DNA of 64,000 nt, from contig CANKWU010000001.1 in assembly GCA_947487385.1 (NCBI GenBank), positions 203,421 to 267,420 on the forward strand, given 5' to 3'. Numbering within the stretch: the stretch's first letter is position 1; every line of letters begins with the position of its first letter. The notes under the pieces are model-generated. The model did no database searches, was not told where the DNA came from, and worked only from the letters and a program-made list of their open reading frames with translations. Positions 1-64,000 of this stretch are shown here, one piece after another. Both the position numbers and the translations under genes were made by a program. This DNA is from Spartobacteria bacterium. Its GTDB lineage: Bacteria; Verrucomicrobiota; Verrucomicrobiia; Chthoniobacterales; UBA6821.

Positions 1-1
1 A

Positions 2-445
2 TCCACCAACTCCGCCGATCTCACCCAGCGCTTCATCGAACTTGTCATGATGAATGCCCAGCAGGCCGCCCTCTGCCTCGGACAGATGGCCCATCCCTCC
101 ACAGGTAAAGCCGAAGTGAACCTCGAGGCCGCGCGGATGTTCATCGACCACCTTGAGATCATCAAGGAGAAGACCCGTGGCAATCTGAATAACGATGAGG
201 AGAAAATCCTCACGAGCGTGCTCTCCGAGCTTCAGTTGGCCTTCGTGCAGGTTGCCTCTGGTGAAGGTGTTGGAGCCAGTTCTTCCCATGAGCATGTTCA
301 TGATGAGAACTGCAACCACGGCGACCATAGCCATGCTGCATCATCAGTCGAAAAGACTTCCCAACCTGAGTCTCCCAAGCAGGAACAGGCGTCCGCCGAG
401 GATTCCGAGGGAAAGAAGAAGTTCACCAAGAGCTACGGAGCGTGA
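2..445 (+). CDS. DUF1844 family protein, 5'-partial, with His-rich and acidic C-terminal tail
   Basis: Frame is open from position 2 (STNSADLTQRFIELVMMNAQ...). Core AALCLGQMAHP...NLEAARMFIDHLEIIKEKTRGNLNNDEEKIL...LQLAFV matches DUF1844. Confidence 0.8.
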   Translation, partial: STNSADLTQRFIELVMMNAQQAALCLGQMAHPSTGKAEVNLEAARMFIDHLEIIKEKTRGNLNNDEEKILTSVLSELQLAFVQVASGEGVGASSSHEHVHDENCNHGDHSHAASSVEKTSQPESPKQEQASAEDSEGKKKFTKSYGA

Positions 446-521
446 GTTAGCTCTTTGATCGCTTCCCGAAACCTTCTTTTTTCTTCTCTTTTACAACTCA
501 TGGCAGCCTGAGTCCGATTCC

Positions 522-1094
522 ATGAAACAGGCGCTCCACATTGTCATTGCGTTACTCTTGGGCACCCTACCGATTGTATCTCTTAGAGCTCTTGAGATCC
601 AGGGGGTGAGTGTTCCTTCCACGAGTCAGGTTGAGGGAACAACCCTTCAACTCAACGGGGCGGGTCTCCGGACCTTCACCATGCTCATGATTCCGATCAA
701 GATCTATGTCGCCTCGCTCTACACGCCTGCTCCGATCCGTTCCACGGCCGCGATGATGGAGTCTCAGGGGCCGATGCAGTTTAACTTCACCTTCCTTAGA
801 GCGGTTTCGCAGTCCGATGTGGCGAAGGCCTGGGGCTCCCAGTTTGCCCAGAGCGTCAGCTATACCTACCCCGGCTATGAACGCGATCGGGATGCCTTCA
901 TCGCCATTTTCGGCCCGTTGCAAAACAAAGGTGTCGAGCAGGTCGAGTTCATTGGGACGAATACCGTGGTCCTCGACCAGGGAGTCCAGAAGGGGATCAT
1001 CCCCGGTCGCGATTTTCAGAAAGCCTTTCTTAGCCTCTGGTTTGGTTCCAATCCCGTGGCCGCCGATTTGAAAGCTGCCCTTTTAGGGAACTGA
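522..1094 (+). CDS. Chalcone isomerase-like (CHI-fold) exported protein
   Basis: N-terminal signal peptide; LQLNGAGLR...IKIYVASLY, GRDFQKAFLSLWFGSNPV..DLKAALLG are typical of the bacterial chalcone-isomerase-like family. Confidence 0.8.
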   Translation: MKQALHIVIALLLGTLPIVSLRALEIQGVSVPSTSQVEGTTLQLNGAGLRTFTMLMIPIKIYVASLYTPAPIRSTAAMMESQGPMQFNFTFLRAVSQSDVAKAWGSQFAQSVSYTYPGYERDRDAFIAIFGPLQNKGVEQVEFIGTNTVVLDQGVQKGIIPGRDFQKAFLSLWFGSNPVAADLKAALLGN

Positions 1095-1217
1095 TCTTGT
1101 TCATTATGTACCTTCTTGTGCATGAATCTTTTGGCTAAAATCTTCTCTCTCCATGCTTCCTTGTCGTACCGATTCGATTCTGGCGAACCGACCGAGGCTG
1201 TTATAGAATAAAGCTAG

Positions 1218-2354
1218 ATGAACAAGTGCCTGCTCGACCCTGCTCTCTTGCCGATCCTTCAGAAGGTCGAGGCTGGGCAGCGGCTTTCTGGCGAGGAAGG
1301 AGTGGCTCTCTATGCTTCCCGGGATCTTAATGGGCTTGGCTATCTGGCCAACATCGTGCGTGAGAGGAAGAACGGGAATGTGGCGACCTATGTCTTCAAC
1401 CGCTATGTCAACTATTCCAATGTCTGCATCCTGAGCTGTCAGTTTTGCGCCTTCAGCGCCAAGAAGCGGGATGACCATGCCTTCGAGATGGCGATCTCCG
1501 AGGTGGCCGCCAGGACGAAGGAAGCTTGGGAGAACGGAGCCACTGAGATCCATATGGTGGGGGGGCTTCACCCGACACTGCCGGCCTCCTGGTACCTTGA
1601 ACTCCTGGGAGCAATGAAAGAAGCCGCCCCCGGCATTCACCTAAAGGCCTTCACTGCAATCGAGATCCGCCATCTCTCCGACCGCATATTCAAGAAGCCA
1701 CTTCAGGAGACTTTGGAGATCCTTCGTGATGCTGGTCTTAATGCTCTCACCGGTGGTGGGGCAGAGATCTTCGACCAGCAGGTCAGGGATACTATTTGCC
1801 GAGGTAAGGAAACGGGTGAGGAGTGGCTTGAAGTTCACCGCACTTGGCATAAGATGGGTCAGCGAAGCACCGCTACTATGTTGTACGGCCATGTCGAGAC
1901 GGCTGATCATCGGATTGATCATCTTCTCAAGTTGCGCGGACTTCAGGATGAGACGCAGGGTTTCACGGCCTTCATTCCGTTTGCCTTTGTGCCAGAGACC
2001 ACGGAGTTGGCCCATATCCGCCCTGCCTGTTCAATGGATGAACTCAAGAATCTGGCCATCTCGCGCCTCATGCTCGATAACTTTGATCATATCACAGGCT
2101 ACTGGATTAGCCTCGGGCTTCCGCTCGCTTCCATTGCTCTGAATTATGGGGTGGATGATCTGCACGGCACCATTCAGGAGGAGAAGATCTTTCACATGGC
2201 CGGCGCCAAGACCCCGCAGCAGCAGACCATCGCTGCCATGGAGAAGGCAATCCGAGAGGCTGGGAGAGAACCGATGCAGCGTGATACCTTTTATCGCAGG
2301 ATCGAATCGACTTCCTCCAGGAAGGGGGCTGTTTCTGAAGCTCTCCCCGCGTGA
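1218..2354 (+). CDS. mqnE: Aminofutalosine synthase (radical SAM, CofH/MqnE family)
   Basis: CxxxCxxC motif (CILSCQFC), EIHMVGGLHP, HLKAFTAIEI, ARLMLDNFDHI-like C-terminus; overlaps mqnA by 4 nt. Confidence 0.88.
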   Translation: MNKCLLDPALLPILQKVEAGQRLSGEEGVALYASRDLNGLGYLANIVRERKNGNVATYVFNRYVNYSNVCILSCQFCAFSAKKRDDHAFEMAISEVAARTKEAWENGATEIHMVGGLHPTLPASWYLELLGAMKEAAPGIHLKAFTAIEIRHLSDRIFKKPLQETLEILRDAGLNALTGGGAEIFDQQVRDTICRGKETGEEWLEVHRTWHKMGQRSTATMLYGHVETADHRIDHLLKLRGLQDETQGFTAFIPFAFVPETTELAHIRPACSMDELKNLAISRLMLDNFDHITGYWISLGLPLASIALNYGVDDLHGTIQEEKIFHMAGAKTPQQQTIAAMEKAIREAGREPMQRDTFYRRIESTSSRKGAVSEALPA

Positions 2355-3124
2355 ACGATTCTGTTCCGAGGATTGGCTGCGTTCCTTACTTGAATGCCCG
2401 TCCCTTGGTGGAGGGAATTACTTATCCGATCAGAAAGCTTGTTCCTGCAAAGTTAGGTGAGGCCTTTCAGTTGGGTGAGTTAGATATCGCACTGCTTTCC
2501 TCTATTGATGTTATTACCAGTCCTTGTCCTTGTGCGGTGGATGGGGTTTCCATCTCCTCCCATGGGGATGTCTACAGTGTTGTCTTGGCCTACCAGGGGG
2601 AACTTAAGGCGATAGAAAGGGTGGTGCTTGACCCTGCCTCCCACACATCCAATGCCCTGCTTCGGATCGTTCTGGAGGAGTTTCATGGGATCTTACCTGA
2701 ATATGTCCATTCTATAGATAGTGAGTCAAAAAAAACAGCCCGTCTGATGATAGGCGATCCCGCCATTCTCTATAGGAAAGAGGCTTCTGGTATGTCTGAT
2801 TCAGAAATTCGATTCATCGATCTTGGGGGTGAGTGGTTCCGTAATACAGGGCTTTCATTTGTCTTTGCCATGTGGTCACTTAAGTATGATTATACGAATA
2901 AAATGGAGTTATCAGAGATCCTTCGGAGTGCTAAGGAGCTGGGAGTCTCCTCTCGAATCGACATCGCCACATGTGAGCCTGATCCGGATTTCGCCTTGAA
3001 GTATCTGACCGAGTCAATCCGCTATGATCTGGGAGATGAAGAGAAGGCCGGACTTGCACTTTTCAGGGAGTTCTTGGAGAAAAAAGAAATCACTAAATTT
3101 CATAAGGAAATAATCTATTACTAA
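2351..3124 (+). CDS. mqnA: Chorismate dehydratase (futalosine pathway)
   Basis: RIGCVPYLNARPL, DPASHTSNALLRI, LMIGDPAI, DLGGEW...FVFAMW; GTG start coupled to mqnE. Confidence 0.88.
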   Translation: MNDSVPRIGCVPYLNARPLVEGITYPIRKLVPAKLGEAFQLGELDIALLSSIDVITSPCPCAVDGVSISSHGDVYSVVLAYQGELKAIERVVLDPASHTSNALLRIVLEEFHGILPEYVHSIDSESKKTARLMIGDPAILYRKEASGMSDSEIRFIDLGGEWFRNTGLSFVFAMWSLKYDYTNKMELSEILRSAKELGVSSRIDIATCEPDPDFALKYLTESIRYDLGDEEKAGLALFREFLEKKEITKFHKEIIYY

Positions 3125-3142
3125 ATAATAATAGAATTTAAA

Positions 3143-3505
3143 ATGAAACTTTTTCTTCCACGCTTACTTCTGATCTTTCTAATCTCTTTAGCTTGTGAAC
3201 TGCCAGCTCAGACGCAATCCCCAGTGCAGACTCTCGCTGCCATGGATAAGTGCCGTGATCAGGTGATCAGCCAGCTTTCCTTTAGCGATAAAATGAAGAT
3301 GAGATCGGCGGTGGGCGCCATCCAGAGTAATCCTCAATTCATCACAGCCAATAACGCCGTGACCAATGCGCCGACTCCAGAAGCTCAGATTCAGGCAAGG
3401 AAAGCTCTTTCAACGTTGAAACTTAATCTCATTGAGAAACAAGACCCCTCGATAAAACCGGTCATCGAGAAGATCCGGGCGACTCAGGCCTCAGTTCTGA
3501 ATTGA
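3143..3505 (+). CDS. Small exported helical hypothetical protein
   Basis: 120-aa ORF with a signal peptide (MKLFLPRLLLIFLISLACELPA); co-oriented with mqnA. Confidence 0.7.
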   Translation: MKLFLPRLLLIFLISLACELPAQTQSPVQTLAAMDKCRDQVISQLSFSDKMKMRSAVGAIQSNPQFITANNAVTNAPTPEAQIQARKALSTLKLNLIEKQDPSIKPVIEKIRATQASVLN

Positions 3506-3541
3506 TTTCAAGGCCCCTGTGCCGCATCTGTTCCTGTCTAG

Positions 3542-3864
3542 CACGAAGGAAAAATCTCCAGCATGCGCTCGGTGCAGTTGTCGGATGCTTTCAAAGCGGA
3601 AATGCTGAATGCATAAAATCAACACCCGGCGATCATCGAACGGTTTTTGTTAATTCTGCTGATAACGGGAGCGTTTTTTAGCGTCTATGCGATGGCAGAA
3701 AAAAGGGGGATGATTGGTACTCTGTGGCGATCTTCCTAGTTTTGATCGGTTTTACATTGGTGGTCATCTTCTCCTTAGAGATCCCTTACCAGTTAATGAG
3801 TCAAGCGGTCATAAAGAATGAGCTTTCAAAGGTGACAAAGTTAATGGGATCCGCCTCCCTATGA
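3542..3864 (+). pseudogene. Disrupted membrane-protein remnant (DUF4239/bestrophin-like C-terminal half, tentative)
   Basis: Manual translation: ...SDAFKAEMLNA*(TAA 3614-3616)NQHPAIIERFLLILLITGAFFSVYAMAEK, then a frameshift at the A6G5 run (3699-3709), then DDWYSVAIFLVLIGFTLVVIFSLEIPYQ...SL* (TGA 3862-3864). Two hydrophobic helices are split across frames. Confidence 0.5.
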
Positions 3865-3900
3865 GGAACTCCTAACACAAGAACCCACTAGTCAATACAG

Positions 3901-5163
3901 ATGGTCTCTGGTACTTCCTTCTGCGTGAAAATTTCTCTTACCCCCATTGCCTCCTTGTCAGCACTGGTTCTGGCGATTGCCTTTCTCTCTTCCTGCAAAA
4001 AGGAGGCTCCTGAAGCTGGTCCGCGGCCTCCGGTTCCTGTGACGCTTGGCACGGTGATCCAGAAGGACATGCCCAATCACAAGGAATGGATCGGCAACCT
4101 TCAAGGTACGGTCACCTCAATGGTGAAGCCGAATGTCGCCGGCAACATCATCCAGCGTTACTACACCGAGGGAACCACCGTGAAGCAGGGCGAGCCTCTC
4201 TTCCAGATCGATCCGGCACCTTTTCAGGCGGATCTCGATCGGGCCAAGGCCGATCTTGCCACCGCGATCGCGCAGGAGACGAAGGTACAGCAGGACTTTG
4301 TCCGTGCCCAAAACCTCCTCGCCGGAAAGGTGATCAGCGTTCAGGAATTCCAGAACCAGCAGCAGAATTACCAGGCGATGGTCGCCCAGGTCGCCTCGAA
4401 GCAGGCCGCCGTCCAGTCATCGCAGGTCAATCTCGACTTCACCAAGGTGGTTGCCCCAATTGACGGTATGGCGGGACTTGCCAACTACGAGGTCGGAACC
4501 TATGTCAGTTCCTCCTCCCAGCAGCCTTTGACCACGATTGTCGCCATTGATCCGATCAAGGTGGTCTTCCAGGTGGGACAGGACGACTACCTAAGTATGA
4601 TTTCCGAAAGCCTCAAGGATCCTTCCAATGCTGCCCACCAGAGGAAGGAGAACCAAAATGCCGGAATGAGGATGATCCTCTCCGACGGTACCATCTATCC
4701 GCACAATGGCACCTTCCGCGCAGTCAACAACCAGGTCAGCACCCAGACAGGATCGATCACCGTGGAGGGTAATTTTCCGAATCCCGGAACACTGCTCAAG
4801 CCGGGCCTCTTCGCGCGCGTTCAAGCCACTCTTGGTTTTCAGAACAATGCGCTTGTCGTTCCGATTGCTTCGTTGATCACGGTCCAGAACCTTCATCAAC
4901 TCGCCGTGGTCGGCCCTGATAACAAGGTCTCCATCCGCAACGTGAACCTTGGTTTCACGACCCGTGAGGAGGCGGTCATCCTTTCCGGGATCAGCGCCGG
5001 GGAAAAGATCGTCGTCCAGGGAACCCAGAAGGTGACCGACGGATGCACCGTGGCGCCTCTTCCTACGGCCTCCCCGACTCCGGCATCTGCCACCGGCCCT
5101 GCCGAGAACGGGACGACCAAGAAGATTCCTGCTGCTAATCCCGCCCCGGCCGCGAAGTCCTGA
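3901..5163 (+). CDS. RND efflux periplasmic adaptor (membrane fusion protein), lipoprotein
   Basis: Lipobox-like FLSSC; VKQGEPLFQIDP, LDFTKVVAPIDG, TGSITVEGNFPNPGTLLKPG; directly upstream of the RND permease. Confidence 0.92.
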   Translation: MVSGTSFCVKISLTPIASLSALVLAIAFLSSCKKEAPEAGPRPPVPVTLGTVIQKDMPNHKEWIGNLQGTVTSMVKPNVAGNIIQRYYTEGTTVKQGEPLFQIDPAPFQADLDRAKADLATAIAQETKVQQDFVRAQNLLAGKVISVQEFQNQQQNYQAMVAQVASKQAAVQSSQVNLDFTKVVAPIDGMAGLANYEVGTYVSSSSQQPLTTIVAIDPIKVVFQVGQDDYLSMISESLKDPSNAAHQRKENQNAGMRMILSDGTIYPHNGTFRAVNNQVSTQTGSITVEGNFPNPGTLLKPGLFARVQATLGFQNNALVVPIASLITVQNLHQLAVVGPDNKVSIRNVNLGFTTREEAVILSGISAGEKIVVQGTQKVTDGCTVAPLPTASPTPASATGPAENGTTKKIPAANPAPAAKS

Positions 5164-5195
5164 TTACCGCCTTCCGCTCACACTAGGATCGCTTC

Positions 5196-8100
5196 ATGTC
5201 TAAGTTTTTCATCAATAGGCCTATCGTGGCCATGGTCATCGCTATCATTACGGTGATTCTCGGCGTGGTCTGCCTTGTTGGGTTGCCCGTCTCCCAGTTC
5301 CCGAACATCGTCCCGCCGCAGATCCAGGTGGCCGCCACCTATCCCGGCGCCGATGCCACCACCGTGAAGCAGGCCGTTGCCACGCCGATCGAGCAGCAGG
5401 TCAACGGCGTCGACAACATGCAGTACATGTACTCCCTGAACTCCAGTTCCGGGCAGTCCCAGCTCAACGTCATCTTCGCCAACAACACGGTGCCGACCAC
5501 CGACCAGATCCTCACCCAGATCCGGCAGGCCCAGGCCCAGTCCCAGCTTCCCCAGCAGGTAGTCAAGCAGGGAGTCAACGTCATCAAGACCGCTCCCTCG
5601 CCTCTCATCTGCTTTGCCCTCTATACCGACGACGATCGCTATGACGCCGTCTTCCTAGCCAACTACGCCTACGTCAACATCGTCAATCCTCTGACCCGTC
5701 TTACCGGCATTGCCAGTGTTACCGTCTTCGGTGCCGGCCAGTACGCCATGAGGATGTGGCTCGATCCGGCAAAGCTCGCCAACTTCAACATCACCACACA
5801 GGAGGTCTACGACGCGGTCAACCAGCAGAATAACGTTAACCCCGCGGGACAGACCGGTGCCGAGCCGGTGCCACCCGGCCAGCAGATGACCTTCACTGTG
5901 CGTGCGCCGGGACGCCTTGTGACCGAGGATGAGTTCGCCAACATTGTGATCCGTGCAAACCAAGACGGCTCCGTGGTCAAGGTGAAGGATGTCGCCCGCG
6001 TTGAGCTGGGTGCCCAGACTTACAACCTCGCCGGCCGCTTCAACGGACACCCCGCCGCCATCGTCGCCGTCTACCAGCTGCCGGGCAGCAACGCCCTTAC
6101 CGTCGCCGAGGACGCCCGCAAGCTCATGACCTCCTTCGTGCCGAAGTTTCCGGCCGGCCTGAAGTTGCGCACAGCTCTCGACACCACACTGGCCGTCACC
6201 GCCAGCATGCACGACATCGTCAAGACCCTCGTCGAGGCGATGATCCTGGTTCTTATCGTCGTCTTCCTCTTCCTGCAGAACTGGCGTGCCACCCTCATCC
6301 CGGCATTGGCTGTTCCCGTTTCATTGGTCGGCACCTTCGCGTTCTTCCCTCTCTTCGGATTCTCGCTCAATACCCTTTCGCTCTTCGGCCTCGTGCTGGC
6401 GATCGGTCTCGTTGTCGATGACGCCATCGTCGTGGTCGAGGCGATCGAGCATCACATCGAGGAGGGCCTCTCCCCAAAGGATGCGGCCGTCAAGGCCATG
6501 GAGCAGGTGACCGGACCGCTTGTCGCAACGGCCCTGATTCTCTCATCCGTTTTCGTCCCCACAGTCTTCCTTCCCGGCATTACCGGAGGACTCTACCAGC
6601 AGTTTGCGCTTACGATCTCGATTTCGGTCATCATCTCTACCTTCAACGCGATGAGCCTCAGTCCCGCCTTGGGAGTCCTGTTTTTACGTCCACGCAAGGA
6701 GGTTGGGGGACCGCTCGGTGCCTTCTATCGCGGGTTTAACCGCGTGTTCGATGCAGGTCGGGGTGGGTACCTGGGCGTCTGCTCCTTCCTCCTTCGCAAA
6801 AGCTTCATCGCTGCCTTCGTGCTGCTCGGCATGGTGGCGCTCTCCGGCTTCTTCGGTTCCAAATTGCCCGGCTCCTTTGTTCCCGAGGAGGACAACGGAT
6901 ATCTTTACGCTTTCTCCCAGCTTCCCAACGCCTCCTCCCAGCAGAGGACCGACGCAGTCTCCAAACAGGTTTCCGACATCGTCAGCAAGATTCCCGGGGT
7001 CGAACACGTGACGACCATCGTGGGGTTCAACCTGCTGAGCGGCGTCCAGACCACCTACAGCGCCTTCTATTTCATCACGCTCAAGCCCTGGGAGGAGAGA
7101 ACGGCTCCAGGTGAGGATGCCTTCAGCCTCCTCCAAACGATCAACAAGGCAATCGCCTCCGTCCCGGGAGCCATCAACTTTGCCTTTCCCCCTCCCGCCA
7201 TCCCCGGCATCGGCACATCGGGTGGCACCACCTTCATCCTTGAGGATAGGCTCGGCGTTGATCCCACTTTCTTGGAGAAAAACACCGCCATCTTCATGGA
7301 TGCGATCAAGAAGCGTCCCGAGGTCGGTTCGGTCACCACGACCTACCTCCCGTCGGTTCCCCAGATCTCCATGAAGATCGATCCCGTCATGTGCCTCATG
7401 CTCGGTGTTGATCTCAACGAGGCCTACCGCACTCTCCAGTGCTTCCTTGGAGGCATCCCGGTGAACTACTTCAACCGGTTCAACCTCCAGTACTACGCCT
7501 ACCTTCAGGCAGAGGGAGCCAGTCGTACCGATCCTAAGAACGCCTCCCTCTTCTACGTCCGAAACAGCAAGGGAGATGCAGTGCCCCTTTCGAGCCTCTT
7601 GATTGTGAAACCAATGCAGGGACCCGAGTTCGTCATGCGCTTCAATATGTTCGACTGCGCCCAGATCAACATCAACGGCTTGCCAGGCGTCAGCACAGGC
7701 CAGGTGATGAAGGCACTCGAGGAGACCTTTGCTGCCACCATGCCTCCCGGCATGGGGTACGACTATTTCGGCATGTCCTTCCAGGAGAAGCTGGCAGCGG
7801 AGGGGATTCCCCCCAGCGCGATCTTCGCCCTCTCTCTCCTCTTTGTCTTCCTGATCTTGGCGGCCCAGTACGAGAGCTGGTCACTTCCCTTCAGCGTGCT
7901 CATGAGCACCCCTGTTGCCGTCTTCGGTGCCGTGGCGATGCTCTTTGTCCGCAAGATGGACAACGACGTCTACGCCCAGATCGGTCTCATCATGCTGATC
8001 GGTCTAGCGGCCAAGAACGCAATCCTGATTGTGGAGTTCGCCAAGGACGAGGTGGAGAAGGGGAGGCCTGTCATCGATGCTGCGCTCGCTGCGGCCAAAC

Positions 8101-8312
8101 TCCGCTTGCGACCGATCCTCATGACCGCCTTCGCCTTCATTTTGGGCTGCGTGCCGCTTGCAATTGCGACCGGATCGGGAGCCGTCTCCCGCAGGATCCT
8201 TGGTTCGACAGTAGTAGGAGGAATGCTGGCCTCTACACTCATAGCGATCTTTGTCATCCCTGTCTGTTTTTCATGGTTTGAGAAGAAGAAGGTTGAAGAA
8301 TTGAAGGATTGA
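5196..8312 (+). CDS. RND efflux permease, HAE1 (AcrB/MexB-like)
   Basis: [17 protein letters not shown] start; proton-relay motifs [26 protein letters not shown]; 1038 aa. Confidence 0.96.
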
Positions 8313-8390
8313 AGGGCTTCTCTCTTCTAAAATCTCACATCGAATTACTCCTTGCCAGCAGGTGAGGGGAGGCGCATAACAAGAGCTTCT

Positions 8391-8942
8391 ATGGACAACA
8401 CATCACCTATCCCCCAGTTTCCAATTCCTTCAATCTCCCGTGGATGGTCAATTGCCGGAGGCATCGCCATGATCCTGCTAGGTTTCTTCGCGCTGGGTGA
8501 TCAGCTCGTCTCCACGGCAGCAGTTGCCACCTTCATCGGATTTATCCTGATGTTCGGTTGCGCTTTCCACCTAATCAAAGTCTTCACGACTGGGGACTGG
8601 AAGAGTCATCTCTGGTATGCCTTGGTTTCTGTTGCCTACGCAGTCGCCGGATATGTCTTCATTGCCCATCCGTTCAAGGCTGCGATCGCTTTCACCCTCT
8701 TCCTTGGTTGGGCCATCCTGATCGGCGGTATCATGCGCATCTTCTTTGCGTTTAAGATGCGCCATCACCGTGGTGCCACCTGGATTCTCTTCAGCGCCGT
8801 GATTTCTATCATCCTTGGAGGTCTGATCATCTCCCAGTGGCCAGCCACTGGTCTCTACATGCTGGGCCTTTTCCTTGGCATCGAGCTTATCTTTGCCGGC
8901 GTGGGCTGGCTGGGACTTGGCCTTTCCTCGGCCAAGAAGTAA
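8391..8942 (+). CDS. HdeD/DUF308 family membrane protein
   Basis: Six short hydrophobic segments; GLIISQWP...LGLFLGIELIFAG motif. ATG at 8391 preferred over the TTG extension at 8352. Confidence 0.82.
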   Translation: MDNTSPIPQFPIPSISRGWSIAGGIAMILLGFFALGDQLVSTAAVATFIGFILMFGCAFHLIKVFTTGDWKSHLWYALVSVAYAVAGYVFIAHPFKAAIAFTLFLGWAILIGGIMRIFFAFKMRHHRGATWILFSAVISIILGGLIISQWPATGLYMLGLFLGIELIFAGVGWLGLGLSSAKK

Positions 8943-8966
8943 GCAGCTACTCACGATTTAAAGAAG

Positions 8967-8994
8967 AGCCGGGCCTTCATGGTCCGGCTTTTTT
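8967..8994 (+). terminator. Rho-independent terminator, probably bidirectional
   Basis: AGCCGGGCC-TTCAT-GGTCCGGCT hairpin followed by a T-run, between convergent genes; A-rich on the other side. Confidence 0.75.
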
Positions 8995-9014
8995 GTGACT
9001 TCCCGCTATGATGC

Positions 9015-10394
9015 CTACTCCTTCAGCCAGTCTGGAAGGGAAACATTGACCCTGGCGCGGAGACGACCCAGCAGGCTGTAGAGACCGAAGAAGGCACGGT
9101 TCACGTAGATTGTATCGGGCGAGCCCCGTTCTCCCTTCATGGTTTTTAGATTGTCGGCTTTCCGGTTCTCCTCTCCCAGATCATAGATCGACTGAAGGAA
9201 GATGGGATCTCCGAAGTCGAATCTCTCCGAGCGAAACGGGAGTGCCAGTAGATCGAGCCAGGTGCTGCAGAGCATCATGATCTGAGTGATCTCTTTTCCC
9301 GTGTCGCTGGCAATGATGACATCTAGATCACGAAGGGCTTCTTCAAGGAGGGCTGGATTCTGGGGCAAGTTCGGATCCAGGAAGCGGAACTGTTTTCGAT
9401 AAAACTCGTGTGTGATTTGCTTTGTGCAGCCGAAATCGAGCACGCAGAGCTTGTTATCTGAGACCAAGAAATTGCCTGGGTGCGGATCAGCATGGAAAAG
9501 GTTCAGGTCATGGACTTGATGACTGTAGAAATCCCACAGGGCCTGCCCGATAAGATCGCGCTCAGCCTGGGTGGCTTTGCCATCGGCGAAGCGGTCGAGT
9601 GGAATGCCGTCGATCCACTCCATGGTCAGGATGTGGCGTGAGGAGAGTTCCGGATGGTACGTTGGGAAGCGCAGGTTCGGAAGATGAGCCGAGGCTTTGG
9701 TAAGATGTAACGAGCGTTCCAACTCCAGTTCATAATTGGTCTCTTCCAAGAGCCGTGTCTCGACCTCCCGGAAATACTTCTCTACGTCACGCTGCCTGAG
9801 TCCCAGGATTCTGAGGGCGATCGGTTTCACAACCCGGAGATCGCTCTTCAGGCTCTCGGCAACGCCCGGATATTGGACTTTGACGGCGTAATCCACCCCA
9901 TTCCGTGAAGCTTTATGGACTTGCCCGATCGAAGCGCCGTGAGCCGCCTCACGTCCGAAACTTTGAAAAATATCCAGGGGCTCTTTGCCGAATTCTCGCC
10001 GGAATGTCCTTACTACAAGTGGGTAGGAGAGGGGGGGAACAGAATACTGCGCCTGTACGAACTGATTCGCATAAGCCGGAGGGAGGAGGTTTTTGTCGAT
10101 GCTGAGCATCTGGGCGAGCTTGAGCGGGCCACCCTTCAGCTTACTGAAGGTGTCATAGATCGTAGAGGCATTCTCCTCATCCAACTCCCGGGAATGCGTT
10201 TCTAGCGAGGAATCACTTCCTCCCGCCAGTGCCCTCTTTCCATAATACTTAAGGTAATTGATCCCGACCTTTGCACCCGTGCCTCCCAGCGCCGCCATGC
10301 GGCTGATCGGTGTGCTGCGGATCGATTCCTGCTCTGCCGTTTTTGTCGTCTTCCCAGTGACTTTGTTCTCCCGGGGTATGGCTATTTTTTTCAA
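9015..10394 (-). CDS. ABC1/AarF/UbiB-family atypical kinase
   Basis: LKGGPLKLAQMLS, ASIGQVHKA, AVKVQYPG, FHADPHPGNF, LDFGC; TTG start overlaps the upstream stop codon. Confidence 0.9.
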   Translation of the reverse strand: MKKIAIPRENKVTGKTTKTAEQESIRSTPISRMAALGGTGAKVGINYLKYYGKRALAGGSDSSLETHSRELDEENASTIYDTFSKLKGGPLKLAQMLSIDKNLLPPAYANQFVQAQYSVPPLSYPLVVRTFRREFGKEPLDIFQSFGREAAHGASIGQVHKASRNGVDYAVKVQYPGVAESLKSDLRVVKPIALRILGLRQRDVEKYFREVETRLLEETNYELELERSLHLTKASAHLPNLRFPTYHPELSSRHILTMEWIDGIPLDRFADGKATQAERDLIGQALWDFYSHQVHDLNLFHADPHPGNFLVSDNKLCVLDFGCTKQITHEFYRKQFRFLDPNLPQNPALLEEALRDLDVIIASDTGKEITQIMMLCSTWLDLLALPFRSERFDFGDPIFLQSIYDLGEENRKADNLKTMKGERGSPDTIYVNRAFFGLYSLLGRLRARVNVSLPDWLKE

Positions 10395-11125
10395 CTCTTT
10401 CCCCCGAAGTGGGCTATCTGAGGAAGAAGGAAGCGGGCAAGATCGGCTGCCGAATCGATGGCCTGGGTGCGAAGCAGATCGAAGGCAAACTCGACGGTCT
10501 TCTCGATGAAAGCATCCGTCCGATCGAACCCCTGGCTATCGTCCTTTAGGAAATACTCGAGAACGCTGCGCCAGTGAATGTAGAGCACCTCGGGGTAGAG
10601 ATTTCCCAACGCACCCCGGCGGGCGATTTCTCCGTGATCCATGCCCTGCTGGATGAGATCGCCGGCAAAATCTTTGAAGCTGTTTTTCAGCCCATCAAGT
10701 GATGAAGGACGGCAGAGGAGGGTGAGTTTTCCAAAGCGCTGCTCCAGAAGGGAGCGGTGCTCCAAAGCCTCTGCGGTGAAGGCAAAGAGGAATGCAAGGT
10801 AGCGTTCCTTCGCCGAGAAGGAACTCCACTCCTTGCCAGCGGATACAGCATGGATGATTGATTCGATCCATGATTTCCAAAAGTGCATTTCAACAGCATC
10901 CAAATTTGGAAAAGCCATGTAGAAATCCTTTTCTCCAATCCCGAGATCCTGACAAAAACGGTGAACCGAGACCGGGGCGTTACCCTCTCTTTGAAGGGTG
11001 GCCATGTAGGCCTCCAAAATCATGGTACGATGATCATTTTTCTGACTGACCTTTGGTGCCTTTGGTGCCTTTGGTGCCTTTGGTGCCTTTGGTGCCGTGG
11101 GTGTTTTTGAGGATTTCGTGGCCAT
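10391..11125 (-). CDS. TetR-like regulator (TetR C-terminal domain family)
   Basis: Degenerate HTH (SVHRFCQDLGIGEKDFYMAFPNL); YFLKDDSQGFDRTDAFIEKTV C-terminus; coupled to the ABC1 kinase. Confidence 0.75.
   Translation of the reverse strand: MATKSSKTPTAPKAPKAPKAPKAPKVSQKNDHRTMILEAYMATLQREGNAPVSVHRFCQDLGIGEKDFYMAFPNLDAVEMHFWKSWIESIIHAVSAGKEWSSFSAKERYLAFLFAFTAEALEHRSLLEQRFGKLTLLCRPSSLDGLKNSFKDFAGDLIQQGMDHGEIARRGALGNLYPEVLYIHWRSVLEYFLKDDSQGFDRTDAFIEKTVEFAFDLLRTQAIDSAADLARFLLPQIAHFGGKS
11051..11095 (-). repeat. 9-bp perfect tandem repeat x5 encoding (APK)5
   Basis: CTTTGGTGC x5 on the + strand, read as GCACCAAAG (Ala-Pro-Lys) in the N-terminus of the TetR-like gene. Confidence 0.95.
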
Positions 11126-11282
11126 ATTCTTACTGATAGGGTAGCAGATGATTCTTCATTTGGAAGGGACTGTTTTTTTCTATCATGGCTTGCGCTCACC
11201 CAATGGGGAGGATAGAAATTTCTACTTGATGAGTTTTCCCCCTCTCACTGTCGAAATCCTTTCCCCCTCTTCTTTCAGAGGG

Positions 11283-14249
11283 ATGAAGCTTTTTTTCCTG
11301 ACTCTTCTCTGCATTATTGTCTCTGGCGCGGCCTGTAGAGCCTATTCACAGACCGAGGCCACACCCGAGGAAATCTTCAAGGCTGGTGCGGCTGCATTCC
11401 AGTCAGGCAACTTCGATGAGGCCGCCAAGAAGTTTGAGGCTGTTCTTGCTGCGGGTCCCAGTGATGAGGCTTTGGATACGATCCTTTTCACGCTTGCTTC
11501 GACGTATTTCAATCAGAAGAAATTTCCTAAAGCCGAGGAGTATTACAATAGGTCTATTAAGGAGTTCCCTAATGGTAAAAACAAGACCAAGGCCCTGATT
11601 GCGATTTCACAGATTCAAATGCAGACAGGGCGCAAGGCCGAGGCCGAGCAGTCCCTTAAAAAAGCTTCCGAAGGAACCGGTGACCTTGCGGCCCGGGCCC
11701 GAATGGCCCAAGCCTCCATGCTTGCAGAAAGTGGAAAGCCCGTTGAGGCTGTTGCTGCACTTCGCCCGATGATTGCTGGTGGGATCAAGGATGATCTTTC
11801 GGCGCAGGCCGCTATGGCTATCGTCGAGATCGAGTCAAAGCAGGGTAATCTGAACGAGGCGGTGAAGTTGTTGGACCAGCTTCAGGGTGCGGGCAACCTC
11901 ATTGATAACCCCCTGCAGCTCGACATTCTTTCGGTTCGGATCGGTGATGCTCTGCTTGCCAAGGGTGAGCGACATAAGGCACTCCGGATGTATGCGATCG
12001 TGCGGCCCAAGCAGGTTGTTTCGGATCTCCAGAAAAAGCGTATTGAGAAGATCGATAAGACGATCAATGACAACACTGCTACCCTTCAGAAAAATCCTAA
12101 GGCCTTTATGGAGGTCAATGCCACCAATGCCCGTCTAAAGGAGGATCAGAAACAGCTCCAGTCGGTTCTTGAGCAGTTCGAGAAGCTTCCTGACACCGAG
12201 CTGCCCGTTCGCCTCCGCCAGGCCAAGGCCTACGACGAACTCGATCAGAAATGGGAGACCATCCTGATCTGGGAGGGTCTTCTGGAGTCTTCCAAGGATC
12301 CGAAGGTCCGGGAGGATGCGCTCTTCAGCATCGCCGCCGCCTACTGCGCCCTGGGAAGGGGAGAGGACGCCGTTCCAGCGCTGGACCGCTACCTTGCTGA
12401 GTATCCCTCAGGAAAATACGCCTCCCAGACAGATTACCTCAAGGGGGCATTGGCCCTCGAAGCCGGCGATTTCAAAGGGGCCGAAACCATCTTCGGTACC
12501 CGTAACGAGAAGGTGACTTCTCCCGAGTTGGCGGCCGACATGCAGTTCCTGCTCGCGAATGCAAAATTTGCACAGGCGATCGATCCCAAGACTCCGAATC
12601 CGGATAAATATAAGGAGGCGATCAAGGATTATCAAAAATACATCACCAAGTATCCCACCGGGAAATTTACAGAGGAAAGCGCTTACCGCATACCGCTCTG
12701 CTCGTTTCAGTTGGGTGACTACGGTAAGGCACTGGAGGGATTCCAGAACTACGTGAAGAAATTCCCCAAGGGGACGTTTACCGGTGATTCCGACTATCGC
12801 ATCGCGCTCTGTTATCAGGCAGCAAACAAACACGATGACGTTATCAGATTGTGTGATGAGTGGGTAAAGCATCACGAGGGTGAGGTGATGCAGGCGGAGA
12901 TCCTCTCGCTCAAGGGAGATGCCTATGACAAGAAGGGGATGCCGGCTGAGTCGGCTGCTGCTTACCGCGCCTCGGTGAACTTTGCTGATAACGACGACCT
13001 CCTCAAGTACTCACTCTTCCAAGCCAACACCCAATATCAGTTACTAAACCGCTGGGATGACATTGCGGAGATGTTCAACCGCTTTATCGAACGTCATCCG
13101 AAGCATCCGGCTGTGGTGGCCGCAGTTTTTTGGGTCTCCAAGGCCAAGATTAAGCAGGGGAAGCCCGAAGAGGCGAAGAAGTATCTTGCTGATAACATTC
13201 TGAAGAACATTGACGATCGTCAGCAGGATGCCGTCGAGCAACTCCTGACCCAGCTTGCCCAGACCTGCGCCAAAAGACCGCGCCCCTCGTTGATTGCCAT
13301 TCAGAATGCTTCCCCTCAACAGGAATCCACTGCCAATGCTCCCGCTGATGCGCAGGCCTCGCCGACGCCGCGCCCATCCCCGACTCCCCCTCCTCCCTAC
13401 GATGCCGACGCGGACTTTGCCAAGTACCTGAGCGAGTCGAACACGGGGAATTCACTACTTGCCAAAGCCCGCATGCGCTTTGCCCTCGCCCAACTTGCCG
13501 GATACACGAAGAAACCGGACCGTCAGAAGGAGCTGATGGCCTCAATCTATAAAGACTTCCCCGCTGACAAACTCAGCGCCATGCTTCTCTCCGAATGCGG
13601 CCAGATTGCTCTTGATCGGGGCGATGTGGACAAGGCTGAGACCTTCTTCAAGGAGTTCATGACTTCGTTCCCTAAGAGTGACCTGCTCGAGTATGCTTAC
13701 TGCGGCATGGGACAGGTGTCGCTTGCGAGGAACCAACCCGACGAGGCCATTAAGTGGTTTGACGATTGCGTGAACAAGGCCTCTGCAGAAGCTACGCTTG
13801 CTCAGGTGACGTATGGGAAAGGAAAGGCTCTTCTTGCCAAAGGAAAGTTTGACGAGGCCAAGAAGGTCTTTGAGCAGGTCGCCTCCACAAAGGATTGGCG
13901 TGGTGAGATCACCGCCAAGGCGCTGATGTCTCTGGGGGACCTGGAGGAAAAACGAGGCAAGCCCGATGCAGCCATCCAGTACTACCAGCGCGTTTACGTG
14001 GCCTACCAGCGCTATCCATCTGTGGTGATTCCTGCCTACCTTAAGGCGGCTGATGCCTTCATCAAACTCAACAAACCCGAGGATGCCGCCAAGGATCTCA
14101 AGGATATGCTCTCGAAACCACGCCTAGCGGCTTCCCCTCTCGCGGAGGAAGCACGGAAAAAACTGGATGCTCTTCCAGCGCCGCCTGTTCAGTCCGGTCA
14201 GCCTAGTTCATCCTCCCAGCCATCTATCCCATCACCTTCCAAATCATGA
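11283..14249 (+). CDS. Large periplasmic tetratricopeptide-repeat protein
   Basis: Signal peptide from ATG 11283 (MKLFFLTLLCII...); many TPR units ending in YP/FP-x-G/S motifs (EFPNG, EYPSG, KYPTG, KFPKG, SFPKS). The ORF-track start at 11148 is probably an over-extension. Confidence 0.85.
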   Translation: MKLFFLTLLCIIVSGAACRAYSQTEATPEEIFKAGAAAFQSGNFDEAAKKFEAVLAAGPSDEALDTILFTLASTYFNQKKFPKAEEYYNRSIKEFPNGKNKTKALIAISQIQMQTGRKAEAEQSLKKASEGTGDLAARARMAQASMLAESGKPVEAVAALRPMIAGGIKDDLSAQAAMAIVEIESKQGNLNEAVKLLDQLQGAGNLIDNPLQLDILSVRIGDALLAKGERHKALRMYAIVRPKQVVSDLQKKRIEKIDKTINDNTATLQKNPKAFMEVNATNARLKEDQKQLQSVLEQFEKLPDTELPVRLRQAKAYDELDQKWETILIWEGLLESSKDPKVREDALFSIAAAYCALGRGEDAVPALDRYLAEYPSGKYASQTDYLKGALALEAGDFKGAETIFGTRNEKVTSPELAADMQFLLANAKFAQAIDPKTPNPDKYKEAIKDYQKYITKYPTGKFTEESAYRIPLCSFQLGDYGKALEGFQNYVKKFPKGTFTGDSDYRIALCYQAANKHDDVIRLCDEWVKHHEGEVMQAEILSLKGDAYDKKGMPAESAAAYRASVNFADNDDLLKYSLFQANTQYQLLNRWDDIAEMFNRFIERHPKHPAVVAAVFWVSKAKIKQGKPEEAKKYLADNILKNIDDRQQDAVEQLLTQLAQTCAKRPRPSLIAIQNASPQQESTANAPADAQASPTPRPSPTPPPPYDADADFAKYLSESNTGNSLLAKARMRFALAQLAGYTKKPDRQKELMASIYKDFPADKLSAMLLSECGQIALDRGDVDKAETFFKEFMTSFPKSDLLEYAYCGMGQVSLARNQPDEAIKWFDDCVNKASAEATLAQVTYGKGKALLAKGKFDEAKKVFEQVASTKDWRGEITAKALMSLGDLEEKRGKPDAAIQYYQRVYVAYQRYPSVVIPAYLKAADAFIKLNKPEDAAKDLKDMLSKPRLAASPLAEEARKKLDALPAPPVQSGQPSSSSQPSIPSPSKS

Positions 14250-15082
14250 GTGCACGTTCCTTGACTCACTCGATCCTCTTCTGTGGGGTGGCTCTCTTAT
14301 CGGGAATCCTCCGGGCCGAGGATATCACGACAACGGACGGTCAGACCTACACCAACTCGAGCATCAGGCGTTCGGGGGAGTTACTCATGATCAAGGTGAC
14401 CATGGAGGGGAGCACTAGTTCCATTGAAATGGGGTTGCCTCTGGCACGGATCATCAAAGTCAGCTTTGCCGAACCTCCCGAGCTTGCCAAGGCCTTGTCC
14501 GCCGCCAGCATGGGGAACGCCGCAGAGGTACTGTTGCTCACCGGAAACTATGTCTCCCAGCAAGGAGATATGAAGGATGTGCCTGGATCGTGGTGGCCTG
14601 AGATGGCGAGAGTCCGTCTTCTGGCGCTAGCCGCATCGGGCAAGGATGCAGACTGTGCCGATCTTGCTCGCCAGATCGGGGCACTCAAGTCGCCTGAAGC
14701 TGATTCCTTATCCCGTGCAGGGACGCTCTTCGCCCCACTGGCTACCGGTGATCTTCAGGCTGTTATCGTGGGGGGCAAGGCCTTGCCTCGTGTCAATGGT
14801 GATCAAGGTTCTGCCCTTGCTCAACTCGCCTTGGGACGGGCCTTGCTACAGAAACAGGACTACGTTGGCGCTCTTCTCCGTGCTTTTCTTACCATCAAGG
14901 TTTTTTATCCCTCGGTGGCACTACTGCAGCCGCCGGCTCTTGCCGGTGCTGCGGAGTCTTATATCGGTCTCAAGGATGTCAAGCGCGCCACGCAGTGCTA
15001 CGCTCAGATTGTGAAGGAGTGGCCCGACTCACCACAGGCTGCCGAGGCCAAAAAAAAGTCGGCATCCCTTTCTCAGCCTTGA
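14246..15082 (+). CDS. Exported protein with N-terminal beta-rich module and C-terminal CpoB/YbgF-like TPR
   Basis: Signal peptide; DITTTDGQTY beta module; AQLALGRALL...AFLTIKVFYP...IVKEWPDSPQAAEA TPR; ATGA overlap with the upstream gene. Confidence 0.75.
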   Translation: MSARSLTHSILFCGVALLSGILRAEDITTTDGQTYTNSSIRRSGELLMIKVTMEGSTSSIEMGLPLARIIKVSFAEPPELAKALSAASMGNAAEVLLLTGNYVSQQGDMKDVPGSWWPEMARVRLLALAASGKDADCADLARQIGALKSPEADSLSRAGTLFAPLATGDLQAVIVGGKALPRVNGDQGSALAQLALGRALLQKQDYVGALLRAFLTIKVFYPSVALLQPPALAGAAESYIGLKDVKRATQCYAQIVKEWPDSPQAAEAKKKSASLSQP

Positions 15083-15131
15083 TTTCAAGATTACCATCAC
15101 TAACTTAACAAACCATCCAGCATCCTAACCC

Positions 15132-15989
15132 ATGAACATCCGTCGTCCTCACCTCCTGTTGCTCCTGACTGCTTTCCTCTGCCTTGGCACAGCCATTGCA
15201 TCCGCTGAGGAATCTTCCAAAAAAGATACAAAAGCTGCCCACAGCAAATCGTTGCTTGAGACTCTTGTTGAGGGTGGTTGGGTGATGTTCCCGATTGGAA
15301 TCATGTCCGTGCTGACCGTCTATCTTTCCACTGACGGCATCAAGAACACCTCGATCAAGAAGACATCGCCCCCCGCCTACGAGGCCGAAGTGAAACGTCT
15401 TTTCCAGCAAGGGGATTATGTGGGTGCCTATACCTTCTGTCGCGATAACAAATCTCCACTGACCAATGTCCTTCGTGTCGGCATTTCCCTGCTCGGTGAT
15501 GGCAAGACGATGATGGAAGAGGGAATGATCTCCGAGATGCACAAGGAGAGCGCCGCCATGGGAACCCAGATCAACTACCTCTCCGTCATCGGTGTCGTGA
15601 CGCCGATGATCGGTCTTCTCGGCACTGTGACCGGAATGATCAAGGCCTTCAGCACGCTCGGCTCCTCCGGTATTGGTGATCCGGCGAGTCTCTCCGGGGC
15701 CATCGGTGAGGTGCTTGTCGCCACGGCGAGCGGTCTGGTGATCGCGATTCCCGCCTTCGGTATGTTTTATTTCTTACGGAGTCGCTCCACCACGGCGATG
15801 CATCACATTCAGGACATCCTCAACGTGCTCTTCCGCAAGATGCCTTATGAGTATTTGGAGGGTGTCCACATCAGCGGTGAGGAAATCTACGCAAATACGC
15901 CGAACTGGCTGGTTGTCGCTACGGAGGAAGTAACGACTAATGAGGGGGATCCCGTCGTCGAAGAGTATAAAACCAGCGTCGGGCAGTAA
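15132..15989 (+). CDS. MotA/TolQ/ExbB proton-channel family protein
   Basis: TPMIGLLGTVTGMIKAF and EVLVATASGLVIAIPA motifs; N-terminal signal peptide. Confidence 0.93.
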   Translation: MNIRRPHLLLLLTAFLCLGTAIASAEESSKKDTKAAHSKSLLETLVEGGWVMFPIGIMSVLTVYLSTDGIKNTSIKKTSPPAYEAEVKRLFQQGDYVGAYTFCRDNKSPLTNVLRVGISLLGDGKTMMEEGMISEMHKESAAMGTQINYLSVIGVVTPMIGLLGTVTGMIKAFSTLGSSGIGDPASLSGAIGEVLVATASGLVIAIPAFGMFYFLRSRSTTAMHHIQDILNVLFRKMPYEYLEGVHISGEEIYANTPNWLVVATEEVTTNEGDPVVEEYKTSVGQ

Positions 15990-16020
15990 CTTCCTCTCAT
16001 CCCCCAACCGATAACGAACC

Positions 16021-16488
16021 ATGGCAGGAGGAGGAGGAGGACTAGAGAAGGGCGAGCCTGATTTTCAGATCGCCCCGATGGTGGATGTCCTGCTGGTCAT
16101 CCTGATTTTCTTCATGGTGATCACCTCGGCCCAAGTCTTGAACGTCGATAAGTCGATTAAGCTACCAATTGCGGCGGAGGCCGCCAAGAAGGATGACTCC
16201 CGCTCAGAGGCGATCGTCAATGTTCGTTGGGACCCGGAAGCGAACCGGAGTGTTTTTAATTTTAAGGATCGCATTTACACCAAGGGGTCTGAGCTTGTGG
16301 AGCCTTTCAAGGAGGCCAAGGCGTACGGAGATAAAATGGCTGCTTCCAAGCCGGGCCAGAACCCCGAGTTTCGTATTGTGATCCGAGGCGACCGTGAAGT
16401 GCCGGCACTCTTTGTCTCCCAAGCGATGAATGCCGCGGCGGAGGCCGGTATTTCGGACATCTCCTTCTCCGCAATGAACCACGACTGA
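16021..16488 (+). CDS. ExbD/TolR family protein (copy 1)
   Basis: FQIAPMVDVLLVILIFFMV with the conserved TM Asp; VIRGDREVP...AGISDISF. Confidence 0.92.
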   Translation: MAGGGGGLEKGEPDFQIAPMVDVLLVILIFFMVITSAQVLNVDKSIKLPIAAEAAKKDDSRSEAIVNVRWDPEANRSVFNFKDRIYTKGSELVEPFKEAKAYGDKMAASKPGQNPEFRIVIRGDREVPALFVSQAMNAAAEAGISDISFSAMNHD

Positions 16489-16498
16489 GTTCCGACAC

Positions 16499-16939
16499 AT
16501 GAAATCATTTGTCAACGAAGATGACGGAACAATGGGCTTCCAGATAGCCCCGATGGTCGACGTGGTTTTCGTGATCATGCTCTTCTTCATGGTCATGGCT
16601 GGGGCAGTCAAGGTGGAGAACGAACTCTCCACCAAGCTCCCTGGGTCTGCGGAATCCTCTTCGGCAACCGAGTTTAACGACGAGACCATTATCTCAATTT
16701 CCGACGAGGGGGAGGTATCGCTGAACGACGAACCTTTCGACTCCATCACGAGCGCCGATCTTCCCCAACTCCGAGCCACCCTGATGCGGCTGAAAGAGAA
16801 CGCGGATAACGCTCACCAACCCGCCATTGTCACTATTGTCAGCGATGCCCATGCGAAGTACAGCCGTACGATTGATGTCCTTAATGCACTGGCGGCAGCC
16901 AAGATCAGCAATGTGACCTTCAACGTGGACGATGAGTAA
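16499..16939 (+). CDS. ExbD/TolR family protein (copy 2)
   Basis: FQIAPMVDVVFVIMLFFMV with the conserved TM Asp; IVSDAHAKYSRTIDVLNAL...ISNVTF. Confidence 0.92.
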   Translation: MKSFVNEDDGTMGFQIAPMVDVVFVIMLFFMVMAGAVKVENELSTKLPGSAESSSATEFNDETIISISDEGEVSLNDEPFDSITSADLPQLRATLMRLKENADNAHQPAIVTIVSDAHAKYSRTIDVLNALAAAKISNVTFNVDDE

Positions 16940-18479
16940 TCCTAAATCACCCAACGAGGCCCCTCCCTCCGGGCCCCAAGACAACCATGACCTTAATGAG
17001 CATCAAGGGTTGCCTGAGATTCATGCTGATCATGCGCCTCACACCGCCCCGGCGGAGCCTCATCCGATCAAGAAGAATGTCTGGCAGCGGTGGATGGCAT
17101 GGAGTGGCAGTTTCTTCGTTCTTAGCCTCCTACTGCACATTATCCTGATCGGCGGTGCCACACTGCTGGTGGTGGAGGTGGTTCAGTCTCGCAAGGAGAA
17201 GATGAAGTTCACGGCACCACCGCCAAGCCCAGCGGCTGCCGCCGAGCACAAAGTGAAACCCTCGAAGAAAGCGGCCGCGGCACCCGCGCTTTCCAAGCGG
17301 ATCACCTCAACCTCTGCCAACGTCTCGATCGCCCTCCCTGCCATGGAGATGAACTCGACAGGAACCGACGTCATGGCCTCTGTCATGAGTGGACTCGGCG
17401 CCTCTGGGCTTGGGAATGGAGTTGGTGGAGGAGGCTCTGGCATGGCCTCCATGCCGCTAGCCGGCCTCACAGCGTTTGGGTTTAAGGGTGGTGGAGCAGG
17501 AGGCTTGGTTGGACATATTTTCGACCTAAAGCAGACAAAGGATCACCAACCCACCGAGATCAAGGATGATGGTCTTTTCAAGGACCCTCATTTTGCTGAC
17601 GATAAAGACCACCCGGATAAGTGGTTTTCCTTATTTAGAGAATGCCAAAATGATCCTTCTAAGAACAAGAATCTCGCAGATGGAGTCTTGGGTGAGGCCA
17701 AGGTGATCAATGATTTTCTCTCCAAGGGTTGGGATAGAAGTATCCTCGAGAAATTTTATGAATCTCCTGATCCGGTAACGACCTATGAATTCTGTATTTT
17801 AAATGCCGGACAAAAAGCTGCCTTAAAGGCATTCGGAGTCGATAATCAGATGAAGATGAATCATCTTTTGATCCACTACAGGGGGAAGGTTACTGGACCT
17901 CGGGATGGCACTTTCCGATTTATAGTGTATATGGGGAATGGGTCTTTGGGTATTCGATTTGGTGAGGAGGTTGTCTTTGGTTCATTTAAGGGGCTCATTA
18001 GCCGTAGTTCTTTTAAGCAAGGGCCCCCGGATAAAACCCGTATCTACCCAGGGTGGGGCGCAAGTGTCGGTCCCTGGTTCACTGTGCAAGCGGGCAAGAA
18101 GTATCCCATGGATGTCCTCATGGTAGTGGGGGGAGAAAGACCTGGCGATGGAGGGTTTGATTGCATCGTGCTGATGGAGGAAAAAAACCCTCCCACGCCT
18201 TATCTTCCCTCAGAGTGGCAGTGGTTTACCAAGCAGGGTCTTCAATATCAGACTCCGACGTCTTTGTGGCATGATAAGATCTGGTATCGCTACCCTCTCT
18301 TTGTGATGAAGCAAGGATTACCTAAACCACCCGCATTTATAATGCCTAACGACTCAATGCCCAATTATCCGTCGACACCGTGGGGTGCGGAGTTGCTGCG
18401 TAGATGGAAAGAAAATGGTCCGTCCCCGAAAGTTCCTGATTTTGCTCCAGAGCCTCTGGTCTTCCCCGGAGCAAAATAG
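16932..18479 (+). CDS. Single-TM TonB/TolA-like protein with a putative PA14-like periplasmic head
   Basis: TM segment VLSLLLHIIL carries SxxxH; Pro/Ala/Lys linker, then a Gly-rich linker; HYRGKVTGPRDGTFRF...GPWFTVQAGKKYPMDV resembles PA14-type beta-sandwich segments. Confidence 0.6.
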   Translation: MSNPKSPNEAPPSGPQDNHDLNEHQGLPEIHADHAPHTAPAEPHPIKKNVWQRWMAWSGSFFVLSLLLHIILIGGATLLVVEVVQSRKEKMKFTAPPPSPAAAAEHKVKPSKKAAAAPALSKRITSTSANVSIALPAMEMNSTGTDVMASVMSGLGASGLGNGVGGGGSGMASMPLAGLTAFGFKGGGAGGLVGHIFDLKQTKDHQPTEIKDDGLFKDPHFADDKDHPDKWFSLFRECQNDPSKNKNLADGVLGEAKVINDFLSKGWDRSILEKFYESPDPVTTYEFCILNAGQKAALKAFGVDNQMKMNHLLIHYRGKVTGPRDGTFRFIVYMGNGSLGIRFGEEVVFGSFKGLISRSSFKQGPPDKTRIYPGWGASVGPWFTVQAGKKYPMDVLMVVGGERPGDGGFDCIVLMEEKNPPTPYLPSEWQWFTKQGLQYQTPTSLWHDKIWYRYPLFVMKQGLPKPPAFIMPNDSMPNYPSTPWGAELLRRWKENGPSPKVPDFAPEPLVFPGAK

Positions 18480-18534
18480 CGGTAATAAACCCAAGGTCGA
18501 ACTTCACCCTGTTTCCTTATCTCAAAGCTGCTTC

Positions 18535-18564
18535 TTGACGCTTGAGGCACTCCTTCTCTAGCGT
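18535..18564 (+). promoter_or_regulatory. Possible sigma70-type promoter for bamD
   Basis: TTGACG (18535-18540), 18-nt spacer, TAGCGT (18559-18564) just upstream of the ATG; pattern match only. Confidence 0.3.
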
Positions 18565-18575
18565 TTCCCCTTCGG

Positions 18576-19805
18576 ATGAGAAAATCAGCTACCATGTCTG
18601 TCCCTTTTAGGATGCTTTTCACTTGGGTGTCGGCTTTCTTGCTAACACTTATTCCCACTAGTCTTCATGCAGAGTCCGAGGGACTCGTAAAGTCGGAGGC
18701 TATCACGAATACGCTGATTTCATTTGGAACGGCCGCTGACCATCTTGCTGCGGCTGATGAGCTTGTCTCCTCGGGTGACTCTGGGAAGGCGATCACGACC
18801 TACCGATTCATTGCCAAAACCTATCCCAAGAGCAAGGAGGCTCCAGAGGCCCAGTTCAAGCTGGCCAAGCAGCTCAACAAGAAGGGAAACTTCGAAGCTG
18901 CTTTCAAGGAATACCAGACCCTCCTCCAAAAATATCCGCAGACTCCGAACTTCGAAGAATCGGTTGCTGACGAGATCTCTATCGCCAATGAATTCCTGAA
19001 GGGGATGAAGGTGAAGTTCCTCGGAATCCCGATGGTTCCCTCGATGGAGAAAGCCGAGGAAATGTACCTTGCGATCCTCAAGGTGTCGCCCTACAGCAAG
19101 CATGCTGCAATCACTCAGTTCAATCTCGGCCTAGCCCTCCAGAAACAAGGGAAGGCTCAGGAGGCGATTGCTGCTTACCAGAAGGTCCTCGATAAATACC
19201 CCAACAGCGCAGCCTGTGATTCCGCCGCCTACCAGGTCGGCTATGTCTACCAGCAACTCGGGATGACGGGAAAGTCGCAGGATCTTTCCGCGCTCAAAGA
19301 GGCTCAGAACAATTACCAAGATTTTCTTCTTCAATATCCCAATAGTGAGAAGGTTCAGCAGGCCGGTCAAAATATGAAGAAAATGCTCTCCAAGGAGTCC
19401 GTTGACACCCTGCGAGTGGCCCGGTTCTACGACTTCAACAAGGATTTCAAGGCATCCGCGATCTATTACAATGATGTTATCCGCCGCTTTCCCCAGAGCG
19501 AGGAGGCAACTGAGGCGAAGAGTCGTCTGGATGAACTCAAGGCCCTTTATGGTGAGGATTCCCTTCGCGTGGGACAGGAGCGTCCGGAGAATGGAGAGCG
19601 TCTTGCCGAGCGCCGACGTCTTCAGGCTCAGGTCGAGTCGATGGCCCTTGCGAATTATAATGGACCGCCGAAAAAGGATTTTGTCCCCGAGGAAGCGCAG
19701 CTGCCCCGTCCTCAGATGAAGGGTGATTTGAGGGATACAAAACCTATTCCACTGCAAGAACCCCCGGTTCAGACACCGCAGCAAAAGACTCCTCTTGCCC
19801 CATGA
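18576..19805 (+). CDS. bamD: Outer-membrane assembly factor BamD-like TPR protein
   Basis: TPRs with YPKS/YPQT/YPNS ends; C-terminal VARFYD...ASAIYYNDVIRRFPQS; adjacent to lptE. The true start may be a downstream ATG. Confidence 0.72.
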   Translation: MRKSATMSVPFRMLFTWVSAFLLTLIPTSLHAESEGLVKSEAITNTLISFGTAADHLAAADELVSSGDSGKAITTYRFIAKTYPKSKEAPEAQFKLAKQLNKKGNFEAAFKEYQTLLQKYPQTPNFEESVADEISIANEFLKGMKVKFLGIPMVPSMEKAEEMYLAILKVSPYSKHAAITQFNLGLALQKQGKAQEAIAAYQKVLDKYPNSAACDSAAYQVGYVYQQLGMTGKSQDLSALKEAQNNYQDFLLQYPNSEKVQQAGQNMKKMLSKESVDTLRVARFYDFNKDFKASAIYYNDVIRRFPQSEEATEAKSRLDELKALYGEDSLRVGQERPENGERLAERRRLQAQVESMALANYNGPPKKDFVPEEAQLPRPQMKGDLRDTKPIPLQEPPVQTPQQKTPLAP

Positions 19806-20329
19806 TGACAAACCTTCGGATTCTTCTCCTCTTGCCTCTGTTCTTAGCGCTAGGAGGATGCGGATACCATCTTGGGGAGATCAAGCCGACACCGATGAGG
19901 CGCGTTTCGACACTCGCGGTGAATACCTTCAAGAACTCAACGCTCATTCCCAGACTCGAGGCCCAGACGGCGGATGCTGTCGTGAAGCAGTTCCAGAAAG
20001 ATGGCACCTATCAGATCGAATCCGCAGACAGGGCCGACGCCATCGTTGAGGGTGTTATTCTGAGTGTGCTGAAGCAACCGATGCGCGTCTTCTCAAGCAA
20101 TGTGCTGCAGACCTCGGAGTTCGAACTCACGGTGACGGTCAGCTATCGCGTCATCGACCGCGTGTCGGGTGTCGAGTTGGTGAAAGGGAAGGCCATTGGT
20201 GTGACTCCCTTCTTCACCGAATCTGATCTCGTCAACTCCGACTTGGTTACTACTCAGAACATGAATTATCCGATTGCTGCCCAGCGCATGGCTGTCAGTC
20301 TGGTAAGCCAAGTTTCCGAGGGATGGTAA
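19802..20329 (+). CDS. lptE: LPS assembly lipoprotein LptE family
   Basis: Lipobox LGGC-GYHLG; TLAVNTFKNST..PRLE...DAVVKQF, ADAIVEGVI. Confidence 0.8.
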   Translation: MMTNLRILLLLPLFLALGGCGYHLGEIKPTPMRRVSTLAVNTFKNSTLIPRLEAQTADAVVKQFQKDGTYQIESADRADAIVEGVILSVLKQPMRVFSSNVLQTSEFELTVTVSYRVIDRVSGVELVKGKAIGVTPFFTESDLVNSDLVTTQNMNYPIAAQRMAVSLVSQVSEGW

Positions 20330-20339
20330 CGTAAAAAAA

Positions 20340-20375
20340 GCTGAAAAGCTGAAACTTGAAACCTGAAAACTCAGA
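20340..20375 (+). repeat. 7-nt-period tandem array (consensus NCTGAAA)
   Basis: gctgaaa-a-gctgaaa-cttgaaa-cctgaaa-actcaga at the lptE/rsmI junction, overlapping the predicted rsmI TTG start. Confidence 0.75.
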
Positions 20376-21144
20376 GTCCGGGGATGAATCGGGGTTGCCA
20401 CCCCTGACGCTTGTTGCCACGCCGATCGGCAATCTCGGCGACCTCACGTTGAGGGCAATCGAATCATTGCGCTGCTGTGATGGAGTGATTGCTGAGGATA
20501 CCCGTCGCAGTTCCCAACTTCTGGCTCATCTGGAGATTCGAAAGCCCCTGATTAGTTTCCATGAACATAATGAGGAGAGACGTCTTCCTGAATTGATCTC
20601 CCGCCTCAGGGGGGGTGAGAAGTTCTGCCTGGTCACCGATGCAGGCACCCCTTCGGTGAGTGATCCGGGATTTCGCCTTGTCAGGGAATGCATTAAGGAA
20701 CAGGTGGAATACACCGTTCTTCCTGGTCCCAGTGCTGTCACGACGGCTCTGGTAGCCAGTGGTCTCCCCCCTGTGCCTTTTCATTTCGGCGGCTTTCTTC
20801 CCTCGTCTGGATCAGGAAGACGATCGGAACTCCGCAGGGCCCTAGGCCTAGGTATGACGGGAATCTATTTTGAATCCCCTCATCGCTTGGGGGCCTGTCT
20901 TGCCGATCTCTCGCTCTTGTCTCCAGAAAGTCGTCTCTGTGTTGCTCGGGAACTCTCCAAGATCCATGAGGAATACCGTCATGGACGACCTGCTGAACTT
21001 GCCGCCTACTATGCTGAAAACCCGCCTCGGGGCGAGATCACTCTGGTCATCCATCCTTCCGAAGAAAGCGCAGATGTGCCTAGGGTAGAGAAGCGTAAAA
21101 AGAGCTATTCCGAAAAGACGCCCATTCCTCGGAACTTTTCGTAG
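20356..21144 (+). CDS. rsmI: 16S rRNA (cytidine1402-2'-O)-methyltransferase
   Basis: LVATPIGNLGDLTLRA, IAEDTR, VTDAGTPSVSDPG, FESPHR, VARELSKIHEE. Start position uncertain. Confidence 0.93.
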   Translation: MKPENSESGDESGLPPLTLVATPIGNLGDLTLRAIESLRCCDGVIAEDTRRSSQLLAHLEIRKPLISFHEHNEERRLPELISRLRGGEKFCLVTDAGTPSVSDPGFRLVRECIKEQVEYTVLPGPSAVTTALVASGLPPVPFHFGGFLPSSGSGRRSELRRALGLGMTGIYFESPHRLGACLADLSLLSPESRLCVARELSKIHEEYRHGRPAELAAYYAENPPRGEITLVIHPSEESADVPRVEKRKKSYSEKTPIPRNFS

Positions 21145-22049
21145 CGTTCTTCCAGAAGCTTTTTCATCGGGATCTCTTTTAAAGCCGTAATGGCTGCTGC
21201 AATCGTCTCGGTAACTGTCGCATAGATGAGCGAAGGGTCACGATGTGCTCCTCCCAAAGGTTCGGGCAGAACACCATCGACCAAACCGAACTCCTGAAGA
21301 TCATCGGCGGTAAGTTTCAGAGCCGCCGCTGCCTCAGGAGCGTGCTTTCGATGCTTCCATAGGATGGCGGCGCATCCTTCCGGTGAGATGACAGAGTAGT
21401 AGGAGTTCTCCAGCATGAGGACCCTGTCCGCCACACCGATGCCAAGAGCCCCGCCGCTGCCGCCCTCGCCGATCACAAGGGAGATGATCTGTGTCTTCAG
21501 GGACATCATTTCTCTGAGATTGACGGCGATTGCCTCGGCAATGTGCCGCTCCTCAGCACCGATTCCAGGATAAGCACCAGGCGTATCAATGAAACAAACG
21601 ACAGGCAGTGAGAATTTTTCCGCCATTCTCATGAGGCGAAGGGCCTTGCGGTATCCCTCCGGGTGAGGACTTCCAAAATTTCGAAGGACATTCTCCTTCA
21701 CGTCGCGTCCCTTCTGCTGACCGATGATCACACAACGGTGGCCTCCGATGCGTCCGATACCTGCCGGCATAGCCTTGTCATCACCGAAGAATCGGTCACC
21801 GTGGAGTTCCACAAAGTCGCTCACGCAGGCGGAGACATAATCCAGGAAATAAGGACGAGTCGGGTGTCGTGCGATTTGCACACGTTGCCAGGGAGTAAGG
21901 TTACCGTAGAGGGCCTTACGCTGTTTCTCCAGGTCCTCACGAGCAGCCACAAGCAGGGGGTCCTCGGAGCGGCGCGTCTCTGCGAGATCCGCAACACGGC
22001 GTTCTAGATCGGCAATGGGGAGCTCAAAGTCAAGAGGTTGGACATTCAT
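21105..22049 (-). CDS. accA: Acetyl-CoA carboxylase carboxyltransferase alpha subunit
   Basis: LTPWQRVQIARHPTRP, RNFGSPHPEGYRKALR, IDTPGAYPG, GEGGSGGALG. Confidence 0.97.
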   Translation of the reverse strand: MNVQPLDFELPIADLERRVADLAETRRSEDPLLVAAREDLEKQRKALYGNLTPWQRVQIARHPTRPYFLDYVSACVSDFVELHGDRFFGDDKAMPAGIGRIGGHRCVIIGQQKGRDVKENVLRNFGSPHPEGYRKALRLMRMAEKFSLPVVCFIDTPGAYPGIGAEERHIAEAIAVNLREMMSLKTQIISLVIGEGGSGGALGIGVADRVLMLENSYYSVISPEGCAAILWKHRKHAPEAAAALKLTADDLQEFGLVDGVLPEPLGGAHRDPSLIYATVTETIAAAITALKEIPMKKLLEERYEKFRGMGVFSE

Positions 22050-22082
22050 GGAATCAAGGAGTTGGCTTCAGTGAAAAAAGGG

Positions 22083-23003
22083 TCAGTGGATAATGACCGG
22101 AGTATTTCGAGAGACGAGAGGAAAGATTTCCAGGAGATCCTCCTTGGAAAGTATATATCCCGGTGGGAGGGGGAGAGGGGAGGTTGTCGGCGAGGGGGAG
22201 CTATTCGGGCTCTGAGATGTCTGGGCAGGCGGTGGCGTTACCTGCGTCGGCGCCGGAACTGGCACTGAAATCTCAACCCCGACGATGGAGAAATTTCCGG
22301 CAAGAAGGATGATCCGTTCGCTTTGGGCATAAGCCTTGTCTCCGAAAGCAACCCTTTTGTTTCCTGCGTTGGCAAGTTTGTCGAGGATCTTGGTGGTCAA
22401 TGCGGGGACGGCCTTCATGGGGGCTGAAGGCGAGGAGAGGAGAGGGTATTCCTTCACCACGATTCCATTATCGAGAAGTGTCAGGCTCTTGGCCTTGCGG
22501 TCGAGTTCCAACGATGTGTTCAGCGAAGGGATGACAAGTTGCTGGCCGATCTGGAGGTTGATACTGGACAGGTTATTGGCTTTTTGGATCAATTCGGCAT
22601 TCGATTTTTGTTTGGAGGCGATCTTGGCAAGCGAATCCCCTTTGACAACGGTGTAGGTGATCACCTCGGGATTTCCAGATGACTGGAAAAGTAGGATCAA
22701 GTTTGCCCTACCTAGCTCCATCCGTGCTTCCTTCATAAGTGGGGACTGGGGATGGGAGTCGATCCAAGTCTTCAATCCGTCACGCGCACCGACGTTATCA
22801 CCGCTTGCCCGGAGTGATTTCAGGCGCTGGAGTTCATGGGCTCCAGGATCAGGAGTGGGGGTAGGGGTTGCCGCGATGGCTGCGGCCTTCTCTTTCTTCT
22901 CCAAGCGACTCGGCTTGATAAAGAGTTGGTAGCCGAAATAGCCGGCTGAGCCGAAAATCAGTAAGCCGAGAAGAAGAAGGGTAATGGTTTTGAATGTTCG
23001 CAT
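22083..23003 (-). CDS. Membrane-anchored LysM protein with a degenerate YkuD (L,D-transpeptidase-like) domain
   Basis: N-terminal TM; LysM YTVVKGDSLAKIA...LQIGQQLVIP; YkuD-like LELDRKAKSLTLL and C-terminal GYILSKEDLLEIFPLVSRNTPVIIH; no Cys anywhere in the protein. Confidence 0.72.
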   Translation of the reverse strand: MRTFKTITLLLLGLLIFGSAGYFGYQLFIKPSRLEKKEKAAAIAATPTPTPDPGAHELQRLKSLRASGDNVGARDGLKTWIDSHPQSPLMKEARMELGRANLILLFQSSGNPEVITYTVVKGDSLAKIASKQKSNAELIQKANNLSSINLQIGQQLVIPSLNTSLELDRKAKSLTLLDNGIVVKEYPLLSSPSAPMKAVPALTTKILDKLANAGNKRVAFGDKAYAQSERIILLAGNFSIVGVEISVPVPAPTQVTPPPAQTSQSPNSSPSPTTSPLPLPPGYILSKEDLLEIFPLVSRNTPVIIH

Positions 23004-23030
23004 GTGATAATGGCTTGTTTCTGAAGTTCC

Positions 23031-23552
23031 TCAGAGAAGACCGCGCCGTTTCCATTCCGCAAGGTTATTGCCGGCGGAACGTTGGATGAGGTCCATGGTA
23101 AATTTCATCAGGCAGACCTCCCATCCCTCGTCAACTCCCTCGATCAGGGTATCCATGGGATCGTCATCGCGCCTCAGTTGCTGCATCAGTCGTTCAAGCA
23201 GGTTATCCTTGGATTCCCTGAGGATACTCTCCGAAAAGTCGGTCTTTCGGAGGGAGAATCCGTAACGGAGAAAATGGAGATCTTTTTGCTCTTCCATCCA
23301 CCCTGCGAAGTCGCGTGCCTTCTCCCCGAAACCCTCGAGAAGCAACTTGCTGACGTAGTGGGGCGCGAGAATCCTGGGTCGTTCAGCATGGATCATTCCC
23401 TGACGGAGACGAACCGTTCCGACTTCGTCCATCGGTTCGGTGACGAGTCGAAACCGAAAACTGGTCTGTCCATAGGTTTCGATCGCCGTACTGGGAGCCA
23501 CCAACACACGGGTGTTTTCCATCGCATAATTAAAATCATCTGTCTTGATCAT
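23031..23552 (-). CDS. Conserved hypothetical protein (PVC-type)
   Basis: Globular-looking 173-aa ORF from ATG 23552, co-oriented with its neighbours; no family recognised with certainty. Confidence 0.65.
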   Translation of the reverse strand: MIKTDDFNYAMENTRVLVAPSTAIETYGQTSFRFRLVTEPMDEVGTVRLRQGMIHAERPRILAPHYVSKLLLEGFGEKARDFAGWMEEQKDLHFLRYGFSLRKTDFSESILRESKDNLLERLMQQLRRDDDPMDTLIEGVDEGWEVCLMKFTMDLIQRSAGNNLAEWKRRGLL

Positions 23553-23681
23553 CAATCTGTCGATTATTGTAGGGCTTGATGGATAAAAGGTCAAAAGAAC
23601 GATGCCCCGAAAGCGGGGATTTACTCTGTTTCAATCAGCGCATCATTTGACACCTTCCGCTTTTCGGGTTTCCATAAGGGG

Positions 23682-24323
23682 ATGAAACGTCATCTTCTTA
23701 CTTTAATACTTCCGTTCGTTTTCCTAGGAGGTTGCGCCCAAATGAATCTGCGGACTGTCTATGATCAACCCGCCTACAAGCCCAAGGATCCCTCCAAGGT
23801 CGTGGTCAAGGTCTCCCTCTCCAAGCAGATGGTCTACGTCATGGAAGGAAACCGTCCTCTCCTTGTAACGGCTTGCTGCGTTGGCATGCCATCCAAACCC
23901 ACCCCTAAAGGAAACCTCTGCGTCACCCGGAAGGAGCGAAATAAGCGTTCAGGAAGTTATGGATTTGCCGTGATGAGGGATGCCATCATTCCTTGTGAAG
24001 CATGCAGTGCCAAGGGCCGGTATGTCGGTTATCCAATGCCCTATTGGGTTGAATTCGCCCCGGGCTATGGTTTTCACCAAGGATGGGTTTGGCCTACGCC
24101 CAAGACGCACGGTTGCATCCGCCTCCATGCCAATGATGCTGGAGATTTCTGGGAGCTGACCCGAGTTGGTACACCTGTGCGGATCGCCAACAGTCAGCCT
24201 GAGGATGCAACTTTGGGCGCCAAGACTACTCGCCCGCAGGATTATAACGACCCAGACCTCCCGAATGCAGAGATGACTTCGCCAAGTTATTTCCAAAAAA
24301 TCAAGGCTGCGGTCTTGCAATAG
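23682..24323 (+). CDS. L,D-transpeptidase (YkuD family) lipoprotein
   Basis: Lipobox LGGC; VSLSKQMVYV, MPYWVEF..GYGFHQG..WPTPKTHGCIRL (catalytic His/Cys present). Confidence 0.9.
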   Translation: MKRHLLTLILPFVFLGGCAQMNLRTVYDQPAYKPKDPSKVVVKVSLSKQMVYVMEGNRPLLVTACCVGMPSKPTPKGNLCVTRKERNKRSGSYGFAVMRDAIIPCEACSAKGRYVGYPMPYWVEFAPGYGFHQGWVWPTPKTHGCIRLHANDAGDFWELTRVGTPVRIANSQPEDATLGAKTTRPQDYNDPDLPNAEMTSPSYFQKIKAAVLQ

Positions 24324-24332
24324 GTATAACGT

Positions 24333-25544
24333 TTGAGCATTCCTCCTGCAACCTCTGCGAAAGTGAATCTCCGGACACCGGAGGTGATGGCGAAGGTTCA
24401 GGAGCAAGTGGAGCATCATTATTACAGCAGTCTTGTTGAGAGGGTTCGCGCGGATGGTTCCGTCCTGATCGCCGGGAAAACGATCCTCCGGTTGGCGAAG
24501 CAGTTCGGATTCTGTTATGGAGTTGAGAGGGCCATTGATCTGGCCTACGCCGCCCGGAAGGTCTTTCCCGATGCCCGCCTCTTCCTGATTGGCGAGATTA
24601 TTCACAATCCCGAAGTGAATGCCCAGATCGCTGCGCTGGGCATCAGAAATCTTCTCGATGAGTCGGGACGCCCTCATGTCGAGGATCTTGGACCGGATGA
24701 TGTCGTTATTGTGCCTGCTTTCGGAACGACCGTTTCTCTTGTTGAGGAAATCAAGCGCCATGGATGTCGGATCGTCGATACCACCTGCGGAGATGTCATG
24801 AGTGTCTGGAAGAGGGTCAGGCAGAACGCCACCGAGGAGGTCACCTCCATTATTCATGGCAAGGCCTCGCACGAGGAGACGCGCGCGACAGCCTCGCGTG
24901 CCCTCGGCAACGGCAATGGACATTATCTGATCGTCCTGAATCTTGAAGAGACCGTCCGTGTCTGCGACTCTATTTTAGGTAAAGTCAGCAAGGAGAAGTT
25001 TCTGCATGAATTCGAGGGAAGGTTCTCTAAGGGATTCGACCCAGACCTGCATCTCCAACGCATCGGTGTCGCCAACCAAACTACCATGCTTCGCGAAGAG
25101 ACTGAAGCGGTGCAGAGAAAGCTCAAGGAGGCCATCACTCTGCGTGATGGTAGTGATGCGAACTTCCGACTCTTCGATACGATCTGCGGTGCCACTCAGG
25201 AGCGACAGGATGCCCTGAAGGAACTATTGCTCCAGCCTCTCGATCTGCTGCTCGTCGTTGGTGGGTATAACAGCTCCAATACAACCCATCTCGCCGAGAT
25301 GGGTGAGCAGCTCGTGTCAACCTATTTCATCCGGAATCAAGAGTGTCTTGAGAAGACAAACTTAATCCGTCACTTCGATCTGCATCAGAAGAGAGAGATC
25401 TCTTCTGAAGTCTCCTGGCTTCCCGAAGTGGGTCTCCCTGCTCGGATAGCAATCACGGCGGGCGCTTCCTGTCCGAATAACCTGATCGAGGAGGTGATGC
25501 TCCGGGTGCTGAGCCTTCGCGGAGAAACGCTTCCTAGTGCCTGA
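24333..25544 (+). CDS. ispH: 4-hydroxy-3-methylbut-2-enyl diphosphate reductase
   Basis: FGFCYGVERA, IIHNPEVN, VDTTCGDV, HGKASHEET, NQTTM, DTICGATQERQ, VGGYNSSNTTHL, TAGASCP. Confidence 0.95.
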   Translation: MSIPPATSAKVNLRTPEVMAKVQEQVEHHYYSSLVERVRADGSVLIAGKTILRLAKQFGFCYGVERAIDLAYAARKVFPDARLFLIGEIIHNPEVNAQIAALGIRNLLDESGRPHVEDLGPDDVVIVPAFGTTVSLVEEIKRHGCRIVDTTCGDVMSVWKRVRQNATEEVTSIIHGKASHEETRATASRALGNGNGHYLIVLNLEETVRVCDSILGKVSKEKFLHEFEGRFSKGFDPDLHLQRIGVANQTTMLREETEAVQRKLKEAITLRDGSDANFRLFDTICGATQERQDALKELLLQPLDLLLVVGGYNSSNTTHLAEMGEQLVSTYFIRNQECLEKTNLIRHFDLHQKREISSEVSWLPEVGLPARIAITAGASCPNNLIEEVMLRVLSLRGETLPSA

Positions 25545-25556
25545 AATTAAGAAAGT

Positions 25557-25661
25557 CTCGCGCTAAGGTACAGTGGCGCAGAGACTGAAAAAATTGGTGA
25601 GATGATCGATATGAAAGATTTAGCTCAGTTTCTCTCTGACAGCTCTTCGCCTCTGCGCGAG
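25557..25661. repeat. Inverted-arm cassette with 8-nt period (CTCTGCGC family), MITE/REP-like
   Basis: Left arm CTCGCGCtaaggtacagtGGCGCAGAGA; right arm TCTCTGacagctcttcgCCTCTGCGCGAG. Single right arms recur at about 27179-27201 and 27785-27811. Confidence 0.6.
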
Positions 25662-25678
25662 TAATTTTTTCTGTTCCC

Positions 25679-27160
25679 GTGATCGTGACAGCCCAACAGA
25701 TGAAAGCAGCTGAGGAGCTGGCTTTTCAGAGCGGAGCGACTCCCGAGGGACTGATGGAGATCGCAGGTGAGGGGATTGCGAGATGTATAGGACAGTTCTT
25801 TCCTTATCCCGCTACCGCCGTGCTCTATTGCGGGAAGGGACATAACGGGGGGGATGGGCTTATTGTGGCCCATCTTTTGAAGAAGATCGGATGGAATATC
25901 ATTCTTCGGGTCGCTTCCTCAGCTTCAGAATTGGCTCCGCTGACCCGTCATCAGCTGGATCGCCTGAATCAGCTCGAGGGAGTACTTGTCGCGGATACTT
26001 TCCCGAAGATCAGTGGTCCGCTTTTACTGCTGGATGGATTGCTGGGCATTGGTTTTTCCGGAGCTCCGCACGGCTCAATCCAGGAACTGATCATTGAGAT
26101 GAACGCTCTGCGCAGAAATTCGGGAGGCTATACCGTCGCTATGGATCTTCCTTCCGGTCTGGATGCCACAACCGGAGAGATGCCCGGAGAGTGTGTGCAT
26201 GCCGATCTGACAGTCACACTCGGCGCCGTGAAAACAGGACTTGTCACTGATGCTGCCACGGCTGTTGTGGGTCGTCTCGCGGTGGTTGAGTTGCCCGGAG
26301 TTCTGATAGAGAGCGTTGATTCTGCCAGTATTTCTACAGCACTTTCGCTCAGGGGGCTTCTCCCAATTCGTGACTATGACTCATACAAGGGGACCTACGG
26401 ACATATCGGTATTCTGGCCGGATCGAGCGGTTTCTTGGGTGCCGCACGGCTTTGCTCCGCTGCTGCAGTCCATGCCGGTGGCGGACTGGTGACTCTTTAT
26501 GCTCTGCCGGACTTTCACGATCTGCTTGCTTCTACCTGCATCCCGGAGGTGATGGTCCAGCGGATAGCCTCCTACAGCGACATCCCAATCAATCAACTGG
26601 ATGTTCTGGCCCTTGGGCCCGGCCTCGGACCAGAGCATCACGAGGAGCTGCGTGGTCTTGTCCGTGACTGCCAGATTCCCTGCGTGGTCGATGCCGAAGC
26701 GCTCAATGCTGTTGCTAACGATCCTTCGCTGCTCTCTCAGTGCGTCGCTCCCCGCCTACTAACGCCCCACCCGGGTGAGATGGAGCGTCTTTTTCCCTGC
26801 GATGGGAGAACACGCAGGCATTGGGCAACGGATTTTACACAAAAATATCCGGTAACGCTCCTGCTCAAGGGGGCCAGAACGATTATTGCGGAGAGAGGAG
26901 CTCCAGTCATCTTCAACAGCACGGGCAACCCGGGCATGGGAAGCGGAGGGATGGGAGATGTCCTGACGGGTGTCTGTGCAGCCCTCATCGGCTCGGGGCA
27001 TTCCTGCCGGGAGGCCGCCGCACTCGGAGCTTGGCTATGCGGGCGTGCCGCTGAGATCTCCATCTTCCATGGAACGGAATCCCAGGAATCACTCTCGGCA
27101 AGCTCGGTGATCACTCATCTGGGCGCAGCCTTCATCTCACTCCGGAAGGGAGACTGCTAA
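25679..27160 (+). CDS. nnr: Bifunctional NAD(P)H-hydrate epimerase/dehydratase
   Basis: CGKGHNGGDG, DGLLGIG, AMDLPSG, KGTYGH..ILAGS, VVDAEAL, LTPHPGEM, GSGGMGDVLTG. Confidence 0.93.
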   Translation: MIVTAQQMKAAEELAFQSGATPEGLMEIAGEGIARCIGQFFPYPATAVLYCGKGHNGGDGLIVAHLLKKIGWNIILRVASSASELAPLTRHQLDRLNQLEGVLVADTFPKISGPLLLLDGLLGIGFSGAPHGSIQELIIEMNALRRNSGGYTVAMDLPSGLDATTGEMPGECVHADLTVTLGAVKTGLVTDAATAVVGRLAVVELPGVLIESVDSASISTALSLRGLLPIRDYDSYKGTYGHIGILAGSSGFLGAARLCSAAAVHAGGGLVTLYALPDFHDLLASTCIPEVMVQRIASYSDIPINQLDVLALGPGLGPEHHEELRGLVRDCQIPCVVDAEALNAVANDPSLLSQCVAPRLLTPHPGEMERLFPCDGRTRRHWATDFTQKYPVTLLLKGARTIIAERGAPVIFNSTGNPGMGSGGMGDVLTGVCAALIGSGHSCREAAALGAWLCGRAAEISIFHGTESQESLSASSVITHLGAAFISLRKGDC

Positions 27161-27208
27161 AAAAGGGTGGATGAGAATCTCCCGCTGCGCCTCAGCGTGA
27201 GAAAATCT

Positions 27209-27709
27209 TTAATCCTTTAGATTCCTTAGCTCTTTCAGTGCTTTCATCACAAGACCGGCGTGCTCGGCCGGTTTCACCTTGGGGAAGATGGCGCTGATCT
27301 TACCATTCGTGTCGATGACAAAGGTGGTGCGCTCGGTTCCCATGTACTTCTTTCCGTACATCGACTTCTCCACCCAGACACCATAGGCCTCAACGATTGA
27401 TTTATCCGTGTCGCTTAGCAGGGGAAAGGGGAGATCGAACTTGGTGATGAACTTCTCATGAGACTTCACAGCATCGATACTGATACCAAAAAGAGCTGCC
27501 CCAGTGGACTCGATGGCTTTCCATTCATCACGGATTCCGCATGCCTGAGTGGTGCAGCCAGGTGTGTCATCCTTAGGGTAGAAATAGAGGACTACGACCT
27601 TCCCCTTGAGATCGGAGAGTTTTAGAGGAGTTCCTGTTCCGTATTGATTGCCGACTGCGTTCGTGGTGAAGGAAGGGGCCTTGTCGCCGACTTGGAGTGA
27701 TAAGCTCAT
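27209..27709 (-). CDS. bcp: Thioredoxin-dependent peroxiredoxin Bcp
   Basis: VVLYFYPKDDTPGCTTQAC, EKSMYGKKYMGTERTTFVID. Confidence 0.95.
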   Translation of the reverse strand: MSLSLQVGDKAPSFTTNAVGNQYGTGTPLKLSDLKGKVVVLYFYPKDDTPGCTTQACGIRDEWKAIESTGAALFGISIDAVKSHEKFITKFDLPFPLLSDTDKSIVEAYGVWVEKSMYGKKYMGTERTTFVIDTNGKISAIFPKVKPAEHAGLVMKALKELRNLKD

Positions 27710-27743
27710 GAATTGGATGGTTGGTGGTGTTTTAGAGATAACT

Positions 27744-27811
27744 CACAGGAATTAAGGGGATGAAAGGGATTATCTATTATCATTTCTCTGCGCCTCTATG
27801 TCTCTGCACGA
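27744..27811. repeat. Composite junction cassette (purine arm CACAGG..AAGGGGATGAAAGGGAT plus CTCTGCGC-type pyrimidine arm)
   Basis: Lies between the kinase and bcp; a related arm CACAGGcttAAAGGGGATTAAAAGG with a TTAATCC counter-arm lies at about 38305-38375. Confidence 0.5.
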
Positions 27812-27819
27812 TAGAATCT

Positions 27820-29004
27820 TCAATTCTTTGATTCCTCCGAGATAGGGGGGAGGAAGCGGACGCGTCGATCGTCTCTGGGAAGACGGATTGTGAAGAGCAT
27901 TCCCTGACCCATTACGCTCTGAATCATGATTTCGCCACCATGAGCCCTGACGATGCGTTGGACAATATGCAACCCCAGGCCCGATCCATTCTCCTTGGTG
28001 GTGTAGTAGGGTTGGAAGATCGCGCTAACACTGCCGGGATCGATTCCCCCGCCGGTGTCACCGATGCTGACCCAGACATGGGAGTCGTCCCAGGCCGTGC
28101 CGATGCGAAGATGCCCTTTGCTTCCCATGGCCTGGAAGCTGTTCCGGATGACGTTGTAGAGGGCCTGTCGGAATTGATCAGGATCGAGCGAGACAGGGGG
28201 GAGATGTTTGCCGGGAAAGAGATCCACCTTGATGCCCCGATCCTCCACTTCATTGCGAAGGAACTCGACGGCTTCCAGAATCAGGGCATTGAAATCTGTT
28301 GTCTTGTACTCCAGGGGAGCCGGCCGAACGGCCTTGAGGAACTGGTTGATAATCTGGTCCAGACGCTTCACTTCCCCGCGGGCCAGTGAGAGTGAGTCAG
28401 CCAGCTGCTGCTGATCACTCTTCGAGAGAGAGGGCTTTTTTAGGCGACGTTCCAGAAGTTGGAGTTGGATATCGAGCGAGTTGAGGGGATTTCCTATCTC
28501 GTGAGCCACACCCGCTGCAAGCAGGGTCATAGCCGAGAGGCGCTCGCTCTCGATGGTCTCCTGAGTTTCAAGACGCTCCTTGGTGATATCGCGGAGAATG
28601 ATGGCGCGTCCCACCAACGCACGCCGGGATATCTCTTTCTCATCGCTCATCAGCGGACTCACGTAGAAGTTCAGAAAACGGTGTTCCGGATAGAAGACTT
28701 CCAGGTCACGACTCAGGACATCTCCGAGACGTACCACCGACTTAAGTTCCAAGCCAGGAATGGCCTCCGCCAAGCTTCTTCCAATATGTTCAGCTCCGTT
28801 CATCCCGAAGAACGTACAGGCTGCCTTGTTCATGTAGATGATGTGATCCTGAGGGTCGGTAACGATGACACCTTCAAGAATGGAGTTGAAGATGGTCTCC
28901 AGGAATCCTTTCTCCTTGGAGAGAATCTGGAGGTAATGGCCGATATCGGCCGGTTCAACAAACCTGATTCGCTCGACAAGCCTGTCGATGAATCCCGCGT
29001 TCAT
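27820..29004 (-). CDS. Cytoplasmic PAS-domain sensor histidine kinase
   Basis: PAS-like ILEGVIVTD...YMNKAA; H-box AGVAHEIGNPL; N-box QALYNVIRNS; DTGGGI, FQPYYTTK..GSGLGL. Confidence 0.93.
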   Translation of the reverse strand: MNAGFIDRLVERIRFVEPADIGHYLQILSKEKGFLETIFNSILEGVIVTDPQDHIIYMNKAACTFFGMNGAEHIGRSLAEAIPGLELKSVVRLGDVLSRDLEVFYPEHRFLNFYVSPLMSDEKEISRRALVGRAIILRDITKERLETQETIESERLSAMTLLAAGVAHEIGNPLNSLDIQLQLLERRLKKPSLSKSDQQQLADSLSLARGEVKRLDQIINQFLKAVRPAPLEYKTTDFNALILEAVEFLRNEVEDRGIKVDLFPGKHLPPVSLDPDQFRQALYNVIRNSFQAMGSKGHLRIGTAWDDSHVWVSIGDTGGGIDPGSVSAIFQPYYTTKENGSGLGLHIVQRIVRAHGGEIMIQSVMGQGMLFTIRLPRDDRRVRFLPPISEESKN

Positions 29005-30881
29005 CAGTTGGTATTGCCGGGAACTGCTAGAAGCTCCTCGAGTTCCGCAACCCTGCGTTCGAAGAGGGCCAGTGCCGTACTAACTGGTTCGGGTGAGCGC
29101 ATGTCGACGCCAGCCTCTGCCAGGGTCTCAATCGGGAACTTGCTGCCGCCACTCTTCAGGAATCCGAAGTAGCGGTCTGTATTCCCCGTTTTGAGAACCT
29201 GATCAGCCAGAGTGATAGCGGCCGAGATTCCGGTGGCGTACTTGTAAACATAGAACGCACTATAGAAATGCGGGATGCGGAGGCACTCCAGTTCTAGCTC
29301 CTCGTCGATCACGACACCGGTTCCGAAGTAATTGTCCAGGAGCGAACGGTACATTTTGCGGAAGCTCTCGAGTGTCAGGGCTGCTCCCGATTCTTCGGCG
29401 GCGTGTGTGATTTTTTCGAATTCCGCAAACATTGTCTGCCGGAAAAGCGTGCCACGGAGGTCATCGATCTGACGATTGATCAGGTAGGCCCTCATGGGGC
29501 GCTCCTTGGTCTGGGAGAGCAGATGCTCGGTGAGCAGGATCTCGTTAAAGGTCGAGGCCACCTCGGCCAGGAAGATCGGATAGTGGTAATTCTGAAAACT
29601 CTGGTTTCTTCTTGAGTACCAAGTGTGCATCGAATGACCCGCCTCATGGGCCAGCGTGTAGATATCGGAGAAGACATCCTGCTTGTAGTTCATAAGGATG
29701 TAGGGAGGGGCCTGATAGGTTCCGTAGGAAAAGGCCCCGCTGCGCTTCCCCTTATTCTCATAGCGGTCACACCATCGCTCCTGGCTGAGACCTCGGGAAA
29801 GTGTCTGTGTGTATTCCGATCCAAGCGGGTGAAGCGACTTCACCACCATGTCGATTGCCTGATCGAACGGGACATCACTCTGTACTGCCGAGACTAGTGG
29901 GGCATAGGTGTCGTAGACATGCAGATCCGAGAGATTGAAAAGTCGCTGACGCAGCCCATAATACTTGTGAAGAGCAGGAAGACGTGAGCGGACAGCCTCA
30001 ATCAGGCTGTCATAGACGGAGGCCGGGACATTATCGGCGAAGAGTGAGGCCTCCCGCGCCGAGGAATAATGGCGGGCCTTGGCAAGGAAGACATCACCCT
30101 TGATCGAGCTGGCAAGTGAACTGGCCAGCGTGAAGCGGTGGGCAGTGAACTCCTTATAGAATTTCTGGAAGGCCTCCTTGCGGACAATGCGGTCGGGGCG
30201 CTGGAGTAGGGAGGAAAAGCTGCTCTGGGTCAGCTCGATCTCCTGTCCCCGGTCGTCGAGTACAGTGCCGAAATTCATGTCGACATTCGTGAGTTGGGAG
30301 AAGGTCTCGTGATGCCCTCCGAGAGCCGGCATCGAGAGGGAGATCAGACGCTCCTCCTTATTACTCAGAATATGAGGCTTGAGACGACGGAGGTTCTGCA
30401 GAGTGATCTGCCAGTCAGCAAGCAACGGATTGGCTAGGAATTCCACGAACATCGCGTCGGGAATTTCTTGGATCTCCGGGGCGATCCAGGAACTGGTCTC
30501 GCTGATCTTGGCACAGAGTGAGGCAAGGCGTCCGTCACGGTCGAGGGCATCATCATTTGAACTGTCCTCGGAAAGACGCAGCCCAGCGTATTGGTTCAGA
30601 CGCTCACTGGAGCGATCCAGAGACGATTCAAACGCAAGTGCCGTGGCGAGATCCTCCGCGCTTTTCGCTAGGGTTCCCTTGAAGGCATTGATCTCTTCGT
30701 AGCGTGAGGCAAGATCCGAGAACTCGGCCTCCCAGGCCAGATCATCCCGAAAAATGTGTGTGAGATCCCATGTCTCAGCGGCAGGGACTTCACTACGATT
30801 TTTGAGGGTGGAGACAGGCAAATCCACCGACAGATCAGCAATCCATGCAACCCGATGACTCCGACCGTGGATGAGAGACAT
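29004..30881 (-). CDS. pepF: Oligoendopeptidase F (M3B)
   Basis: TWDLTHIF, GKRSGAFS, PYILMNY, TLAHEAGHSMH (HExxH), AEVASTFNE, IPHFY..FYVYKYA. Confidence 0.95.
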   Translation of the reverse strand: MSLIHGRSHRVAWIADLSVDLPVSTLKNRSEVPAAETWDLTHIFRDDLAWEAEFSDLASRYEEINAFKGTLAKSAEDLATALAFESSLDRSSERLNQYAGLRLSEDSSNDDALDRDGRLASLCAKISETSSWIAPEIQEIPDAMFVEFLANPLLADWQITLQNLRRLKPHILSNKEERLISLSMPALGGHHETFSQLTNVDMNFGTVLDDRGQEIELTQSSFSSLLQRPDRIVRKEAFQKFYKEFTAHRFTLASSLASSIKGDVFLAKARHYSSAREASLFADNVPASVYDSLIEAVRSRLPALHKYYGLRQRLFNLSDLHVYDTYAPLVSAVQSDVPFDQAIDMVVKSLHPLGSEYTQTLSRGLSQERWCDRYENKGKRSGAFSYGTYQAPPYILMNYKQDVFSDIYTLAHEAGHSMHTWYSRRNQSFQNYHYPIFLAEVASTFNEILLTEHLLSQTKERPMRAYLINRQIDDLRGTLFRQTMFAEFEKITHAAEESGAALTLESFRKMYRSLLDNYFGTGVVIDEELELECLRIPHFYSAFYVYKYATGISAAITLADQVLKTGNTDRYFGFLKSGGSKFPIETLAEAGVDMRSPEPVSTALALFERRVAELEELLAVPGNTN

Positions 30882-30887
30882 CAGATG

Positions 30888-31637
30888 TTACTTCTGAGCC
30901 TTACCCTGCGAGGCAACGGCCGCTGCCGCAGCGGCAATAGCCTCTTGGTCGCCGAGATAGTAATGGCGGATCGGCTTCAGATTATCATCCAGCTCGTAAA
31001 CAAGTGGAATGCCGGTTGGGATGTTCAGCGCCAGCACCTCTTCCTCGCTGAGATCATCGAAGTACTTCACGAGGGCACGGAGGGTATTCCCATGGGCGGT
31101 CACCAGGACCTTCTCGCCGCGCTTAACCGCAGGAGCAATCTCGTTGTGCCAGTAGGGTAGAACGCGATTCACGGTATCCTTGAGGCATTCGGTGAAGGGG
31201 AGTTCCGCCTCGGGCACATCCTTGTAGCGGGGATCATACCCTGGGAAACGTTCGTCGCTTTTTTCAAGGGCTGGAGGCGGCACATCGTAGCTGCGGCGCC
31301 AGATATGAACCTGGTCGTCACCGAACTTCGCAGCGGTTTCCGCTTTATTGAGCCCCTGTAGGGATCCGTAGTGACGCTCATTCAGGCGCCAGGAAAGCTG
31401 AACTGGAATCCATAGCTCATCCAATTCATCCAAAATCATCCAATTGGTGCGTAGGGCACGCTTGAGAACGGAAACAAACGAACGGTCGAATTTGTAACCC
31501 TCCCTCTTGAGAAGCTGACCGGCTGCCTTGGCTTCATTCAGGCCCTTGGCATTCAGATCAACATCGGTCCAACCGGTGAAACGGTTTTCTTGGTTCCAAG
31601 TGCTTTCGCCGTGGCGGATGAGAACGAGTTTATGCAT
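30888..31637 (-). CDS. gpmA: 2,3-bisphosphoglycerate-dependent phosphoglycerate mutase
   Basis: [48 protein letters not shown]. Confidence 0.97.
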
Positions 31638-31842
31638 TTGATTTGATATTACGCAGAAAGATCACTTTTTGAGAAGAAGTGGCTTGGGCTTTATACCCTG
31701 TACGATCTGGTGTTGTTCTATTGCCTCTTTTTTTGCCCTCTTGCTCCAGCGAGTAGCCCCATGGGAAAATGGCAAGCGGTAAGAGAGCAATGGCAGAACG
31801 CAGCGCGCCAGAAATCCCAAGTTTCCAGCTCAGATCTCTAGC

Positions 31843-33102
31843 TTAGGCTTTAACCCGTTCGATGTGAGCGCCGAGGCCATTCAACTTTTCGTCGATAGCC
31901 TCGTAGCCGCGGTCGATGTGATAAACCCGGTTGATCTCGGTCACCCCATCTGCGGGTAGGGCGGCAAGGACAAGGGCGGCCGAGGCACGCAGATCGCTGG
32001 CCATGACGGGGGCACCACTGAGGCGCTCGACTCCGTGAATAGTGGCGCGGTGATCGGCAAGATCGATGTTTGCTCCCATGCGTTTCAACTCTGCAACATG
32101 CATAAAGCGCTGGGGGAAGACGGTCTCGGTGACGACGCTGGTGCCTTTCATTGTAGAAAGCATGGCACAGAACTGGGCCTGCATGTCGGTCGGGAAACCG
32201 GGGTAGGGGATCGTTTCAAGATGGAGCGGTTTGCGCGCGCCGTTTGGCGAGATCGAGACAGTGTCGCTCGTCAGAGCAAGGTCGAATCCGGCATCCTTAA
32301 GGGCATGAATTACTGCTCTGAGATGGTTCGGTTCGGTCCTGGTGATGGTGACTCTCTTCCCTGCGATTGCACCGGCTACAAGAAATGTGCCAGCCTCAAT
32401 GCGGTCCGGGATGACCGTGTGATTGGCCCCGTGTAGTTCAGCGACTCCCTCTATCTCGATATGATGGGAACCGGCCCCAGAAATCCTGGCTCCCATGGCA
32501 GTGAGGAAGTGGGCCAGGTCAACAACTTCGGGTTCCTCGGCTGCTCCCTCGATGATGGTTGTCCCCTCGGCCAGAACTGCAGCCATCATGATGTTCCCGG
32601 TGCCTAGGACGGTAGGGCCCTGACGACCGCGCAGGTTAATGCGGGTTCCCTTGAGTTTCTCTGCATGAAGCAAGATGTCGCCACCCTTAACGGTCACTTT
32701 TGCACCGAGGGCTTCGAACCCTTTCAGGTGAAGATCGATCGGACGGTCTCCGATAACGCAACCGCCGGGTAGAGAGACTTTGGCGGATTTTTCACGGCCA
32801 AGCAGCGGGCCGAGGACGCAGACTGAGGCGCGCATCTTTCGGACGATTTCGTAGGGGGCCTCCGTGATAATTTTCTCGGCACGGATCTGGACCACGCCGC
32901 TGGCTCGTTCCACTTCGGCACCCAGGCTGCTGAGGATGGTAAGCATGTAGTGGATGTCGCTCAGGTCGGGAACGCGGTCGATGACACACTTTTCCTTTGT
33001 CAGCAGAGCTGCGGCCAGGATCGGAAGTGCGGAGTTCTTGGAACCTCCGATACGGACTTCACCCTCTAGGGTTCTGCCACCGTGAACGAGAATCTTATCC
33101 AT
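31843..33102 (-). CDS. murA: UDP-N-acetylglucosamine 1-carboxyvinyltransferase
   Basis: GSKNSALP, KMRASV, LPGGCVIGDRPIDLH, PYPGFPTDMQ, DLRASAAL, IDRGY. Confidence 0.97.
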   Translation of the reverse strand: MDKILVHGGRTLEGEVRIGGSKNSALPILAAALLTKEKCVIDRVPDLSDIHYMLTILSSLGAEVERASGVVQIRAEKIITEAPYEIVRKMRASVCVLGPLLGREKSAKVSLPGGCVIGDRPIDLHLKGFEALGAKVTVKGGDILLHAEKLKGTRINLRGRQGPTVLGTGNIMMAAVLAEGTTIIEGAAEEPEVVDLAHFLTAMGARISGAGSHHIEIEGVAELHGANHTVIPDRIEAGTFLVAGAIAGKRVTITRTEPNHLRAVIHALKDAGFDLALTSDTVSISPNGARKPLHLETIPYPGFPTDMQAQFCAMLSTMKGTSVVTETVFPQRFMHVAELKRMGANIDLADHRATIHGVERLSGAPVMASDLRASAALVLAALPADGVTEINRVYHIDRGYEAIDEKLNGLGAHIERVKA

Positions 33103-33123
33103 AATGCGTTTCTTTCTTCCTGA

Positions 33124-33987
33124 TCAATTGCCCTTCATCGCTTCGATGAAACGCAGAACCCCTTGGTAATCGGAGAGGGGTGTAATGTCGCGATAATTAT
33201 GCTCGGCCAGACAGGTCTTGACCTCTTCCGACTGGCCGATTCCGATTTCAAGAAGTAGATGTCCGCCTGCGTTAAGGCGATCGTAGGCCAGAGGTGCCAG
33301 TCGGCGAACAAGATCAAGACCGTCAGCACCACCATCGAGAGCCAACAGGGGGTCATGTTGCACTTCACGGCTGAGTGTCGGGATCTCTGCCGAGGGAATA
33401 TAGGGGAGATTGGCAGTGATCAGATCGAAGGATTCCTTTTCCAAGGATGCAGGGATGAGGTCGGCTTCATGAAAGATGATGCGATCAACTCCGAGGAGCG
33501 AGGCATTCTCTCGGGCTAGCGAAAGAGCTTCGGAGGAGATATCAGTGGCAACGATCATGGCACTAGGATACTCCAGGGCCAGAGTGAGGGAAATGATGCC
33601 ACTGCCCGTGGCGACATCCAGGATAGAAGAGCTCTTGCAGCCTAGGTTGGTATAGGTCAGGGCACGCTCGACTAACTGTTCGGTCTCGGGGCGGGGGATT
33701 AGGGCCCTGTTATCACTGTTGAAGGTGCGTCCGCAGAACTCGACGGTGCCGAGTAGATGCTGAAGAGGAATGCCGGTACCGCGCCTGCGGATGAGATCTC
33801 GTAATGGAGCTCGCTCAATCTCACCGAGAGGTCTGTCAAACTGCAGGTAGAGATCCATCCTCTTGAGACTAAGGACATGGGCGAGCAGGTGCTCGGCATT
33901 GAGTCGCGCAGATTCCACTCCCTGCTTGCCTAAGAACTCGGAGGCTCCCTTGAGTACATCCAGCAAGGACATCATGGCAGTTGCCAT
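33124..33987 (-). CDS. prmC: Release factor glutamine methyltransferase
   Basis: ALIPRPETE, LDVATGSG, ITANLPYI (NPPY-like), LDGGADGL; downstream of prfA. Confidence 0.93.
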   Translation of the reverse strand: MATAMMSLLDVLKGASEFLGKQGVESARLNAEHLLAHVLSLKRMDLYLQFDRPLGEIERAPLRDLIRRRGTGIPLQHLLGTVEFCGRTFNSDNRALIPRPETEQLVERALTYTNLGCKSSSILDVATGSGIISLTLALEYPSAMIVATDISSEALSLARENASLLGVDRIIFHEADLIPASLEKESFDLITANLPYIPSAEIPTLSREVQHDPLLALDGGADGLDLVRRLAPLAYDRLNAGGHLLLEIGIGQSEEVKTCLAEHNYRDITPLSDYQGVLRFIEAMKGN

Positions 33988-33989
33988 GC

Positions 33990-35072
33990 CTATTGGGAGA
34001 CCGATGCCTCGAGACGTTGTTGGGTGTCTGCGGCCCCGATGGCAGCAATCAGGTCGGCAATCTCTCCCTCCATGAAGCGGTCAAGATTGTAGAGGGTCAC
34101 TCCGATACGGTGCTCGGTGAGACGGTTCTGCGGGAAGTTGTAGGTGCGGATTTTCTCCTCCCGCCCTCCGGAGCCAATCTGGCTCTTTCGGTGGGCGGCG
34201 TATTTCTGAGCTTCCTCGTCGCGCTTCTCTTCAAGGAGTCTCGAACGCAGGATGGTGATGGCTTTTTCCTTATTCTTCTGTTGGCTGCGGCCATCCTGAC
34301 ATCGCACAATCTTGCCCGTAGGGATATGCATGACTTGGACGGCAGAGTCTGTGGTATTCACCCCCTGACCTCCGGGACCACCAGCGCGGCAGACCTCGAT
34401 GCGGAGATCCTGAGGACGAAGTTCGAAGTCGACCTCCTCGGCCTCAGGAAGGACGGCCACGGTAGCCGTGGAAGTGTGGATGCGTCCCTGAGCCTCGGTT
34501 GCGGGAACACGCTGGACGCGGTGGACGCCGCTCTCGTAACGGAGCCTGCGGAAGACATCGGTGCCGAAAATCTGGAAAATCACTTCCTTGAATCCGCCGG
34601 CATCATTCGGACTTGCCTCGATCAGCTCGTAGCGCAGTCCTGCAGCCTCGGCATAGCGAGTGTACATCCGGTAGAGATCTCCGGCAAAGATCGCGGCTTC
34701 GGAACCACCGGCCCCGGCACGGATTTCGACGATGGCATCGCGATCATCATCGGGCTGGGGAGGGAGGAGTGACACAAGAACGGTCTGCTCAAGCTTTGGT
34801 ATCCTGGCATTGATCTCCTCAATCTCGGCCTTGGCCAGGTCAGCCATCTCTGCGTCATTCCCGGAGGCCAGCTCCTCATTCTCAACAAGCTGGGCAAGGC
34901 AGCTCTCCATCTCGTCCCAAGTAGAGATGAGTTCTTTCATCCGGGCATGCTCCTTGAGCACCTCGCGGGCCTTCTTGGAATCGTCGAAGAGGGAGGGGTC
35001 AGTAATCTCCTTTTCGAGCTCCTCAAAGCGCTGACGCCTTTTGGCGATCAGTGGTTTAAAATCCAGATTCAT
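33990..35072 (-). CDS. prfA: Peptide chain release factor 1
   Basis: EIRAGAGGSEA, ESGVHRVQRVPAT (PxT), GPGGQGVN (GGQ), IRTYNFPQ. ATG 35072 chosen; a GTG alternative lies at 35087. Confidence 0.97.
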   Translation of the reverse strand: MNLDFKPLIAKRRQRFEELEKEITDPSLFDDSKKAREVLKEHARMKELISTWDEMESCLAQLVENEELASGNDAEMADLAKAEIEEINARIPKLEQTVLVSLLPPQPDDDRDAIVEIRAGAGGSEAAIFAGDLYRMYTRYAEAAGLRYELIEASPNDAGGFKEVIFQIFGTDVFRRLRYESGVHRVQRVPATEAQGRIHTSTATVAVLPEAEEVDFELRPQDLRIEVCRAGGPGGQGVNTTDSAVQVMHIPTGKIVRCQDGRSQQKNKEKAITILRSRLLEEKRDEEAQKYAAHRKSQIGSGGREEKIRTYNFPQNRLTEHRIGVTLYNLDRFMEGEIADLIAAIGAADTQQRLEASVSQ

Positions 35073-35108
35073 GTCCGTGGCTCTCACTGTTACGTTCGGG
35101 AGCCGCCC

Positions 35109-35157
35109 GGCACCGGCCTATTCCGGTGCCAATCGTCCTCCCGACTCGCGGTCGGGA
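35109..35157. other. Two adjacent GC-rich hairpins in the rpmE-prfA spacer
   Basis: GGCACCGG-N6-CCGGTGCC (35109-35130) and TCCCGAC-N5-GTCGGGA (35139-35157), both perfect stems. Confidence 0.7.
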
Positions 35158-35166
35158 AGTAGGAAG

Positions 35167-35409
35167 CTAGGCCTTGGAAGAGAGCTTCGGCTTGGTCGCG
35201 CGAGTTGCGCGGACATTGCCGTAGCGGCGCGTGAACTTCTCGATGCGGCCAGCCGTGTCGATGAACTTTTGCTCACCAGTAAAGTAAGGGTGGCATGCAG
35301 AGCAGATGCCGATCTTGATATTATCACGGGTCGAGCGGGTCTGGTAAGCGGTGCCGCAGGCGCAGATGATCGTCGTCGGGTTGTAGTTAGGATGAAGACC
35401 GGCTTTCAT
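35167..35409 (-). CDS. rpmE: 50S ribosomal protein L31 (Zn-binding type)
   Basis: MKAGLHPNY..ICACG...ICSACHPYFTGEQKFIDTAGRIEKF. Confidence 0.97.
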   Translation of the reverse strand: MKAGLHPNYNPTTIICACGTAYQTRSTRDNIKIGICSACHPYFTGEQKFIDTAGRIEKFTRRYGNVRATRATKPKLSSKA

Positions 35410-35440
35410 AGGAGTTGTTTAGAATGTAGAAAAGAGTGAC

Positions 35441-35510
35441 GAAAGGCAAAAGGAAAAATGAAGAATGAAAAAAAGGAATGACTTTTCCATTCCGCATCAT
35501 TCCTCATTCA
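35441..35510. repeat. 7-nt-period inverted arms (RGAATGA / TCATTCY)
   Basis: aaaatga-agaatga..ggaatga opposite tcattcc-tcattca; the latter forms the last codons and stop of the Ahb-like gene. Confidence 0.65.
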
Positions 35511-36597
35511 TACTTTTCAGCCATTCTTTGTAGATAAGCGGTGAGATCTCGGAGGGCTTGATCTCGCTACGTCCACCCCAGAAGACATTCGTATAGAGGA
35601 GTGGGATTCCGGCTTCCTGAAGGTGGCGATCCATGGCCGCCTTGTGCTCAAGGACACGTTCCTTGTCAGTGCCGTGCGCCACGCCCATAATATTCACATT
35701 ATTGAACTCCGGGCCGCCTTCGCGCCAGTAACAGTGGGTCATGATGTCATGTCGACCGATCTCGGCACCGGCTTCGGCTTCTCGACCGGGAGGAACCGCC
35801 CAGTGAAAGAGGGCGTTGAATCGTGTGACGCGCACTCCGGTGGCAGAAGGCTTCACATGTTCTAGGAAGGTGGAGAAGCGTCCCAGCAACTTGCGATCCA
35901 GGAAGGAAAGAGCGACATCATAGAATTCAGCAGCCGTGACGCCTGCTGCCTCGGCTCTCCTCAGCCAAGGGAAACTGGTTATTTCATCGGGTGTGAACTC
36001 GCGCTTCAACTCCAAGAGGATACGCCATTCCAGATCCGTGAGATAAACAACCGCAGGGCTCATCATAGTGGCGGGTTCCTCGGAGCGCTCTCCCGGAAGG
36101 GAGCTCTTGCGGCGGACATGTCCGACCCCCAGCGTGAATATTCCCTTCGCCTGCATGATGCGGTAGGCGTCAGCGCCGATTTTTTTCGCGAGCAGTTCAC
36201 AATGCTCTGTCAGTGAGAATCCAGCCGGAACCTTGAGTGTCGTCCAGAGACGGAACGCACCTCCCTCGATCCGGGCATCCGTGGAACGCACCACGACATG
36301 GCCTGAGAAGGGGTCCTCCTTGAAGAGGAATTCAAAAGCCGCTTCAAGACTGTCTTCGGGGACACGCCACGCAATGAGGGCACCCTCGGCAAGATTGTTC
36401 GCAATCAAGGTCTGACGGACGCGTCGGATGGTTCCTGCCTCTAGCATGGCGCGGATGCGTGTCAGGACTGTCTCCAAGGGTTGGCCTGACTGCTCGGCCA
36501 CCACGGCAAAAGGATCCTCATGGAATCCGGCGATCTTGTCCTCGGAGATTGCAAGGATGGAAGCATTGATGGGGTCGTTGTGCTCGATAGGAATCAT
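35497..36597 (-). CDS. Fused AhbA/AhbB (NirDL)-like protein, Lrp/AsnC fold; putative siroheme decarboxylase
   Basis: Two HTH plus RAM modules (PFAVVAEQSG...GTIRR; PWLRRAEAAG...KLLGRF); HCYWR motif in the C-terminal half. Confidence 0.6.
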   Translation of the reverse strand: MIPIEHNDPINASILAISEDKIAGFHEDPFAVVAEQSGQPLETVLTRIRAMLEAGTIRRVRQTLIANNLAEGALIAWRVPEDSLEAAFEFLFKEDPFSGHVVVRSTDARIEGGAFRLWTTLKVPAGFSLTEHCELLAKKIGADAYRIMQAKGIFTLGVGHVRRKSSLPGERSEEPATMMSPAVVYLTDLEWRILLELKREFTPDEITSFPWLRRAEAAGVTAAEFYDVALSFLDRKLLGRFSTFLEHVKPSATGVRVTRFNALFHWAVPPGREAEAGAEIGRHDIMTHCYWREGGPEFNNVNIMGVAHGTDKERVLEHKAAMDRHLQEAGIPLLYTNVFWGGRSEIKPSEISPLIYKEWLKSMNEE

Positions 36598-36659
36598 ATC
36601 AATAGGCTGTTAGCGGTTTAGGCTGAAAGTTGTTAGGTCCAAGAAGAAAAGGATGGATG

Positions 36660-36704
36660 TTGAAATTCAGAGAGCCATGAAATGGGGCTGCACTGAAATT
36701 TCAA
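36660..36704. other. Intergenic stem-loop
   Basis: TTGAAATTCAG...AGCCAT-GAA-ATGGGGCT...CTGAAATTTCAA nested inverted repeat between the aminotransferase and the Ahb-like gene. Confidence 0.5.
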
Positions 36705-36724
36705 GGCATGTATTTCCAGATTTG

Positions 36725-37891
36725 TCACTTGATGGATTCCGAGAGAACGTCAAGGACGCGGTCGATCTCTTGCTCCGTATTGTAAAAATGAGGGCTGAAG
36801 CGAAGCCAGAACCCATGGTCACGGGTCTTCCGATAAGAGGCTGAGATACTGGCGTGCTCTAATGTCGCGATCAGTTCGGCAGGATCCTTTGAAGGATGAC
36901 GCGTGGTGAGGATGCCGGAGCGGAGAGGTTCGTGGCTCCGTGGTGAGAGAAACTCGAAGCCCAGTCCTGCAAAGCCCGCTTCCAGGCGATCTCGACGCTC
37001 CAGGATAAGCGAAGAGATTGTGGGGATTCCCTGCTCGCGGATCAGATTGATCGAGGCTCTCATCCCGTAGATGCCAGCGACATTCAGGACACCCGGTTCG
37101 TAGCGACGGCCCCCCTCCTCGAACTCAATCGTCCGCTGAGCCAAGAAGTCGGGCGATTTGATATTCCAGGAGCCTAGCAGGGTGGGGCGGCAGGTCTCGA
37201 AGTGTTCCTGAGCCACATAGACGATTCCCGCTGCCAGTGGTCCGAGCATCCATTTGTGGGCATCGGCAGAGAGGAAATCGACCTCATTTGCCGGGGTGGG
37301 GAAGGCGCCCAGGGTTTGGATTGCATCAAGCGAAAAAAGGATCCCTCGCTTGCGTAGGAGGGCACTGATGGCGGGAATATCAATCCTCCAGCCCGTTTGG
37401 AAATGGCAGGAGGCCAGTGCGACCAGTCGTGTGTTGGAAGTCAAGGATGCCTCGACGCTCTCTGGGGTGATTCTGCCGAGGGATTCGGTCTCTAGCCATT
37501 TAATGATGACTCCACGGCTCTGGAGATTGAGCCAAGGATAGACATTGGCTGGATAGTCGTCGCCATAGACAACGACCTCGTCACCGTTCCTCCAGTCGAT
37601 GCCATTGGCAAAGAGGCTCAGGCCGAGTGATGTCGGACCAAGTAAAGCGATCTCTTCTGCGGAAACTCCCAGAAGGTCTGCTGAGTCCGACCGTGTCCGG
37701 GCCACCTCCTTAAGCACACCTCCGAACTCCTGCTGATCTTCGCTGCTGGAGTCGATGTAGTTCTTCATTGCCTGAGCCGCGCAGGCTGGCAGTGCTGTCA
37801 CTCCGGCATGGCCGAGAAAGATACGCTTCCTTGTAACGGGAAAGGATTCCAAGCGCGCTGCTTCGCTCGCGTCACTGGACAATAGACTCAT
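36725..37891 (-). CDS. Class V PLP-dependent aminotransferase-family enzyme
   Basis: FLGHAGVT, SLDAIQTLG, SADAHKWMLGP (PLP Lys), LRFSPHFYNT. Confidence 0.88.
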   Translation of the reverse strand: MSLLSSDASEAARLESFPVTRKRIFLGHAGVTALPACAAQAMKNYIDSSSEDQQEFGGVLKEVARTRSDSADLLGVSAEEIALLGPTSLGLSLFANGIDWRNGDEVVVYGDDYPANVYPWLNLQSRGVIIKWLETESLGRITPESVEASLTSNTRLVALASCHFQTGWRIDIPAISALLRKRGILFSLDAIQTLGAFPTPANEVDFLSADAHKWMLGPLAAGIVYVAQEHFETCRPTLLGSWNIKSPDFLAQRTIEFEEGGRRYEPGVLNVAGIYGMRASINLIREQGIPTISSLILERRDRLEAGFAGLGFEFLSPRSHEPLRSGILTTRHPSKDPAELIATLEHASISASYRKTRDHGFWLRFSPHFYNTEQEIDRVLDVLSESIK

Positions 37892-38271
37892 CTAGCCTTG
37901 TCCATGGTTTCGGTCGATGTCTCGTGGATCATCTTCCAAAACTGATCGGTCGTTTCCGCCTGATCTCCATTATCGTCAACGTCGTTCATCGGGAGCTTCG
38001 ATCGGAACAGGAAATCACGGATGGTGTTCTTGTGAAGGACACGGTGAATCAAGATCCCCTCAGTATGGCGCTCGAAGTAGATCCGGTGATCCCGGCAACG
38101 GAAGCGGTGGAGTGTGCGCCCGTCACGCTGGATCGTATTAAAACTGGCTCCATCCAGAGAGTTTAGGTCTTCGGGCAGAATCTGAAATTCAGCAAGCAGG
38201 TCGAGCTGAAGGTCCTTGGGTAGGACGCTCATCTCGGAGGCGCTTACGGGGTTGAAGATGACTTGAAACAC
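37888..38271 (-). CDS. RelE/ParE-fold protein without an adjacent antitoxin
   Basis: MFQVIF...LHRFRCRDHRIYFE..EGILIHRVLHK resembles the RelE beta-sheet signature; GTG start; ATGA overlap with the aminotransferase. Confidence 0.55.
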   Translation of the reverse strand: MFQVIFNPVSASEMSVLPKDLQLDLLAEFQILPEDLNSLDGASFNTIQRDGRTLHRFRCRDHRIYFERHTEGILIHRVLHKNTIRDFLFRSKLPMNDVDDNGDQAETTDQFWKMIHETSTETMDKAR

Positions 38272-38386
38272 AGTTTGTATATGGTAGTGGAATCAGGAAA
38301 AAAGCACAGGCTTAAAGGGGATTAAAAGGCTGGCATGGGTCCCCCCCCTTTTTTTAACGCGTTAATCCAGGTGAAAGCACCTCTCC

Positions 38387-39013
38387 TTAGTGCCTTGTTG
38401 AGTGAGGCTGTGAATCGCGTCGGGGGTCATTTCGGAAGGATTCGGCATTGAGTGAAACCAAGACGGTTGACTCGTGCTCATAACCCAGGATGTTGATCAT
38501 GCCGGTCTGGAGAACAAAATGACGGCCCTCGATGGGTGGTAGTTCCAGCCATCGTGCGATCAGGACACGCAGGACATGACCATGGGCGAAGAGGACGACA
38601 TCATCTCCGATTGCCTTGGCACGGGTGATGACCCGATCGCAGCGCTCGGCAACCTGTGCGGCGGTGTCGCCGTTAGGGGTCGGGTGGGTGAAGACGGTCC
38701 AGTTCGGATCCTTGACCCGGATTTCCTTGGTAGTGATCCCCTCGTAGTCCCCGTAATGCCATTCGGTAAGGTCATCGGTGATTTCTGCCTTGTCGAGCAG
38801 GCCAGACAGTTCGCAGGTTCGCCGCGCCCTCTTGTATGGACTGCAGAGAACCAGCTTGAAGTCCCAGTTGGAAAGCTTCTGTTTGAGCGCAGCAGCTTGG
38901 CGTTCACCTTCCAATGTCAGAGGAATTTCGCTGTAAGAGGTGTGTCTACCGTTTTTGCTCCATTCGGTTTCACCATGGCGGACAAGAACGATCTGGGGGC
39001 CTGAAGAGCGCAT
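38387..39013 (-). CDS. Histidine phosphatase family protein
   Basis: LVRHGETEWS, EWHYGDYEG, FAHGHVLR. Confidence 0.92.
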   Translation of the reverse strand: MRSSGPQIVLVRHGETEWSKNGRHTSYSEIPLTLEGERQAAALKQKLSNWDFKLVLCSPYKRARRTCELSGLLDKAEITDDLTEWHYGDYEGITTKEIRVKDPNWTVFTHPTPNGDTAAQVAERCDRVITRAKAIGDDVVLFAHGHVLRVLIARWLELPPIEGRHFVLQTGMINILGYEHESTVLVSLNAESFRNDPRRDSQPHSTRH

Positions 39014-39057
39014 GATGAGGAAGTGGTGATGGTTGAGTTACGAATGATGAATCTGGA

Positions 39058-39088
39058 AGATGGGATTTAATCATTAAAAATCCCATCT
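39058..39088. other. 11-bp perfect inverted repeat in the bioD-phosphatase spacer
   Basis: AGATGGGATTT-N9-AAATCCCATCT. Confidence 0.7.
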
Positions 39089-39162
39089 CGGAAGTGTGAG
39101 AGTGATCGCAAAGCGTATTCAAAAATAACTGAACTTCATCCTTCGTCATGAAGCCTTGTACC

Positions 39163-39789
39163 CTAAGCCACAGCGATTTTGAGATCGCTCTGGCCAGGGG
39201 AGATCTCGAAGAGGATGGGAATATTTGTAAGCTTTGATAAGAGTCGTCTGTTTCCATCTGCGGCCAGATCTCCGACATCTTCGGGGTGATTGTTCAGCAC
39301 AATTCCCTCGCAAGTCAGTCCATGTGCAGCGATCGACTCAAGGGTGAGTAGGGTATGATTCAGGGCACCAAGTCGGTTGCGAACCACAAGTAGCACGGGG
39401 AAACCGATGGCTTTGGCGAGATCTGCCGTCGAGTAATCCTGCGCCAGGGGAACCAGCCAGCCTCCCACACCCTCCACAAGGAGAGAGCGGTGGGTGCGAT
39501 GCAATCGCTCGATAATGGGCAGGACTTCCGAGGAATCAAATGAGCGTCCTTCCAGTCGTGCAGCCTCGATAGGGGCAAGTGGGGCAGCGTAGGCCACGGG
39601 AGTGACCTCGTCCATGGAGAGCTCGTTGTCGGCGGCTGCCCGGAGCCTCCTGCTATCCTCGGGTTCACCACAGGAGATCGGCTTCATGGCTACGGTATCG
39701 AATCCAGCCTTGCGGAGGCTTCGCGTCAGGAGCTCGGTTACAAACGTCTTACCGGCATTGGTGTCAATGCCGGTAATAAATAAGTTCAT
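39163..39789 (-). CDS. bioD: Dethiobiotin synthase
   Basis: FITGIDTNAGKT, MKPISCG, LVEGVGGW, LGALNHTLLT. Confidence 0.95.
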   Translation of the reverse strand: MNLFITGIDTNAGKTFVTELLTRSLRKAGFDTVAMKPISCGEPEDSRRLRAAADNELSMDEVTPVAYAAPLAPIEAARLEGRSFDSSEVLPIIERLHRTHRSLLVEGVGGWLVPLAQDYSTADLAKAIGFPVLLVVRNRLGALNHTLLTLESIAAHGLTCEGIVLNNHPEDVGDLAADGNRRLLSKLTNIPILFEISPGQSDLKIAVA

Positions 39790-39798
39790 TGGGGTAAT

Positions 39799-39834
39799 GG
39801 CTGAAGGCTGAAGACTCTTAGGCTGAAGGCCTAG
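39799..39834. repeat. 7-nt-period tandem array (GGCTGAA / TTCAGCC)
   Basis: ggctgaa-ggctgaa-gactctt-a-ggctgaa-ggcctag directly upstream of bioD. Confidence 0.8.
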
Positions 39835-39865
39835 GATAAGAACCCCATGAAAGGATTGAAGTTTG

Positions 39866-39979
39866 GCTACAAGATGAACAACAAGAAGAGGTCATAAAAA
39901 AGTATTAGAAGTGATTCTTTGCGGTAAATAGATGTTCGATTGCAATCTCCGATTTCGTGTTTTTTGTGCCTTCTATGGC
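39866..39979. repeat. Inverted-arm cassette with about 9-nt period (GCCAYA..GCACA family), MITE-like
   Basis: Left arm GCTACAAGATGAACAACAAGAAG; the right arm reverse-complements to GCCATAGAAGGCACAAAAAACACGAAA. Confidence 0.55.
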
Positions 39980-40015
39980 ATCCCAGTTAAAGAAATTGTT
40001 CTAGTCCAAAAGCCT

Positions 40016-40897
40016 TTAGTCTAAACCGCCTGGCACCTTCGTCTCCTCCGTCGCTTTTAGAAAAACGGTCTCAAGATCCATTTGTGGCTGGCGATAGGAG
40101 ATGAGTCGGGCTCCCTTGGAGGCCGCAAGTCGGGCGATCTCCTCCTGAAGTTCCGGTGAGGAGTTTTCAATCACATATTCCGTCTGCCCACTGACACCTG
40201 TGAGGATATCGAGCGATCCCTCTCGGACGAGGCGCCCCTTGGCCAGGATGCCGACGCGGTCGCATACCTCCTGCACTTGCTCCAGCAGATGGGAGGTTAG
40301 CAGGATCGTCTTGCCGCGTGCTTTAAGCTGAAGGATCAAATCCCGGATTTGGCGTGATCCAGCCGGATCAACCCCTGCGGTGGGTTCGTCCAGGATGAGA
40401 AGGCGAGGATCATGAACCATGGCCTGAGCGAGGCCGATACGTTGGAGCATTCCCTTCGAATAGCTCCCGACGCGTCTGTCTCCCGCCTCGGTTAGTCCGA
40501 CGAGGTCGAGGAGTTCTGTGACGCGAGCCTTGAGTGTTTTCCCGAAGAGTCCGCAGAGTTTTCCGTAAAAGGCGATGGTTTCAGCGCCGGTGAGAAATTT
40601 GTAAAAGTAGGGATTTTCAGGCAGAAACCCGACATCCACCCGACTGATAACACGCGAACTCGGCACACCGAAGATTTCAGACGCGCCCGAAGTGGCTGTG
40701 ACCAGACCGAGCAAGATCTTCAGCGTGGTGCTTTTGCCCGATCCGTTTGGACCGAGAAGTCCATAGACACTGGCTGCGGAAATCTCAAGGGAAAGACCTC
40801 TCAGAGCAACCACCTGCCGACGACGCAGGGGAACAGGAAAGACTTTTTCGAGTTCACGGATCCTGACTGCTGGAATCTGTTCGGGAGTCGTTTCCAT
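40016..40897 (-). CDS. ABC transporter ATP-binding protein (ABC-2/DrrA-like)
   Basis: Walker A GPNGSGKST, signature YSKGM, Walker B LLILDEP, H-loop TSH. ATG 40897 preferred. Confidence 0.92.
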   Translation of the reverse strand: METTPEQIPAVRIRELEKVFPVPLRRRQVVALRGLSLEISAASVYGLLGPNGSGKSTTLKILLGLVTATSGASEIFGVPSSRVISRVDVGFLPENPYFYKFLTGAETIAFYGKLCGLFGKTLKARVTELLDLVGLTEAGDRRVGSYSKGMLQRIGLAQAMVHDPRLLILDEPTAGVDPAGSRQIRDLILQLKARGKTILLTSHLLEQVQEVCDRVGILAKGRLVREGSLDILTGVSGQTEYVIENSSPELQEEIARLAASKGARLISYRQPQMDLETVFLKATEETKVPGGLD

Positions 40898-40907
40898 AGT
40901 ATTTTTG

Positions 40908-41180
40908 TTAAGGAATGATACGGAATCCTTTGAGTTCCGCACTCAGTTTGACGGGGAGGACGGATTCAGTCTCGATATGACCAGCTAAATGGCTCTCGCG
41001 AATTCCCTGAAGGAATTCCTCCACCTCGGTTTTCTCCCCGGTAGCCAGAAGTTCGACGCGACCTTCGGGAAGGTTCTTAACCCATCCAGTCACCTCATAT
41101 CCCTTGGCGAGTGAGAGAACAGAAGCGCGGAAACCCACTCCCTGGACCTTTCCCTCATAGCAGACGCTAACAGTAATCAT
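40908..41180 (-). CDS. acyP: Acylphosphatase
   Basis: GKVQGVGFR, TGWVKNLPEGRVE. Confidence 0.95.
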   Translation of the reverse strand: MITVSVCYEGKVQGVGFRASVLSLAKGYEVTGWVKNLPEGRVELLATGEKTEVEEFLQGIRESHLAGHIETESVLPVKLSAELKGFRIIP

Positions 41181-41190
41181 TGAGTGAAGA

Positions 41191-42477
41191 TCAGCGAACC
41201 TGTCCCGAACCTAGGATGAGATACTTGTAACTGGTGAGCTCTTCCAGGCCCATTGGGCCGCGAGCATGAAGCTTGTCGGTACTTATTCCGATCTCGCAAC
41301 CGAATCCGAACTCCCCGCCGTCGGTAAAGCGGGTGGAGGCATTCCAGTAGACCGTGGCGCTATCGACACCCTTCAGGAATTTCTCTGCCGTCTCGGCATC
41401 AGCCGTAATGATGGCATCGCTGTGGTGAGATCCGTGAGACTCGATATGGGCTATCGCTTCCTCCACGGAATCGATGACCTTCACCGCAAGGATCAGTGCA
41501 AGGAACTCGGTGCGGTAGTCGAGCTCGGTAGCTTCTTTTAGAAGATTGGGGTGAGCAACTTTTAAAGACTCGGGTATCAAGGTGAAGGAGACTTCATCGC
41601 AGCGTAGTTCCACTCCCCGCTCAAGGAGTGATTTGCCAGCCTCGGAGAGGAAAGTGGTGGCGATGTCCCGGTGCAGGAGGAGGGTTTCGGCGGCATTGCA
41701 AACGCCGGGACGCTGGCACTTGGCGTTTACGATGATTTCGCGAGCCATAAGCAGATCGGCGGCCTTGTCGACATAGACTGCGCAGATGCCGTCATAGTGC
41801 TTGATCACGGGCATGCGGGCATGCCGGGAGACGGTCTCGATCAATCCCTTGCCACCCCTCGGGATCATGCAGTCGAGGTGCTGGTCCATCTGGCAGAGGA
41901 TGCGGACAGCCTCGCGGTCAGTGACCTGCACAAGCTGAATGGAAGCATCGGGGAGTCCGGCCTGAGACGCACCCGCCTGAAGTGCCAAGGCGATTGCCTT
42001 GTTCGAGTGGATTGCTTCGCTACCTCCGCGCAAGATGACGGCATTGCCAGCCTTCAGGCAGAGCACGGCAGCATCACTCGTCACATTGGGACGGGACTCA
42101 TAGATGATCCCGATGACGCCGATGGGGACACTGATCTTCTGAAAAGTCAGTCCGTTCTCCTTGGTCCATTGTTTTAAGACTCGACCGACAGAATCTGGCA
42201 GAGAGGCGGCAGTCCTGATTCCGGAGGCCATGGCCTCCAGGCGATTTTCATCCAGGCGAAGCCTGTCGAGCTGCGCGTCTGATAGGTCGTTCTTTTTCCC
42301 AGCCTCTAAATCGTGAGCATTGGCTTTCAGAATCGAACTCTGCTGCTTCAGAAGGCTTTTGGCCATGGCAAGGAGTCCCGCATTTTTAGCTTCTGTTGAG
42401 GTGACTGCCAGGATGCGGGCGGCAGAGCGCGCTGCGGTTCCGATCGCGTGGAGTTGTTCTGTCAGGTTATCAGCCAT
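41191..42477 (-). CDS. proA: Gamma-glutamyl phosphate reductase
   Basis: VPIGVIGIIYESRPNVT, LRGGSEA, CNAAETLL, HGSHHSDAIIT, NASTRFTDG, KLHARGPMGL. ATG 42477 preferred. Confidence 0.97.
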   Translation of the reverse strand: MADNLTEQLHAIGTAARSAARILAVTSTEAKNAGLLAMAKSLLKQQSSILKANAHDLEAGKKNDLSDAQLDRLRLDENRLEAMASGIRTAASLPDSVGRVLKQWTKENGLTFQKISVPIGVIGIIYESRPNVTSDAAVLCLKAGNAVILRGGSEAIHSNKAIALALQAGASQAGLPDASIQLVQVTDREAVRILCQMDQHLDCMIPRGGKGLIETVSRHARMPVIKHYDGICAVYVDKAADLLMAREIIVNAKCQRPGVCNAAETLLLHRDIATTFLSEAGKSLLERGVELRCDEVSFTLIPESLKVAHPNLLKEATELDYRTEFLALILAVKVIDSVEEAIAHIESHGSHHSDAIITADAETAEKFLKGVDSATVYWNASTRFTDGGEFGFGCEIGISTDKLHARGPMGLEELTSYKYLILGSGQVR

Positions 42478-42591
42478 GAGTCCTACTTTTCTAATCGAGC
42501 CTGAGGAAAACGGCAATCGCTGTGATAAAAGCCATGGATAATCAACCAATGGTTGTTTCTAGAAAGCTTTAAAAGAGTTAACTCCTTAGCC

Positions 42592-44271
42592 ATGACTATC
42601 AAAAAATCCCCTTCAAATTCTTATGATCTTTACGACCCTTACGCCTCTCAACTCCGCATTCTGGGTGAACGCTACATCAAGAGGACCTGTTCCGACTTTC
42701 CTCAGTGGGGGAGCGGTCTGGGATTTTCAAAGTATGAGTCTCAGCTTGCCGGTAGTGATTTGAAGACTCGATTGGCCAGAATCAGCTTCCTAGAAAATCT
42801 CCTTTCCGAAACGGAGAAGCTTCCCGCAGGTGGGCTAGCCAAGGATGACTGGCTCGACCGGCGCTGCTTCCTCTCGCTCTTGCGGACCGAATTGCTGCAG
42901 ACCAAGGATCTCGAACGCTATCGGACGAATCCCCAAGAGTGCTGCGATAGCGCCGTCGGGGCGGTCCTCGAGCTCATCATCAGGCATTCGGAGAACCTCA
43001 TGAAGGCGCGTCCTGCGATCGAGTCAAGGCTTGCAACCATCCCGGCTTTTCTCAAAGCCGGGGCTGCTGCCATTAGAAATCCCGTTCCGCTCTGGACCAA
43101 GCTTGCCGTTCAGTCGTGCAAGGGGGCCGAGGAGTTCGTGACCTCCATTGGAAAGACGCTTGCGGAACACTCACCTGATCCCACGGCAACTCTGCGAACT
43201 TCCAGTGTCGCTGCCAAGGCCTTTGCCAAGTATGCGAAGGCGATCGTCGCCAAGAAGCCGGGTAAGCCGGGAGACTTTGCCATCGGACGCGAACGATTCG
43301 AGTATCTCGTTCGCGAGAAGACAGGGCTCGACTGGAGCCTTGGGGAAATCGAGGCCGAAGGTCATCGCCAGATTCAGGAACTCTCTGGGGAGTTGGAGAA
43401 TGAAGCTCTAAATCTAGCCAAGCAATCTGGAGACAAGGGGAAGAAAACCGCCAAGCAGATTCTGGAAGCCGCCCGGGATTCCTGGATCCCCGGAGCCCCG
43501 CTTTTGGAACTTTATACAAGTTCCTCCAAGGAGTGGCGCCAAAGGGTTGTGAAGAGTGGTCTCTATACGGTACCTCTCGACGAGACGCTGACGGTAAACC
43601 CTGTTCCTGACTTCATGAGAGAACATTTCCCGACGGCCGCCTACGGCGCACCAGGTCCTTTCGAGAAACAACAGCGCGGTATTTTCTGGGTGAATGACCT
43701 TGGGATGAAAAAAAAGAATCCCAACGAGAAACTTCGTGAGGAGCGACAACACTTTGGCCTTGAGATGACAAGTGCCCACGAGGGGTATCCGGGCCATCAT
43801 CTGCAGTTTGCTATCCAGAACCGTCATCCGAGCTCTATCCGCAGAATCTGCTCCCATGCGATCTTCTATGAAGGATGGACAATGTGGTGTGAAATGCTGG
43901 CAGTTGAGAAACGATGGGTGAGGGGTCCTTATGCTCATCTTGCAAGACTCCAGCAGCTTCATGACGCCCTCTGGCGAGCCTACCGCATCGTCATCGACTG
44001 TGGCCTCCAGTCAGGAAAGCTGACGCATGAGGCGGCCGCCCAGATCTTGGTCAAGGGAGTTGGATTCACGCCCGCACGAGCCCGCGCCGATGTAAATTGG
44101 TACACCGCTCAACCAACTGTTCCGATGAGCTATCTTCTGGGACGACTCGAACTCGAGCGGATCAAGAAAGCCCGGGTTGGGGAGAAAGGATGGTCGCTGC
44201 GGAAGTTCCATGACTGGGCACTCTCCCACGGAGCGATTCCCTGGAGCTGGATCGAAAGGGCCGAGCGATAG
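42592..44271 (+). CDS. DUF885 family protein (putative metallopeptidase fold)
   Basis: AHEGYPGHHLQ, FYEGW, LWRAYRIVID.GL, YTAQPTVPMSYLLG; no signal peptide visible. Confidence 0.85.
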   Translation: MTIKKSPSNSYDLYDPYASQLRILGERYIKRTCSDFPQWGSGLGFSKYESQLAGSDLKTRLARISFLENLLSETEKLPAGGLAKDDWLDRRCFLSLLRTELLQTKDLERYRTNPQECCDSAVGAVLELIIRHSENLMKARPAIESRLATIPAFLKAGAAAIRNPVPLWTKLAVQSCKGAEEFVTSIGKTLAEHSPDPTATLRTSSVAAKAFAKYAKAIVAKKPGKPGDFAIGRERFEYLVREKTGLDWSLGEIEAEGHRQIQELSGELENEALNLAKQSGDKGKKTAKQILEAARDSWIPGAPLLELYTSSSKEWRQRVVKSGLYTVPLDETLTVNPVPDFMREHFPTAAYGAPGPFEKQQRGIFWVNDLGMKKKNPNEKLREERQHFGLEMTSAHEGYPGHHLQFAIQNRHPSSIRRICSHAIFYEGWTMWCEMLAVEKRWVRGPYAHLARLQQLHDALWRAYRIVIDCGLQSGKLTHEAAAQILVKGVGFTPARARADVNWYTAQPTVPMSYLLGRLELERIKKARVGEKGWSLRKFHDWALSHGAIPWSWIERAER

Positions 44272-44531
44272 AATTGCTTGCCAAATGACTGCTATGAACG
44301 ACACCGTCAAGAAGTCGAAATGATGTGGTGAGTCTCTTTATCCGTGAATGGCCTGATATATGCCGTCTCTTGGAGTCGTCTGATTTAGTCGAGGTTTTCC
44401 TTGATCGTATCGAGGGCATTACTTTCTCATGGTAGTTCGAGCGACTCGTGGTCAGTCAACACATGGGGAGCCGTCAGGCTGCTGGAGTCGAACGGCGATG
44501 TTTTGGATAAAATATAAAAAAAACCTAAAAC

Positions 44532-45851
44532 ATGAAGTGGATTACAAGTCAAATTGGAGCGAGGGAGCATTTTGCCATACCGAGAGTCTTGTATGCGTCG
44601 GGTAAGCTGGAGCGGCTTTACACCGACTTCTGGGCAACGGCACCTTGGAGGCTGATCGGAAAGCTGAGTGGAAATAGCGGTTTGGCGACAAGATGCCACG
44701 CTGATCTCGTAGGGGCCTCGGTCACGGGATTCAATTTCCATGCCTTGAAGTCCTTCCGCCAGCGGTTCGCTAATCCATATGATGGCTTCCTTCAAGTCGG
44801 CGAGGCCTTTGGTCGGGATGTCGTTAAAGACCTTGAGGCTGGGTCTTTCTTTCATTCCTCAGCCTTCAGCCTTCAGCCTTCAGTCTCTAGCCATTCTTGC
44901 CCCCCCTCCATCACCCATCACCTATCACCCATGACCAAAATCTTTTTTGGCTACGACACGGGTTTCCTTGAGCCCGCCCGATGGGTTAAGGCACAGGGAG
45001 GGAAGACGATCGTCTGCCAGATGGATCCGGCCCGCTATGAGGTTGATCTGGTGAAGGAGGAGGAGAAGCGCTGGCCTGGCTGGGCTAAGCGATCAGTCGA
45101 GGTTCCTGAGGCCTACTTCCAGCGTCGTGAAGCTGAGTGGACTGTTGCCGATCTCGTGATGGTAAATTCGGATTGGAGCAAGCAGGGGCTGATCCGCCAA
45201 GGGGTGAAAGAGGAAAAGATCGTTGTGGTGCCGTTGGCTTATGAAGTCACCCAGGACGAGGGAGGGGGGACGAGAGACGAGGGCTATGGGAATGCAGAAA
45301 AAAGCTCTCGACGCTCGACGTTTGACTCCCGACGCCCTTTACGAATTTTGTTTTTGGGGCAGGTCATCCTCCGCAAAGGAATCCAATATTTGATTGAAGC
45401 GGCAAGGATGCTTGAGGAGGAGTCGGTTCATTTCGATGTGGTAGGACCGATCGGGATTGCTGATGAGGGGGTGAAGTCTTCCCCTAAGAATATGACTTTT
45501 CATGGACCGGTTAGCCGTGATCGGACGGAGGAGTTTTACCGCACGGCTGATCTCTTCGTCCTACCGACTGTTTCTGATGGATTTGCACTCACTCAACTTG
45601 AAGCAATGGCTCATCGGTTGCCCGTGATCGCCACGCCAAATTGCGGTGAAGTTGTGACAGATGGAGTGGATGGATTGATCGTTCCGGCCTGTGACCCCAT
45701 GGCGCTTGCTGAGGCATTCCAGTTGCTGATTCAGGATCCTGAGAAACTCCGTGCCATGAATGAAGCAACTAAAGCAAAGGTTCAGAAATTCAGCCTGGCA
45801 AGGCTAGGTGAGAATCTCACTGCTTTGGAGCAGTATTTTCTTTCAATCTAG
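44532..45851 (+). CDS. Glycosyltransferase family 4 with two repeat-derived in-frame insertions
   Basis: LRILFLGQVILRKG, ADLFVLPTVSDGFALTQLEAMA..LPVIAT. Confidence 0.9.
   Translation: MKWITSQIGAREHFAIPRVLYASGKLERLYTDFWATAPWRLIGKLSGNSGLATRCHADLVGASVTGFNFHALKSFRQRFANPYDGFLQVGEAFGRDVVKDLEAGSFFHSSAFSLQPSVSSHSCPPSITHHLSPMTKIFFGYDTGFLEPARWVKAQGGKTIVCQMDPARYEVDLVKEEEKRWPGWAKRSVEVPEAYFQRREAEWTVADLVMVNSDWSKQGLIRQGVKEEKIVVVPLAYEVTQDEGGGTRDEGYGNAEKSSRRSTFDSRRPLRILFLGQVILRKGIQYLIEAARMLEEESVHFDVVGPIGIADEGVKSSPKNMTFHGPVSRDRTEEFYRTADLFVLPTVSDGFALTQLEAMAHRLPVIATPNCGEVVTDGVDGLIVPACDPMALAEAFQLLIQDPEKLRAMNEATKAKVQKFSLARLGENLTALEQYFLSI
44852..44935 (+). repeat. Twelve in-register heptamer units (84 nt) inside the GT4 CDS
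   Basis: tcattcc-(tcagcct)x3-tcagtct-ctagcca-ttcttgc-cccccct-ccatcac-ccatcac-ctatcac-ccatgac. Confidence 0.8.
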
Positions 45852-45878
45852 AGCCCTCGACTCTCGACTATCCCTATC

Positions 45879-45995
45879 ATGACTAGAATCGGCATCCCAT
45901 TCGATAGCTTCGGGACCTATCATTTCGAGCGTCTAAATGTGTCCTTTCGAGTTAGCGATTTTGCAGAATCGTTTTATTATCTTAATGGAGGTTAA
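45879..45995 (+). pseudogene. 5' stub of a GT4 glycosyltransferase gene
   Basis: 38-codon ORF MTRIGIPFDSFGTYHFERLN... aligns by eye with the N-terminus of the downstream GT4 (ITTAIVFWRLGPYHHARMN), then diverges and stops (TAA 45993-45995). Confidence 0.55.
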
Positions 45996-46000
45996 ACGAT

Positions 46001-47329
46001 ATGAATCTGCAAAAATATTTTAATAAAACTCGGCAAGAATACCAAGAAGCCTATGACATGCTTGCATTCTACCTTGCAGATGAAGGACAAGACTCGGCAG
46101 AATACCAACTGCAGTCATTTGCTGAAATTTGGGAGGATGCGGTTACTGACATTCCTTACTACAAGAAGCTTGTCTCAACTAGGAAAGCCCCTAGAAAAAT
46201 TAAATCCTGGGATGATTTCAAAGAAATTCCTGAACTCACAAGAGATATTGTTCATAATAACAGGGCTGAATTGATTCGGTATAAATCCAAGCCCCCTTTG
46301 CTCCGAATGACTGGTGGGTCCACTGGCAATCCTATGCAATTCGGTGTTTCCAGAGAGGAGGGTAGGCGGATTCGATTGTTAAAACTGATTCTCTGGATTC
46401 GGGCCGGATATAAGATAGATTCCAATATTTTTCTTCTATGGGGACATACTCATCTGCTTGGCAATGGAATCCGCAAATATAGGAATATGTTAGTTCGAGG
46501 CGTTAAGGATATCCTTCTAGGATATACTCGTGTTGATGCCCATCATCTTGGCATTGAAACCTGCAGGAAATATGCGCAAAAACTACTATCATCCAAGGCC
46601 AATGCAGTAATCGGATATACAGCTGCGATTGACCAGTTCACTAGATCAATTCCTGAATTTCGTGAGCGTATTCGAGAATTGAACTTAACGTTTGTTATGA
46701 CCTGTTCAGAGATGGCTCCAAGGGAAGATACTTACTCCATCTTAAGCGATTATTTTGGATGTCCGATAATCCAAGAGTATGGTGGAGTGGATCTTGGTCA
46801 AATCGCTATGAAATATCACGATGAACCTTTCAAGGTCTTCCATCGGGAAAATATCGTGGAGTCTCTGGATGCAGAGGCGGAAAAAGAAAGCTCACCTGTC
46901 CTTGTAACAACAACATACAAAAGATACTTTCCCCTGATCAGATATCGTGCAGGAGATCTTTTGCAGGGATGCAAACTCAACACCCAGGGTAATGTCATTT
47001 CGTTTAAGAGTCTTAGTGGGAGAGAAAATGATGTTGTGACACTTCCGAACGGAGAAATTCTACATAGCCTTAGTTTTCTTCATTGTATCAGGGAGGAAAA
47101 AGAGGTGCATCAAGTGCAACTTATTCTCGAAGATCATGGAATGGAAATATTGCTGGTCGTTTCAATGTCCTATTCAGAAGAGGTGGAAAAGCGGATTCGA
47201 GTCCGCCTTTTAAAGCTTTCAAGCAGTCTCACTAATTTCAGTATTCGGACGACAAACGATCTCTCTACTACTATAGCAGGAAAGAGATCGTGGGTGATTG
47301 ACCGGAGGAAGAGGAATGCTGGTGCGTGA
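46001..47329 (+). CDS. Phenylacetate-CoA-ligase-like adenylate-forming enzyme (CapK-like)
   Basis: IPYYK, MTGGSTGNP (P-loop), QEYGGVDLG, FPLIRYRAGD, GRENDVV; AT-rich (24/60 GC at 46021-46080). Confidence 0.85.
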   Translation: MNLQKYFNKTRQEYQEAYDMLAFYLADEGQDSAEYQLQSFAEIWEDAVTDIPYYKKLVSTRKAPRKIKSWDDFKEIPELTRDIVHNNRAELIRYKSKPPLLRMTGGSTGNPMQFGVSREEGRRIRLLKLILWIRAGYKIDSNIFLLWGHTHLLGNGIRKYRNMLVRGVKDILLGYTRVDAHHLGIETCRKYAQKLLSSKANAVIGYTAAIDQFTRSIPEFRERIRELNLTFVMTCSEMAPREDTYSILSDYFGCPIIQEYGGVDLGQIAMKYHDEPFKVFHRENIVESLDAEAEKESSPVLVTTTYKRYFPLIRYRAGDLLQGCKLNTQGNVISFKSLSGRENDVVTLPNGEILHSLSFLHCIREEKEVHQVQLILEDHGMEILLVVSMSYSEEVEKRIRVRLLKLSSSLTNFSIRTTNDLSTTIAGKRSWVIDRRKRNAGA

Positions 47330-48615
47330 CCATGCAGGAGATTACAACTGCTATCGTATTTTGGAGGCTTGGTCCTTACCACCATGCCCGAATGAATGCA
47401 GCGGGAAAGCTTAACAAAACCATCGGACTAGAGGCCTGTGGGATTGAGGATACCTATGCATGGGACACTGTGTCCGGATCTCAAGAATTCGACCGGATCA
47501 CCTTGACGAGAAAATATTCTCCCACAAGAGCCTGGAGAAGAGAACTGCAGCAGCAGATGTTTCAAGAACTAGACCGTATTAGTCCTGATGTCCTAGTTAT
47601 CCCCGGATGGGTGATGCCCGATGCCATTAGTGGATTGTATTGGGCTATAAAAAAGAACATTCCTGTTGTCTGCATGTCTGAGTCCACGCGGTGGGATGCA
47701 GAACGCAGTCCGATCAAAGAATGGGTTAAGAGGAGGATTATCTCCCTCTTCTCGGCGGCGCTGGTAGGTGGAACTCCCCATCGGGACTACATGTTAAATC
47801 TGGGGATGCCTGCCGATCGGATCTTCCTGGGCTATGATGCGGTAGATAACGGATTTTTCTCAGAGGGAGTGAGAAAAATCGTCGAGGGTCGAGAATCGAG
47901 AGTCAAGAGAACTGCAGTACAAGACGAAGCAAGGGAGATAGGATCTAGGAGATTGGAGGTGGGGGAAAGGAAGAAGCCTTACTTCCTTGCATTGGCCCGC
48001 TTCATCGAGAAAAAGAATTTGCCCCGATTACTCCGTGCGTATGCTCACTATCGGGGAAAGAGTTTGCCCTCGACCCTCGACGTTCGACCCTCGACTGCTC
48101 AGTCCACTTGGGATCTGGTCATTATCGGTGATGGGGAACTGCGTTCTGATCTGGAAAAATTGAGCTCGGAACTTGGTCTTGAGGACTGCGTTCAGATGCC
48201 TGGATTCAAACAGTATGAGCAGCTTCCTTCGTACTACGCAAATGCTGGAGCCTTTATTCACGCCAGCACGACGGAGCCGTGGGGACTGGTGATCAACGAA
48301 GCGATGGCATCGGGACTCCCTGTTCTGGTGAGCAACCGCTGTGGATGCGCTACTGATCTGGTACAGGAGGGAGAGAACGGATGGACTTTCGATCCCTTCA
48401 ATGAGGAGCAGATGGCGGATCTGATGCTCAGAATCTCAAGTGATGAAGATGGAAGATTGAAGATGGGAGTCAGAAGTCGTGATATTATCGCTATTTGGGG
48501 TCTGGATCGTTTTGCGTCTGGTCTCACTGGGGCCGTTCAGGCCGCGCTCTCAGAACCTAGGAAGGGCGCCGGATTTCTCAATCGACTTCTTTTATCTGTA
48601 TTGATTCGCAGATAG
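47326..48615 (+). CDS. Glycosyltransferase family 4 with repeat-derived insertions
   Basis: YFLALARFIEKKNLPRLL, IIGDGELR, EPWGLVINEAMASGLPV. Confidence 0.9.
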   Translation: MTMQEITTAIVFWRLGPYHHARMNAAGKLNKTIGLEACGIEDTYAWDTVSGSQEFDRITLTRKYSPTRAWRRELQQQMFQELDRISPDVLVIPGWVMPDAISGLYWAIKKNIPVVCMSESTRWDAERSPIKEWVKRRIISLFSAALVGGTPHRDYMLNLGMPADRIFLGYDAVDNGFFSEGVRKIVEGRESRVKRTAVQDEAREIGSRRLEVGERKKPYFLALARFIEKKNLPRLLRAYAHYRGKSLPSTLDVRPSTAQSTWDLVIIGDGELRSDLEKLSSELGLEDCVQMPGFKQYEQLPSYYANAGAFIHASTTEPWGLVINEAMASGLPVLVSNRCGCATDLVQEGENGWTFDPFNEEQMADLMLRISSDEDGRLKMGVRSRDIIAIWGLDRFASGLTGAVQAALSEPRKGAGFLNRLLLSVLIRR

Positions 48616-48708
48616 GGTAAGGTAAGAATTCATAGGATCTCACGACCGAGCGCTTGGTCCTCGTAGGGGTCCCTAGTGAGGGGAACGAGATTTATCGGGC
48701 GCCGATAA

Positions 48709-49353
48709 TCAGCCTTCCATGGTAAGAATGGTGACAAGTTGCTTAGGATTTGTATCGAGTAAATTCACGTGCGCCGTGATCGGACTTCCTTTTATTTCGA
48801 GTTCGAGGTGACTTCTGTCACGGTATTCCACGTGGTTTCCCTCATGGAACAAGGACAGATAAGAGGCGATGCATTTCCCTTGTTTCAATTTAGGTGCCGG
48901 AAGGTCGAAATAATTCGGGTACTCTTGACTCTTATCAAGATCGAAGAGTTGCTGAGTTTTTTCATTGAGATAGAGGATATTCCCCTCAATATCTGAAATA
49001 AAGACAGGAAGAGGCATACCAAGGATAATATGGTTCAATGTATTCCGATTTTTCCTTACTCTTGTTAGGAGATATGAAAAAATGCAGGCAAAGGCTGCGG
49101 AGCATATATAGCTCAATAAACTGAATTTGTGGGAGTGTAATTCTAAGGGAGAGCATCCTCCGCTTAATAGGGAGTATATTTTAGGATTTAATAGTATTTG
49201 AATCCCCACCAGAGAGTAAATCGTTCCCCAAAAGAAAACCCATGCTGGCTTCATCAAAATTGATGCAAGAAGAAGCCCCATCGATAGCAGGGCCGGGGAG
49301 ATAGTTTGATAATTAGATTCCCAGTCGTAGAGAAGGACAAACCCAAGATACAA
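48709..49353 (-). CDS. Membrane protein with a C-terminal PAS-like domain, no output domain
   Basis: Three hydrophobic segments, then GMPLPVFISDIEGNILYLNEKTQQLF (PAS start); AT-rich; TTG start uncertain. Confidence 0.6.
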   Translation of the reverse strand: MYLGFVLLYDWESNYQTISPALLSMGLLLASILMKPAWVFFWGTIYSLVGIQILLNPKIYSLLSGGCSPLELHSHKFSLLSYICSAAFACIFSYLLTRVRKNRNTLNHIILGMPLPVFISDIEGNILYLNEKTQQLFDLDKSQEYPNYFDLPAPKLKQGKCIASYLSLFHEGNHVEYRDRSHLELEIKGSPITAHVNLLDTNPKQLVTILTMEG

Positions 49354-49518
49354 TGCCGGAATAAGCTGACACAGTGCTTTCCTGAGAATGGGGTGAGGTC
49401 ATTCATTTTCGGAAAATGTGGCTATTTCCCTTCAATAAAACTATACTCTTATTATGTTTGCAAGAAGTGACAATTTGCTTCGCAGATCACGCTAGAGCAG
49501 TGGCCTCCACCTTTTTTT

Positions 49519-50730
49519 ATGATTCGCTGCAACAATCTTACAGGGCCAGTTTCCCGTTCTGCGGGGGGACTCTATGAGAGCGTTCGAAGGCTTGCTCAAG
49601 AACTGCGGATTACTGGGATTGAGGTGGCTGTGCTCGGGAGCTTAGACGAGTTTACCAAGACGGATATTGCAGCATGGGATCCTGTGACGATAAGGGCTTT
49701 TAGGACGTTCGGGCCGAGGCAGTTTGGCTATTCCCATGAGTATTTGGAGTTCCTAAAGGCTTATCGCCCCCACCTCATTCATACTCATGGAATCTGGATC
49801 TATTCGAGCATGGCAACCTTAATACATGCAAAGAGGTGTGGGATTCCTTATATGATTTCTCCTCACGGGATGCTCGACCCCTGGGCTCTCAGGAATTCCC
49901 GGTGGAAAAAAATCCCGGCATATTGGCTCTATGAAAGGGCTCATCTGAATAAGGCTTCTGTCATGCGCGCTCTGTGTGAATCGGAGGCAGAGTCGTTCAG
50001 GAAGTTCGGATTAAAAAATCCGATTGCGATCATTCCGAATGGGATTGATTTGCCTGAGGAATCGTCGAGGAAAGCTGCAAATCATGAGGGTAAGAAAACG
50101 CTGCTTTTTCTTGGAAGAATTCATCCGAAGAAGGGACTGTCTAATCTGATTCGTGCTTTTGCCAGAAGTCGGGGATCAAGGGGCGAGAATCACGAGCAAT
50201 GGCATCTGCTTATGGTAGGATGGGATCAGGGAGGACATGAAGATGAGCTTATGCAACTCTGCGGGGAACTTGAGCTGAGTATTAGCCACAAGATACACAA
50301 AAATCACACGGGAAATGATAGAGACGATGCAGATGTCATCTTTTACGGGCCGGCTTTCAAGGAGGAGAAAGAGCTTCTTTTGAACTCGGCCGATGCCTTT
50401 GTCCTTCCTTCCTTCAGCGAAGGACTTCCGATGTCGGTTCTTGAGGCATGGGCGCATGGTCTGCCTGTCGTGATGACCCCTGAGTGTAATCTTCCGGAGG
50501 GGTTTGCCGCCGATGCCGCGATCCGTACCGAGACGGATGTGGAGAGTATCGCTCAGGGGCTCGAGGCTCTCTTCTCCATGAATGATGCCGACTTGAAAGA
50601 GATGGGAGCTAGGGGGAGAGCGCTGGTCCGTCAGAAATTCACTTGGCAGAATGTCGCCGGGCAGATGAAGGATGTCTACGACTGGATGCTGGGTGGAGGA
50701 ATGCCTCCAAGTTGCGTTGAGATAAGCTGA
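49519..50730 (+). CDS. Glycosyltransferase family 4
   Basis: ISPHGMLDPW, LLFLGRIHPKKG, FVLPSFSEGLPMSVLEAWA. Confidence 0.93.
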   Translation: MIRCNNLTGPVSRSAGGLYESVRRLAQELRITGIEVAVLGSLDEFTKTDIAAWDPVTIRAFRTFGPRQFGYSHEYLEFLKAYRPHLIHTHGIWIYSSMATLIHAKRCGIPYMISPHGMLDPWALRNSRWKKIPAYWLYERAHLNKASVMRALCESEAESFRKFGLKNPIAIIPNGIDLPEESSRKAANHEGKKTLLFLGRIHPKKGLSNLIRAFARSRGSRGENHEQWHLLMVGWDQGGHEDELMQLCGELELSISHKIHKNHTGNDRDDADVIFYGPAFKEEKELLLNSADAFVLPSFSEGLPMSVLEAWAHGLPVVMTPECNLPEGFAADAAIRTETDVESIAQGLEALFSMNDADLKEMGARGRALVRQKFTWQNVAGQMKDVYDWMLGGGMPPSCVEIS

Positions 50731-50829
50731 TGATAAGTTTCTTAGATTCTCTTTTTTAGCCCTCAACCTTTTGTCACTCGTCATCTCGACTTCAGTCACT
50801 TCTTCCAGTTAAGCATTTAATTTTTCCTT

Positions 50830-52230
50830 ATGGATCCTTTGGTTTCCGTATCCTTCCCCTTACCATTTTATCTCTGTATTATTGCAGTCCTGTCGCTTGC
50901 TCGGACCGCATGGCAAAGGCGTTATGAAGGTTGGGGGATCCCGATGCTGGCGGTCGTGGCGACTGCGGCTGTGTGGTATATTGGTGACGTTCTTTATAAT
51001 GATTATGGAGCTTACGCGAAGCAGTTTGGCGATGGTCCCTTAATCTCCGCGTGGTGGGAAATTCTGTTGTTCTTCATCACCCTTGGAATCCTGACGCCCA
51101 TCATCAATCGCAAGATCAACGGGAATCTGCTCAATGAGGGAAGTCAGATCCTCCAGATGATGCAGAATGGTGCCGTCGATCAGGTGCAATTTCAGGATCA
51201 GATCAGCGCCATCGGACGATTGCTGCTTTGGCCATGGGTCGTACTGATGGCGACGGGATTGGTCAAAACCCATTTTGATGTTATCGGGATGTTTTTCCCA
51301 TACCTAGGTGAAAAAGCTGATCCATGGTCTAGGAATCGTATTGGCGGAGGAATCGATGCCCTCTATGCTTTGGCCGGCTATTTTCAATTAATGCTCACCG
51401 CTCTCTGGGGAGTTGTATTTGCTCTGAGTAAAAGGTCTTCCACATTCGTGATGGCTGGCATCATCTATTTTCTCTCAGCTCCCTTCTATGTATTTGATAG
51501 GACACGCAGTTATATGCTGGCGATCTTGTTGCCAGGATTTATGGCTTTGGTATCGCTGCGAGTCAAAAAGGGAATCTGGGTAAGATTAATCTTATGCGGG
51601 GCCAGTTTTTTGGTGCTCGAGCAGTGGATGAAGTTTGTGATTGATAACCGAGACAAGGGTAGTATTGCCGCATCCTTCAAAACCGGTGGCACACAAGATC
51701 TGCAAGTAAAAGCCAGAAAACATGGTGGATTTAACATGTATCAGGAGCTTTGTTATATTAATTACTATATCGCTCAGGGCAGCTATAAGGTGAACTGGGG
51801 AAGCCGCTATTTCGCGGAAATTGTGAATCCGATTCCGAGAGTGCTCTGGCCGGGCAAGCCAATGATCGGGATTGACTATGCGATCGCGCGAGGCATGGCC
51901 TACGGGACTCTAAATGCCAAGTCGGGAGGCATTGCCTCCTCGATATCCACTGGGATGATTGGCCAGGGGGTGGTGAACTTCGGAGGCTTCCTCGGGCCGA
52001 TTGTCGCAGCATTCCTGATGGCAGTTTGGATCGCCGTGCTGGCTAGGCAGGATCTGATGGGAAACGATCTTGGCCACCTCCTGCTCTATGCTATCGGGCT
52101 GGTACTCACTTATAACATGGGCCGCGATATTACGCTCTTGATTCTCTACCCATTTGTCTTTGGCCTGATCCTACTGAACTTTGTCAATAAACGAAAAGAT
52201 AACCAACTCCCCCTAACCGATGAGACTTGA
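50830..52230 (+). CDS. Polytopic membrane protein, probable Wzy-like polysaccharide polymerase
   Basis: About 10 hydrophobic segments; DRTRS motif; NPIPRVLWPGKP periplasmic loop; EPS context. Confidence 0.65.
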   Translation: MDPLVSVSFPLPFYLCIIAVLSLARTAWQRRYEGWGIPMLAVVATAAVWYIGDVLYNDYGAYAKQFGDGPLISAWWEILLFFITLGILTPIINRKINGNLLNEGSQILQMMQNGAVDQVQFQDQISAIGRLLLWPWVVLMATGLVKTHFDVIGMFFPYLGEKADPWSRNRIGGGIDALYALAGYFQLMLTALWGVVFALSKRSSTFVMAGIIYFLSAPFYVFDRTRSYMLAILLPGFMALVSLRVKKGIWVRLILCGASFLVLEQWMKFVIDNRDKGSIAASFKTGGTQDLQVKARKHGGFNMYQELCYINYYIAQGSYKVNWGSRYFAEIVNPIPRVLWPGKPMIGIDYAIARGMAYGTLNAKSGGIASSISTGMIGQGVVNFGGFLGPIVAAFLMAVWIAVLARQDLMGNDLGHLLLYAIGLVLTYNMGRDITLLILYPFVFGLILLNFVNKRKDNQLPLTDET

Positions 52231-52705
52231 CCACTACGATAACTCAGACTTCAGTCGCGGGGCCTCTCCCATGAAGGAGGCTCTCTGGTGGCTGGTGAGA
52301 TCGCTCCTCTTCGCCCCTTGGTTTCCGATCCCCTCGGGTGTCAAGGTTGCGGCTCTTCGTAGCTTTGGTGCCAAGATTGGGCAGGGTGTGGTGATCCGTT
52401 CACGGGTGAACATCACTTTTCCTTGGAAACTGACGGTTGGGGATCATGTCTGGATCGGGGAGGAGGTGCTGATCCTGAGCCTGGCTCCGGTATCCATAGA
52501 CTCCCATGTTTGCATCTCACAACGTGCTTTCCTTTGCACGGGATCGCACAAGTTCCGGAGCGAGAACTTCGGTCTTATAACGCAACCGATCTCAATCGGT
52601 AAGGGGTGCTGGATTGCCGCAAATGTCTTCATTGGCCCAGGTGTCACGCTCGCACCTGGAATTCTCTGTTCGGCGGGATCCGTTGTTCTCAAGGATATTG
52701 GCTGA
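52220..52705 (+). CDS. wcaF: WcaF-like hexapeptide-repeat O-acetyltransferase (short C-terminus)
   Basis: LRSFGAKIGQGVVIRSRVNITFPWKLTVGDHVWIGE, CISQRAFLCTGSH; ends at KDIG. Confidence 0.8.
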   Translation: MRLDHYDNSDFSRGASPMKEALWWLVRSLLFAPWFPIPSGVKVAALRSFGAKIGQGVVIRSRVNITFPWKLTVGDHVWIGEEVLILSLAPVSIDSHVCISQRAFLCTGSHKFRSENFGLITQPISIGKGCWIAANVFIGPGVTLAPGILCSAGSVVLKDIG

Positions 52706-52789
52706 GAAGTGGGGTGTTCTAAGATTCCGGTATTCAGCTGAGGATGATTCGGGTGTTTCCTCGGGCTCTCCAACTTCTATGATAAGTCG

Positions 52790-53392
52790 GTGAAGCGACT
52801 TCTGCCAATTCTGGCGCTGCTCCTCGGAGTCTGTGCTTTTTTTATTCTTCCGGGGGAGGGGTTCACCCGTTTCTGGAAAGAGTGGCTTGTCGTTTCCTTG
52901 TCGATGAATCATGCCGATGCGCTGATCGTTCCTGGAGGAGAGCCCCTGGCACGCCCTCAAGAGGCAGCTCGACTCTACAAGTTGGGAGTGGCTCCAAAGA
53001 TATTTGTGACAGGTACAGGCGATGCCTTCTCGATCCGTAAGGTACTGATCGGGGAGGGGGTTCCCGTCTCGGCTATCAGTGTGGAATCTAAGGCGAGGAC
53101 AACCCATGCTAATGCAGTTCTGCTGAAGCCGATGCTTGAGAAGGCTAAGGTGCATTCTGCGCTGATCGTGACATCCCCGTTTCATACGAGGCGTGCTTTA
53201 GCGACGTTCCGAAAGGTGATGCCGGAGATCACCTTTGGAGTGACGGATGCCTCGATCGGATGGTGGGGAAGAGAGGAAGGAAGGCGGGACATCAATCGCT
53301 TTGCTGTGATCGAGTTTCTCAAAACCGCAGAGTACTTGCTGTTGTATGGGGTGAGCCCGATATTAAAACCTGATTCAACGGATACGAAGTAA
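52790..53392 (+). CDS. YdcF/DUF218 family protein
   Basis: ADALIVPGG, ESKARTTHANA, LIVTSPFHTRRA. Confidence 0.88.
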   Translation: MKRLLPILALLLGVCAFFILPGEGFTRFWKEWLVVSLSMNHADALIVPGGEPLARPQEAARLYKLGVAPKIFVTGTGDAFSIRKVLIGEGVPVSAISVESKARTTHANAVLLKPMLEKAKVHSALIVTSPFHTRRALATFRKVMPEITFGVTDASIGWWGREEGRRDINRFAVIEFLKTAEYLLLYGVSPILKPDSTDTK

Positions 53393-53442
53393 CGGCCGAG
53401 CAAGCAAATCTGAAGACTGAGACAGCATAAGGTGAATATTTT

Positions 53443-53579
53443 GCCATAAGATGCATAGGTTCACAAAGGGATGATGGGAAGCCTTTGGTCATGAAATTGA
53501 GAATGAACGCCAGTAAGTCTTTCTGATAGAACTGCAGCATCGTCTTCTTCATTTCTGTGCTTCGTGTGCATTTTATGGC
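53443..53579. repeat. Inverted-arm cassette (GCCATAA.ATGCA family), MITE-like
   Basis: Left arm GCCATAAGATGCATAGGTTCACAAAG; the right arm reverse-complements to GCCATAAAATGCACACGAAGCACAGAA. Same family as 39866-39979. Confidence 0.65.
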
Positions 53580-53620
53580 TAATTAATTCTTGGCATTGAG
53601 CCCTTCTATTTCCCCCCTCC

Positions 53621-54826
53621 ATGCCCTCCATCCTTTTCATTAATCGGGTATACCCGCTGGATGCTGGAGCAACGGGGCGTGTGCTGGAGCATGCTGCCCG
53701 CGGTTTGTTCAACGCAGGTTGGGATGTCACCGTGCTCGCCACGGCGGGATGTAGGGAAACTCTTGGAGAGGAGTGGCGTGACGGAATCCGGGTTATTCGT
53801 GTCGGGAGTCTCTTTTCCAATAAAAATCTGATCACTCGGACGCTAGGATTTGCCATGATGATTCCTAGGCTGCTTCTGAAAGCGCTCCTTCTGTCTCGCC
53901 ATGATTTGCTGGTCACAATGACCGATCCCCCGATGCTGGCAGTTATTGGGCCTTTGATTCAATGGGCGAAGGGATCGCGCCTGATCCATTGGTCTCAGGA
54001 TCTTTATCCAGAAGTGGCTGAAGAGTGCGGGGTGCTTCGTAAAGGCGGTGCCTTTGCGAATATTCTGAGAAATCTATCGACATGGTCCCTTAGATCTCAT
54101 GATCTGACGCTGGCGGTGGGACGATGCATGTCTGATCGTCTGCTGGCGCGGGGGATTGACGCGGCATCAATCCGGGTGATGCCCAATGCCGGAATCGAAG
54201 TCGGCATCCTGCCCGTTCCGCGTGGGAAGAGTGCATGCCGTGTGGCCCACGGAATCAGCAATGAATTCGTCATCATGTATTCAGGCAACATGGGGAGAGC
54301 TCATGAGTTTGACACCGTCATCGGTGCGGCACGGCTTCTTAAGGAGAGAGGAGAGCACCACGTCCTCTTCCTCTTTGTCGGCGAAGGACCTGAGGAGATC
54401 CCTTTGCGCGATGCAGTTACCCGGCTTGACTTGAGAAACATCAGATTTATCCCTTCGCAGCCTGCGGCAAATCTCTCCGACAGTCTCGGCATGGGAGACC
54501 TGCATCTGGTTACCATGAAGAAAGGGATGAGTGGGTTGGTTGTACCCAGCAAGTTCTACGGGGTTATGGCTGCCGCTCGCCCGATACTTTTTGTCGGATC
54601 ATCGGAATCTGAGGTGGCCCGAGTAATCCTAGAGAAGAGGATGGGAGAAGTGATTGCTCCCGGAGATTCCGAGAAGCTTGTCGCGGTGATCTTGAGTTAC
54701 CAGGATCATCCTATCCAAATTGATGAGGAGGGGCTCCGCGCACAAGCATTCGTTCAAAATGAGGATTTTCTTCCAATCATGGTCCAGGAAGCTCACCGAA
54801 TCTCTTTACGTCACAAAATGCTATAA
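53621..54826 (+). CDS. Glycosyltransferase family 4 (WbuB/WcaI-like)
   Basis: FINRVYP, TDPPML, HWSQDLYPEVA, MYSGNMGRAH, LVVPSKFYGVMAAARP. Confidence 0.92.
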   Translation: MPSILFINRVYPLDAGATGRVLEHAARGLFNAGWDVTVLATAGCRETLGEEWRDGIRVIRVGSLFSNKNLITRTLGFAMMIPRLLLKALLLSRHDLLVTMTDPPMLAVIGPLIQWAKGSRLIHWSQDLYPEVAEECGVLRKGGAFANILRNLSTWSLRSHDLTLAVGRCMSDRLLARGIDAASIRVMPNAGIEVGILPVPRGKSACRVAHGISNEFVIMYSGNMGRAHEFDTVIGAARLLKERGEHHVLFLFVGEGPEEIPLRDAVTRLDLRNIRFIPSQPAANLSDSLGMGDLHLVTMKKGMSGLVVPSKFYGVMAAARPILFVGSSESEVARVILEKRMGEVIAPGDSEKLVAVILSYQDHPIQIDEEGLRAQAFVQNEDFLPIMVQEAHRISLRHKML

Positions 54827-54994
54827 GAACTGGGGGCTTGGCTTAAGAGGTTTTTCCTAGTCCACTATATAAGAATAATTTGTAGCATGGTTTTATTACC
54901 CCCCATAATAGACCTGATGATGCAAACCTCCGGAGATTCGATAGACTCCTCTCATTCTGAGAGTGAGTCCTCTTATTTCTTCAAATAGCCCAAA

Positions 54995-56407
54995 ATGCAA
55001 CCTTGGGAGAAAAAGAAAGCTCATCAGTTCAAAAGAAAGGCTTTTTTTGCGCCCTTGTTCCTACTGGGCGATTTTCTTCAATGGGTTCTTATCTATTTAT
55101 CACTCTCCGTTGTGACAGGTGGGTATAATGTGATTACCCCAATTGCCATTGTCCTTCCGTGCACGATCTTGATGATCTCTCTCTCCTTAATTGGAGCCTA
55201 TCGCTTCCGAACCGACTTCGTTTCGTTACGCTTTGCCAGTGAATACCTTATTGTTTGCGGCTTTGCCTATGGCATCGCCGCTTTAGCACTCTATTTTGTG
55301 GCCTCGTTTGGTCCCAATCCCACCTCGAGCAGGGGTATTTTTACGGCCTCCTTCGTAATCGTTGCTATTACCTCCCTCCTTGCGAGACGGCTGTTCTGGT
55401 TCTGGACTACGAAATCCCGCAGTGCTGGAAAATTTCTCGTGATTACGGATGAGCGTTTTGGATCGGTTTTTCATCGCGATTACGTGGCCAGTAAAAAACA
55501 GCACGAAGTGCGTTATATCGCAGCTCTCAAAGGGCTTCGTGGGAAAGCAATCGCTGGGGAAGGGACCCCATCCCCTTTAGTGGAGTTGGCCCATCTCCTG
55601 CCCCATATTGATCGGGAGAGTGCTAGCGGCTATGAAGCCATCGTTGTGGCAGCAGATCTCAATGCATTGGATCCCGAGATTGCAAGTCGGCTTGCGGTCA
55701 TTCATTTCGATGAGCTACCCGTTTATACTATGGAATCTTTTTACGAGAAATACTGGTCAAGGATTCCCCTCGAAATTCTGGGGCCAGCGTGGCCCTTAGA
55801 GACAGAGTTTCTTCTCGTGCAGCACTCGTTTTACTCCTCCCTGAAGAGACTTCTTGATTTTGTGATGGCACTCATACTGCTCCTTGTAGCAGCCCCGGTC
55901 ATACTAATTGTGGTTATGTTGATCATGATCCTCGATGGATTTCCCATTATCTATTCCCAACCTAGGGTCGGAATGCAGGGGCAACCTTTCATGCTCTATA
56001 AGTTTCGCACCATGAAAGAAGGCAGCGATCAAGGGGAAAGCTATACCAGAGAAAATGATGCCCGTGTCACATTCCTAGGTTCCTTCCTCAGAAGGACGCG
56101 TCTCGACGAACTTCCTCAACTCTGGAATGTTTTTCGCGGCGAGATGAGCATGATAGGGCCGCGCGCAGAGTGGACACGACTCGTTGAGAATTATAAGCGG
56201 GAAATTCCCCATTACCATTTCCGGCATCTGGTACGTCCCGGCATCACCGGTTGGGCCCAGGTGAACTATCCCTATGGTGCTTCGCTAGAGGATACCCTCA
56301 TGAAGTTTTCCTTCGATCTCTACTACATTCGCAATTTTTCGATTAAACTTGATGCCGAGGTATTGTTAAAAACTATCTATGTGGTTCTTTTTGGTCGAGG
56401 GAGATAG
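54995..56407 (+). CDS. Priming glycosyl-1-phosphate transferase (WcaJ/WbaP-like sugar transferase)
   Basis: Four N-terminal TMs; LKRLLDF, YKFRTM, FLRRTRLDELPQLWNV..GEMSMIGPRAE, VRPGITGWAQVN. Confidence 0.93.
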   Translation: MQPWEKKKAHQFKRKAFFAPLFLLGDFLQWVLIYLSLSVVTGGYNVITPIAIVLPCTILMISLSLIGAYRFRTDFVSLRFASEYLIVCGFAYGIAALALYFVASFGPNPTSSRGIFTASFVIVAITSLLARRLFWFWTTKSRSAGKFLVITDERFGSVFHRDYVASKKQHEVRYIAALKGLRGKAIAGEGTPSPLVELAHLLPHIDRESASGYEAIVVAADLNALDPEIASRLAVIHFDELPVYTMESFYEKYWSRIPLEILGPAWPLETEFLLVQHSFYSSLKRLLDFVMALILLLVAAPVILIVVMLIMILDGFPIIYSQPRVGMQGQPFMLYKFRTMKEGSDQGESYTRENDARVTFLGSFLRRTRLDELPQLWNVFRGEMSMIGPRAEWTRLVENYKREIPHYHFRHLVRPGITGWAQVNYPYGASLEDTLMKFSFDLYYIRNFSIKLDAEVLLKTIYVVLFGRGR

Positions 56408-56460
56408 GCAGCAGGCGGGGAGGACCTTGATTCACCTTGTACTTCGGAAGATGATGTATC

Positions 56461-58074
56461 ATGGGCGATTCCTTTAAAATCCAGAACCTAACTGCTGCCC
56501 ATATGGTTCGTATACTTTCACTCCTTATCACGGGGACTGTTTGGTTCGTGGTGATTCGGATGATTCAAAACGACTGGAGAATTGATCCCCAGTACAGTTA
56601 CGGATTGCTGGTGCCGTTTCTAGTGATCGGATTGCTGATAAAGCGACGAGAGGATTGTCCGGCTCCGGAGCCCCTGGGAGTAGGTGCGTCCGTTGGTGCG
56701 GGGATTGTCATGGTTACAGCCTCTCTTCTGCTGGCAGGGGTGATTCCATTAGCCGAAGCAAATCCCGACTGGCGCCCTCTGGGTGTAGTTGCCGCATTGG
56801 CGGCGGTAACGATCACTCTCTGTCTGATCATCTTCCGAGGAGGGAAAGCGTGGCTGAAACATTATGCTTTTGCCGTGGGGTTTTTCCTGATTGCTGTTCC
56901 TTGGCCTCGCAATCTCGAGCAGTCAGTGATGTCCCATCTGATGTCGTGGAACACTGCAACGACCATTGAGATTCTCCATTGGTGCGGCTACGAGGCCGTA
57001 AGACAGTGCAATTTAATCGTCATTCCTGCGGGTATTCTGGGTATTGAAGAAGCATGCAGTGGACTCCGCTCACTTCAGAGTGGACTGATGGTGGCACTTT
57101 TCTTTGGTGAGGTCTTTCGGTTAACAGTTTCAAGGCGGCTCGCTCTTCTTCTCTTGGCCTTGATGGCTGCCTTGACGGGCAATATCTTACGCAGTTCGTT
57201 TCTTTGTATTCTGGCTTACAGGCAGGGAATGGCCTCGATCCCTTCCTGGCATGATCCTGCGGGCTTTATTGTTCTCCTCCTGAGTATTCTGATTGTTTTT
57301 GGTGTCTCTTTCATGTGGCGTTCCCGATCCAAGGAGGCCGATCGTTCCAAGAATAGGAATGGAGGATTTCTTGCCATGTCTCCAGGAGCTCCATCTAGAG
57401 CTTTGCTTTCATTAGTTCTCTTCATACTGTTAGTGCCGATGATCCTGACGGAGGTCTGGTTTCGAATCCATGATCTTCCATTTGATAGCAACTGGGGATG
57501 GCAGATTGAACCAAGACAGGGAGCGCCAGGGGTTTCGCGAGTGACGGTGGCTCCGGCTACACGTCGCATGCTTTTTTACCCACAGGGCTTCTCGGAGAAA
57601 TGGTCCGGTTCTGGAGGAGAAATTGGGCAGGTTTTTGTTTTCCAGTGGCCGACTGGCCGGACTGCTCTCCAGTCAGTCCAGATGCATAGTCCGGAAGTCT
57701 GTCTTGCCAGCATGGGGATGCATTTAGAGAAAAAGCTTTTCGATTTTAACATCAACTTCGGTGCGGGTGGGGAGTTACTGTTCCATTCATGGCTCTTCAC
57801 CCAGCAGGGGCGTCCTGTCTATGTGTTTCATTCCATTCTCGAGCAGGGTGAAGGGCCGTTAGGATCCAGCATCACCACGGATCAGACCTCAAAGGGAAGG
57901 CTTGAGAATCTCAAGATTGGCAAACGCAACAGGGGTCAGCGAATGATTGAGGTCGCTTTTTGGAATCTGCATGACGAGTCCCAAGCAAGAGGCGCTCTAG
58001 CTCGGTATCTCGGGGAGAGTTTGAGGATGACCCCAACGCAGTTCCCAGAACTTCCCCAAAAATCCCATGAGTGA
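56461..58074 (+). CDS. Exosortase fused to an EpsI-like C-terminal domain
   Basis: YSYGLLVP, IEEACSGLRSL (catalytic Cys), GNILR (Arg), WHDPAG (His); C-terminal HSPEVC (EpsI-type motif). Confidence 0.85.
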   Translation: MGDSFKIQNLTAAHMVRILSLLITGTVWFVVIRMIQNDWRIDPQYSYGLLVPFLVIGLLIKRREDCPAPEPLGVGASVGAGIVMVTASLLLAGVIPLAEANPDWRPLGVVAALAAVTITLCLIIFRGGKAWLKHYAFAVGFFLIAVPWPRNLEQSVMSHLMSWNTATTIEILHWCGYEAVRQCNLIVIPAGILGIEEACSGLRSLQSGLMVALFFGEVFRLTVSRRLALLLLALMAALTGNILRSSFLCILAYRQGMASIPSWHDPAGFIVLLLSILIVFGVSFMWRSRSKEADRSKNRNGGFLAMSPGAPSRALLSLVLFILLVPMILTEVWFRIHDLPFDSNWGWQIEPRQGAPGVSRVTVAPATRRMLFYPQGFSEKWSGSGGEIGQVFVFQWPTGRTALQSVQMHSPEVCLASMGMHLEKKLFDFNINFGAGGELLFHSWLFTQQGRPVYVFHSILEQGEGPLGSSITTDQTSKGRLENLKIGKRNRGQRMIEVAFWNLHDESQARGALARYLGESLRMTPTQFPELPQKSHE

Positions 58075-59917
58075 GATGAATCGTCCAGATCACGCGCCTG
58101 AACGAGGTTCATATCCTTCAGAATTGCCCGACTATGCCGAAGAAGTGCATCCGCAGGTTACGGAATCCGATGGTATTCACACTCAACATTCTCAACGCCT
58201 GAGCCGATGGATAGGGATGGGGGCTGTTCTTCTCCTCCTCTTGGTCCTGACTCCCTCCCTCTACCGCATGGCTAAGGAATGGCGATCCGGTGAGCTTCTC
58301 CGGAAATCCGAGAGTGCCTTCGCTATCGGGGATTCAGCTCTTGCACTCAACCTGCTTAAACAATCCCTTGCCCTATCTCCCGGAAGTCCCCGTGCCCAGC
58401 ATGCCGTTGAGCTCTACAATGCAAGGTCAGGCGATCATCCCTCGTTGAATAAACTTCTTGATCGCATGCGTTCGGGAACCTCTAGCCCTGATGAACTCCT
58501 TGGCATTGTCGAACTAGAGATAGCTTCCGGGCACCCGGAACTTGTGCAAGAAGCCCTGGGTATGCTCCCCCCTAAGTTGAGTGATGAACAGTCCCTTCGA
58601 CGCGCTCTTGCCTTGGCGTCGCTGATGGCTCAGAGCGGAGACTTTGCCAAGGCTGCCGAGAGCTGTCTTGCCAAAGCGCCCTCCTTTTCACCTGAGAGTG
58701 CTTCACACCTCAGGGTGCAGGCCGCGCTCTATCTTCTTGCAACAAAGAGTCCGGAGAGTGCGAAAAATGCCGTGGAGTTGCTGCAAAATGCTGTAAAAGG
58801 TGGGAGTAGAATCTCTCTCTCAGCTTGGCGTTTTCTTGCGAAGATCGTCTTGTCGCGACCTCAAGGTTATTCGGAGCTTCTCACTCCGGTTGAGATCACC
58901 TCGTTGATTAAATCTCTTGATTCGTTGCCCGGTCACACGGTGATCGACTCCCTCACCGCAGCGGACTTGGAGATCCTTAAGGATCCCAAGGATAGCCAGA
59001 GGATTGTGAATCATCTCAAGTCATCTTCACATAATACATCCCGGACCGAGTCGCTTGAATTTGCTCGGTGGCTCAATGCGAGGGGCTTTCATGAGGAAGT
59101 CATTGAGATTGCCGGTTCCGAGCGTCCGCTCAGGGACACGGATTGGCTTCTTGTCACTCTGGATGCGGAGACTTCCCTTGGGAATTGGAAAGAGGTTTCG
59201 AGGATGCTTGATTCACCCGCAGGGGCTGGTATTCCCGATGCAGTCAGGCATCTCTTCTTAGCTCGTGTGGCTCTGATGAACGGTAATCAGAGTGGAGCCG
59301 AGGAGGAGTGGAGGAATGTTGGGGGAGCCCTTCACTTGGAAAAGCCGGCGACTCTGGCTTATATCGCGGGCTACGAGGAACAAATCGGAGCCGTCGACCG
59401 GGCGGCGAGAACCTACCGCGAGATGGCTCAACGCGAGGGGGCAACCAGGATTCTCGGACTAATAGGCTTGATCCGGTGCCAACCGCACAACACCCCGGCT
59501 GTCCAACTCATCCCGATATACGAAGAACTCGTCTCGGCGGCTCCGGCCATGACCGATGCCCGAGGTGACCTCTGCTACCTGAAATTGCTGATCCCTGATG
59601 ATGTGGAAGAGTCTTTGAAGACGTCGGAAAAGCTCTTGGAAACGCAACCCAATAATCTTGTGCGAATCAGTGCCGTCGCACTGGGAAAGCTCAGGACTGG
59701 AGATTCCAAGGGGGCCCTTGATCTCTACAAGGGCAAGCTGATCGACTGGTCCGCAGCCCCAGAACCATGGAAAGGGGTGCGAGTGGCGGTGTTGAGAGCT
59801 AATAATGATCCCGATGGAGCGGCAAAGATTCTTGCCATGATTGATCGGAAAAACCTGAGGCCCGAGGAAGTGGCGCTAATTGCTCTCCCGGCCCAGAAAA
59901 AGAATCTTAAACCGTAA
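58067..59917 (+). CDS. Membrane-anchored alpha-helical (TPR-like) hypothetical protein
   Basis: Single TM near the N-terminus (WIGMGAVLLLLLVLTP), then Ala/Leu-rich helical repeats; overlaps the exosortase stop. Confidence 0.7.
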   Translation: MSEMNRPDHAPERGSYPSELPDYAEEVHPQVTESDGIHTQHSQRLSRWIGMGAVLLLLLVLTPSLYRMAKEWRSGELLRKSESAFAIGDSALALNLLKQSLALSPGSPRAQHAVELYNARSGDHPSLNKLLDRMRSGTSSPDELLGIVELEIASGHPELVQEALGMLPPKLSDEQSLRRALALASLMAQSGDFAKAAESCLAKAPSFSPESASHLRVQAALYLLATKSPESAKNAVELLQNAVKGGSRISLSAWRFLAKIVLSRPQGYSELLTPVEITSLIKSLDSLPGHTVIDSLTAADLEILKDPKDSQRIVNHLKSSSHNTSRTESLEFARWLNARGFHEEVIEIAGSERPLRDTDWLLVTLDAETSLGNWKEVSRMLDSPAGAGIPDAVRHLFLARVALMNGNQSGAEEEWRNVGGALHLEKPATLAYIAGYEEQIGAVDRAARTYREMAQREGATRILGLIGLIRCQPHNTPAVQLIPIYEELVSAAPAMTDARGDLCYLKLLIPDDVEESLKTSEKLLETQPNNLVRISAVALGKLRTGDSKGALDLYKGKLIDWSAAPEPWKGVRVAVLRANNDPDGAAKILAMIDRKNLRPEEVALIALPAQKKNLKP

Positions 59918-59946
59918 TCATTAGCCCTAAGATGAGACTGCGGTGG

Positions 59947-60642
59947 TTACTCTAATATGCGGGTGAAGTTCTTTGCAGGCTCGCGTTCCGTGCAGAGAGT
60001 ATTTTCGATTTTTTCCGAATCACTATAACCCAGTGCCATGCCGCAGACGAGCATCTGTCGTTCGGGAATCTCCAGATGCTGCGCTATGATGCGGTGGTAT
60101 TTGCAGAAAGCTGCCTGAGGGCAGGTATCGAGTCCGCGGGCCCGAGCCGCAAGCATGACGTTCTGCAGAAACATGCCGTAGTCGAGCCAGCTACCCTGTC
60201 CCATGATCCGGTCAATAGTGAAAAAGAGACCGACTGGAGCATCGAAGAAGGCGTAGTTGCGGGCAAACTGTTGCTCCATGCGCTTGCTCTCCCCCTTGGC
60301 AATGCCGAGTAGTCCGTAGAGGTCGTAGCCGACTTTGCGCCTACGATCGATATAGGGAGCTAACCACTTTTCCGGATAGTAGGAGTATTCCTGTTTATGT
60401 TCAGCATCACGGATCGGATCGAGGGCTGTCTCGATGAGTTCCCGGGAAAGAGACTCCTTCTTCTCCCCGCTCACCACGATCACTTGCCAAGGCTGCGTAT
60501 TCGTCCCGGAAGGGGCGCGGGATGCGATATCCAGAATCTCCAGAGTAGTTTCCTTAGGCACGGGGGTTGGCAGAAATCCCCGCACCGAGCGTCTTCCACG
60601 GATCACCTCATCAACGATCCTGGTGATTTCCGCCTGCTTCAT
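59947..60642 (-). CDS. Nitroreductase family protein
   Basis: RRSVRGF, RAPSGTNTQPW, FFDAPVGL, LAARARGLDTCPQ. Confidence 0.93.
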   Translation of the reverse strand: MKQAEITRIVDEVIRGRRSVRGFLPTPVPKETTLEILDIASRAPSGTNTQPWQVIVVSGEKKESLSRELIETALDPIRDAEHKQEYSYYPEKWLAPYIDRRRKVGYDLYGLLGIAKGESKRMEQQFARNYAFFDAPVGLFFTIDRIMGQGSWLDYGMFLQNVMLAARARGLDTCPQAAFCKYHRIIAQHLEIPERQMLVCGMALGYSDSEKIENTLCTEREPAKNFTRILE

Positions 60643-60665
60643 GTCCTGCTTTCGGTGTGGTGCCG

Positions 60666-60693
60666 TTTAGCCTTTAGCCTTTAGCCTTCATCC
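60666..60693. repeat. 7-nt-period tandem array (TTTAGCC)x3 plus TTCATCC
   Basis: Perfect heptamer copies at the boundary of the GC-richer GH1 segment. Confidence 0.85.
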
Positions 60694-60708
60694 TTTCATC
60701 TCTCCTCT

Positions 60709-62052
60709 TCACGGCTCCGGATATGCCTCGATGAACTTGGCGTACCACAAGGCGGAGGGGGTGGGGATGCGGTTGTGGGTCTTCTTGTCGTAGGAGAAGA
60801 GGCCGAACTGTGCGTGGTTCCAACCTTCGGTCCACTCGTAGTTGTCGACGAGGGTCCATGGGAAATAACCCCTGACATCCACTCCCTCGTTGATCGCGCG
60901 GCGCATCTGCGCGATGTGTTCTCGGAAGTAACGGATCGATTTCTGGCCGCTCTGGGTGCCGATGCCATTCTCGGAGATGACGATCGGCTTGTGGTAGCGC
61001 CCGTCGATATCCTTGAGGATGTGATAGAGACCCGTGGGGACGATCTCCCATCCGAGCTGGGTATATCCGGAGTTATGCTCCCCGCTGGGTCGGAAGATGA
61101 AGCGAATCGCGCTGGCCTGCTGTGAGTAGTAGTAGTTCACCCCGATCAGGTCGCAGGTGTCGGCCACCATGTCGAGTTGGTCGAAGTTCTGGTGCTGCAT
61201 CAGGTTGTAGACGGAGCGCGTGGGGTCGAGGAAGCGGGCCTTATTCCAGTGGGGCAGGGAATAGATGCCCATGATCAGTGCGTCAGGTCGCTCTTCCCTG
61301 GCGATCCCAGCGGCGTCGCGGAACATGTCGGCGGAGACGCGCATCGCCTTTTTGTAGGAGCCGGGACGCATCAGGAGTCCGGGGGGCCAGTGAGCGGCCA
61401 GCCATCCAAGTTGGAGGGCCCCATTAGGCTCGTTCTGCGGGATATAGATCCGGACATCCCCCTTGGTGGCCTTTACGACGCGCCGGACGTGGGCCTGCCA
61501 GGCGGTGCGGACGTCGGGGTTGAGGAAGTTGGCCTTGGTCTTGTCCTTGGGATAGAGCCAGTCTGGGAAAGTGAAGTGCCAGAGGGTAATGAGCGGCTCG
61601 ATCCCGGCCTCACGGCACTTGCGCGCCATCCCGGCATACTGGCGGAGGGCCGCCTCGTTGATGACGCCCATACGCGGCTCGATCCGTGCCCATTCGACGC
61701 CGAAGCGGAAATGATTCACTCCCAGTTTTTGGAGGGCGGCCAGATCCTTGTCGAATTCGCTCCAGGAAAAGACTCCCTCGTCACCGCGGGGAGGAGCCCC
61801 TCCCTCATCGGCAAAGCAGTCCCAATCCGTCCTGTAATACCACTTGGAACCGAGGGGGCATCCCCGGTCCTCATTCTGGAACGATGCGGTGGAGGTGCCC
61901 CACCAGAATGGCTCTTTTGGCAGTTTTTTTAGAACGATCGCCTTGGCCGGAGGCCGGTAGTGAGGAACGGGCGAGATGCATCCGCTGAAGGCAAGGGTGA
62001 GCAGAAGTAGCAGGAAAAACGTTATCTTTATCCGTAAGGTTGCTTGATGCAT
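60709..62052 (-). CDS. Glycoside hydrolase family 1, lipoprotein
   Basis: Lipobox FSGC; FWWGTSTASFQ, RFGVEWARIEP, acid/base NEP, nucleophile ISENG, DNYEW. ATG 62052 preferred over 62184. Confidence 0.9.
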   Translation of the reverse strand: MHQATLRIKITFFLLLLLTLAFSGCISPVPHYRPPAKAIVLKKLPKEPFWWGTSTASFQNEDRGCPLGSKWYYRTDWDCFADEGGAPPRGDEGVFSWSEFDKDLAALQKLGVNHFRFGVEWARIEPRMGVINEAALRQYAGMARKCREAGIEPLITLWHFTFPDWLYPKDKTKANFLNPDVRTAWQAHVRRVVKATKGDVRIYIPQNEPNGALQLGWLAAHWPPGLLMRPGSYKKAMRVSADMFRDAAGIAREERPDALIMGIYSLPHWNKARFLDPTRSVYNLMQHQNFDQLDMVADTCDLIGVNYYYSQQASAIRFIFRPSGEHNSGYTQLGWEIVPTGLYHILKDIDGRYHKPIVISENGIGTQSGQKSIRYFREHIAQMRRAINEGVDVRGYFPWTLVDNYEWTEGWNHAQFGLFSYDKKTHNRIPTPSALWYAKFIEAYPEP

Positions 62053-62087
62053 GGGACAAGCCCTAGTAGCAAGGGATCGAACGATCA

Positions 62088-63038
62088 ATGATGAAGCGCA
62101 TTTTTTCCCTCTCTGCCACGGCATTGCTGCTGACGATGGTGCAGCCGCTAAGGGCCATCGATCTGCCCGACGGCCGTCTGGCACCCGACACCCTCATGCT
62201 GAACGACGGCAGCGAGCTCCACGGCCTCATCCTCAAGAACGACGCTAAGGGGGTGATTCTCCAACAGCGCATGGGCGAGGTGACGATCCCCAAGTCAAGG
62301 ATCCGCCGGATCATGGACGAGGGAGATGCCTTGGTCTACTTCGCTGAGATCGCCGATCCGGGCAAGCTTCCCCCATGGCGGATGATCGTTCAGGACCTTC
62401 GCACCGATGACAATATCCGATCCTTCAGGCAGGTGCCCGCCACGACGATCGACAATGGTCGTCTGCGCAACATTCCCTACCTCTCCTTCAGGGTGAACAA
62501 GCGCACCGAGCTGAATGTGTACGGCAATCCCGAGGATCCGGTATGCGTGGAGTTCGGTGTCTACGGCAAGGGGCTCGCGCTGAAGCGCTTCAAGAATGTC
62601 GCTAGGGACTATCTGGCCGGTATCCTGACATCCCGGGACGAGATTTCCGCACTGTATGGGATCAGTGACCGCGGCGGTGTCAGGAAAGTCGGAAAGTTCA
62701 CCTTCGAGGTGGCCCCTCAGGATGCACCCGATTCCTACGGGGGATGGTGGATCTCGATCTATGATGCAAAACGCCTCGACCTTGCCCGTGTCTCCGATGA
62801 CGAGTATCGCAGGAACACGCTCCCCTTCCATGTGGTCAATGACTCCCGAGGCGAGCTGAGGATGGATCGCCAAAAGAACTTCGAAAAATTCCTCTCCGGC
62901 ACCACTCAGTCGTGGTCGGAAATGGTTCCTGATCTGAGGGGATTTTACCGCGACTCGATGGGTGACCTGAAGTTGCTCACCGCGAAGGCGACGGACAAGC
63001 TCAAGCAGTCCACCTCCGCCACCACGCCACGCCCATGA
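62088..63038 (+). CDS. Exported hypothetical protein
   Basis: Signal peptide; N-terminal DTLMLNDGSELHGLI...VTIPKSRIRRI beta module; ATGA-coupled to the next GH1. Confidence 0.75.
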   Translation: MMKRIFSLSATALLLTMVQPLRAIDLPDGRLAPDTLMLNDGSELHGLILKNDAKGVILQQRMGEVTIPKSRIRRIMDEGDALVYFAEIADPGKLPPWRMIVQDLRTDDNIRSFRQVPATTIDNGRLRNIPYLSFRVNKRTELNVYGNPEDPVCVEFGVYGKGLALKRFKNVARDYLAGILTSRDEISALYGISDRGGVRKVGKFTFEVAPQDAPDSYGGWWISIYDAKRLDLARVSDDEYRRNTLPFHVVNDSRGELRMDRQKNFEKFLSGTTQSWSEMVPDLRGFYRDSMGDLKLLTAKATDKLKQSTSATTPRP

Positions 63039-64000
63039 CCAAGTCCAAGACCAAGACCAAGACCAAGACCAAGTTCATCCTTCCCGCGGCCGTCGCGGCC
63101 ATCCTGACAATCCTTCCCGGTTGCGTCCTCCATCCGCTCGGCCCGCTCGACAAGGCCCCGGAGAACCGCGCGGAAAAGCTCAAGGGTTACGCCCCCTTCG
63201 CCTGGGGCATCTCCACCAGCAGTCTCCAGTACGAGAACAAGGCGGAAAAGCCCGGTGAGAAGAACTACTATGTGCGCGACTGGGACCTACTCGTTCAGCA
63301 GAAGAAAGCCCCCGTTGTGGGGGATGCCCTCTACACTTGGAGTGACTTTGACAAGGATCTCGCCGCCCTGAAGAAGATCGGCGTCACTCATTACCGCTTC
63401 AGCATCGAGTGGGCCCGTGTCGAACCGCATCCCGGCCACTACAACGAGGAGGCTGTGCAGGGGTATGTTCGTATGTGCCGGAAGCTGAAGGAGGCTGGAA
63501 TCGAGCCGGTTGTGACCCTCTGGCACTTCACCTTCCCTGCTTGGCTCACCGACCCTAAAGATAACTCCAAGACCAATTGGCTTCATCCGTTGGCCCGGGA
63601 ACGCTGGAACCTCTACGTGAAAATGATGGTTGTGGCGACGGCCCCTTACGCCACCTACTATGCACCGGAGAACGAGCCGAACGGGCAGGTTCTTACCGCC
63701 TACATCATAGGTCTCTGGCCTCCCTGCCACACTTTTGATTTTAAGGGCTACAAAGCCGCGACGATCGCCAGCGCAGACATGTTCCGTGATGCCGCGGCAC
63801 GGATTAAGAAAGTGAAGCCCTCGGCCAAGGTTCTGAGCGTTGAGGCGCTCCCTTGGTGGACACCCGCCCCACTCGATCCTGGCGGTCTGCTCTACAATAC
63901 GGTCATGCATTCCAATTTTGACCACCTCGACCGGATCTACGATGTCTGTGATATTATTGGATTTAACTATTACTACAGTCAGATGGCCGGTCCTCTGAGT
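63035..64000 (+). CDS. Glycoside hydrolase family 1, lipoprotein, 3'-partial (absent from the ORF track)
   Basis: Manual translation: MTKSKTKTKTKTKFILPAAVAAILTILPGC...FAWGISTSSLQYE...RFSIEWARVEP...TLWHFTFP...ENEPNG...GFNYYYSQ; open to the window end. Confidence 0.9.
   Translation, partial: MTKSKTKTKTKTKFILPAAVAAILTILPGCVLHPLGPLDKAPENRAEKLKGYAPFAWGISTSSLQYENKAEKPGEKNYYVRDWDLLVQQKKAPVVGDALYTWSDFDKDLAALKKIGVTHYRFSIEWARVEPHPGHYNEEAVQGYVRMCRKLKEAGIEPVVTLWHFTFPAWLTDPKDNSKTNWLHPLARERWNLYVKMMVVATAPYATYYAPENEPNGQVLTAYIIGLWPPCHTFDFKGYKAATIASADMFRDAAARIKKVKPSAKVLSVEALPWWTPAPLDPGGLLYNTVMHSNFDHLDRIYDVCDIIGFNYYYSQMAGPLS
63038..63073 (+). repeat. Hexamer tandem repeat (ACCAAG)n encoding TK repeats
   Basis: accaag-tccaag-(accaag)x4 in the signal-peptide n-region of the GH1. 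Confidence 0.9.

What the first reader, a model, noticed from the sequence alone, without database searches (positions are those of the whole stretch)
11283..18479. Candidate uncharacterised proton-motive envelope machine: TPR-TPR-ExbB-ExbD-ExbD-TonB-like operon
Seen: six tightly coupled genes (overlaps or gaps of 50 nt or less) with one MotA/TolQ/ExbB channel, two ExbD/TolR paralogs both keeping the essential TM Asp, a 988-aa periplasmic TPR scaffold, a CpoB-like TPR protein and a single-TM protein. No TonB-dependent receptor, TolB or Pal is nearby. Established: one TolQ-like plus two TolR-like subunits with a TPR partner is the architecture of the myxobacterial AglR/Q/S-AglT gliding motor, unlike canonical Ton or Tol-Pal. 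Inference: a PVC-specific force-generating complex for surface motility, adhesion, macromolecule uptake or envelope remodelling.
Basis: partly seen in the sequence, partly recalled or inferred. Interest (0 to 1): 0.72.

Follow-up and report, generated by a model that had tools for sequence, protein, structure and literature searches.

The report
Proton motor with sugar-lectin-tipped arm
This is a real, conserved six-gene operon of freshwater Verrucomicrobia that couples an ExbB/ExbD proton motor to a TonB-like arm ending in a PA14 (sugar-binding-type) head; it is a head-swapped variant of a cassette described in 2025, its nearest studied relative is the Akkermansia mucin-uptake locus MUL1, and glycan capture or import is therefore its most likely but untested job.

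Summary
Six tightly packed genes encode two secreted TPR proteins, one ExbB, two ExbD that both keep the membrane Asp, and a 515-aa single-pass protein.

The "TonB-like" protein has a TonB/TolA-type anchor (invariant Ser65-x3-His69) and a highly conserved linker. Its head is a PA14 beta-sandwich, not a TonB C-terminal domain.

All six genes travel together in Chthoniobacterales and other Verrucomicrobiota, in two circularly permuted orders. BamD-LptE adjacency is confined to the window's close relatives.

The operon is neither canonical Ton nor Tol. The genome has seven ExbB loci, including a classical ExbB-ExbD-TonB-receptor set.

It is not undescribed. It belongs to the TPR / tolQ-like / two tolR-like / transducer cassette of Williams-Jones et al. 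2025, which reported a vWA head. One relative carries vWA, PA14 and DUF5077-like heads in tandem on the same anchor.

In an ExbB tree, this motor groups (99/96) with the motor of Akkermansia muciniphila MUL1. The ExbD tree leaves that link unresolved.

Relatives often sit beside glycoside hydrolases. Most likely function: proton-driven glycan capture or import without TonB-dependent receptors (about 0.45). A Tol-like envelope role is the main rival. The gliding-motor reading has no support.

The parts
11283..14249 (+). TPR1: secreted 988-aa TPR scaffold. The signal peptide starts at Met46 of the ORF that opens at 11148.
   Evidence: Multiple TPR Pfam families, plus YbgF/BamD-type NCBIfam hits that are generic TPR. 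Orthologs are 62-85% identical in Chthoniobacterales modules. A profile of it aligns collinearly over 450 columns with A. muciniphila Mul1A/Amuc_0544 (hhalign probability 96.5, E 9e-10).
14246..15082 (+). TPR2: secreted 278-aa protein with a small N-terminal beta domain (aa 22-74) followed by TPR-like helices.
   Evidence: AF2 model pLDDT 85.9. Foldseek finds only generic TPR matches such as BamD, YfgM and YbgF. It always follows TPR1 in related loci. No significant match to Amuc_0543.
15132..15989 (+). ExbB/TolQ-family proton channel with an N-terminal signal-peptide-like extension (the 'long' ExbB type).
   Evidence: PF01618 at 86 bits; TolQ and ExbB equivalog models score far below their cut-offs. 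Pore Thr and Glu positions are conserved. It is 81-94% identical in related Chthoniobacterales modules. It forms a clade with the MUL1 ExbB at 99/96 support.
16021..16488 (+). ExbD1 (155 aa).
   Evidence: PF02472. The TM Asp aligns with E. coli ExbD D25 and TolR D23. The D1 clade is separate from D2 across classes (100/99).
16499..16939 (+). ExbD2 (146 aa), the heterologous partner of ExbD1.
   Evidence: PF02472. TM Asp conserved. D2 clade supported at 98/98. It is 86-97% identical in related Chthoniobacterales modules.
16932..17462 (+). X515 N-module: cytoplasmic tail (aa 1-49), TM helix (aa 50-90) with invariant Ser65-x3-His69, and a conserved 'disordered' linker (aa 91-177; motifs RKEKxKFTAPPP, EHKVKPSKK, SKRITST, GLTAFGFKG).
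   Evidence: Alignment A1. Against the 19 homologs other than the two near-identical ones (P0001, P0002), TM identity is 63-80% and linker identity 58-85%, versus 31-50% for the head. The same anchor and motifs occur on vWA- and PA14-headed paralogs in L038. The S-x3-H matches the first half of the TonB/TolA SHLS motif (PMC12204202).
17463..18479 (+). X515 head (aa 178-515): PA14-type beta-sandwich with a helical insert (about aa 230-274). There is no TonB C-terminal domain.
   Evidence: AF2 pLDDT mostly 80-96 in this region. Foldseek best hits are PA14 carbohydrate-binding domains: MpIBP 6x8a at E 1e-5, Epa/Flo adhesins, and GH31/GH3 PA14 inserts. Some homologs carry a precomputed PF07691 hit. 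No PF03544. The canonical DD motif is absent here (GNG) but present in 10 of 22 family members.
18576..20329 (+). BamD-like (409 aa) and LptE (175 aa) genes immediately downstream. This is a lineage-specific neighbour, not part of the conserved module.
   Evidence: TIGR03302 at 108 bits and PF04390. They follow the module only in close relatives (L001, L005, L007, L011, L043). They are absent after it in L003, L013, L015, L035, L036, L041, L044 and L045.

Best explanation
The operon encodes a trans-periplasmic, proton-driven machine of the Ton/Tol design. What it is and what it does carry different confidence.

Identity (about 0.85). It is a PA14-headed member of the PVC 'TPR / TolQ-like / two TolR-like / force-transducer' cassette.

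Mechanism (inferred from homology).
- An ExbB pentamer with an ExbD1-ExbD2 heterodimer in the inner membrane converts proton flow into mechanical work.
- X515 docks on the motor through its Ser65-x3-His69 transmembrane helix, as TonB and TolA do.
- Its strongly conserved linker binds the ExbD periplasmic domains and/or the two secreted TPR proteins, which form a periplasmic scaffold.
- The fast-evolving PA14 head is the working end that is pulled.

Function (about 0.45). The head engages a glycan, or a glycan-handling outer-membrane partner. The system then powers capture, retention or import of polymers into the periplasm without TonB-dependent receptors. The nearest studied relative, Akkermansia MUL1, is reported to do this for mucin.
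For: Shown:
- Gene content and couplings.
- The catalytic Asp in both ExbD, and the conserved ExbB pore residues.
- Invariant S-x3-H anchor and conserved linker motifs.
- PA14 fold of the head.
- All six genes persist together in two circularly permuted orders, A (TPR1-TPR2-ExbB-ExbD1-ExbD2-X) and B (ExbB-ExbD1-ExbD2-X-TPR1-TPR2). They also persist in other families and classes of the phylum.
- In L038 the same cassette carries three tandem transducers with vWA, PA14 and DUF5077-like heads on a shared anchor. This ties it to the vWA transducers of PMC12204202.

Link to glycans:
- The ExbB tree places the A. muciniphila MUL1 ExbB with this module at 99/96. The other three Akkermansia ExbB pair one-to-one with other paralogs of this genome.
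- The TPR1 profile matches Mul1A collinearly.
- mul1A (Amuc_0544) mutants cannot use mucin, and MUL genes are needed for accumulation of mucin in internal compartments.
- CAZyme genes lie within 10 kb in 5 of 7 distinct contexts sampled. In L045 the module heads a co-directional GH29-GH116-FucU-GH27 block.
- The genome has only one TonB-dependent receptor, and that one sits beside its own Ton operon.
Against: - No experiment exists on this cassette with its transducer.
- MUL1 itself lacks an X515-type gene, and the only Akkermansia PA14 homolog lacks the S-x3-H anchor.
- The MUL1 ExbB sits on a long branch. The ExbD tree does not recover one-to-one orthology: the MUL1 ExbDs pair with each other at 92/91, and AU tests are indecisive.
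- TPR2 shows no significant similarity to Amuc_0543.
- X515 and its closest relatives have lost the DD motif that PA14 lectins use for Ca2+-dependent sugar binding. Direct sugar binding by this particular head is therefore doubtful.
- In this genome the neighbours are BamD and LptE, not CAZymes.
- CAZyme adjacency was sampled in only seven contexts, without a background control, in a CAZyme-rich phylum.
- The cassette encodes no outer-membrane conduit.
Confidence: 0.45

Rival explanations
1. Tol-like envelope-maintenance machine. The cassette would be the functional substitute for Tol-Pal in these bacteria. It would use the arm and TPR scaffold to tether or remodel the outer membrane and peptidoglycan, or to assist BAM/Lpt during growth and division.
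For: - No TolB_N is found in the genome.
- BamD-LptE follow directly, with no + strand terminator-like site listed in the gap, and do so in several close relatives.
- The motor subunits are 79-97% identical between Chthoniobacterales genomes whose heads are 39-57% identical, which is a housekeeping-like level of constraint.
- There is a single copy per genome, and it is retained in a streamlined 2-Mb genome.
- TPR1 and TPR2 give their best family and fold matches to YbgF/BamD-type TPR proteins.
- This head lacks the lectin DD motif.
Against: - BamD-LptE adjacency is lost outside the closest clade.
- A separate TolQ-like/TolR-like/TolA-like set exists on C17 and groups with E. coli TolQ and ExbB.
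- The mul1A mutant of the nearest studied relative was grown in GlcNAc-supplemented medium, and wild type does not need this pathway to colonise germ-free mice.
- Variable and multiple heads per motor fit substrate diversity better than a housekeeping tether.
Confidence: 0.25
2. Trans-envelope glycan sensor. The PA14 head would detect a periplasmic or surface glycan and relay the signal, with motor energy, to the cytoplasmic tail. This would resemble PA14-bearing RsgI anti-sigma factors or TonB-dependent signalling.
For: - Foldseek also matches the PA14-like sensor domains of clostridial RsgI anti-sigma factors (6qdi and 6qe7).
- Relatives carry a cytoplasmic SAM domain ahead of the anchor.
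- LacI and response-regulator genes lie near some modules.
Against: - X515's cytoplasmic tail is only about 49 residues and poorly conserved, with no recognisable output domain.
- No sigma or anti-sigma partner is present in the module.
- The conserved parts are the motor-binding anchor and the linker.
Confidence: 0.1
3. Surface-motility or adhesion motor of the AglRQS/Glt type.
For: The stoichiometry of genes matches: one TolQ-like plus two TolR-like, with TPR proteins nearby. Williams-Jones et al. also speculate on a gliding role for the vWA variant.
Against: - No Glt-type partner was detected. The only GltE-model hit is 23.6 bits against a cut-off of 225, and it is on the BamD-like gene.
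- The module contains no TonB_C-type GltG/J equivalent.
- The same 1+2+TPR layout occurs in non-gliding contexts, namely the Fibrobacter cellulose-induced cluster and Akkermansia MUL1; A. muciniphila is described as non-motile.
- Orthology to AglR/Q/S could not be tested here.
Confidence: 0.05

Closest known systems
PVC 'motor-driven force transducer' cassette (TPR gene, tolQ-like gene, pair of tolR-like genes, SHLS-anchored transducer with a vWA head). Williams-Jones et al., Mol Biol Evol 2025, PMC12204202.
   Same: - Same gene set and order.
[quoted passage not shown]
- In L038 a vWA-headed and a PA14-headed copy share an identical anchor and linker, which also carry X515's motifs.
   Different: The head here is PA14, not vWA. 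'PA14' does not occur in that paper's text. The paper reports no phenotype or function.
Akkermansia muciniphila mucin utilization locus 1 (MUL1; mul1A = Amuc_0544). Davey et al., Nat Microbiol 2023 (cited through PMC12570417, PMC13174399 and PMC12418764).
   Same: - It has one signal-peptide ExbB, two ExbD, a roughly 1,100-aa TPR protein and a roughly 350-aa second protein. The order corresponds to order B of this cassette.
- Its ExbB forms a clade with this module's ExbB at 99/96.
- The TPR1 profile aligns with Mul1A.
   Different: - No transducer gene. A gap of about 1 kb without a credible ORF lies where X would sit.
- ExbD orthology is unresolved.
- TPR2 versus Amuc_0543 is not significant.
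- Identities are only 24-31%.
- The gene numbering of MUL1 was inferred here from MreB = Amuc_0540 and Amuc_0546 = 'biopolymer transporter'. The primary paper could not be read.
Ton system (ExbB-ExbD-TonB plus a TonB-dependent transporter).
   Same: It uses a 5:2-type ExbB/ExbD motor with the essential Asp. It has a single-pass partner with an S-x3-H anchor and an extended linker.
   Different: It has two heterologous ExbD, no TonB C-terminal domain and no TBDT partner, and it adds two TPR proteins. The genome's true Ton operon is on contig C8.
Fibrobacter succinogenes FSU_2397-2403 cluster (TPR, TPR, ExbB, ExbD, ExbD, TonB-family), which is induced on cellulose (PMC6851124).
   Same: It has the same parts list and order outside the PVC group, and it is associated with polysaccharide use.
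   Different: Its last gene is annotated as TonB family, not PA14-headed. Homology to this module was not tested here.

Membership tests
Ton system | ExbB and ExbD homologs with the essential TM Asp | tested here: met
   PF01618 at 86 bits and PF02472 at 59 and 71 bits. The Asp aligns with E. coli ExbD D25. The ExbB and ExbD equivalog models score far below their cut-offs.
Ton system | Transducer with a TonB C-terminal domain (PF03544) | tested here: not met
   X515 has no Pfam or NCBIfam hit. The genome's three TonB_C hits lie on C8, C17 and C5. The head has a PA14 fold.
Ton system | A cognate TonB-dependent outer-membrane transporter | tested here: not met
   The genome has a single Plug-domain gene, on C8 next to a canonical ExbB-ExbD-TonB operon.
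Tol-Pal system | TolQ/TolR/TolA together with TolB, Pal and CpoB | tested here: not met
   TolQ and TolR equivalogs score 62 and 51-59 bits against cut-offs of 221 and 127. No TolB_N is found in the genome. The OmpA-domain genes are on other contigs. TPR2 scores 29 bits against 90 for YbgF and has a different N-terminal domain.
PVC TPR/TolQ-like/2xTolR-like/force-transducer cassette (PMC12204202) | A TPR gene, one tolQ-like gene and a heterologous pair of tolR-like genes upstream of the transducer | tested here: met
   The D1 and D2 clades are distinct across classes.
PVC TPR/TolQ-like/2xTolR-like/force-transducer cassette (PMC12204202) | [quoted passage not shown] | tested here: met
   S65 and H69 are invariant in 22 sequences. 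The L and S positions of SHLS are Ala76 and Val80, so only the S-H half is kept. The AF2 model shows a helix at 50-90, disorder at 91-173 and a folded domain at 178-515.
PVC TPR/TolQ-like/2xTolR-like/force-transducer cassette (PMC12204202) | C-terminal domain with a vWA fold | tested here: not met
   The fold is PA14. A vWA-headed paralog with the same anchor sits in the same cassette in L038. X515 is therefore a head variant of the family, not the described vWA type.
Akkermansia MUL1 | Orthologous motor (ExbB and two ExbD) | tested here: inconclusive
   The ExbB clade is supported at 99/96, but the MUL1 branch is long. ExbD is unresolved, and AU tests give p = 0.14 and 0.087.
Akkermansia MUL1 | Mul1A-type giant TPR protein plus the Amuc_0543-type partner | tested here: inconclusive
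   TPR1 profile versus Mul1A: hhalign probability 96.5, collinear over 450 columns, although TPR repeats inflate such scores. TPR2 versus Amuc_0543: probability 2%.
Akkermansia MUL1 | Required for glycan (mucin) uptake and growth | not testable with these tools
   This is known only for A. muciniphila mul1A mutants, from the literature.
AglRQS/Glt gliding motor | One TolQ-like plus two TolR-like subunits | tested here: met
   The count is not diagnostic, because MUL1 and Fibrobacter FSU_2400-2402 share it.
AglRQS/Glt gliding motor | Orthology to AglR/Q/S and presence of Glt envelope partners (GltA-K; GltG/J with TonB_C) | not tested
The only related signal is a GltE-model hit of 23.6 bits against a cut-off of 225, on the BamD-like gene.
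PA14 lectin domains | PA14 beta-sandwich fold | tested here: met
   Foldseek E 1e-5 to 1e-4 against the MpIBP, Epa, Flo and GH31 PA14 domains, with TM-score on the target 0.4-0.54. Homologs carry weak PF07691 hits.
PA14 lectin domains | The DD (DcisD-type) Ca2+/sugar-binding motif before the central strand. Its role is taken from general knowledge of Epa/Flo/MpIBP lectins. | tested here: not met
   X515 has GNG at that position. 10 of 22 family members keep DD.

The most novel reading that the evidence does not exclude
The TPR-TPR-ExbB-ExbD-ExbD-X cassette is the general engine by which Verrucomicrobiota, and more widely PVC bacteria, import polymers into the periplasm without SusC/TonB-dependent receptors. 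One highly conserved motor and anchor would carry interchangeable ligand-binding heads (PA14, vWA, DUF5077-like) that determine which polymer is pulled in. Akkermansia MUL1 would be a reduced derivative of this engine.
Probability: 0.3. Interest if true: 0.85.

Novelty: new variant of a known kind. Interest (0 to 1): 0.6.

Why it matters
Verrucomicrobiota and other PVC bacteria are major degraders of polysaccharides and mucin. They accumulate glycans in the periplasm, yet largely lack the SusC/D or TonB-dependent importers that explain this in Bacteroidota. This genome has one such receptor.

The 2025 description of this cassette family stated that its function is unknown and that no deletion phenotype exists. 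Two results here bear on that:
- The cassette's ExbB groups with the motor of Akkermansia MUL1, whose TPR gene mul1A has a clear mucin-use phenotype. The ExbD tree leaves the link unresolved.
- The arm carries a lectin-type head that evolves much faster than the motor.

Together they turn an anonymous operon into a specific hypothesis that can be tested in the existing A. muciniphila transposon library and in cultivable Verrucomicrobia.

If the rival is right instead, the cassette would be the missing Tol-like envelope system of these bacteria. That would also be worth knowing.

Tried and rejected
- The primary MUL paper (PMC11741908) is not held. MUL1 gene content was therefore read from the A. 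muciniphila ATCC BAA-835 genome. That genome was recognised as G210 by its exact length, 2,664,102 bp, recalled from memory rather than checked with a tool. Numbering was anchored on Amuc_0540 = MreB and Amuc_0546 = 'biopolymer transporter'.
- L016, a lake MAG labelled 'Akkermansia muciniphila', has TPR1-TPR2-X without ExbBD between them. The label is doubtful and the locus was not pursued.
- TPR2 profile versus Amuc_0543: not significant.
- ExbD phylogeny does not resolve the MUL1 relationship.
- Foldseek of TPR2 gave only generic TPR hits.
- The promoter and terminator scan was no better than shuffles, so the operon ends are undefined.
- The roughly 1-kb gap in MUL1, where X would sit, has no credible ORF and gave no tblastn hit to X515 at E 1e-5.
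- BamD-LptE as functional partners: rejected as a conserved link, because the adjacency is restricted to close relatives.
- A canonical Ton or Tol identity was rejected by the membership tests.
- The gliding motor was not testable by phylogeny, for lack of Agl reference sequences.

Full report
**Observation**

The + strand of the window carries six tightly coupled ORFs:
- TPR1, 11283-14249. The ORF opens at 11148, but Met46 starts a typical signal peptide, which gives 988 aa.
- TPR2, 14246-15082 (278 aa).
- ExbB, 15132-15989 (285 aa, with an N-terminal signal-peptide-like extension).
- ExbD1, 16021-16488 (155 aa).
- ExbD2, 16499-16939 (146 aa).
- X515, 16932-18479 (515 aa).

The junctions are -4, +49, +31, +10 and -8 nt. 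Pfam and NCBIfam confirm the TPR, MotA_ExbB and ExbD assignments and give nothing for X515. Both ExbD keep the membrane Asp aligned with E. coli ExbD D25 and TolR D23. ExbB keeps the pore Thr and Glu positions.

BamD-like (18576-19805), LptE (19802-20329) and RsmI follow in the same direction. The scan listed no + strand terminator-like site in the X515-BamD gap, and terminator-like sites in the region were no more frequent than chance. Only the 'CpoB-like' label for TPR2 is too specific.

**Genome background**

The window lies in a 2.05-Mb, 94%-complete genome. Relatives are freshwater Chthoniobacterales/'Spartobacteria' MAGs. The genome has seven ExbB and eight ExbD genes. The other loci are:

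| Contig | Content |
|---|---|
| C8 | Canonical ExbB-ExbD-TonB next to the genome's only Plug-domain receptor |
| C17 | TolQ-like/TolR-like/TolA-like set that groups with E. coli TolQ and ExbB |
| C11 | LamG-fused ExbB, ExbD, TonB and a putative porin |
| C7 | ExbB-ExbD-TPR929 |
| C3, C5 | Smaller sets |

No TolB_N is detectable. The OmpA-domain genes and three secretins lie elsewhere.

**The 'TonB-like' protein**

An alignment of 22 homologs shows invariant Ser65-x3-His69 in the TM helix. These are the S and H of the TonB/TolA SHLS motor-binding motif; the L and S positions are Ala and Val. The post-membrane segment is strikingly conserved, with motifs RKEKxKFTAPPP, EHKVKPSKK, SKRITST and GLTAFGFKG.

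Against the 19 homologs other than the two near-identical ones (P0001, P0002), the TM is 63-80% identical and the 'disordered' linker 58-85%. The folded head is only 31-50% identical.

The AlphaFold model (pLDDT 70.8 overall, mostly 80-96 in the head) shows a helix at 50-90, disorder at 91-173 and a beta-sandwich with a helical insert at 178-515. Foldseek against the PDB returns PA14 carbohydrate-binding domains as best hits: MpIBP PA14 at E 1e-5, Epa and Flo adhesins, GH31/GH3 PA14 inserts, and RsgI sensors.

The DD motif that PA14 lectins use for Ca2+ and sugar binding is present in 10 of 22 family members. It is replaced by GNG in X515 and its near relatives.

A profile search of 1.84 billion representatives finds 1,273 members, 456 of them at E <= 1e-30. 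In the phylum, 70 of 301 genomes have at least one member, often several.

**Conservation of the module**

tblastn of the window's proteins on all fetched loci shows the six genes together in every complete Chthoniobacterales locus. They occur in two circular permutations, TPR1-TPR2-ExbB-D1-D2-X and ExbB-D1-D2-X-TPR1-TPR2. They are also together in another family of the order (G300) and another family of the class (G099).

The motor proteins are 79-97% identical where X is 39-57% identical. BamD-LptE-RsmI follow only in the window's closest clade (L001, L005, L007, L011, L043). Elsewhere the downstream genes differ.

**Link to the published cassette**

Williams-Jones et al. (PMC12204202) described SHLS-anchored transducers with a vWA head. 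[quoted passage not shown] The paper reports no known function or phenotype.

In L038 (another class of the phylum) the same cassette ends in three tandem transducers. Each has a cytoplasmic SAM domain, and their heads are vWA, PA14 and DUF5077-like. The first two share an identical anchor and linker, which carry X515's motifs. X515 is therefore a PA14-headed member of that family. 'PA14' does not occur in the paper's text.

**Link to Akkermansia MUL1**

G210 was recognised as A. muciniphila ATCC BAA-835 by its exact length, 2,664,102 bp, recalled from memory.

Gene numbering was anchored on Amuc_0540 = MreB and Amuc_0546 = 'biopolymer transporter'. On that basis the mul1A gene, Amuc_0544, is a 1,077-1,101-aa TPR protein. 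It is flanked by a 347-aa weakly TPR protein (Amuc_0543). Beyond a gap of about 1 kb lie ExbD152, ExbD168 and a signal-peptide ExbB263. This is order B of the cassette without a transducer.

Evidence for a relationship:
- Pairwise scores pair each of the four Akkermansia ExbB with one paralog of this genome, and MUL1 pairs with this operon.
- An IQ-TREE ExbB tree places MUL1 with the module clade at 99/96, although on a long branch.
- A TPR1 profile aligns collinearly with Mul1A (probability 96.5).

Evidence that weakens it:
- The ExbD tree shows ancient D1 and D2 clades but leaves the MUL1 pair unresolved.
- TPR2 versus Amuc_0543 is not significant.
- The single Akkermansia PA14 homolog lacks the S-x3-H anchor.

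According to the literature read here, MUL genes are needed for accumulation of mucin in internal compartments, mul1A mutants fail on mucin, and Mul1A associates with CAZymes.

**Genomic contexts**

Seven distinct contexts were sampled. CAZyme genes lie within 10 kb in five of them:
- L003: GH2, GH43-CBM6 and LacI.
- L041: beta-helix proteins, GH95, GH42, GalK, GalT and GH43.
- L044: GH31, LamG and GH95.
- L045: two tandem X genes, then a co-directional GH29, GH116, FucU, GDSL and GH27 block.
- L040: a solitary X beside GH28, GH29, NPCBM and GH27.

The other two contexts are pilin-like genes (L042) and BamD-LptE (the window's own clade). This is suggestive, but it has no background control.

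**Interpretation**

Identity is well supported, at about 0.85. This is a Ton/Tol-design proton motor with a heterodimeric ExbD pair, a TPR scaffold and a head-swappable arm that here carries PA14.

Function is inferred. The best-supported reading is energised glycan capture or import independent of TonB-dependent receptors (about 0.45). The rivals are:
- A Tol-like envelope role (about 0.25), favoured by the missing TolB, the BamD-LptE adjacency, the extreme conservation of the motor and the lost DD motif.
- A glycan sensor (about 0.1).
- A gliding motor (about 0.05), for which nothing beyond the subunit count was found.

The same 1+2+TPR layout occurs in Fibrobacter succinogenes (FSU_2397-2403), where it is induced on cellulose. 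The architecture is therefore not PVC-specific.

**Earlier notes of this scan**

Earlier notes report the same cassette with vWA, PA14 and toroid heads in other genomes, and some suggest a MUL1 link. I reached the MUL1 and vWA links from sequence and literature before reading them. I treat them as agreement between similar readers, not as independent evidence.

**Verdict**

This is a real and conserved feature, and a new (PA14-headed) variant of a recently described kind. Its main value is that it connects an operon family with no reported phenotype to a genetically tractable relative.

Noticed in passing
window 15132-18479 compared with L001, L003, L005, L007-L013, L015, L017: There is extreme rate heterogeneity inside one operon. 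ExbB, ExbD1 and ExbD2 are 79-97% identical between genomes in which the PA14 head protein is only 39-57% identical. Within X515, the predicted-disordered linker is more conserved than the folded head.
   Followed up: partly
L038 7229-11323 (G026:C33): Three tandem transducers lie behind one ExbB-ExbD-ExbD motor. Each has a cytoplasmic SAM domain. Their heads are vWA, PA14 and DUF5077-like. The first two have identical anchor-plus-linker sequence over more than 100 residues, which suggests recent duplication or gene conversion of the anchor.
   Followed up: partly
L030 8196-9273 (A. muciniphila, between ExbD152 and mul1A): A stretch of about 1 kb has no credible ORF, exactly where the transducer gene sits in order B of the cassette. 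It could be a decayed transducer or a regulatory region.
   Followed up: partly
L045 8738-20475: The module has two tandem X genes, followed co-directionally by a GH29 fucosidase, a 1,093-aa unknown protein, GH116, FucU, a GDSL esterase and GH27. This is a PUL-like layout headed by the motor cassette.
   Followed up: no
genome contig C11 50.5-61.3 kb (outside the window): A second unusual energiser locus: a TpsB/ShlB-like 648-aa protein, ExbB fused to a roughly 360-aa N-terminal LamG/DUF2341-like region (622 aa in all), ExbD, a Pro-rich TonB (225 aa), and a 748-aa putative porin. These assignments were read from the sequences only; no family search was run on them.
   Followed up: no
genome contig C7 9.5-16.3 kb, and L029 2431-7955 (A. 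muciniphila): A third ExbB-ExbD-giant-TPR operon is orthologous between the two genomes (ExbB pair supported at 96/95). In Akkermansia it is followed by a PBP1-type transglycosylase. Here it is followed by a protein that looks like an HtrA-type protease by eye (not searched). This operon may be the envelope-maintenance set.
   Followed up: no
window 18576-20329: BamD-like (409 aa, with a long Pro/Gln-rich C-terminal tail) and LptE overlap by 4 nt. The BAM and Lpt lipoprotein genes are therefore translationally coupled in this lineage.
   Followed up: no
whole genome (G000): The 2-Mb genome has a single Plug-domain (TonB-dependent) receptor and no TolB_N, but three secretin genes. Two of the secretins are in tandem on C5, about 9 kb upstream of a TonB_C-like/ExbB pair.
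   Followed up: no
L016 (record titled 'MAG: Akkermansia muciniphila', from a lake data set): This locus has TPR1-TPR2-X (37, 33 and 29% identity) with no ExbB or ExbD between them. The taxonomic label is probably wrong.
   Followed up: no

Follow-up and report, generated by a model that had tools for sequence, protein, structure and literature searches.

Heptamer and octamer repeat arrays at gene junctions of a Chthoniobacterales genome as probable parts of a hairpin element with gene-less or gene-bearing loops

The short tandem arrays between genes in a 64,000-nt stretch (the window) of a Chthoniobacterales MAG (2.05 Mb; a freshwater Verrucomicrobium) probably belong to a junction-filling repeat population whose element would be a hairpin, with a loop that either lacks a gene or carries a small accessory gene. 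In close relatives, small genes of selfish appearance are enclosed by repeats of the same kinds, arranged as paired inverted arms; this connects a gene cassette flanked by a hairpin with a class of bacterial repeats that has long lacked an explanation.

A genome-wide check of repeat periods, as suggested by the first-pass annotation, counted arrays of at least three units with at most 15% mismatch against an order-3 Markov shuffle. Among the periods tested across the whole genome, enrichment was found only at k = 7 (about 60 arrays vs. 5 in the shuffled genome) and k = 8 (43 vs. 2); k = 5 was not enriched (46 vs. 56 in the shuffle), nor were k = 10 and k = 11 (1 and 0 arrays). Period 9 is present in relatives beside 7 and 8, and the notion that the period is always 7 was not borne out. 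The expected location at gene junctions applies to 33 of the 60 k = 7 arrays and 36 of the 43 k = 8 arrays, which are intergenic on a crude ORF map (91% of the genome coding, ~9% non-coding), but not to several arrays in reading frames of GT4 glycosyltransferase genes.

The units fall into recurrent families (among them AGGCTGA/TCAGCCT, CTGAAAN, GAATGA, RGTCGAG, GCGCAGAG, and GGAACTCA), a few of which occur 17–100 times as often as by chance. Pairs of arrays with an identical unit amount to 1.9% for k = 7 and 4.0% for k = 8; k-mers sampled from intergenic DNA as background give 0.11% and 0.04%. Some arm families also have fixed termini of non-repeat sequence (TCTCGCGCAGAG...CTCTGCGCGAGA and ATATGGAA...TTCCATAT). 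The unit families are common to the genus and in part to the order, and sister genomes have them at dozens of sites that are not orthologous. The earlier claim that unit sequence is not conserved is thus wrong, and a definition of the element by its period rather than its sequence is not supported. Samples of 200 kb from sisters and other families of the order contained 29 + 14 (G012), 19 + 6 (G009), and 17 + 1 (G018) arrays. All genomes compared are MAGs, whose assembly may collapse repeats or break contigs at them.

Arrays in the window were checked by TRF, lag scans, and reading of the sequence. Five of the seven listed in the first-pass annotation are real tandem repeats (starting at 20340, 35441, 36603, 39799, and 60666) and one is marginal (45854); the GTCACT-like candidate at 50773..50800 (unstranded) was called by neither TRF nor lag scan and was rejected. 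Most window arrays are solo rather than paired, and they are short and imperfect. Those outside the ABC|bioD junction are:

20340..20375, plus strand: solo direct array, GCTGAAAA GCTGAAA CTTGAAA CCTGAAAA, sense strand purine-rich
35441..35510, minus strand: inverted pair (hairpin) with GAATGA/TCATTC arms, between an Ahb-like gene and rpmE
36603..36637, minus strand: weak arm with 8-nt period, sense strand CCTAACAACTTTCAGCCTAAACCGCTAACAGCCTA, pyrimidine-rich
45854..45868, plus strand: two CYCTCGA units directly 3' of a glycosyltransferase (GT) stop codon
60666..60696, minus strand: solo array, sense AGGATGA AGGCTAA AGGCTAA AGGCTAA, purine-rich

The first of these mixes units of 7 and 8 nt and begins 10 nt past the lptE stop codon (20327-20329), upstream of rsmI. 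Most of the 11 sisters compared have an orthologous array, with identical units in G004 and AGGCTGA x4 in G012, G009, and G010; the array drifts in place, and none of 12 sisters has an inserted gene. The same holds for the array between GH1 and nitroreductase genes, which on the forward strand reads TTTAGCC x3 plus degenerate units, begins 14 nt past the GH1 stop, and stops 21 nt before the nitroreductase start. It is identical in six other samples; AGGCT[AG]A-type units occur in G004, G003, G008, and G001 and other units in G009 and G012, again with drift in place and no gene inserted in 12 sisters.

In the pair between the Ahb-like gene and rpmE, the Ahb-like gene ends within the purine arm (GAAUGAGGAAUGAUGCGGAAUGG), its TGA stop being part of a GAATGA unit, and the pyrimidine arm (CAUUCCUUUUUUUCAUUCUUCAUU) runs into the leader of rpmE (L31). 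The minus-strand RNA folds with −28.2 kcal/mol (z = −4.66), and the core followed by a T-run resembles an intrinsic terminator. The element differs by one or two substitutions at most in 10 strain-level contigs and is not conserved in relatives at 89–96% identity; five relatives have no inserted gene, and the array evolves in place. At 36603-36637, the period is 8, with only three imperfect units (TAGGCTGT TAGCGGTT TAGGCTGA). Like the arm at 39799, this one is a member of the CTAACAGCC/TTCAGCC family, and 5 nt separate its end from the Ahb-like start; the junction shows no gene-sized length change in sisters. The marginal array has two units only (CCCTCGA CTCTCGA) and is not significant alone.

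The ABC|bioD junction is the window's case of a filled and an empty state of one arm pair:

39799..39834, minus strand: right arm of the hairpin element, pyrimidine-rich and start-proximal, sense CCTAGGCCTTCAGCCTAAGAGTCTTCAGCCTTCAGCC
39835..40000, minus strand: non-coding loop of 166 nt with homology to that of G008
40001..40025, minus strand: left arm, stop-proximal, previously unlisted, sense TTTAGACTAAAGGCTTTTGGACTAG

The right arm (GGCTGAA, 4.4 copies, 69% identity) ends 9 nt before the bioD start on the sense strand. The left arm holds the ABC-transporter stop codon TAA (40016-40018) within TTAGACTAA, and its counterpart in G004 (TTTAGACTGAAGACTGTTAGACTATTAGAC) has a TGA stop inside; together with the Ahb-like gene, this corroborates the earlier observation that arrays supply stop codons. 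That an array likewise supplies the rsmI start is at most a possibility. In G004 and G005, a PF05635 four-helix-bundle gene lies between the same two arms, which are gene-less in G000, G008, G003, and G010; G012, G011, and G006 carry a different arm family, and G007 has nothing. The loop of the present genome contains no PF05635 remnant (tblastn E>1), and the spacer as a whole has no folding advantage over shuffled sequence (z ~0).

The first-pass annotation mentioned, as unverified, that similar arms flank four-helix-bundle and GxxExxY genes, and this holds in the genus. The families concerned are PF05635 (S23p/Avd-like four-helix bundle) and PDDEXK_3 (GxxExxY nuclease fold). In 13 genomes of the genus, arms enclose 19 of 29 PF05635 and 18 of 24 PDDEXK_3 genes, compared with 5 of 342 small ORFs used as controls (p ~1e-20); with both families pooled, mutually complementary arms surround 37 of 53 genes. 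Arm units are 7 or 8 nt long in PF05635 and 8 or 9 nt in PDDEXK_3; period 7 accounts for 10 of 14 classifiable PF05635 arms vs. 0 of 15 PDDEXK_3 arms (p = 5e-5). Each arrangement has an example in the present genome:

C16:37877-38388: PF05635 gene in heptamer arms
C4:30723-31161: PDDEXK_3 gene in octamer arms

Presence/absence polymorphism recurs at two junctions of contig C4. At A|B, a GCGCAGAG pair is empty here, and PF05635 genes are present in G012, G001, and G009 (in the latter with arms AGGCTGA x5 / TCAGCCT x4); at B|C, five genomes of the genus have a PDDEXK_3 cassette that is absent from eight, and the empty junctions often carry another arm family than the filled ones. Among eight genomes sampled, uncorrected for kinship, G016 alone lacks arrays, and it alone lacks PF05635. 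Y1/RAYT transposase genes are missing from this genome and from 8 of 12 sisters, and no mobilizing enzyme was identified.

The arrays have a consistent orientation. On the sense strand, purine-rich arrays adjoin stop codons and pyrimidine-rich ones adjoin start codons: 24 of 31 pyrimidine-sense arrays are closer to a start, and 12 of 14 purine-sense arrays are closer to a stop (Fisher p = 1.6e-4). The purine arm comes first in 21 of 25 paired arrays (p = 9e-4), also in convergent spacers, where no leader constrains it. Leaders in this genome are G-poor, with no Shine-Dalgarno signal genome-wide and SD-like motifs in only 14% of leaders. A tie of arrays to particular gene classes was not seen. 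On C46, an arfB-like housekeeping gene also lies between two inverted arrays, which implies that some "pairs" are simply two leader arrays facing opposite ways.

Arrays of the same kind are translated within two GT4 genes of the window, where their length stays divisible by 3:

44852..44935, plus strand: twelve heptamer units, TCAGCCT type then CCATCAC type, 84 nt (28 codons), in frame in GT4 gene 44532-45851
45307..45335, plus strand: in-frame heptamers of CTCGACG type in the linker between domains of that GT
47881..48095, plus strand: inverted pair, purine arm first, ~160 nt apart, in frame in the second GT4 gene (47326-48615)
48445-48466: further array within the second GT4 gene

None of these had been listed before (44859-44883, TCAGCCT x3.6; 44908-44936, CCATCAC x4; and those at 45307, 47881, 48067, and 48445). 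Independent gene calls give the first gene 439 aa; sisters have other in-frame arrays at its 44852-44935 site (G012 and G009) or none (G011 and G010). Units of GACGAGR (45262-45290) precede the array at 45307-45335, and the arms of the inverted pair read GTCGAGG GTCGAGA ATCGAGA ... CCCTCGA CCCTCGA CGTTCGA.

Against the hairpin element stand the prevalence of solo arrays in the window, the ABC|bioD spacer with neither gene remnant nor excess folding, the lack of an identified mobilizing enzyme, the constant copy number among near-identical strains, and the drift in place without inserts at three window junctions. Such drift is also expected of plain long simple-sequence repeats (LSSRs), in which slippage favors 7–8-nt units that are kept where harmless and small selfish genes land incidentally. 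Heptanucleotide LSSRs are the commonest in many bacteria, and an origin by polymerase slippage has been proposed (Mrazek 2007, to the extent summarized in PMC4679880; PMC4692102). Slippage would also account for the coding copies that keep the frame and for the expansion of variant units within arrays (TTCAGCT x2 then CTCAGGT x8; AGGGCTA then AGGGGTA). It nevertheless appears unlikely, leaving unexplained the complementary arms around PF05635 and PDDEXK_3 genes, the dependence of arm period on the enclosed family, the fixed termini, the chirality in convergent spacers, and the presence of the same units in different genomes. Selection for cis-regulation without any cassette, with pyrimidine leaders recruiting ribosomes via S1 or cold-shock-domain proteins and purine-first hairpins serving as terminators or processing sites, would fit the orientation toward start and stop codons, the G-poor leaders with few SD-like motifs, and the well-folding, terminator-like pair at 35441-35510; S1, Csp, or CsrA binding has been proposed for the TAACTGA repeats just upstream of starts in Beggiatoaceae (PMC4679880). 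As units and copy number vary freely between orthologous junctions, some sisters lack the array, the same arrays are translated inside genes, and no link to gene classes was seen, we consider this quite improbable as a sole account. A regulatory role is compatible with the hairpin element and does not exclude it.

That each array is the footprint of an excised mobile single-gene cassette, defined only by its 7-nt period, as the first-pass annotation proposed, is very unlikely. Filled and empty states of one arm pair do occur at ABC|bioD and the two C4 junctions, but the arms form sequence families, empty junctions often have another arm family, the ABC|bioD loop holds no gene remnant, and three window junctions are unfilled in all sisters compared (12, 12, and 5), although their arrays are old. 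With ABC|bioD filled in two sisters and those three junctions never, the cassette idea is therefore supported in part, whereas scars fail as a general reading. Hardly credible is an assignment to a known system, be it REP/REPIN with RAYT, MITEs of an IS family, integron attC sites, or phase-variation (contingency) repeats. The hairpin doublets are similar to REPINs or MITEs in their many copies and conserved ends, the attC core GTTRRRY is by chance contained in one arm family (TTAGACTG), and arrays lie in glycosyltransferase genes, as they do at contingency loci of the classical kind; yet RAYT genes are missing as described above, loops are not conserved between copies, other arm families lack attC cores, and the arrays are short and imperfect, with lengths and copy numbers identical among near-identical strains in 4–10 independent samples.

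The preferred hairpin element would consist of a purine-rich arm, a loop, and a complementary pyrimidine-rich arm. The first arm would begin at the preceding gene's stop codon or on it, and the second would leave a few nucleotides free ahead of the following start codon; each has 2–5 tandem units (rarely up to ~20), which are 7 or 8 nt long and in relatives also 9 nt. The loop would be non-coding (30–200 nt), carry a small accessory gene (PF05635 in heptamer or octamer arms, PDDEXK_3 in octamer or nonamer arms), or occasionally hold a toxin–antitoxin pair. Such a population probably spans much of the order Chthoniobacterales, and most arrays in the genome and the window would be gene-less pairs or solo arms of its families. 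Arrays would change by slippage and unit turnover, and loop content may be gained, lost, or swapped between species while the arm pair stays at the junction. By analogy with S23p-bearing intervening sequences of 23S rRNA, the arms may pair in the read-through transcript and be cut by RNase III, so that the flanking cistrons would be insulated, terminated, or processed; as several pairing registers are open to them, stems of tandem units would tolerate slippage. The pyrimidine arm may also provide the G-poor leader needed in an organism without Shine-Dalgarno sequences.

Among known systems, REP/BIME/REPIN elements (with RAYT transposases) and Rickettsia palindromic elements (RPEs) are likewise many-copy, hairpin-forming extragenic repeats that follow stop codons, and some RPE copies are translated in frame inside genes. 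The elements described here differ in the missing RAYT gene, in arms made of short tandem units, and in variable, sometimes gene-bearing loops. LSSRs have units of 5–11 nt, foremost heptanucleotides (Mrazek et al. 2007, as summarized in PMC4679880), and include the cyanobacterial STRR heptamers and the GGGAATC/GGGGAYT repeats of Xanthomonas and Nostoc (PMC4692102). They share the dominance of period 7, the strong intergenic bias, the few unit families per genome, some inverted pairs, and the missing conservation at the same genes between related species; by contrast, the present arrays are short (3–5 units), have octamers as common as heptamers, strict purine-first chirality with a stop/start placement rule, and a documented association with two small-gene families. 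The TAACTGA direct repeats of marine Beggiatoaceae and some Cyanobacteria and Bacteroidetes (MacGregor 2015, PMC4679880) resemble them as heptamer arrays of 2–6 copies a few nucleotides upstream of starts and in a CTGA core shared with AGGCTGA and AGCTGAA units, but consist of a single unit sequence rather than dozens; here, pyrimidines predominate on the sense strand of most start-proximal arrays, and CTGA-type (purine) arrays follow stops.

ORF-bearing intervening sequences (IVSs) in the 23S rRNA of Coxiella burnetii, Leptospira, Salmonella, and others are regarded as selfish (PMC4990558). Unlike these IVSs, which lie in helix 25 or 45, the present elements occur between protein-coding genes, have arms of tandem 7–9-nt units from many families, are often gene-less or single-armed, and accommodate a second gene family (PDDEXK_3) in the same packaging; their excision by RNase III would be an analogy. 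Common to both are terminal inverted repeats that form a stem and a loop with a PF05635 (S23p) four-helix-bundle gene. The IVS of Coxiella combines an S23p ORF with a stem of terminal inverted repeats, 28 bp long, at which RNase III cuts, and, like the arms described here, contains tandem heptamers (GACAGAT) in its 5' arm region, in a strain-dependent number (PMC4990558).

Tandem arrays with units of 7 and 8 nt are abundant in the genome that holds the window (G000; assembly of 2.05 Mb in 48 contigs, 54.8% G+C, 94% completeness), whose RF1 gene, located in the window, shares 96% identity with freshwater Chthoniobacterales ("Spartobacteria") MAGs. The window spans C1:203421-267420 of this assembly. 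Arrays were identified with Tandem Repeats Finder and our own lag scans; the genome-wide count required three or more units and no more than 15% mismatch, with an order-3 Markov shuffle as control. The shuffles rule out a chance origin of the arrays. A pure period-7 phenomenon is also ruled out, because period 8 is enriched equally and one of the arrays originally listed for the window has a period of 8. Arrays with periods of 6 and 9 are coding for the most part. On an ORF map that was greedy on purpose (91% of the genome coding, ~9% expected to be intergenic), 33 of the 60 heptamer arrays and 36 of the 43 octamer arrays fall between genes.

Genome-wide array counts by period (observed; order-3 Markov shuffle)
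Period 5: 46; 56
Period 7: 60; 5
Period 8: 43; 2
Period 10: 1; 0
Period 11: 0; 0

The first-pass annotation had listed seven arrays with a period of 7 nt at gene junctions of the window and considered their unit sequence unconserved. The observation largely stands but was too narrow, and the claimed freedom of sequence is partly refuted: pairs of arrays with identical units exceed the expectation from intergenic k-mers 17-fold for k = 7 and ~100-fold for k = 8. The TCAGCCT array of the window has dozens of matching non-orthologous sites across the sister genomes, and the unit families AGGCTGA, GAATGAA, CTGAAAC, CCTCCGA, and GCGCAGAG are common to several genomes of the order. Variant units are expanded within arrays, which is the usual signature of slippage.

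Arrays of the window (Tandem Repeats Finder and lag scans)
20340, 35441, 39799, 60666: listed arrays, confirmed
36603: listed array, repeat confirmed with a period of 8 instead of 7
45854: listed array, two units only
50773: listed, no array detected
40001-40025: unlisted partner arm of the array at 39799
44859: unlisted clean array, TCAGCCT x3.6
44908: unlisted clean array, CCATCAC x4
Four further unlisted arrays inside ORFs

The listed arrays lie among ordinary housekeeping and polysaccharide genes (lptE, rsmI, prfA, rpmE, and genes for an AhbA/B-like regulator-type protein, a class-V aminotransferase, a bioD-like protein, an ABC ATPase, three GT4 glycosyltransferases, a nitroreductase, and a GH1 enzyme). 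The polysaccharide/GT4 cluster (46000-52000) has a lower G+C content (0.45-0.49 vs 0.52-0.59), and contains most of the in-ORF arrays of the window. Its poor conservation among sister genomes points to a variable locus for surface glycans that was possibly transferred.

Arrays occur also in most of the relatives sampled (100-200 kb per genome). The sole sampled genome considered free of arrays (G016, with a single octamer array) is also the one without PF05635, the S23p/Avd-like four-helix bundle; the arrays of G015 cluster at its PF05635 genes.

Array counts in relatives (heptamer; octamer)
G012, same genus, 200 kb: 29; 14
G009, same genus, 200 kb: 19; 6
G004, same genus, 103 kb: 6; 6
G002, same genus, 200 kb: 7; 1
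G018, other family, 200 kb: 17; 1
G015, other family, 200 kb: 6; 3
G016, other family, 151 kb: 0; 1

The arrays are oriented with respect to genes and to each other. Between tandem genes, 24 of 31 arrays with a pyrimidine-rich sense strand lie closer to the downstream start codon, whereas 12 of 14 purine-rich ones lie closer to the upstream stop codon (Fisher p = 1.6e-4). A pyrimidine-rich, G-poor array close to the start fits the general composition of leaders in this genome, because leaders are G-poor (G = 0.15-0.19 upstream of starts) and a Shine-Dalgarno signal is absent genome-wide (SD-like motif in only 14% of leaders). An inverted partner within 800 nt is present for 25 of 114 arrays, and the purine-rich arm comes first in 21 of these 25 (p = 9e-4); purine-first pairs include convergent spacers, where the leader constraint does not apply. 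Elements of the octamer family share defined ends, TCTCGCGCAGAG(RCGCAGAG)n ... (CTCTGCGY)nCTCTGCGCGAGA, around unconserved loops of 40-130 nt, and the element at 35441-35510 is predicted to fold at -28.2 kcal/mol (z -4.66) with a terminator-like core. Selection of units as three-frame stop blocks is not deduced from the excess of stop codons in heptamer units on the purine-rich strand (37/60 vs 8/60 on the other strand), a ratio that purine-rich composition predicts.

Small genes of two families are packaged between such inverted arrays (arms). G000 contains two genes each of PF05635 and of PDDEXK_3 (GxxExxY nuclease fold), and one of each lies inside inverted arrays. The PF05635 gene (C16:37909-38319) is enclosed by heptamer arms (GAGTCGA AAGACGA AAGACGA GGGCCGA ... 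TCGACTT TCGACCC TCGTCGT TCGACTC), and the PDDEXK_3 gene on contig C4 by ATATGGAACTCATGAAATCAGGAA ... TTCCTGATTTCCTGAGTTCCACAT. When genes with flanking inverted repeats of score 14 or higher are counted as enclosed, 19 of 29 PF05635 and 18 of 24 PDDEXK_3 genes in the 13 genomes of the genus are enclosed, compared to 5 of 342 control small ORFs, taken from G000 only (p ~1e-20). The period of the arms, classifiable at an autocorrelation of at least 0.6, differs between the two gene families (period 7 vs other periods, p = 5e-5). The dependence of arm period on the enclosed gene argues against genes merely landing in pre-existing repeats.

Classifiable arms by enclosed gene (period 7; period 8; period 9)
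PF05635: 10; 4; 0
PDDEXK_3: 0; 8; 7

The C4 cassette is present at its junction in five genomes of the genus and missing from eight, which hold other purine-first array hairpins at this site. The adjoining junction carries an empty GCGCAGAG pair in G000, a PF05635 gene with AGGCTCTAG arms in G012 and G001, a PF05635 gene with AGGCTGA x5 / TCAGCCT x4 arms in G009, and an empty GGAACTCA pair in G008; in G006 and G003, nothing is present. Arm families that are empty in G000 surround PDDEXK_3 genes in sister genomes (GCGCAGAG, GGAACTCA, and, in sisters, CACAGGGATGAAG). Other accessory genes also occur between arrays, namely an RHH-antitoxin and PemK/MazF-like pair in G012 and G005.

The first-pass annotation had further proposed that the arrays may be scars of mobile single-gene cassettes. 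A comparison of array junctions among the sister genomes recovered an inserted gene between the ABC ATPase gene and bioD, but not at the lptE-rsmI, GH1-nitroreductase, and ahb-rpmE junctions. The spacer between the ABC ATPase gene and bioD is longer by ~330 nt in G004 and ~310 nt in G005, and both insertions hold a PF05635 gene; in G004, the left arm (TTTAGACTGAAGACTGTTAGAC...) includes the ABC stop codon, and the right arm or arms (CTAACAGCCTAACAGTCTTCAG...TTCAGCCTTCAGCC) extend to the bioD start. In the window, arms of the same families (40001-40025 and 39799-39834) surround 166 nt of non-coding DNA, homologous to the corresponding loop in G008. Neither blastn nor tblastn detected a remnant of PF05635 in this loop, and a decayed copy of the gene is therefore rejected; the spacer as a whole is no more stable than its shuffles. 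At the same junction, G003 and G010 have arms with a loop of 45-60 nt, G012, G011, and G006 a different octamer arm family, and G007 neither arms nor gene. Filled, empty, and single-armed versions alternate at the same gene junction.

At the other junctions, the array lies directly 3' of the lptE stop codon in most of the 11 sisters compared, with units identical in G004 and AGGCTGA x4 in G012, G009, and G010; a 33-nt insert splits the array in G002, and no inserted gene is present among these 11 sisters. The start of rsmI (20356-20420) is uncertain, since the TTG that opens the longest ORF lies within the array (20356), with an alternative TTG at 20392; the stretch preceding the conserved LTLVATPIGN motif shows little conservation in G004 and G012. 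The GH1 and nitroreductase genes, compared in individual sister sequences, are adjacent in 12 of 12 sisters, with AGGCT[AG]A-type units in five genomes and other units elsewhere. Between ahb and rpmE, the flanks are kept and the array region is unconserved. Two further spacers of the window are interrupted in sister genomes. The plain 149-nt spacer between a histidine-phosphatase gene and bioD (39014-39162) contains a two-gene module of a ribbon-helix-helix antitoxin-like and a PemK/MazF-like toxin protein in G012 (C38:14400-15450) and G005 (C55:3330-4130), flanked by heptamer/octamer arrays on both sides in G012 and on the downstream side in G005. The counterpart of spacer 38272-38386 in G002 (C10:8680-9820) holds an inserted gene of ~234 aa, whose sequence hints at an FkbM-type methyltransferase.

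The cassette idea is therefore borne out in kind, for one junction of the window and for the genus at large, but not as a blanket reading of all arrays as scars, because most arrays of the window are solo arms or small hairpins, long-lived and never gene-filled in the sisters examined. Nor is every inverted pair a cassette. At C46:2600-3230, two inverted TTCATNA-type arrays flank an arfB/ICT1-like peptidyl-tRNA hydrolase gene (GGQ motif), a housekeeping gene; they are best read as leader arrays of neighboring divergent or tandem genes. The mechanism proposed for the elements, comprising an RNA stem, RNase III-type processing, a leader role, and a specificity of protein for arm, is inferred from analogy and statistics.

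Some arrays are translated. Those at 44852-44935 form an 84-nt, 28-codon in-frame insert in a real GT4 gene (44532-45851, 439 aa), as indicated by the conserved N-terminus and the agreement of independent gene calls; the same site holds other in-frame arrays in G012 and G009 and none in G011 and G010. Coding array copies total multiples of 3 nt, and a second GT4 gene contains an inverted pair (47881/48067). For annotation, it matters that arrays contain stop codons, shift predicted starts, create spurious ORFs, and sit translated in real genes. Two long ORFs of the window are spurious: 44427-44855 (minus strand) lies antisense to the N-terminal part of the first GT4 gene, and 35041-35439 (plus strand) antisense to rpmE (L31; 35167-35409, minus strand), a gene absent from a simple ORF list. 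A further array lies outside the span of the listed ones, with octamer units (GAAGGATT x3.6) at 8288-8315 overlapping the 3' end of a 1038-aa ORF (5196-8312; stop codon 8310-8312).

Phase variation through changes in unit number (contingency repeats) is disfavored by the stability of the arrays: no change was found at 35441, 44859, 44908, 45307, 47881, 48067, and 60666 in contigs from 4-10 other metagenome samples with the same exact neighboring proteins, although these are near-clonal (99-100% identical) consensus assemblies, which makes the evidence weak and its power low. A contig look-up via the DUF885 protein gave no match, probably because of a differing called start. Long arrays (CAGTCTAA plus CTCTGCGT at C7:1-72 and C44:10036-10113; CTATCTY at C12:51565-51615 and C15:47100-47173) lie at the ends of several contigs or are shared between them, which indicates that arrays break the assembly and that the true copy number of long arrays may be higher than recorded.

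It is conceivable, if rather unlikely, that the arrays are arms and relics of undescribed selfish hairpin cassettes, each with a small protein matched to its own repeat (PF05635 with units of 7-8 nt, the GxxExxY PD-(D/E)XK nuclease with units of 8-9 nt); the protein would recognize, maintain, or mobilize the stem, which would be processed as RNA in the manner of the 23S rRNA intervening sequence (IVS). PF05635 proteins form a toroidal pentamer. Heptanucleotide tandem repeats have been on record in bacterial genomes since 1990, and we know of no accepted origin or function; to our knowledge, the S23p/PF05635 "intervening-sequence proteins" and GxxExxY proteins, both abundant, likewise have no known role. 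The three become linked, and testable, through the placement of both gene families between inverted arms of such repeats (purine-rich arm first) in a single genus, the gene-dependent period, and the alternation of filled, empty, and single-armed sites. If the reading as selfish cassettes with matched proteins holds beyond Verrucomicrobia, it would provide a common origin for heptanucleotide repeats that are so far unexplained in Cyanobacteria, Beggiatoaceae, and Xanthomonas, and a function for "rRNA intervening-sequence proteins".

Among known systems, the arrays share with prokaryotic long simple-sequence repeats (LSSRs; units of 5-11 nt) the head-to-tail units beyond chance (60 vs 5 for k = 7, 43 vs 2 for k = 8) and the mainly non-coding location of units that are not multiples of 3 (33/60 and 36/43 intergenic). 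Heptanucleotide LSSRs and their intergenic bias are already known (Mrazek 2007, as cited in PMC4679880; PMC4692102), and a 2007 study found heptanucleotides to be the most frequent class of long SSRs (Mrazek 2007, as cited in PMC4679880). TAACTGA repeats of the Beggiatoaceae type adjoin start codons on the upstream side (PMC4679880); this unit is absent from the 60 heptamer arrays of G000. An identity with REP/REPIN-RAYT elements is rejected because the Y1 transposase PF01797 is missing from G000 (94% complete) and 8 of 12 sisters. Integron attC sites have R'' (RYYYAAC) and R' (GTTRRRY) cores; among the arms inspected, only the TTAGACTG family spells GTTAGAC/GTCTAAC, and the lack of such cores in AGGCTGA, GAGTCGA, GCGCAGAG, GGAACTCA, and GGGATGAAG arms speaks against attC identity. 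The elements occur one at a time, dispersed over junctions of housekeeping genes.

In structure, the elements come closest to the 23S rRNA IVS with an ORF, whose terminal inverted repeats form a stem that RNase III cuts, with an S23p (PF05635) gene in its loop; in Coxiella, the IVS contains tandem heptamers whose number differs between strains (PMC4990558). PF05635 has the fold of Avd, a protein of DGRs (PMC10053308). A search of the available literature library returned no account of GxxExxY or four-helix-bundle genes in such packaging outside rRNA. The location differs from that of the IVS in a helix of 23S rRNA, as every copy studied is located either within a protein-coding gene or between two of them, and Rfam at gathering thresholds detected no rRNA or other known RNA family in the window. 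The terminal inverted repeats are shared (19 of 29 PF05635 genes with arms scoring at least 14, vs 5 of 342 controls), and so is the PF05635 gene in the loop, which is found on C16 of G000 and at the junction of the ABC ATPase gene and bioD in G004 and G005, but is missing from that junction in the window.

What the first reader, a model, noticed from the sequence alone, without database searches (positions are those of the whole stretch)
44852..44935. Intergenic-type heptamer repeats captured in frame inside a glycosyltransferase: 12 units, 84 nt, 28 codons
Seen: twelve consecutive 7-nt units in register (tcattcc, tcagcct x3, tcagtct ... ccatcac x2, ctatcac, ccatgac) encode a Ser/Pro/His-rich stretch (HSSAFSLQPSVSSHSCPPSITHHLSPMT) in the N-terminal domain of a GT4. 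The same unit types occur intergenically (TTCAGCC at 39799-39827 on the minus strand; TCATTCC at 35497). Twelve heptamers is a multiple of 21 nt, so the frame is preserved. Inference: a junction-repeat family is invading coding sequence and survives only at copy numbers divisible by three, analogous to Rickettsia palindromic elements or cyanobacterial heptamer repeats. Slippage by one unit would switch the gene off, a possible contingency mechanism for surface polysaccharide.
Basis: partly seen in the sequence, partly recalled or inferred. Interest (0 to 1): 0.75.

Follow-up and report, generated by a model that had tools for sequence, protein, structure and literature searches.

The report
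Translated heptamer repeats in glycosyltransferase loop
Two short runs of 7-base repeats, of the kind this freshwater bacterium normally carries just in front of its genes, are read as a floppy surface loop of a sugar-transferase enzyme. The insert is inherited at a fixed length, so nothing suggests it acts as an on/off switch.

Summary
The repeats are real, but there are not twelve units. There are about five TCAGCCT-type units (44852-44886), a 21-nt non-repeat spacer, and four CCATCAC units (44908-44936). All are in frame in the GT4 gene 44532-45851.

In 121 orthologs this point is one of two hypervariable sites, 11-83 aa long. AlphaFold2 models it as a disordered loop (residues 106-134, pLDDT below 50).

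The units are the genome's gene-junction type. Period-7 arrays are about 30 times denser outside coding DNA, and many end 0-32 nt before a start codon with the G-poor strand as sense. The organism shows no Shine-Dalgarno signal. (TTCAGCC)3 occurs in 17 of 19 genomes of the genus and in none of 12 sister genera.

The switch idea is not supported. Spanning contigs from eight metagenome runs, a ninth covering it in two overlapping contigs, and three orthologs at 73-97% protein identity keep exactly 84 nt; a fourth (74%) is 6 nt shorter, just upstream of the arrays. Arrays inside genes have 3-5 units, not multiples of three.

The gene is a recombination mosaic, and loop modules are reshuffled between lineages. 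I read the insert as a stable, slippage-born, recombination-spread loop insertion. It is a new member of a known kind (heptanucleotide repeats as described by Mrazek and by MacGregor).

One point is unexplained: the insert diverges 6-12 times less than synonymous sites of the core.

The parts
44532..45851 (+). GT4-type glycosyltransferase gene (439 aa) that carries the insert
   Evidence: ORF. Pfam PF13692 and PF00534 on residues 267-414. 3433 homologues, the best 120 covering 90-100% of the length. The N-terminus MKWITSQIGAREH is shared by orthologs.
44852..44886 (+). Array 1: TCATTCC, TCAGCCT x3, TCAGTCT (a rotation of TTCAGCC); translated as HSSAFSLQPSV
   Evidence: TRF: 44859-44883, period 7, 3.6 copies, 100% matches. 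Unit list. The same unit forms arrays at five other loci of this genome and in 17 of 19 genomes of the genus.
44887..44907 (+). 21-nt non-repetitive spacer CTAGCCATTCTTGCCCCCCCT (SSHSCPP)
   Evidence: No period-7 match. TCTCTAGCCATTCTTG (44884-44899) is identical in all five orthologs that carry the composite insert; the two bases after it are also identical in four of them, and L010 has one change.
44908..44936 (+). Array 2: CCATCAC x2, CTATCAC, CCATGAC; translated as PSITHHLSPMT
   Evidence: TRF: period 7, 4.1 copies, 86% matches. The same module (PITHHPSPI) lies directly before IFFGYDTG in many orthologs, joined to different upstream modules. It is present alone in L022.
44932..44934 (+). 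In-frame ATG directly after array 2, which makes the layout resemble a leader array followed by a start codon
   Evidence: The ATG is absent in L011 (AAG) and in L013 and L020 (ATC), so it is not conserved.
45254..45335 (+). Second heptamer-derived insert of the same gene, in the interdomain linker (site 2): a GACGAGG-type arm, a spacer and a CTCGACG arm; translated as DEGGGTRDEG...SRRSTFDSRR
   Evidence: TRF 45307-45335. Sequence. This is hypervariable site 2, 13-86 aa in 121 orthologs. pLDDT is below 50 at residues 242-261.
39799..39830 (-). Intergenic (TTCAGCC)n leader array, 10 nt upstream of the start of gene 39163-39789
   Evidence: distance 9-10 nt; the pyrimidine-rich strand is the sense strand.
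47881..48466 (+). Three further translated heptamer arrays in the neighbouring GT4 gene 47326-48615 (GTCGAGA, CCCTCGA, GAAGATG)
   Evidence: The first two are inverted partners of each other.
44427..44855 (-). Antisense 142-aa ORF starting at the edge of array 1; judged spurious
   Evidence: No Pfam match. It has no ATG in L011 and two stops in L013.

Best explanation
The 84 nt are a composite, in-frame loop insertion built from two heptanucleotide micro-arrays and a unique spacer. It sits in a tolerant, disordered surface loop of the N-terminal domain of a GT4 glycosyltransferase.

The host is a freshwater Verrucomicrobiota genus whose relatives are labelled Spartobacteria. This lineage carries many short (about 4-unit) 7-nt tandem arrays at gene junctions. 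Most often they lie just 5' of start codons, with the G-poor, pyrimidine-rich strand as sense, in a genome with no Shine-Dalgarno signal.

Such arrays occasionally arise or are copied inside genes. They persist only where three conditions hold: the protein tolerates extra residues (linkers and loops), the unit has no stop codon in any frame on the sense strand, and the total added length is a multiple of 3 nt.

In this GT4 family two such sites have been colonised repeatedly by different unit families. The resulting modules are reshuffled between lineages by homologous recombination.

The allele in this window is an old, fixed one. It is inherited at constant length and changes by point substitution. 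It does not behave as a slipped-strand switch.

Shown: the anatomy, the loop location, the non-coding bias, the restriction of the unit to the genus, the length stability and the mosaic structure. Inferred: origin by slippage, spread by recombination or conversion, and near-neutrality of the peptide.
For: Anatomy: two arrays plus a spacer.

In frame in a real gene: orthologs align on both sides of the insert.

Loop location: the insert follows helix 82-104 and precedes strand 136-141, and residues 106-134 have pLDDT below 50.

Hypervariable sites: site 1 is 11-83 aa and site 2 is 13-86 aa in 121 orthologs. Recurring modules are translations of heptamers: SAFSLQP from TCAGCCT, PSPITHH from CCATCAC, DEGRGTR from GACGAGG and LDARRST from CTCGACG. 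The left module alone occurs in L021, the right module alone in L022, and both together in five orthologs.

Non-coding bias: of 60 period-7 arrays, 49 lie outside coding sequence and 11 inside, a density ratio of about 30. Twenty-three lie 0-32 nt upstream of a called start, and 20 of the 34 arrays within 150 nt of a start have the pyrimidine-rich strand as sense.

No Shine-Dalgarno enrichment: 16% of genes against 18% in the control window.

The focal sense RNA has minimum free energy 0 and only 7 G in 84 nt, like the leaders.

Genus-specific unit: (TTCAGCC)3 occurs in 17 of 19 genomes of the genus, in 0 of 12 other genera, and the reversed control gives 0 in the genus. In relatives these arrays again lie just before an ATG.

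Stability: spanning contigs from eight metagenome runs show no indel, and a ninth run covers the stretch in two overlapping contigs. The insert is 84 nt in L010, L011 and L020 and 78 nt in L013, with only substitutions inside the arrays.

Stop-free only on the sense strand: both units carry TGA on the antisense strand.

Recombination: against L011, nucleotide identity ranges from 62-69% (codons 1-48) to 97-100% (codons 331-400). L013 and L020 are mostly 97-100% identical but differ at site 1's left flank and at site 2.
Against: The insert is more conserved than a neutral loop should be. Its dS is 0.11-0.24 against a core dS of about 1.3, with dN roughly equal to dS inside the insert, and the spacer core TCTCTAGCCATTCTTG is invariant in five orthologs. 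This may reflect recent exchange of the loop segment, but nucleotide-level or peptide-level selection is not excluded.

Only assembled contigs were available, not raw reads, so minority length variants within populations could not be seen.

Gene calls came from a crude self-trained caller, so the coding versus non-coding counts are approximate.

The structural model is mediocre: mean pLDDT 66, with a weak N-terminal domain.
Confidence: 0.75

Rival explanations
1. Contingency locus: slipped-strand mispairing in the (TCAGCCT)n or (CCATCAC)n tract switches the glycosyltransferase on and off at high frequency, varying a surface polysaccharide.
For: The unit length is not a multiple of 3, the tract lies inside a polysaccharide-cluster GT4, and a +/-7-nt change truncates the protein at residue 122 or 132. 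Glycosyltransferases hold most of the arrays found inside genes in this genome. Phase-variable glycosyltransferases driven by heptanucleotide repeats exist, for example Neisseria pglE (from my own knowledge, not checked here).
Against: Spanning contigs from eight metagenome runs, including two strains that differ by 10-12 substitutions, show no length variant, and a ninth run covers the stretch in two overlapping contigs. Three orthologs down to 73% protein identity keep exactly 84 nt; a fourth is 6 nt shorter outside the arrays. There are only 3.6 perfect units, and the arrays are decaying by point mutation. All 120 listed orthologs align on both sides of the site.
Confidence: 0.06
2. Selected cis-element or functional loop. 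Either the nucleotide sequence (a G-poor, structure-free tract plus a conserved spacer, possibly acting as an internal leader for the ATG at 44932 or as a binding site for the factor that reads leader arrays) or the peptide (FSLQPS.SSHSC.P.ITHH, with His and Cys residues) is maintained by selection.
For: The insert's dS is 6-12 times lower than the core's. Insert divergence does not scale with core divergence: there are 7 differences both between L013 and L020 (core dS 0.14) and between the window and L020 (core dS 1.36). The spacer core TCTCTAGCCATTCTTG is invariant in all five orthologs. The sense RNA is unstructured, like the leaders, and the tract ends in an in-frame ATG.
Against: The ATG is absent in L011, L013 and L020. 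dN is roughly equal to dS within the insert, which argues against peptide selection. Many orthologs lack the modules altogether or carry unrelated ones. The gene is a recombination mosaic, which by itself can lower local divergence. Array homogenisation by slippage can mimic conservation.
Confidence: 0.14
3. In-frame insertion of a mobile palindromic element, like a Rickettsia palindromic element or a MITE.
For: Inserts at site 2 and in some orthologs' site 1 have two roughly inverted heptamer arms. Seven of 60 arrays have an inverted partner within 250 nt, against 1 in each control.
Against: The focal stretch cannot fold: minimum free energy is 0, and all 200 shuffles fold at least as well. 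Its two arms are not complementary. The 84-nt composite occurs once in the genome and in no other of 23 genomes of the genus; only the array parts match elsewhere. No target-site duplication or terminal inverted repeats are apparent.
Confidence: 0.03
4. The stretch is a true intergenic leader between two separate genes (a 106-aa ORF and a gene starting at ATG 44932) or a recent gene fusion, and the continuous ORF is a coincidence or an artefact.
For: The layout looks exactly like this genome's leaders: a pyrimidine-rich array directly followed by ATG. A -7 variant would give an ATGA-coupled pair of ORFs.
Against: All 120 listed orthologs, including those with an 11-aa loop and no Met, align on both sides of the site. 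Homologues at 38-44% identity in other Verrucomicrobiota match query residues 1-438 within one locus. Both halves belong to one GT-B N-terminal domain in the model. Spanning contigs from eight independent assemblies give the same sequence.
Confidence: 0.02

Closest known systems
Long simple sequence repeats with 5-11-nt units, in which heptanucleotides predominate (Mrazek et al. 2007, as summarised in PMC4679880)
   Same: Head-to-tail 7-nt units longer than chance. They are sporadic and lineage-specific in abundance and are attributed to polymerase slippage. Units that are not multiples of 3 nt are mostly kept out of coding DNA.
   Different: Here the arrays are short (median about 4 units) and use many unit families. 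They are strongly tied to the region just 5' of start codons, and they recur at the same two loops of one enzyme family.
TAACTGA heptamer direct repeats of Beggiatoaceae, cyanobacteria and Bacteroidetes (MacGregor 2015, PMC4679880)
   Same: Most arrays lie within a few nucleotides upstream of start codons, in regions that lack Shine-Dalgarno sites. A minority are translated inside ORFs, in the only orientation free of stop codons, and mostly at the periphery of proteins (searches compared).
   Different: The units differ (TTCAGCC, CCATCAC, CTCGACN, TTCATCA and others, not TAACTGA), there are several families per genome, the phylum differs, and the translated copies here sit in internal loops of a conserved enzyme.
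Tandem repeats of Borg elements that create disordered regions in proteins (PMC9879509)
   Same: Nucleotide tandem repeats inside ORFs are translated into low-complexity, disordered segments, and homologous proteins carry repeats at the same hotspot.
   Different: As I read that paper's abstract, Borg repeats in ORFs give perfect amino-acid repeats and evolve rapidly. Here the unit is 7 nt, so three units give one 7-aa period, the arrays are short and degenerate, and this allele is stable.
Simple-sequence contingency loci in glycosyltransferase genes (for example the heptanucleotide tract of Neisseria pglE; from my own knowledge)
   Same: A repeat whose unit is not a multiple of 3 nt lies inside a glycosyltransferase gene, and one slip shifts the frame.
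   Different: No copy-number polymorphism was found, the perfect tract is very short, and the insert is inherited at fixed length across species-level divergence.
Rickettsia palindromic elements inserted in frame in protein genes
   Same: Repetitive DNA of non-coding type is translated as an extra surface segment of an otherwise conserved protein.
   Different: The focal insert is not palindromic, is not a dispersed full-length element and has no defined ends.

Membership tests
Heptanucleotide simple sequence repeat (LSSR sense) | Tandem head-to-tail copies of a 7-nt unit, longer than expected by chance | tested here: met
   TRF: 3.6 perfect and 4.1 imperfect copies. The genome has 18 perfect arrays of at least 3 copies against 0 in a shuffled genome.
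   There are two different arrays separated by 21 nt with no repeat.
Phase-variable contingency locus | Repeat inside or just upstream of a gene, with a unit that shifts the frame when its number changes | tested here: met
   The unit is 7 nt and lies in the coding sequence. A +/-7-nt change gives a stop at residue 122 or 132.
Phase-variable contingency locus | Copy-number polymorphism among strains or within populations | tested here: not met
   No indel in spanning contigs of eight metagenome runs. The insert has the same length in orthologs at 97, 80 and 73% identity. Minority variants could not be tested because only contigs were available.
Phase-variable contingency locus | Long, near-perfect tract that sustains a high slippage rate | tested here: not met
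   The tract has 3.6 perfect units, and its flanking units are degenerate and differ between orthologs by point changes. The tract length needed for switching is from my own knowledge.
Leader-type heptamer arrays (TAACTGA-like class of MacGregor 2015) | Arrays concentrated within a few nucleotides upstream of start codons, in regions poor in Shine-Dalgarno sites | tested here: met
   This holds for the genome's non-coding arrays: 23 arrays lie 0-32 nt from a called start, and there is no Shine-Dalgarno enrichment. The focal copy is an internal, translated one.
Leader-type heptamer arrays (TAACTGA-like class of MacGregor 2015) | Unit sequence TAACTGA | tested here: not met
   The units here are TCAGCCT, CCATCAC and others. 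The resemblance is in layout, not in sequence family.
Rickettsia-palindromic-element-like mobile insert | Palindromic sequence forming a stable hairpin | tested here: not met
   The sense strand has minimum free energy 0 kcal/mol and z = +1.9.
Rickettsia-palindromic-element-like mobile insert | Dispersed near-identical full-length copies | tested here: not met
   The full 84 nt occur only at this locus in 23 genomes of the genus.
GT4 (GT-B, Glycos_transf_1) glycosyltransferase | C-terminal Glycos_transf_1 domain above the Pfam cut-off, and a two-domain GT-B architecture | tested here: met
   PF00534 scores 94.5 bits against a cut-off of 26.4, and PF13692 scores 99.9 bits. PDB matches are to GT4 enzymes, in the C-terminal domain only. 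The model shows alternating strands and helices in both halves. Donor and acceptor substrates were not determined.

The most novel reading that the evidence does not exclude
In this freshwater Verrucomicrobiota genus, the short heptamer arrays may be a functional class of Shine-Dalgarno-independent leader elements, kept G-poor and unstructured and read by a ribosomal or RNA-binding factor. They would be copied between loci by ectopic conversion. On this reading the copies embedded in the two GT4 loops, including this one with its invariant spacer and its dS 6-12 times below the core's, are held by nucleotide-level selection and are not merely tolerated. They would be a route by which regulatory DNA repeatedly creates and exchanges new protein loops.
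Probability: 0.18. Interest if true: 0.65.

Novelty: new member of a known kind. Interest (0 to 1): 0.38.

Why it matters
The case shows how non-coding microsatellite DNA becomes protein sequence. Heptamer arrays that normally sit in front of genes can persist inside a conserved enzyme when three conditions are met: the loop is tolerant, the unit has no stop codon on the sense strand, and the total added length keeps the reading frame.

It also warns against reading every frame-shifting repeat in a glycosyltransferase gene as a phase-variation switch. Here stability across species and across metagenome runs argues against that.

The wider pattern may deserve a study of its own. It includes genus-specific unit families, arrays abutting start codons in a genome without Shine-Dalgarno sites, and two recurrently colonised and recombining loops in more than 100 orthologs. 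I found no paper describing this for Verrucomicrobia.

Tried and rejected
- Rfam scan of 44300-45500 at permissive thresholds: only a chance-level sroE match (E = 0.36), outside the insert.
- Hairpin or RNA structure in the focal stretch: none on the sense strand. The antisense strand and site 2 give only weak z-scores, -1.3 to -2.0.
- Antisense ORF 44427-44855 as a real divergent gene whose leader would be the array: rejected. It is not conserved and has no Pfam match.
- Internal start at ATG 44932: the ATG is not conserved.
- Two-arm inverted cassette as the general architecture of the arrays: only 7 of 60 arrays have an inverted partner within 250 nt, so it applies to a minority and not to the focal insert.
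- Same DNA read in another frame, as an explanation for the equal-length (46-aa) but unlike site-2 inserts of L013 and L020: direct DNA alignment shows they are different sequences.
- Literature searches for heptanucleotide or heptamer repeats in Verrucomicrobia or Spartobacteria: no paper found.
- Raw-read test for minority +/-7 variants: not possible, because every run holding the stretch is kept only as assembled contigs.
- TRF counts by period at low score are dominated by two-copy chance hits. I therefore used arrays of at least 3 copies, counts of perfect arrays and a shuffle control.
Full report
**Observation**

It lies in frame in the 439-aa ORF 44532-45851. The C-terminal half of this ORF is a clear Glycos_transf_1 / Glyco_trans_1_4 domain, and solved GT4 enzymes match only that half.

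Tandem Repeats Finder does not see one array of twelve units. It sees two arrays: (TCAGCCT)3.6, perfect, at 44859-44883, and (CCATCAC)4.1 at 44908-44936. One degenerate unit flanks the first array on each side. The 21 nt between the arrays (CTAGCCATTCTTGCCCCCCCT) have no period. The figure of 12 units, 84 nt and 28 codons therefore depends partly on where the boundaries are drawn.

The repeats are not chance. The 2.05-Mb genome has 18 perfect period-7 arrays of at least three copies, and a shuffled genome has none.

**The organism**

The window lies in a 48-contig, 54.8% GC, 2.05-Mb assembly that is about 94% complete. The closest named relatives of the gene are freshwater MAGs labelled Spartobacteria, Verrucomicrobiia or Verrucomicrobiota.

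**Is it an insertion in a real gene?**

Yes. In an alignment of 28 orthologs, and then of 121, the conserved blocks on both sides (…GEAFGRxVVKxL and IFFGYDTGFLEPA…) align without trouble. Between them lies a segment of 11 to 83 aa; here it is 35 aa. A second hypervariable point, 13-86 aa, lies in the interdomain linker between VVPLAYE and PLRVLFLGQ.

An AlphaFold2 model built on the 28-sequence alignment is of modest quality (mean pLDDT 66). It places the focal stretch between helix 82-104 and strand 136-141 and gives residues 106-134 and 242-261 a pLDDT below 50. Both inserts are therefore modelled as disordered loops.

The peptides at both sites are recognisably translated heptamers. SAFSLQP comes from TCAGCCT, PSPITHH from CCATCAC, DEGRGTR from GACGAGG and LDARRST from CTCGACG. 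They occur as modules in many combinations. At the DNA level, L021 has only the left module, L022 only the right module, and five orthologs (this window, L010, L011, L013, L020) have left module, spacer and right module.

**The repeat family in the genome**

I used a crude self-trained gene caller, which gave 1708 genes and 87% coding DNA. With it, 60 period-7 arrays of at least three copies split into 16 inside called genes and 44 outside or at gene edges.

Inspection shows that five of the 16 lie upstream of the real start of yidC, ahcY, gyrB and two other genes. That leaves 11 truly internal arrays in six genes:
- this GT4 (three arrays, at two sites);
- the neighbouring GT4, 47326-48615 (three arrays);
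- a GT-like gene and a GT2 on contig 22;
- the MutL linker;
- the C-terminus of a 5'-3' exonuclease.

The density outside coding DNA is about 30 times that inside.

Many non-coding arrays end 0-32 nt before a start codon with the pyrimidine-rich, G-poor strand as sense. Examples are (CTTTTCA)4.7 followed by ttcATG, and (TTCATCA)4.3 followed by tccttATG. The window's own (TTCAGCC)4.4 at 39799-39830 lies 10 nt before the start of the minus-strand gene.

The genome shows no Shine-Dalgarno signal. SD-like tetramers occur at -20..-4 in 16% of genes against 18% in a control window, and G falls to 16-18% near starts.

This layout is the one described for TAACTGA repeats in Beggiatoaceae, cyanobacteria and Bacteroidetes. 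There, most arrays lie within a few nucleotides upstream of start codons, Shine-Dalgarno sites are rare, and a minority of reverse-orientation copies are translated inside ORFs (PMC4679880). The same paper summarises Mrazek et al. 2007: heptanucleotides are the commonest long simple repeats in many prokaryotic genomes, and polymerase slippage was proposed as the cause.

**Unit specificity**

(TTCAGCC)3, allowing one mismatch, occurs in 17 of 19 genomes of the genus and at many loci each. It occurs in none of 12 other genera of the order, and the reversed control pattern gives no match in the genus. In the relatives I looked at, these arrays again sit just before an ATG.

One orthologous gene keeps a leader array in both species but with different units: (TTTTACC)n here and (TTCAGCC)n in G004. 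In that pair the position is conserved while the unit has turned over.

The full 84-nt composite is found only at this locus in 23 genomes of the genus. Elsewhere only the array parts match.

**Is it a switch?**

A +/-7-nt change would indeed stop translation at residue 122 or 132. I found no sign that this happens.
- Contigs that span the stretch in eight metagenome runs (X1, X2, X3, X5, X8, X9, X11, X13) show no gap. Two of these are strains with 10-12 substitutions. A ninth run, X6, covers it in two overlapping contigs.
- Orthologs at 97, 80 and 73% protein identity keep exactly 84 nt, and one at 74% is 6 nt shorter just upstream of the arrays. Differences inside the arrays are point substitutions.
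- The perfect tract has only 3.6 units.

The caveat is that all runs are held as assembled contigs, so minority variants are invisible.

**Divisible by three?**

The 11 internal arrays have 3.1-5.1 units, and only 3 of 11 have a length that is a multiple of 3 nt. Here there are about 5 and about 4 units. The frame is kept by the total length, which any intact gene must satisfy, so the strong form of the claim fails.

A weaker trace exists. Single indels between otherwise similar loop alleles include 7, 14, 21, 28, 42, 56, 63 and 70 aa more often than the one in seven expected. An example is RVEGRGA, present in P0027 and absent in P0043. Sizes such as 3, 11, 15, 17 and 22 aa are also common, and the events are not independent.

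Orientation is constrained. Both focal units are free of stop codons on the sense strand and carry TGA on the other strand.

**Recombination, and an unexplained conservation**

The gene is a mosaic. Against L011, nucleotide identity runs from 62-69% (codons 1-48) to 97-100% (codons 331-400). L013 and L020 are mostly 97-100% identical, except at the left flank of site 1 (68-77%) and at site 2 (35-60%), where unrelated 46-aa inserts sit. Loop modules are therefore replaced even between very close alleles.

For the five orthologs that share the composite insert, the insert diverges far less than synonymous sites of the core. Its dS is 0.11-0.24 against about 1.3, and dN is roughly equal to dS within the insert. 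The number of differences does not scale with core divergence. The spacer core TCTCTAGCCATTCTTG is invariant in all five; the two bases after it change only in L010.

Recent exchange of the loop segment, homogenisation within arrays, or nucleotide-level selection could each give this pattern. I cannot separate them with the data at hand. I regard exchange as the simplest explanation, given the mosaic.

**Other readings tested**

- The sense RNA of the stretch is completely unstructured (minimum free energy 0) and has 7 G in 84 nt. It therefore resembles a leader array, and here it ends in an in-frame ATG at 44932. That ATG is missing in L011, L013 and L020.
- The antisense ORF that starts at 44855 is not conserved.
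- Rfam finds nothing.
- An element like a Rickettsia palindromic element is excluded for this insert, because there is no hairpin and no dispersed copy. Site 2 and some other arrays do have roughly inverted arms.

**Verdict**

The 'copy numbers divisible by three' and 'contingency switch' parts do not.

The feature is a stable, translated, heptamer-derived loop insertion. It is a new member of a known kind of repeat, in a lineage where I found no published description.

After my own analysis I looked at earlier notes of this scan. They report the same pattern in other Verrucomicrobia: arrays of about four units in loops of glycosyltransferases and of RibD, swapped by recombination, with no switch shown. 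They agree with this reading but are not independent evidence.

Noticed in passing
whole genome (G000); examples at C5:82769-82801, C46:3164-3193, C2:90253-90285: The genome shows no Shine-Dalgarno signal. Many genes have a short heptamer array of G-poor units (TTCANNN types are common) ending 3-30 nt before the start codon.
   Followed up: partly
window 44532-45851 compared with L011, L013 and L020: The GT4 gene is a strong recombination mosaic. Segments that are 97-100% identical in nucleotides lie next to segments at 62-69% in the same pair of orthologs.
   Followed up: partly
window 44884-44901: The spacer core TCTCTAGCCATTCTTG (44884-44899) is invariant in all five orthologs that carry the composite insert, although core synonymous divergence reaches about 1.3. 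The two bases after it change only in L010. Unexplained.
   Followed up: partly
G000 C2:90253-90285 and L017 (G004:C12): The same gene has a leader array directly before its ATG in two species, but with different units: (TTTTACC)n here and (TTCAGCC)n there. The position is conserved and the unit has turned over.
   Followed up: no
window 47881-47909 and 48067-48095: The neighbouring GT4 (47326-48615) carries two translated heptamer arrays, (GTCGAGA)n and (CCCTCGA)n, that are near reverse complements about 160 nt apart, and a third array at 48445-48466.
   Followed up: partly
whole genome (G000): Tandem arrays with an 8-nt period are as biased to non-coding DNA as the 7-nt ones: 38 intergenic, 6 at gene edges and 8 in called genes.
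   Followed up: no
metagenome runs X1, X2, X5 laid on window 44908-44936: Very short contigs made of pure (CCATCAC)n reach word depths of 38-1500, far above this organism's 8-28. The unit is therefore abundant elsewhere in those communities.
   Followed up: no
P0008 (ortholog), N-terminus: One ortholog starts with a duplicated N-terminal stub (MSWICAQIGAREHYAG…), followed by a lysine-rich heptamer-like linker, before the normal start MRWITSQIGAREHY.
   Followed up: no
L007 3115-3147 and 3700-3736: A 43%-identical homologue from a peat Verrucomicrobiota MAG also has period-7 arrays inside the gene, one of them at the interdomain linker. The habit therefore extends beyond the genus, with other units.
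   Followed up: no
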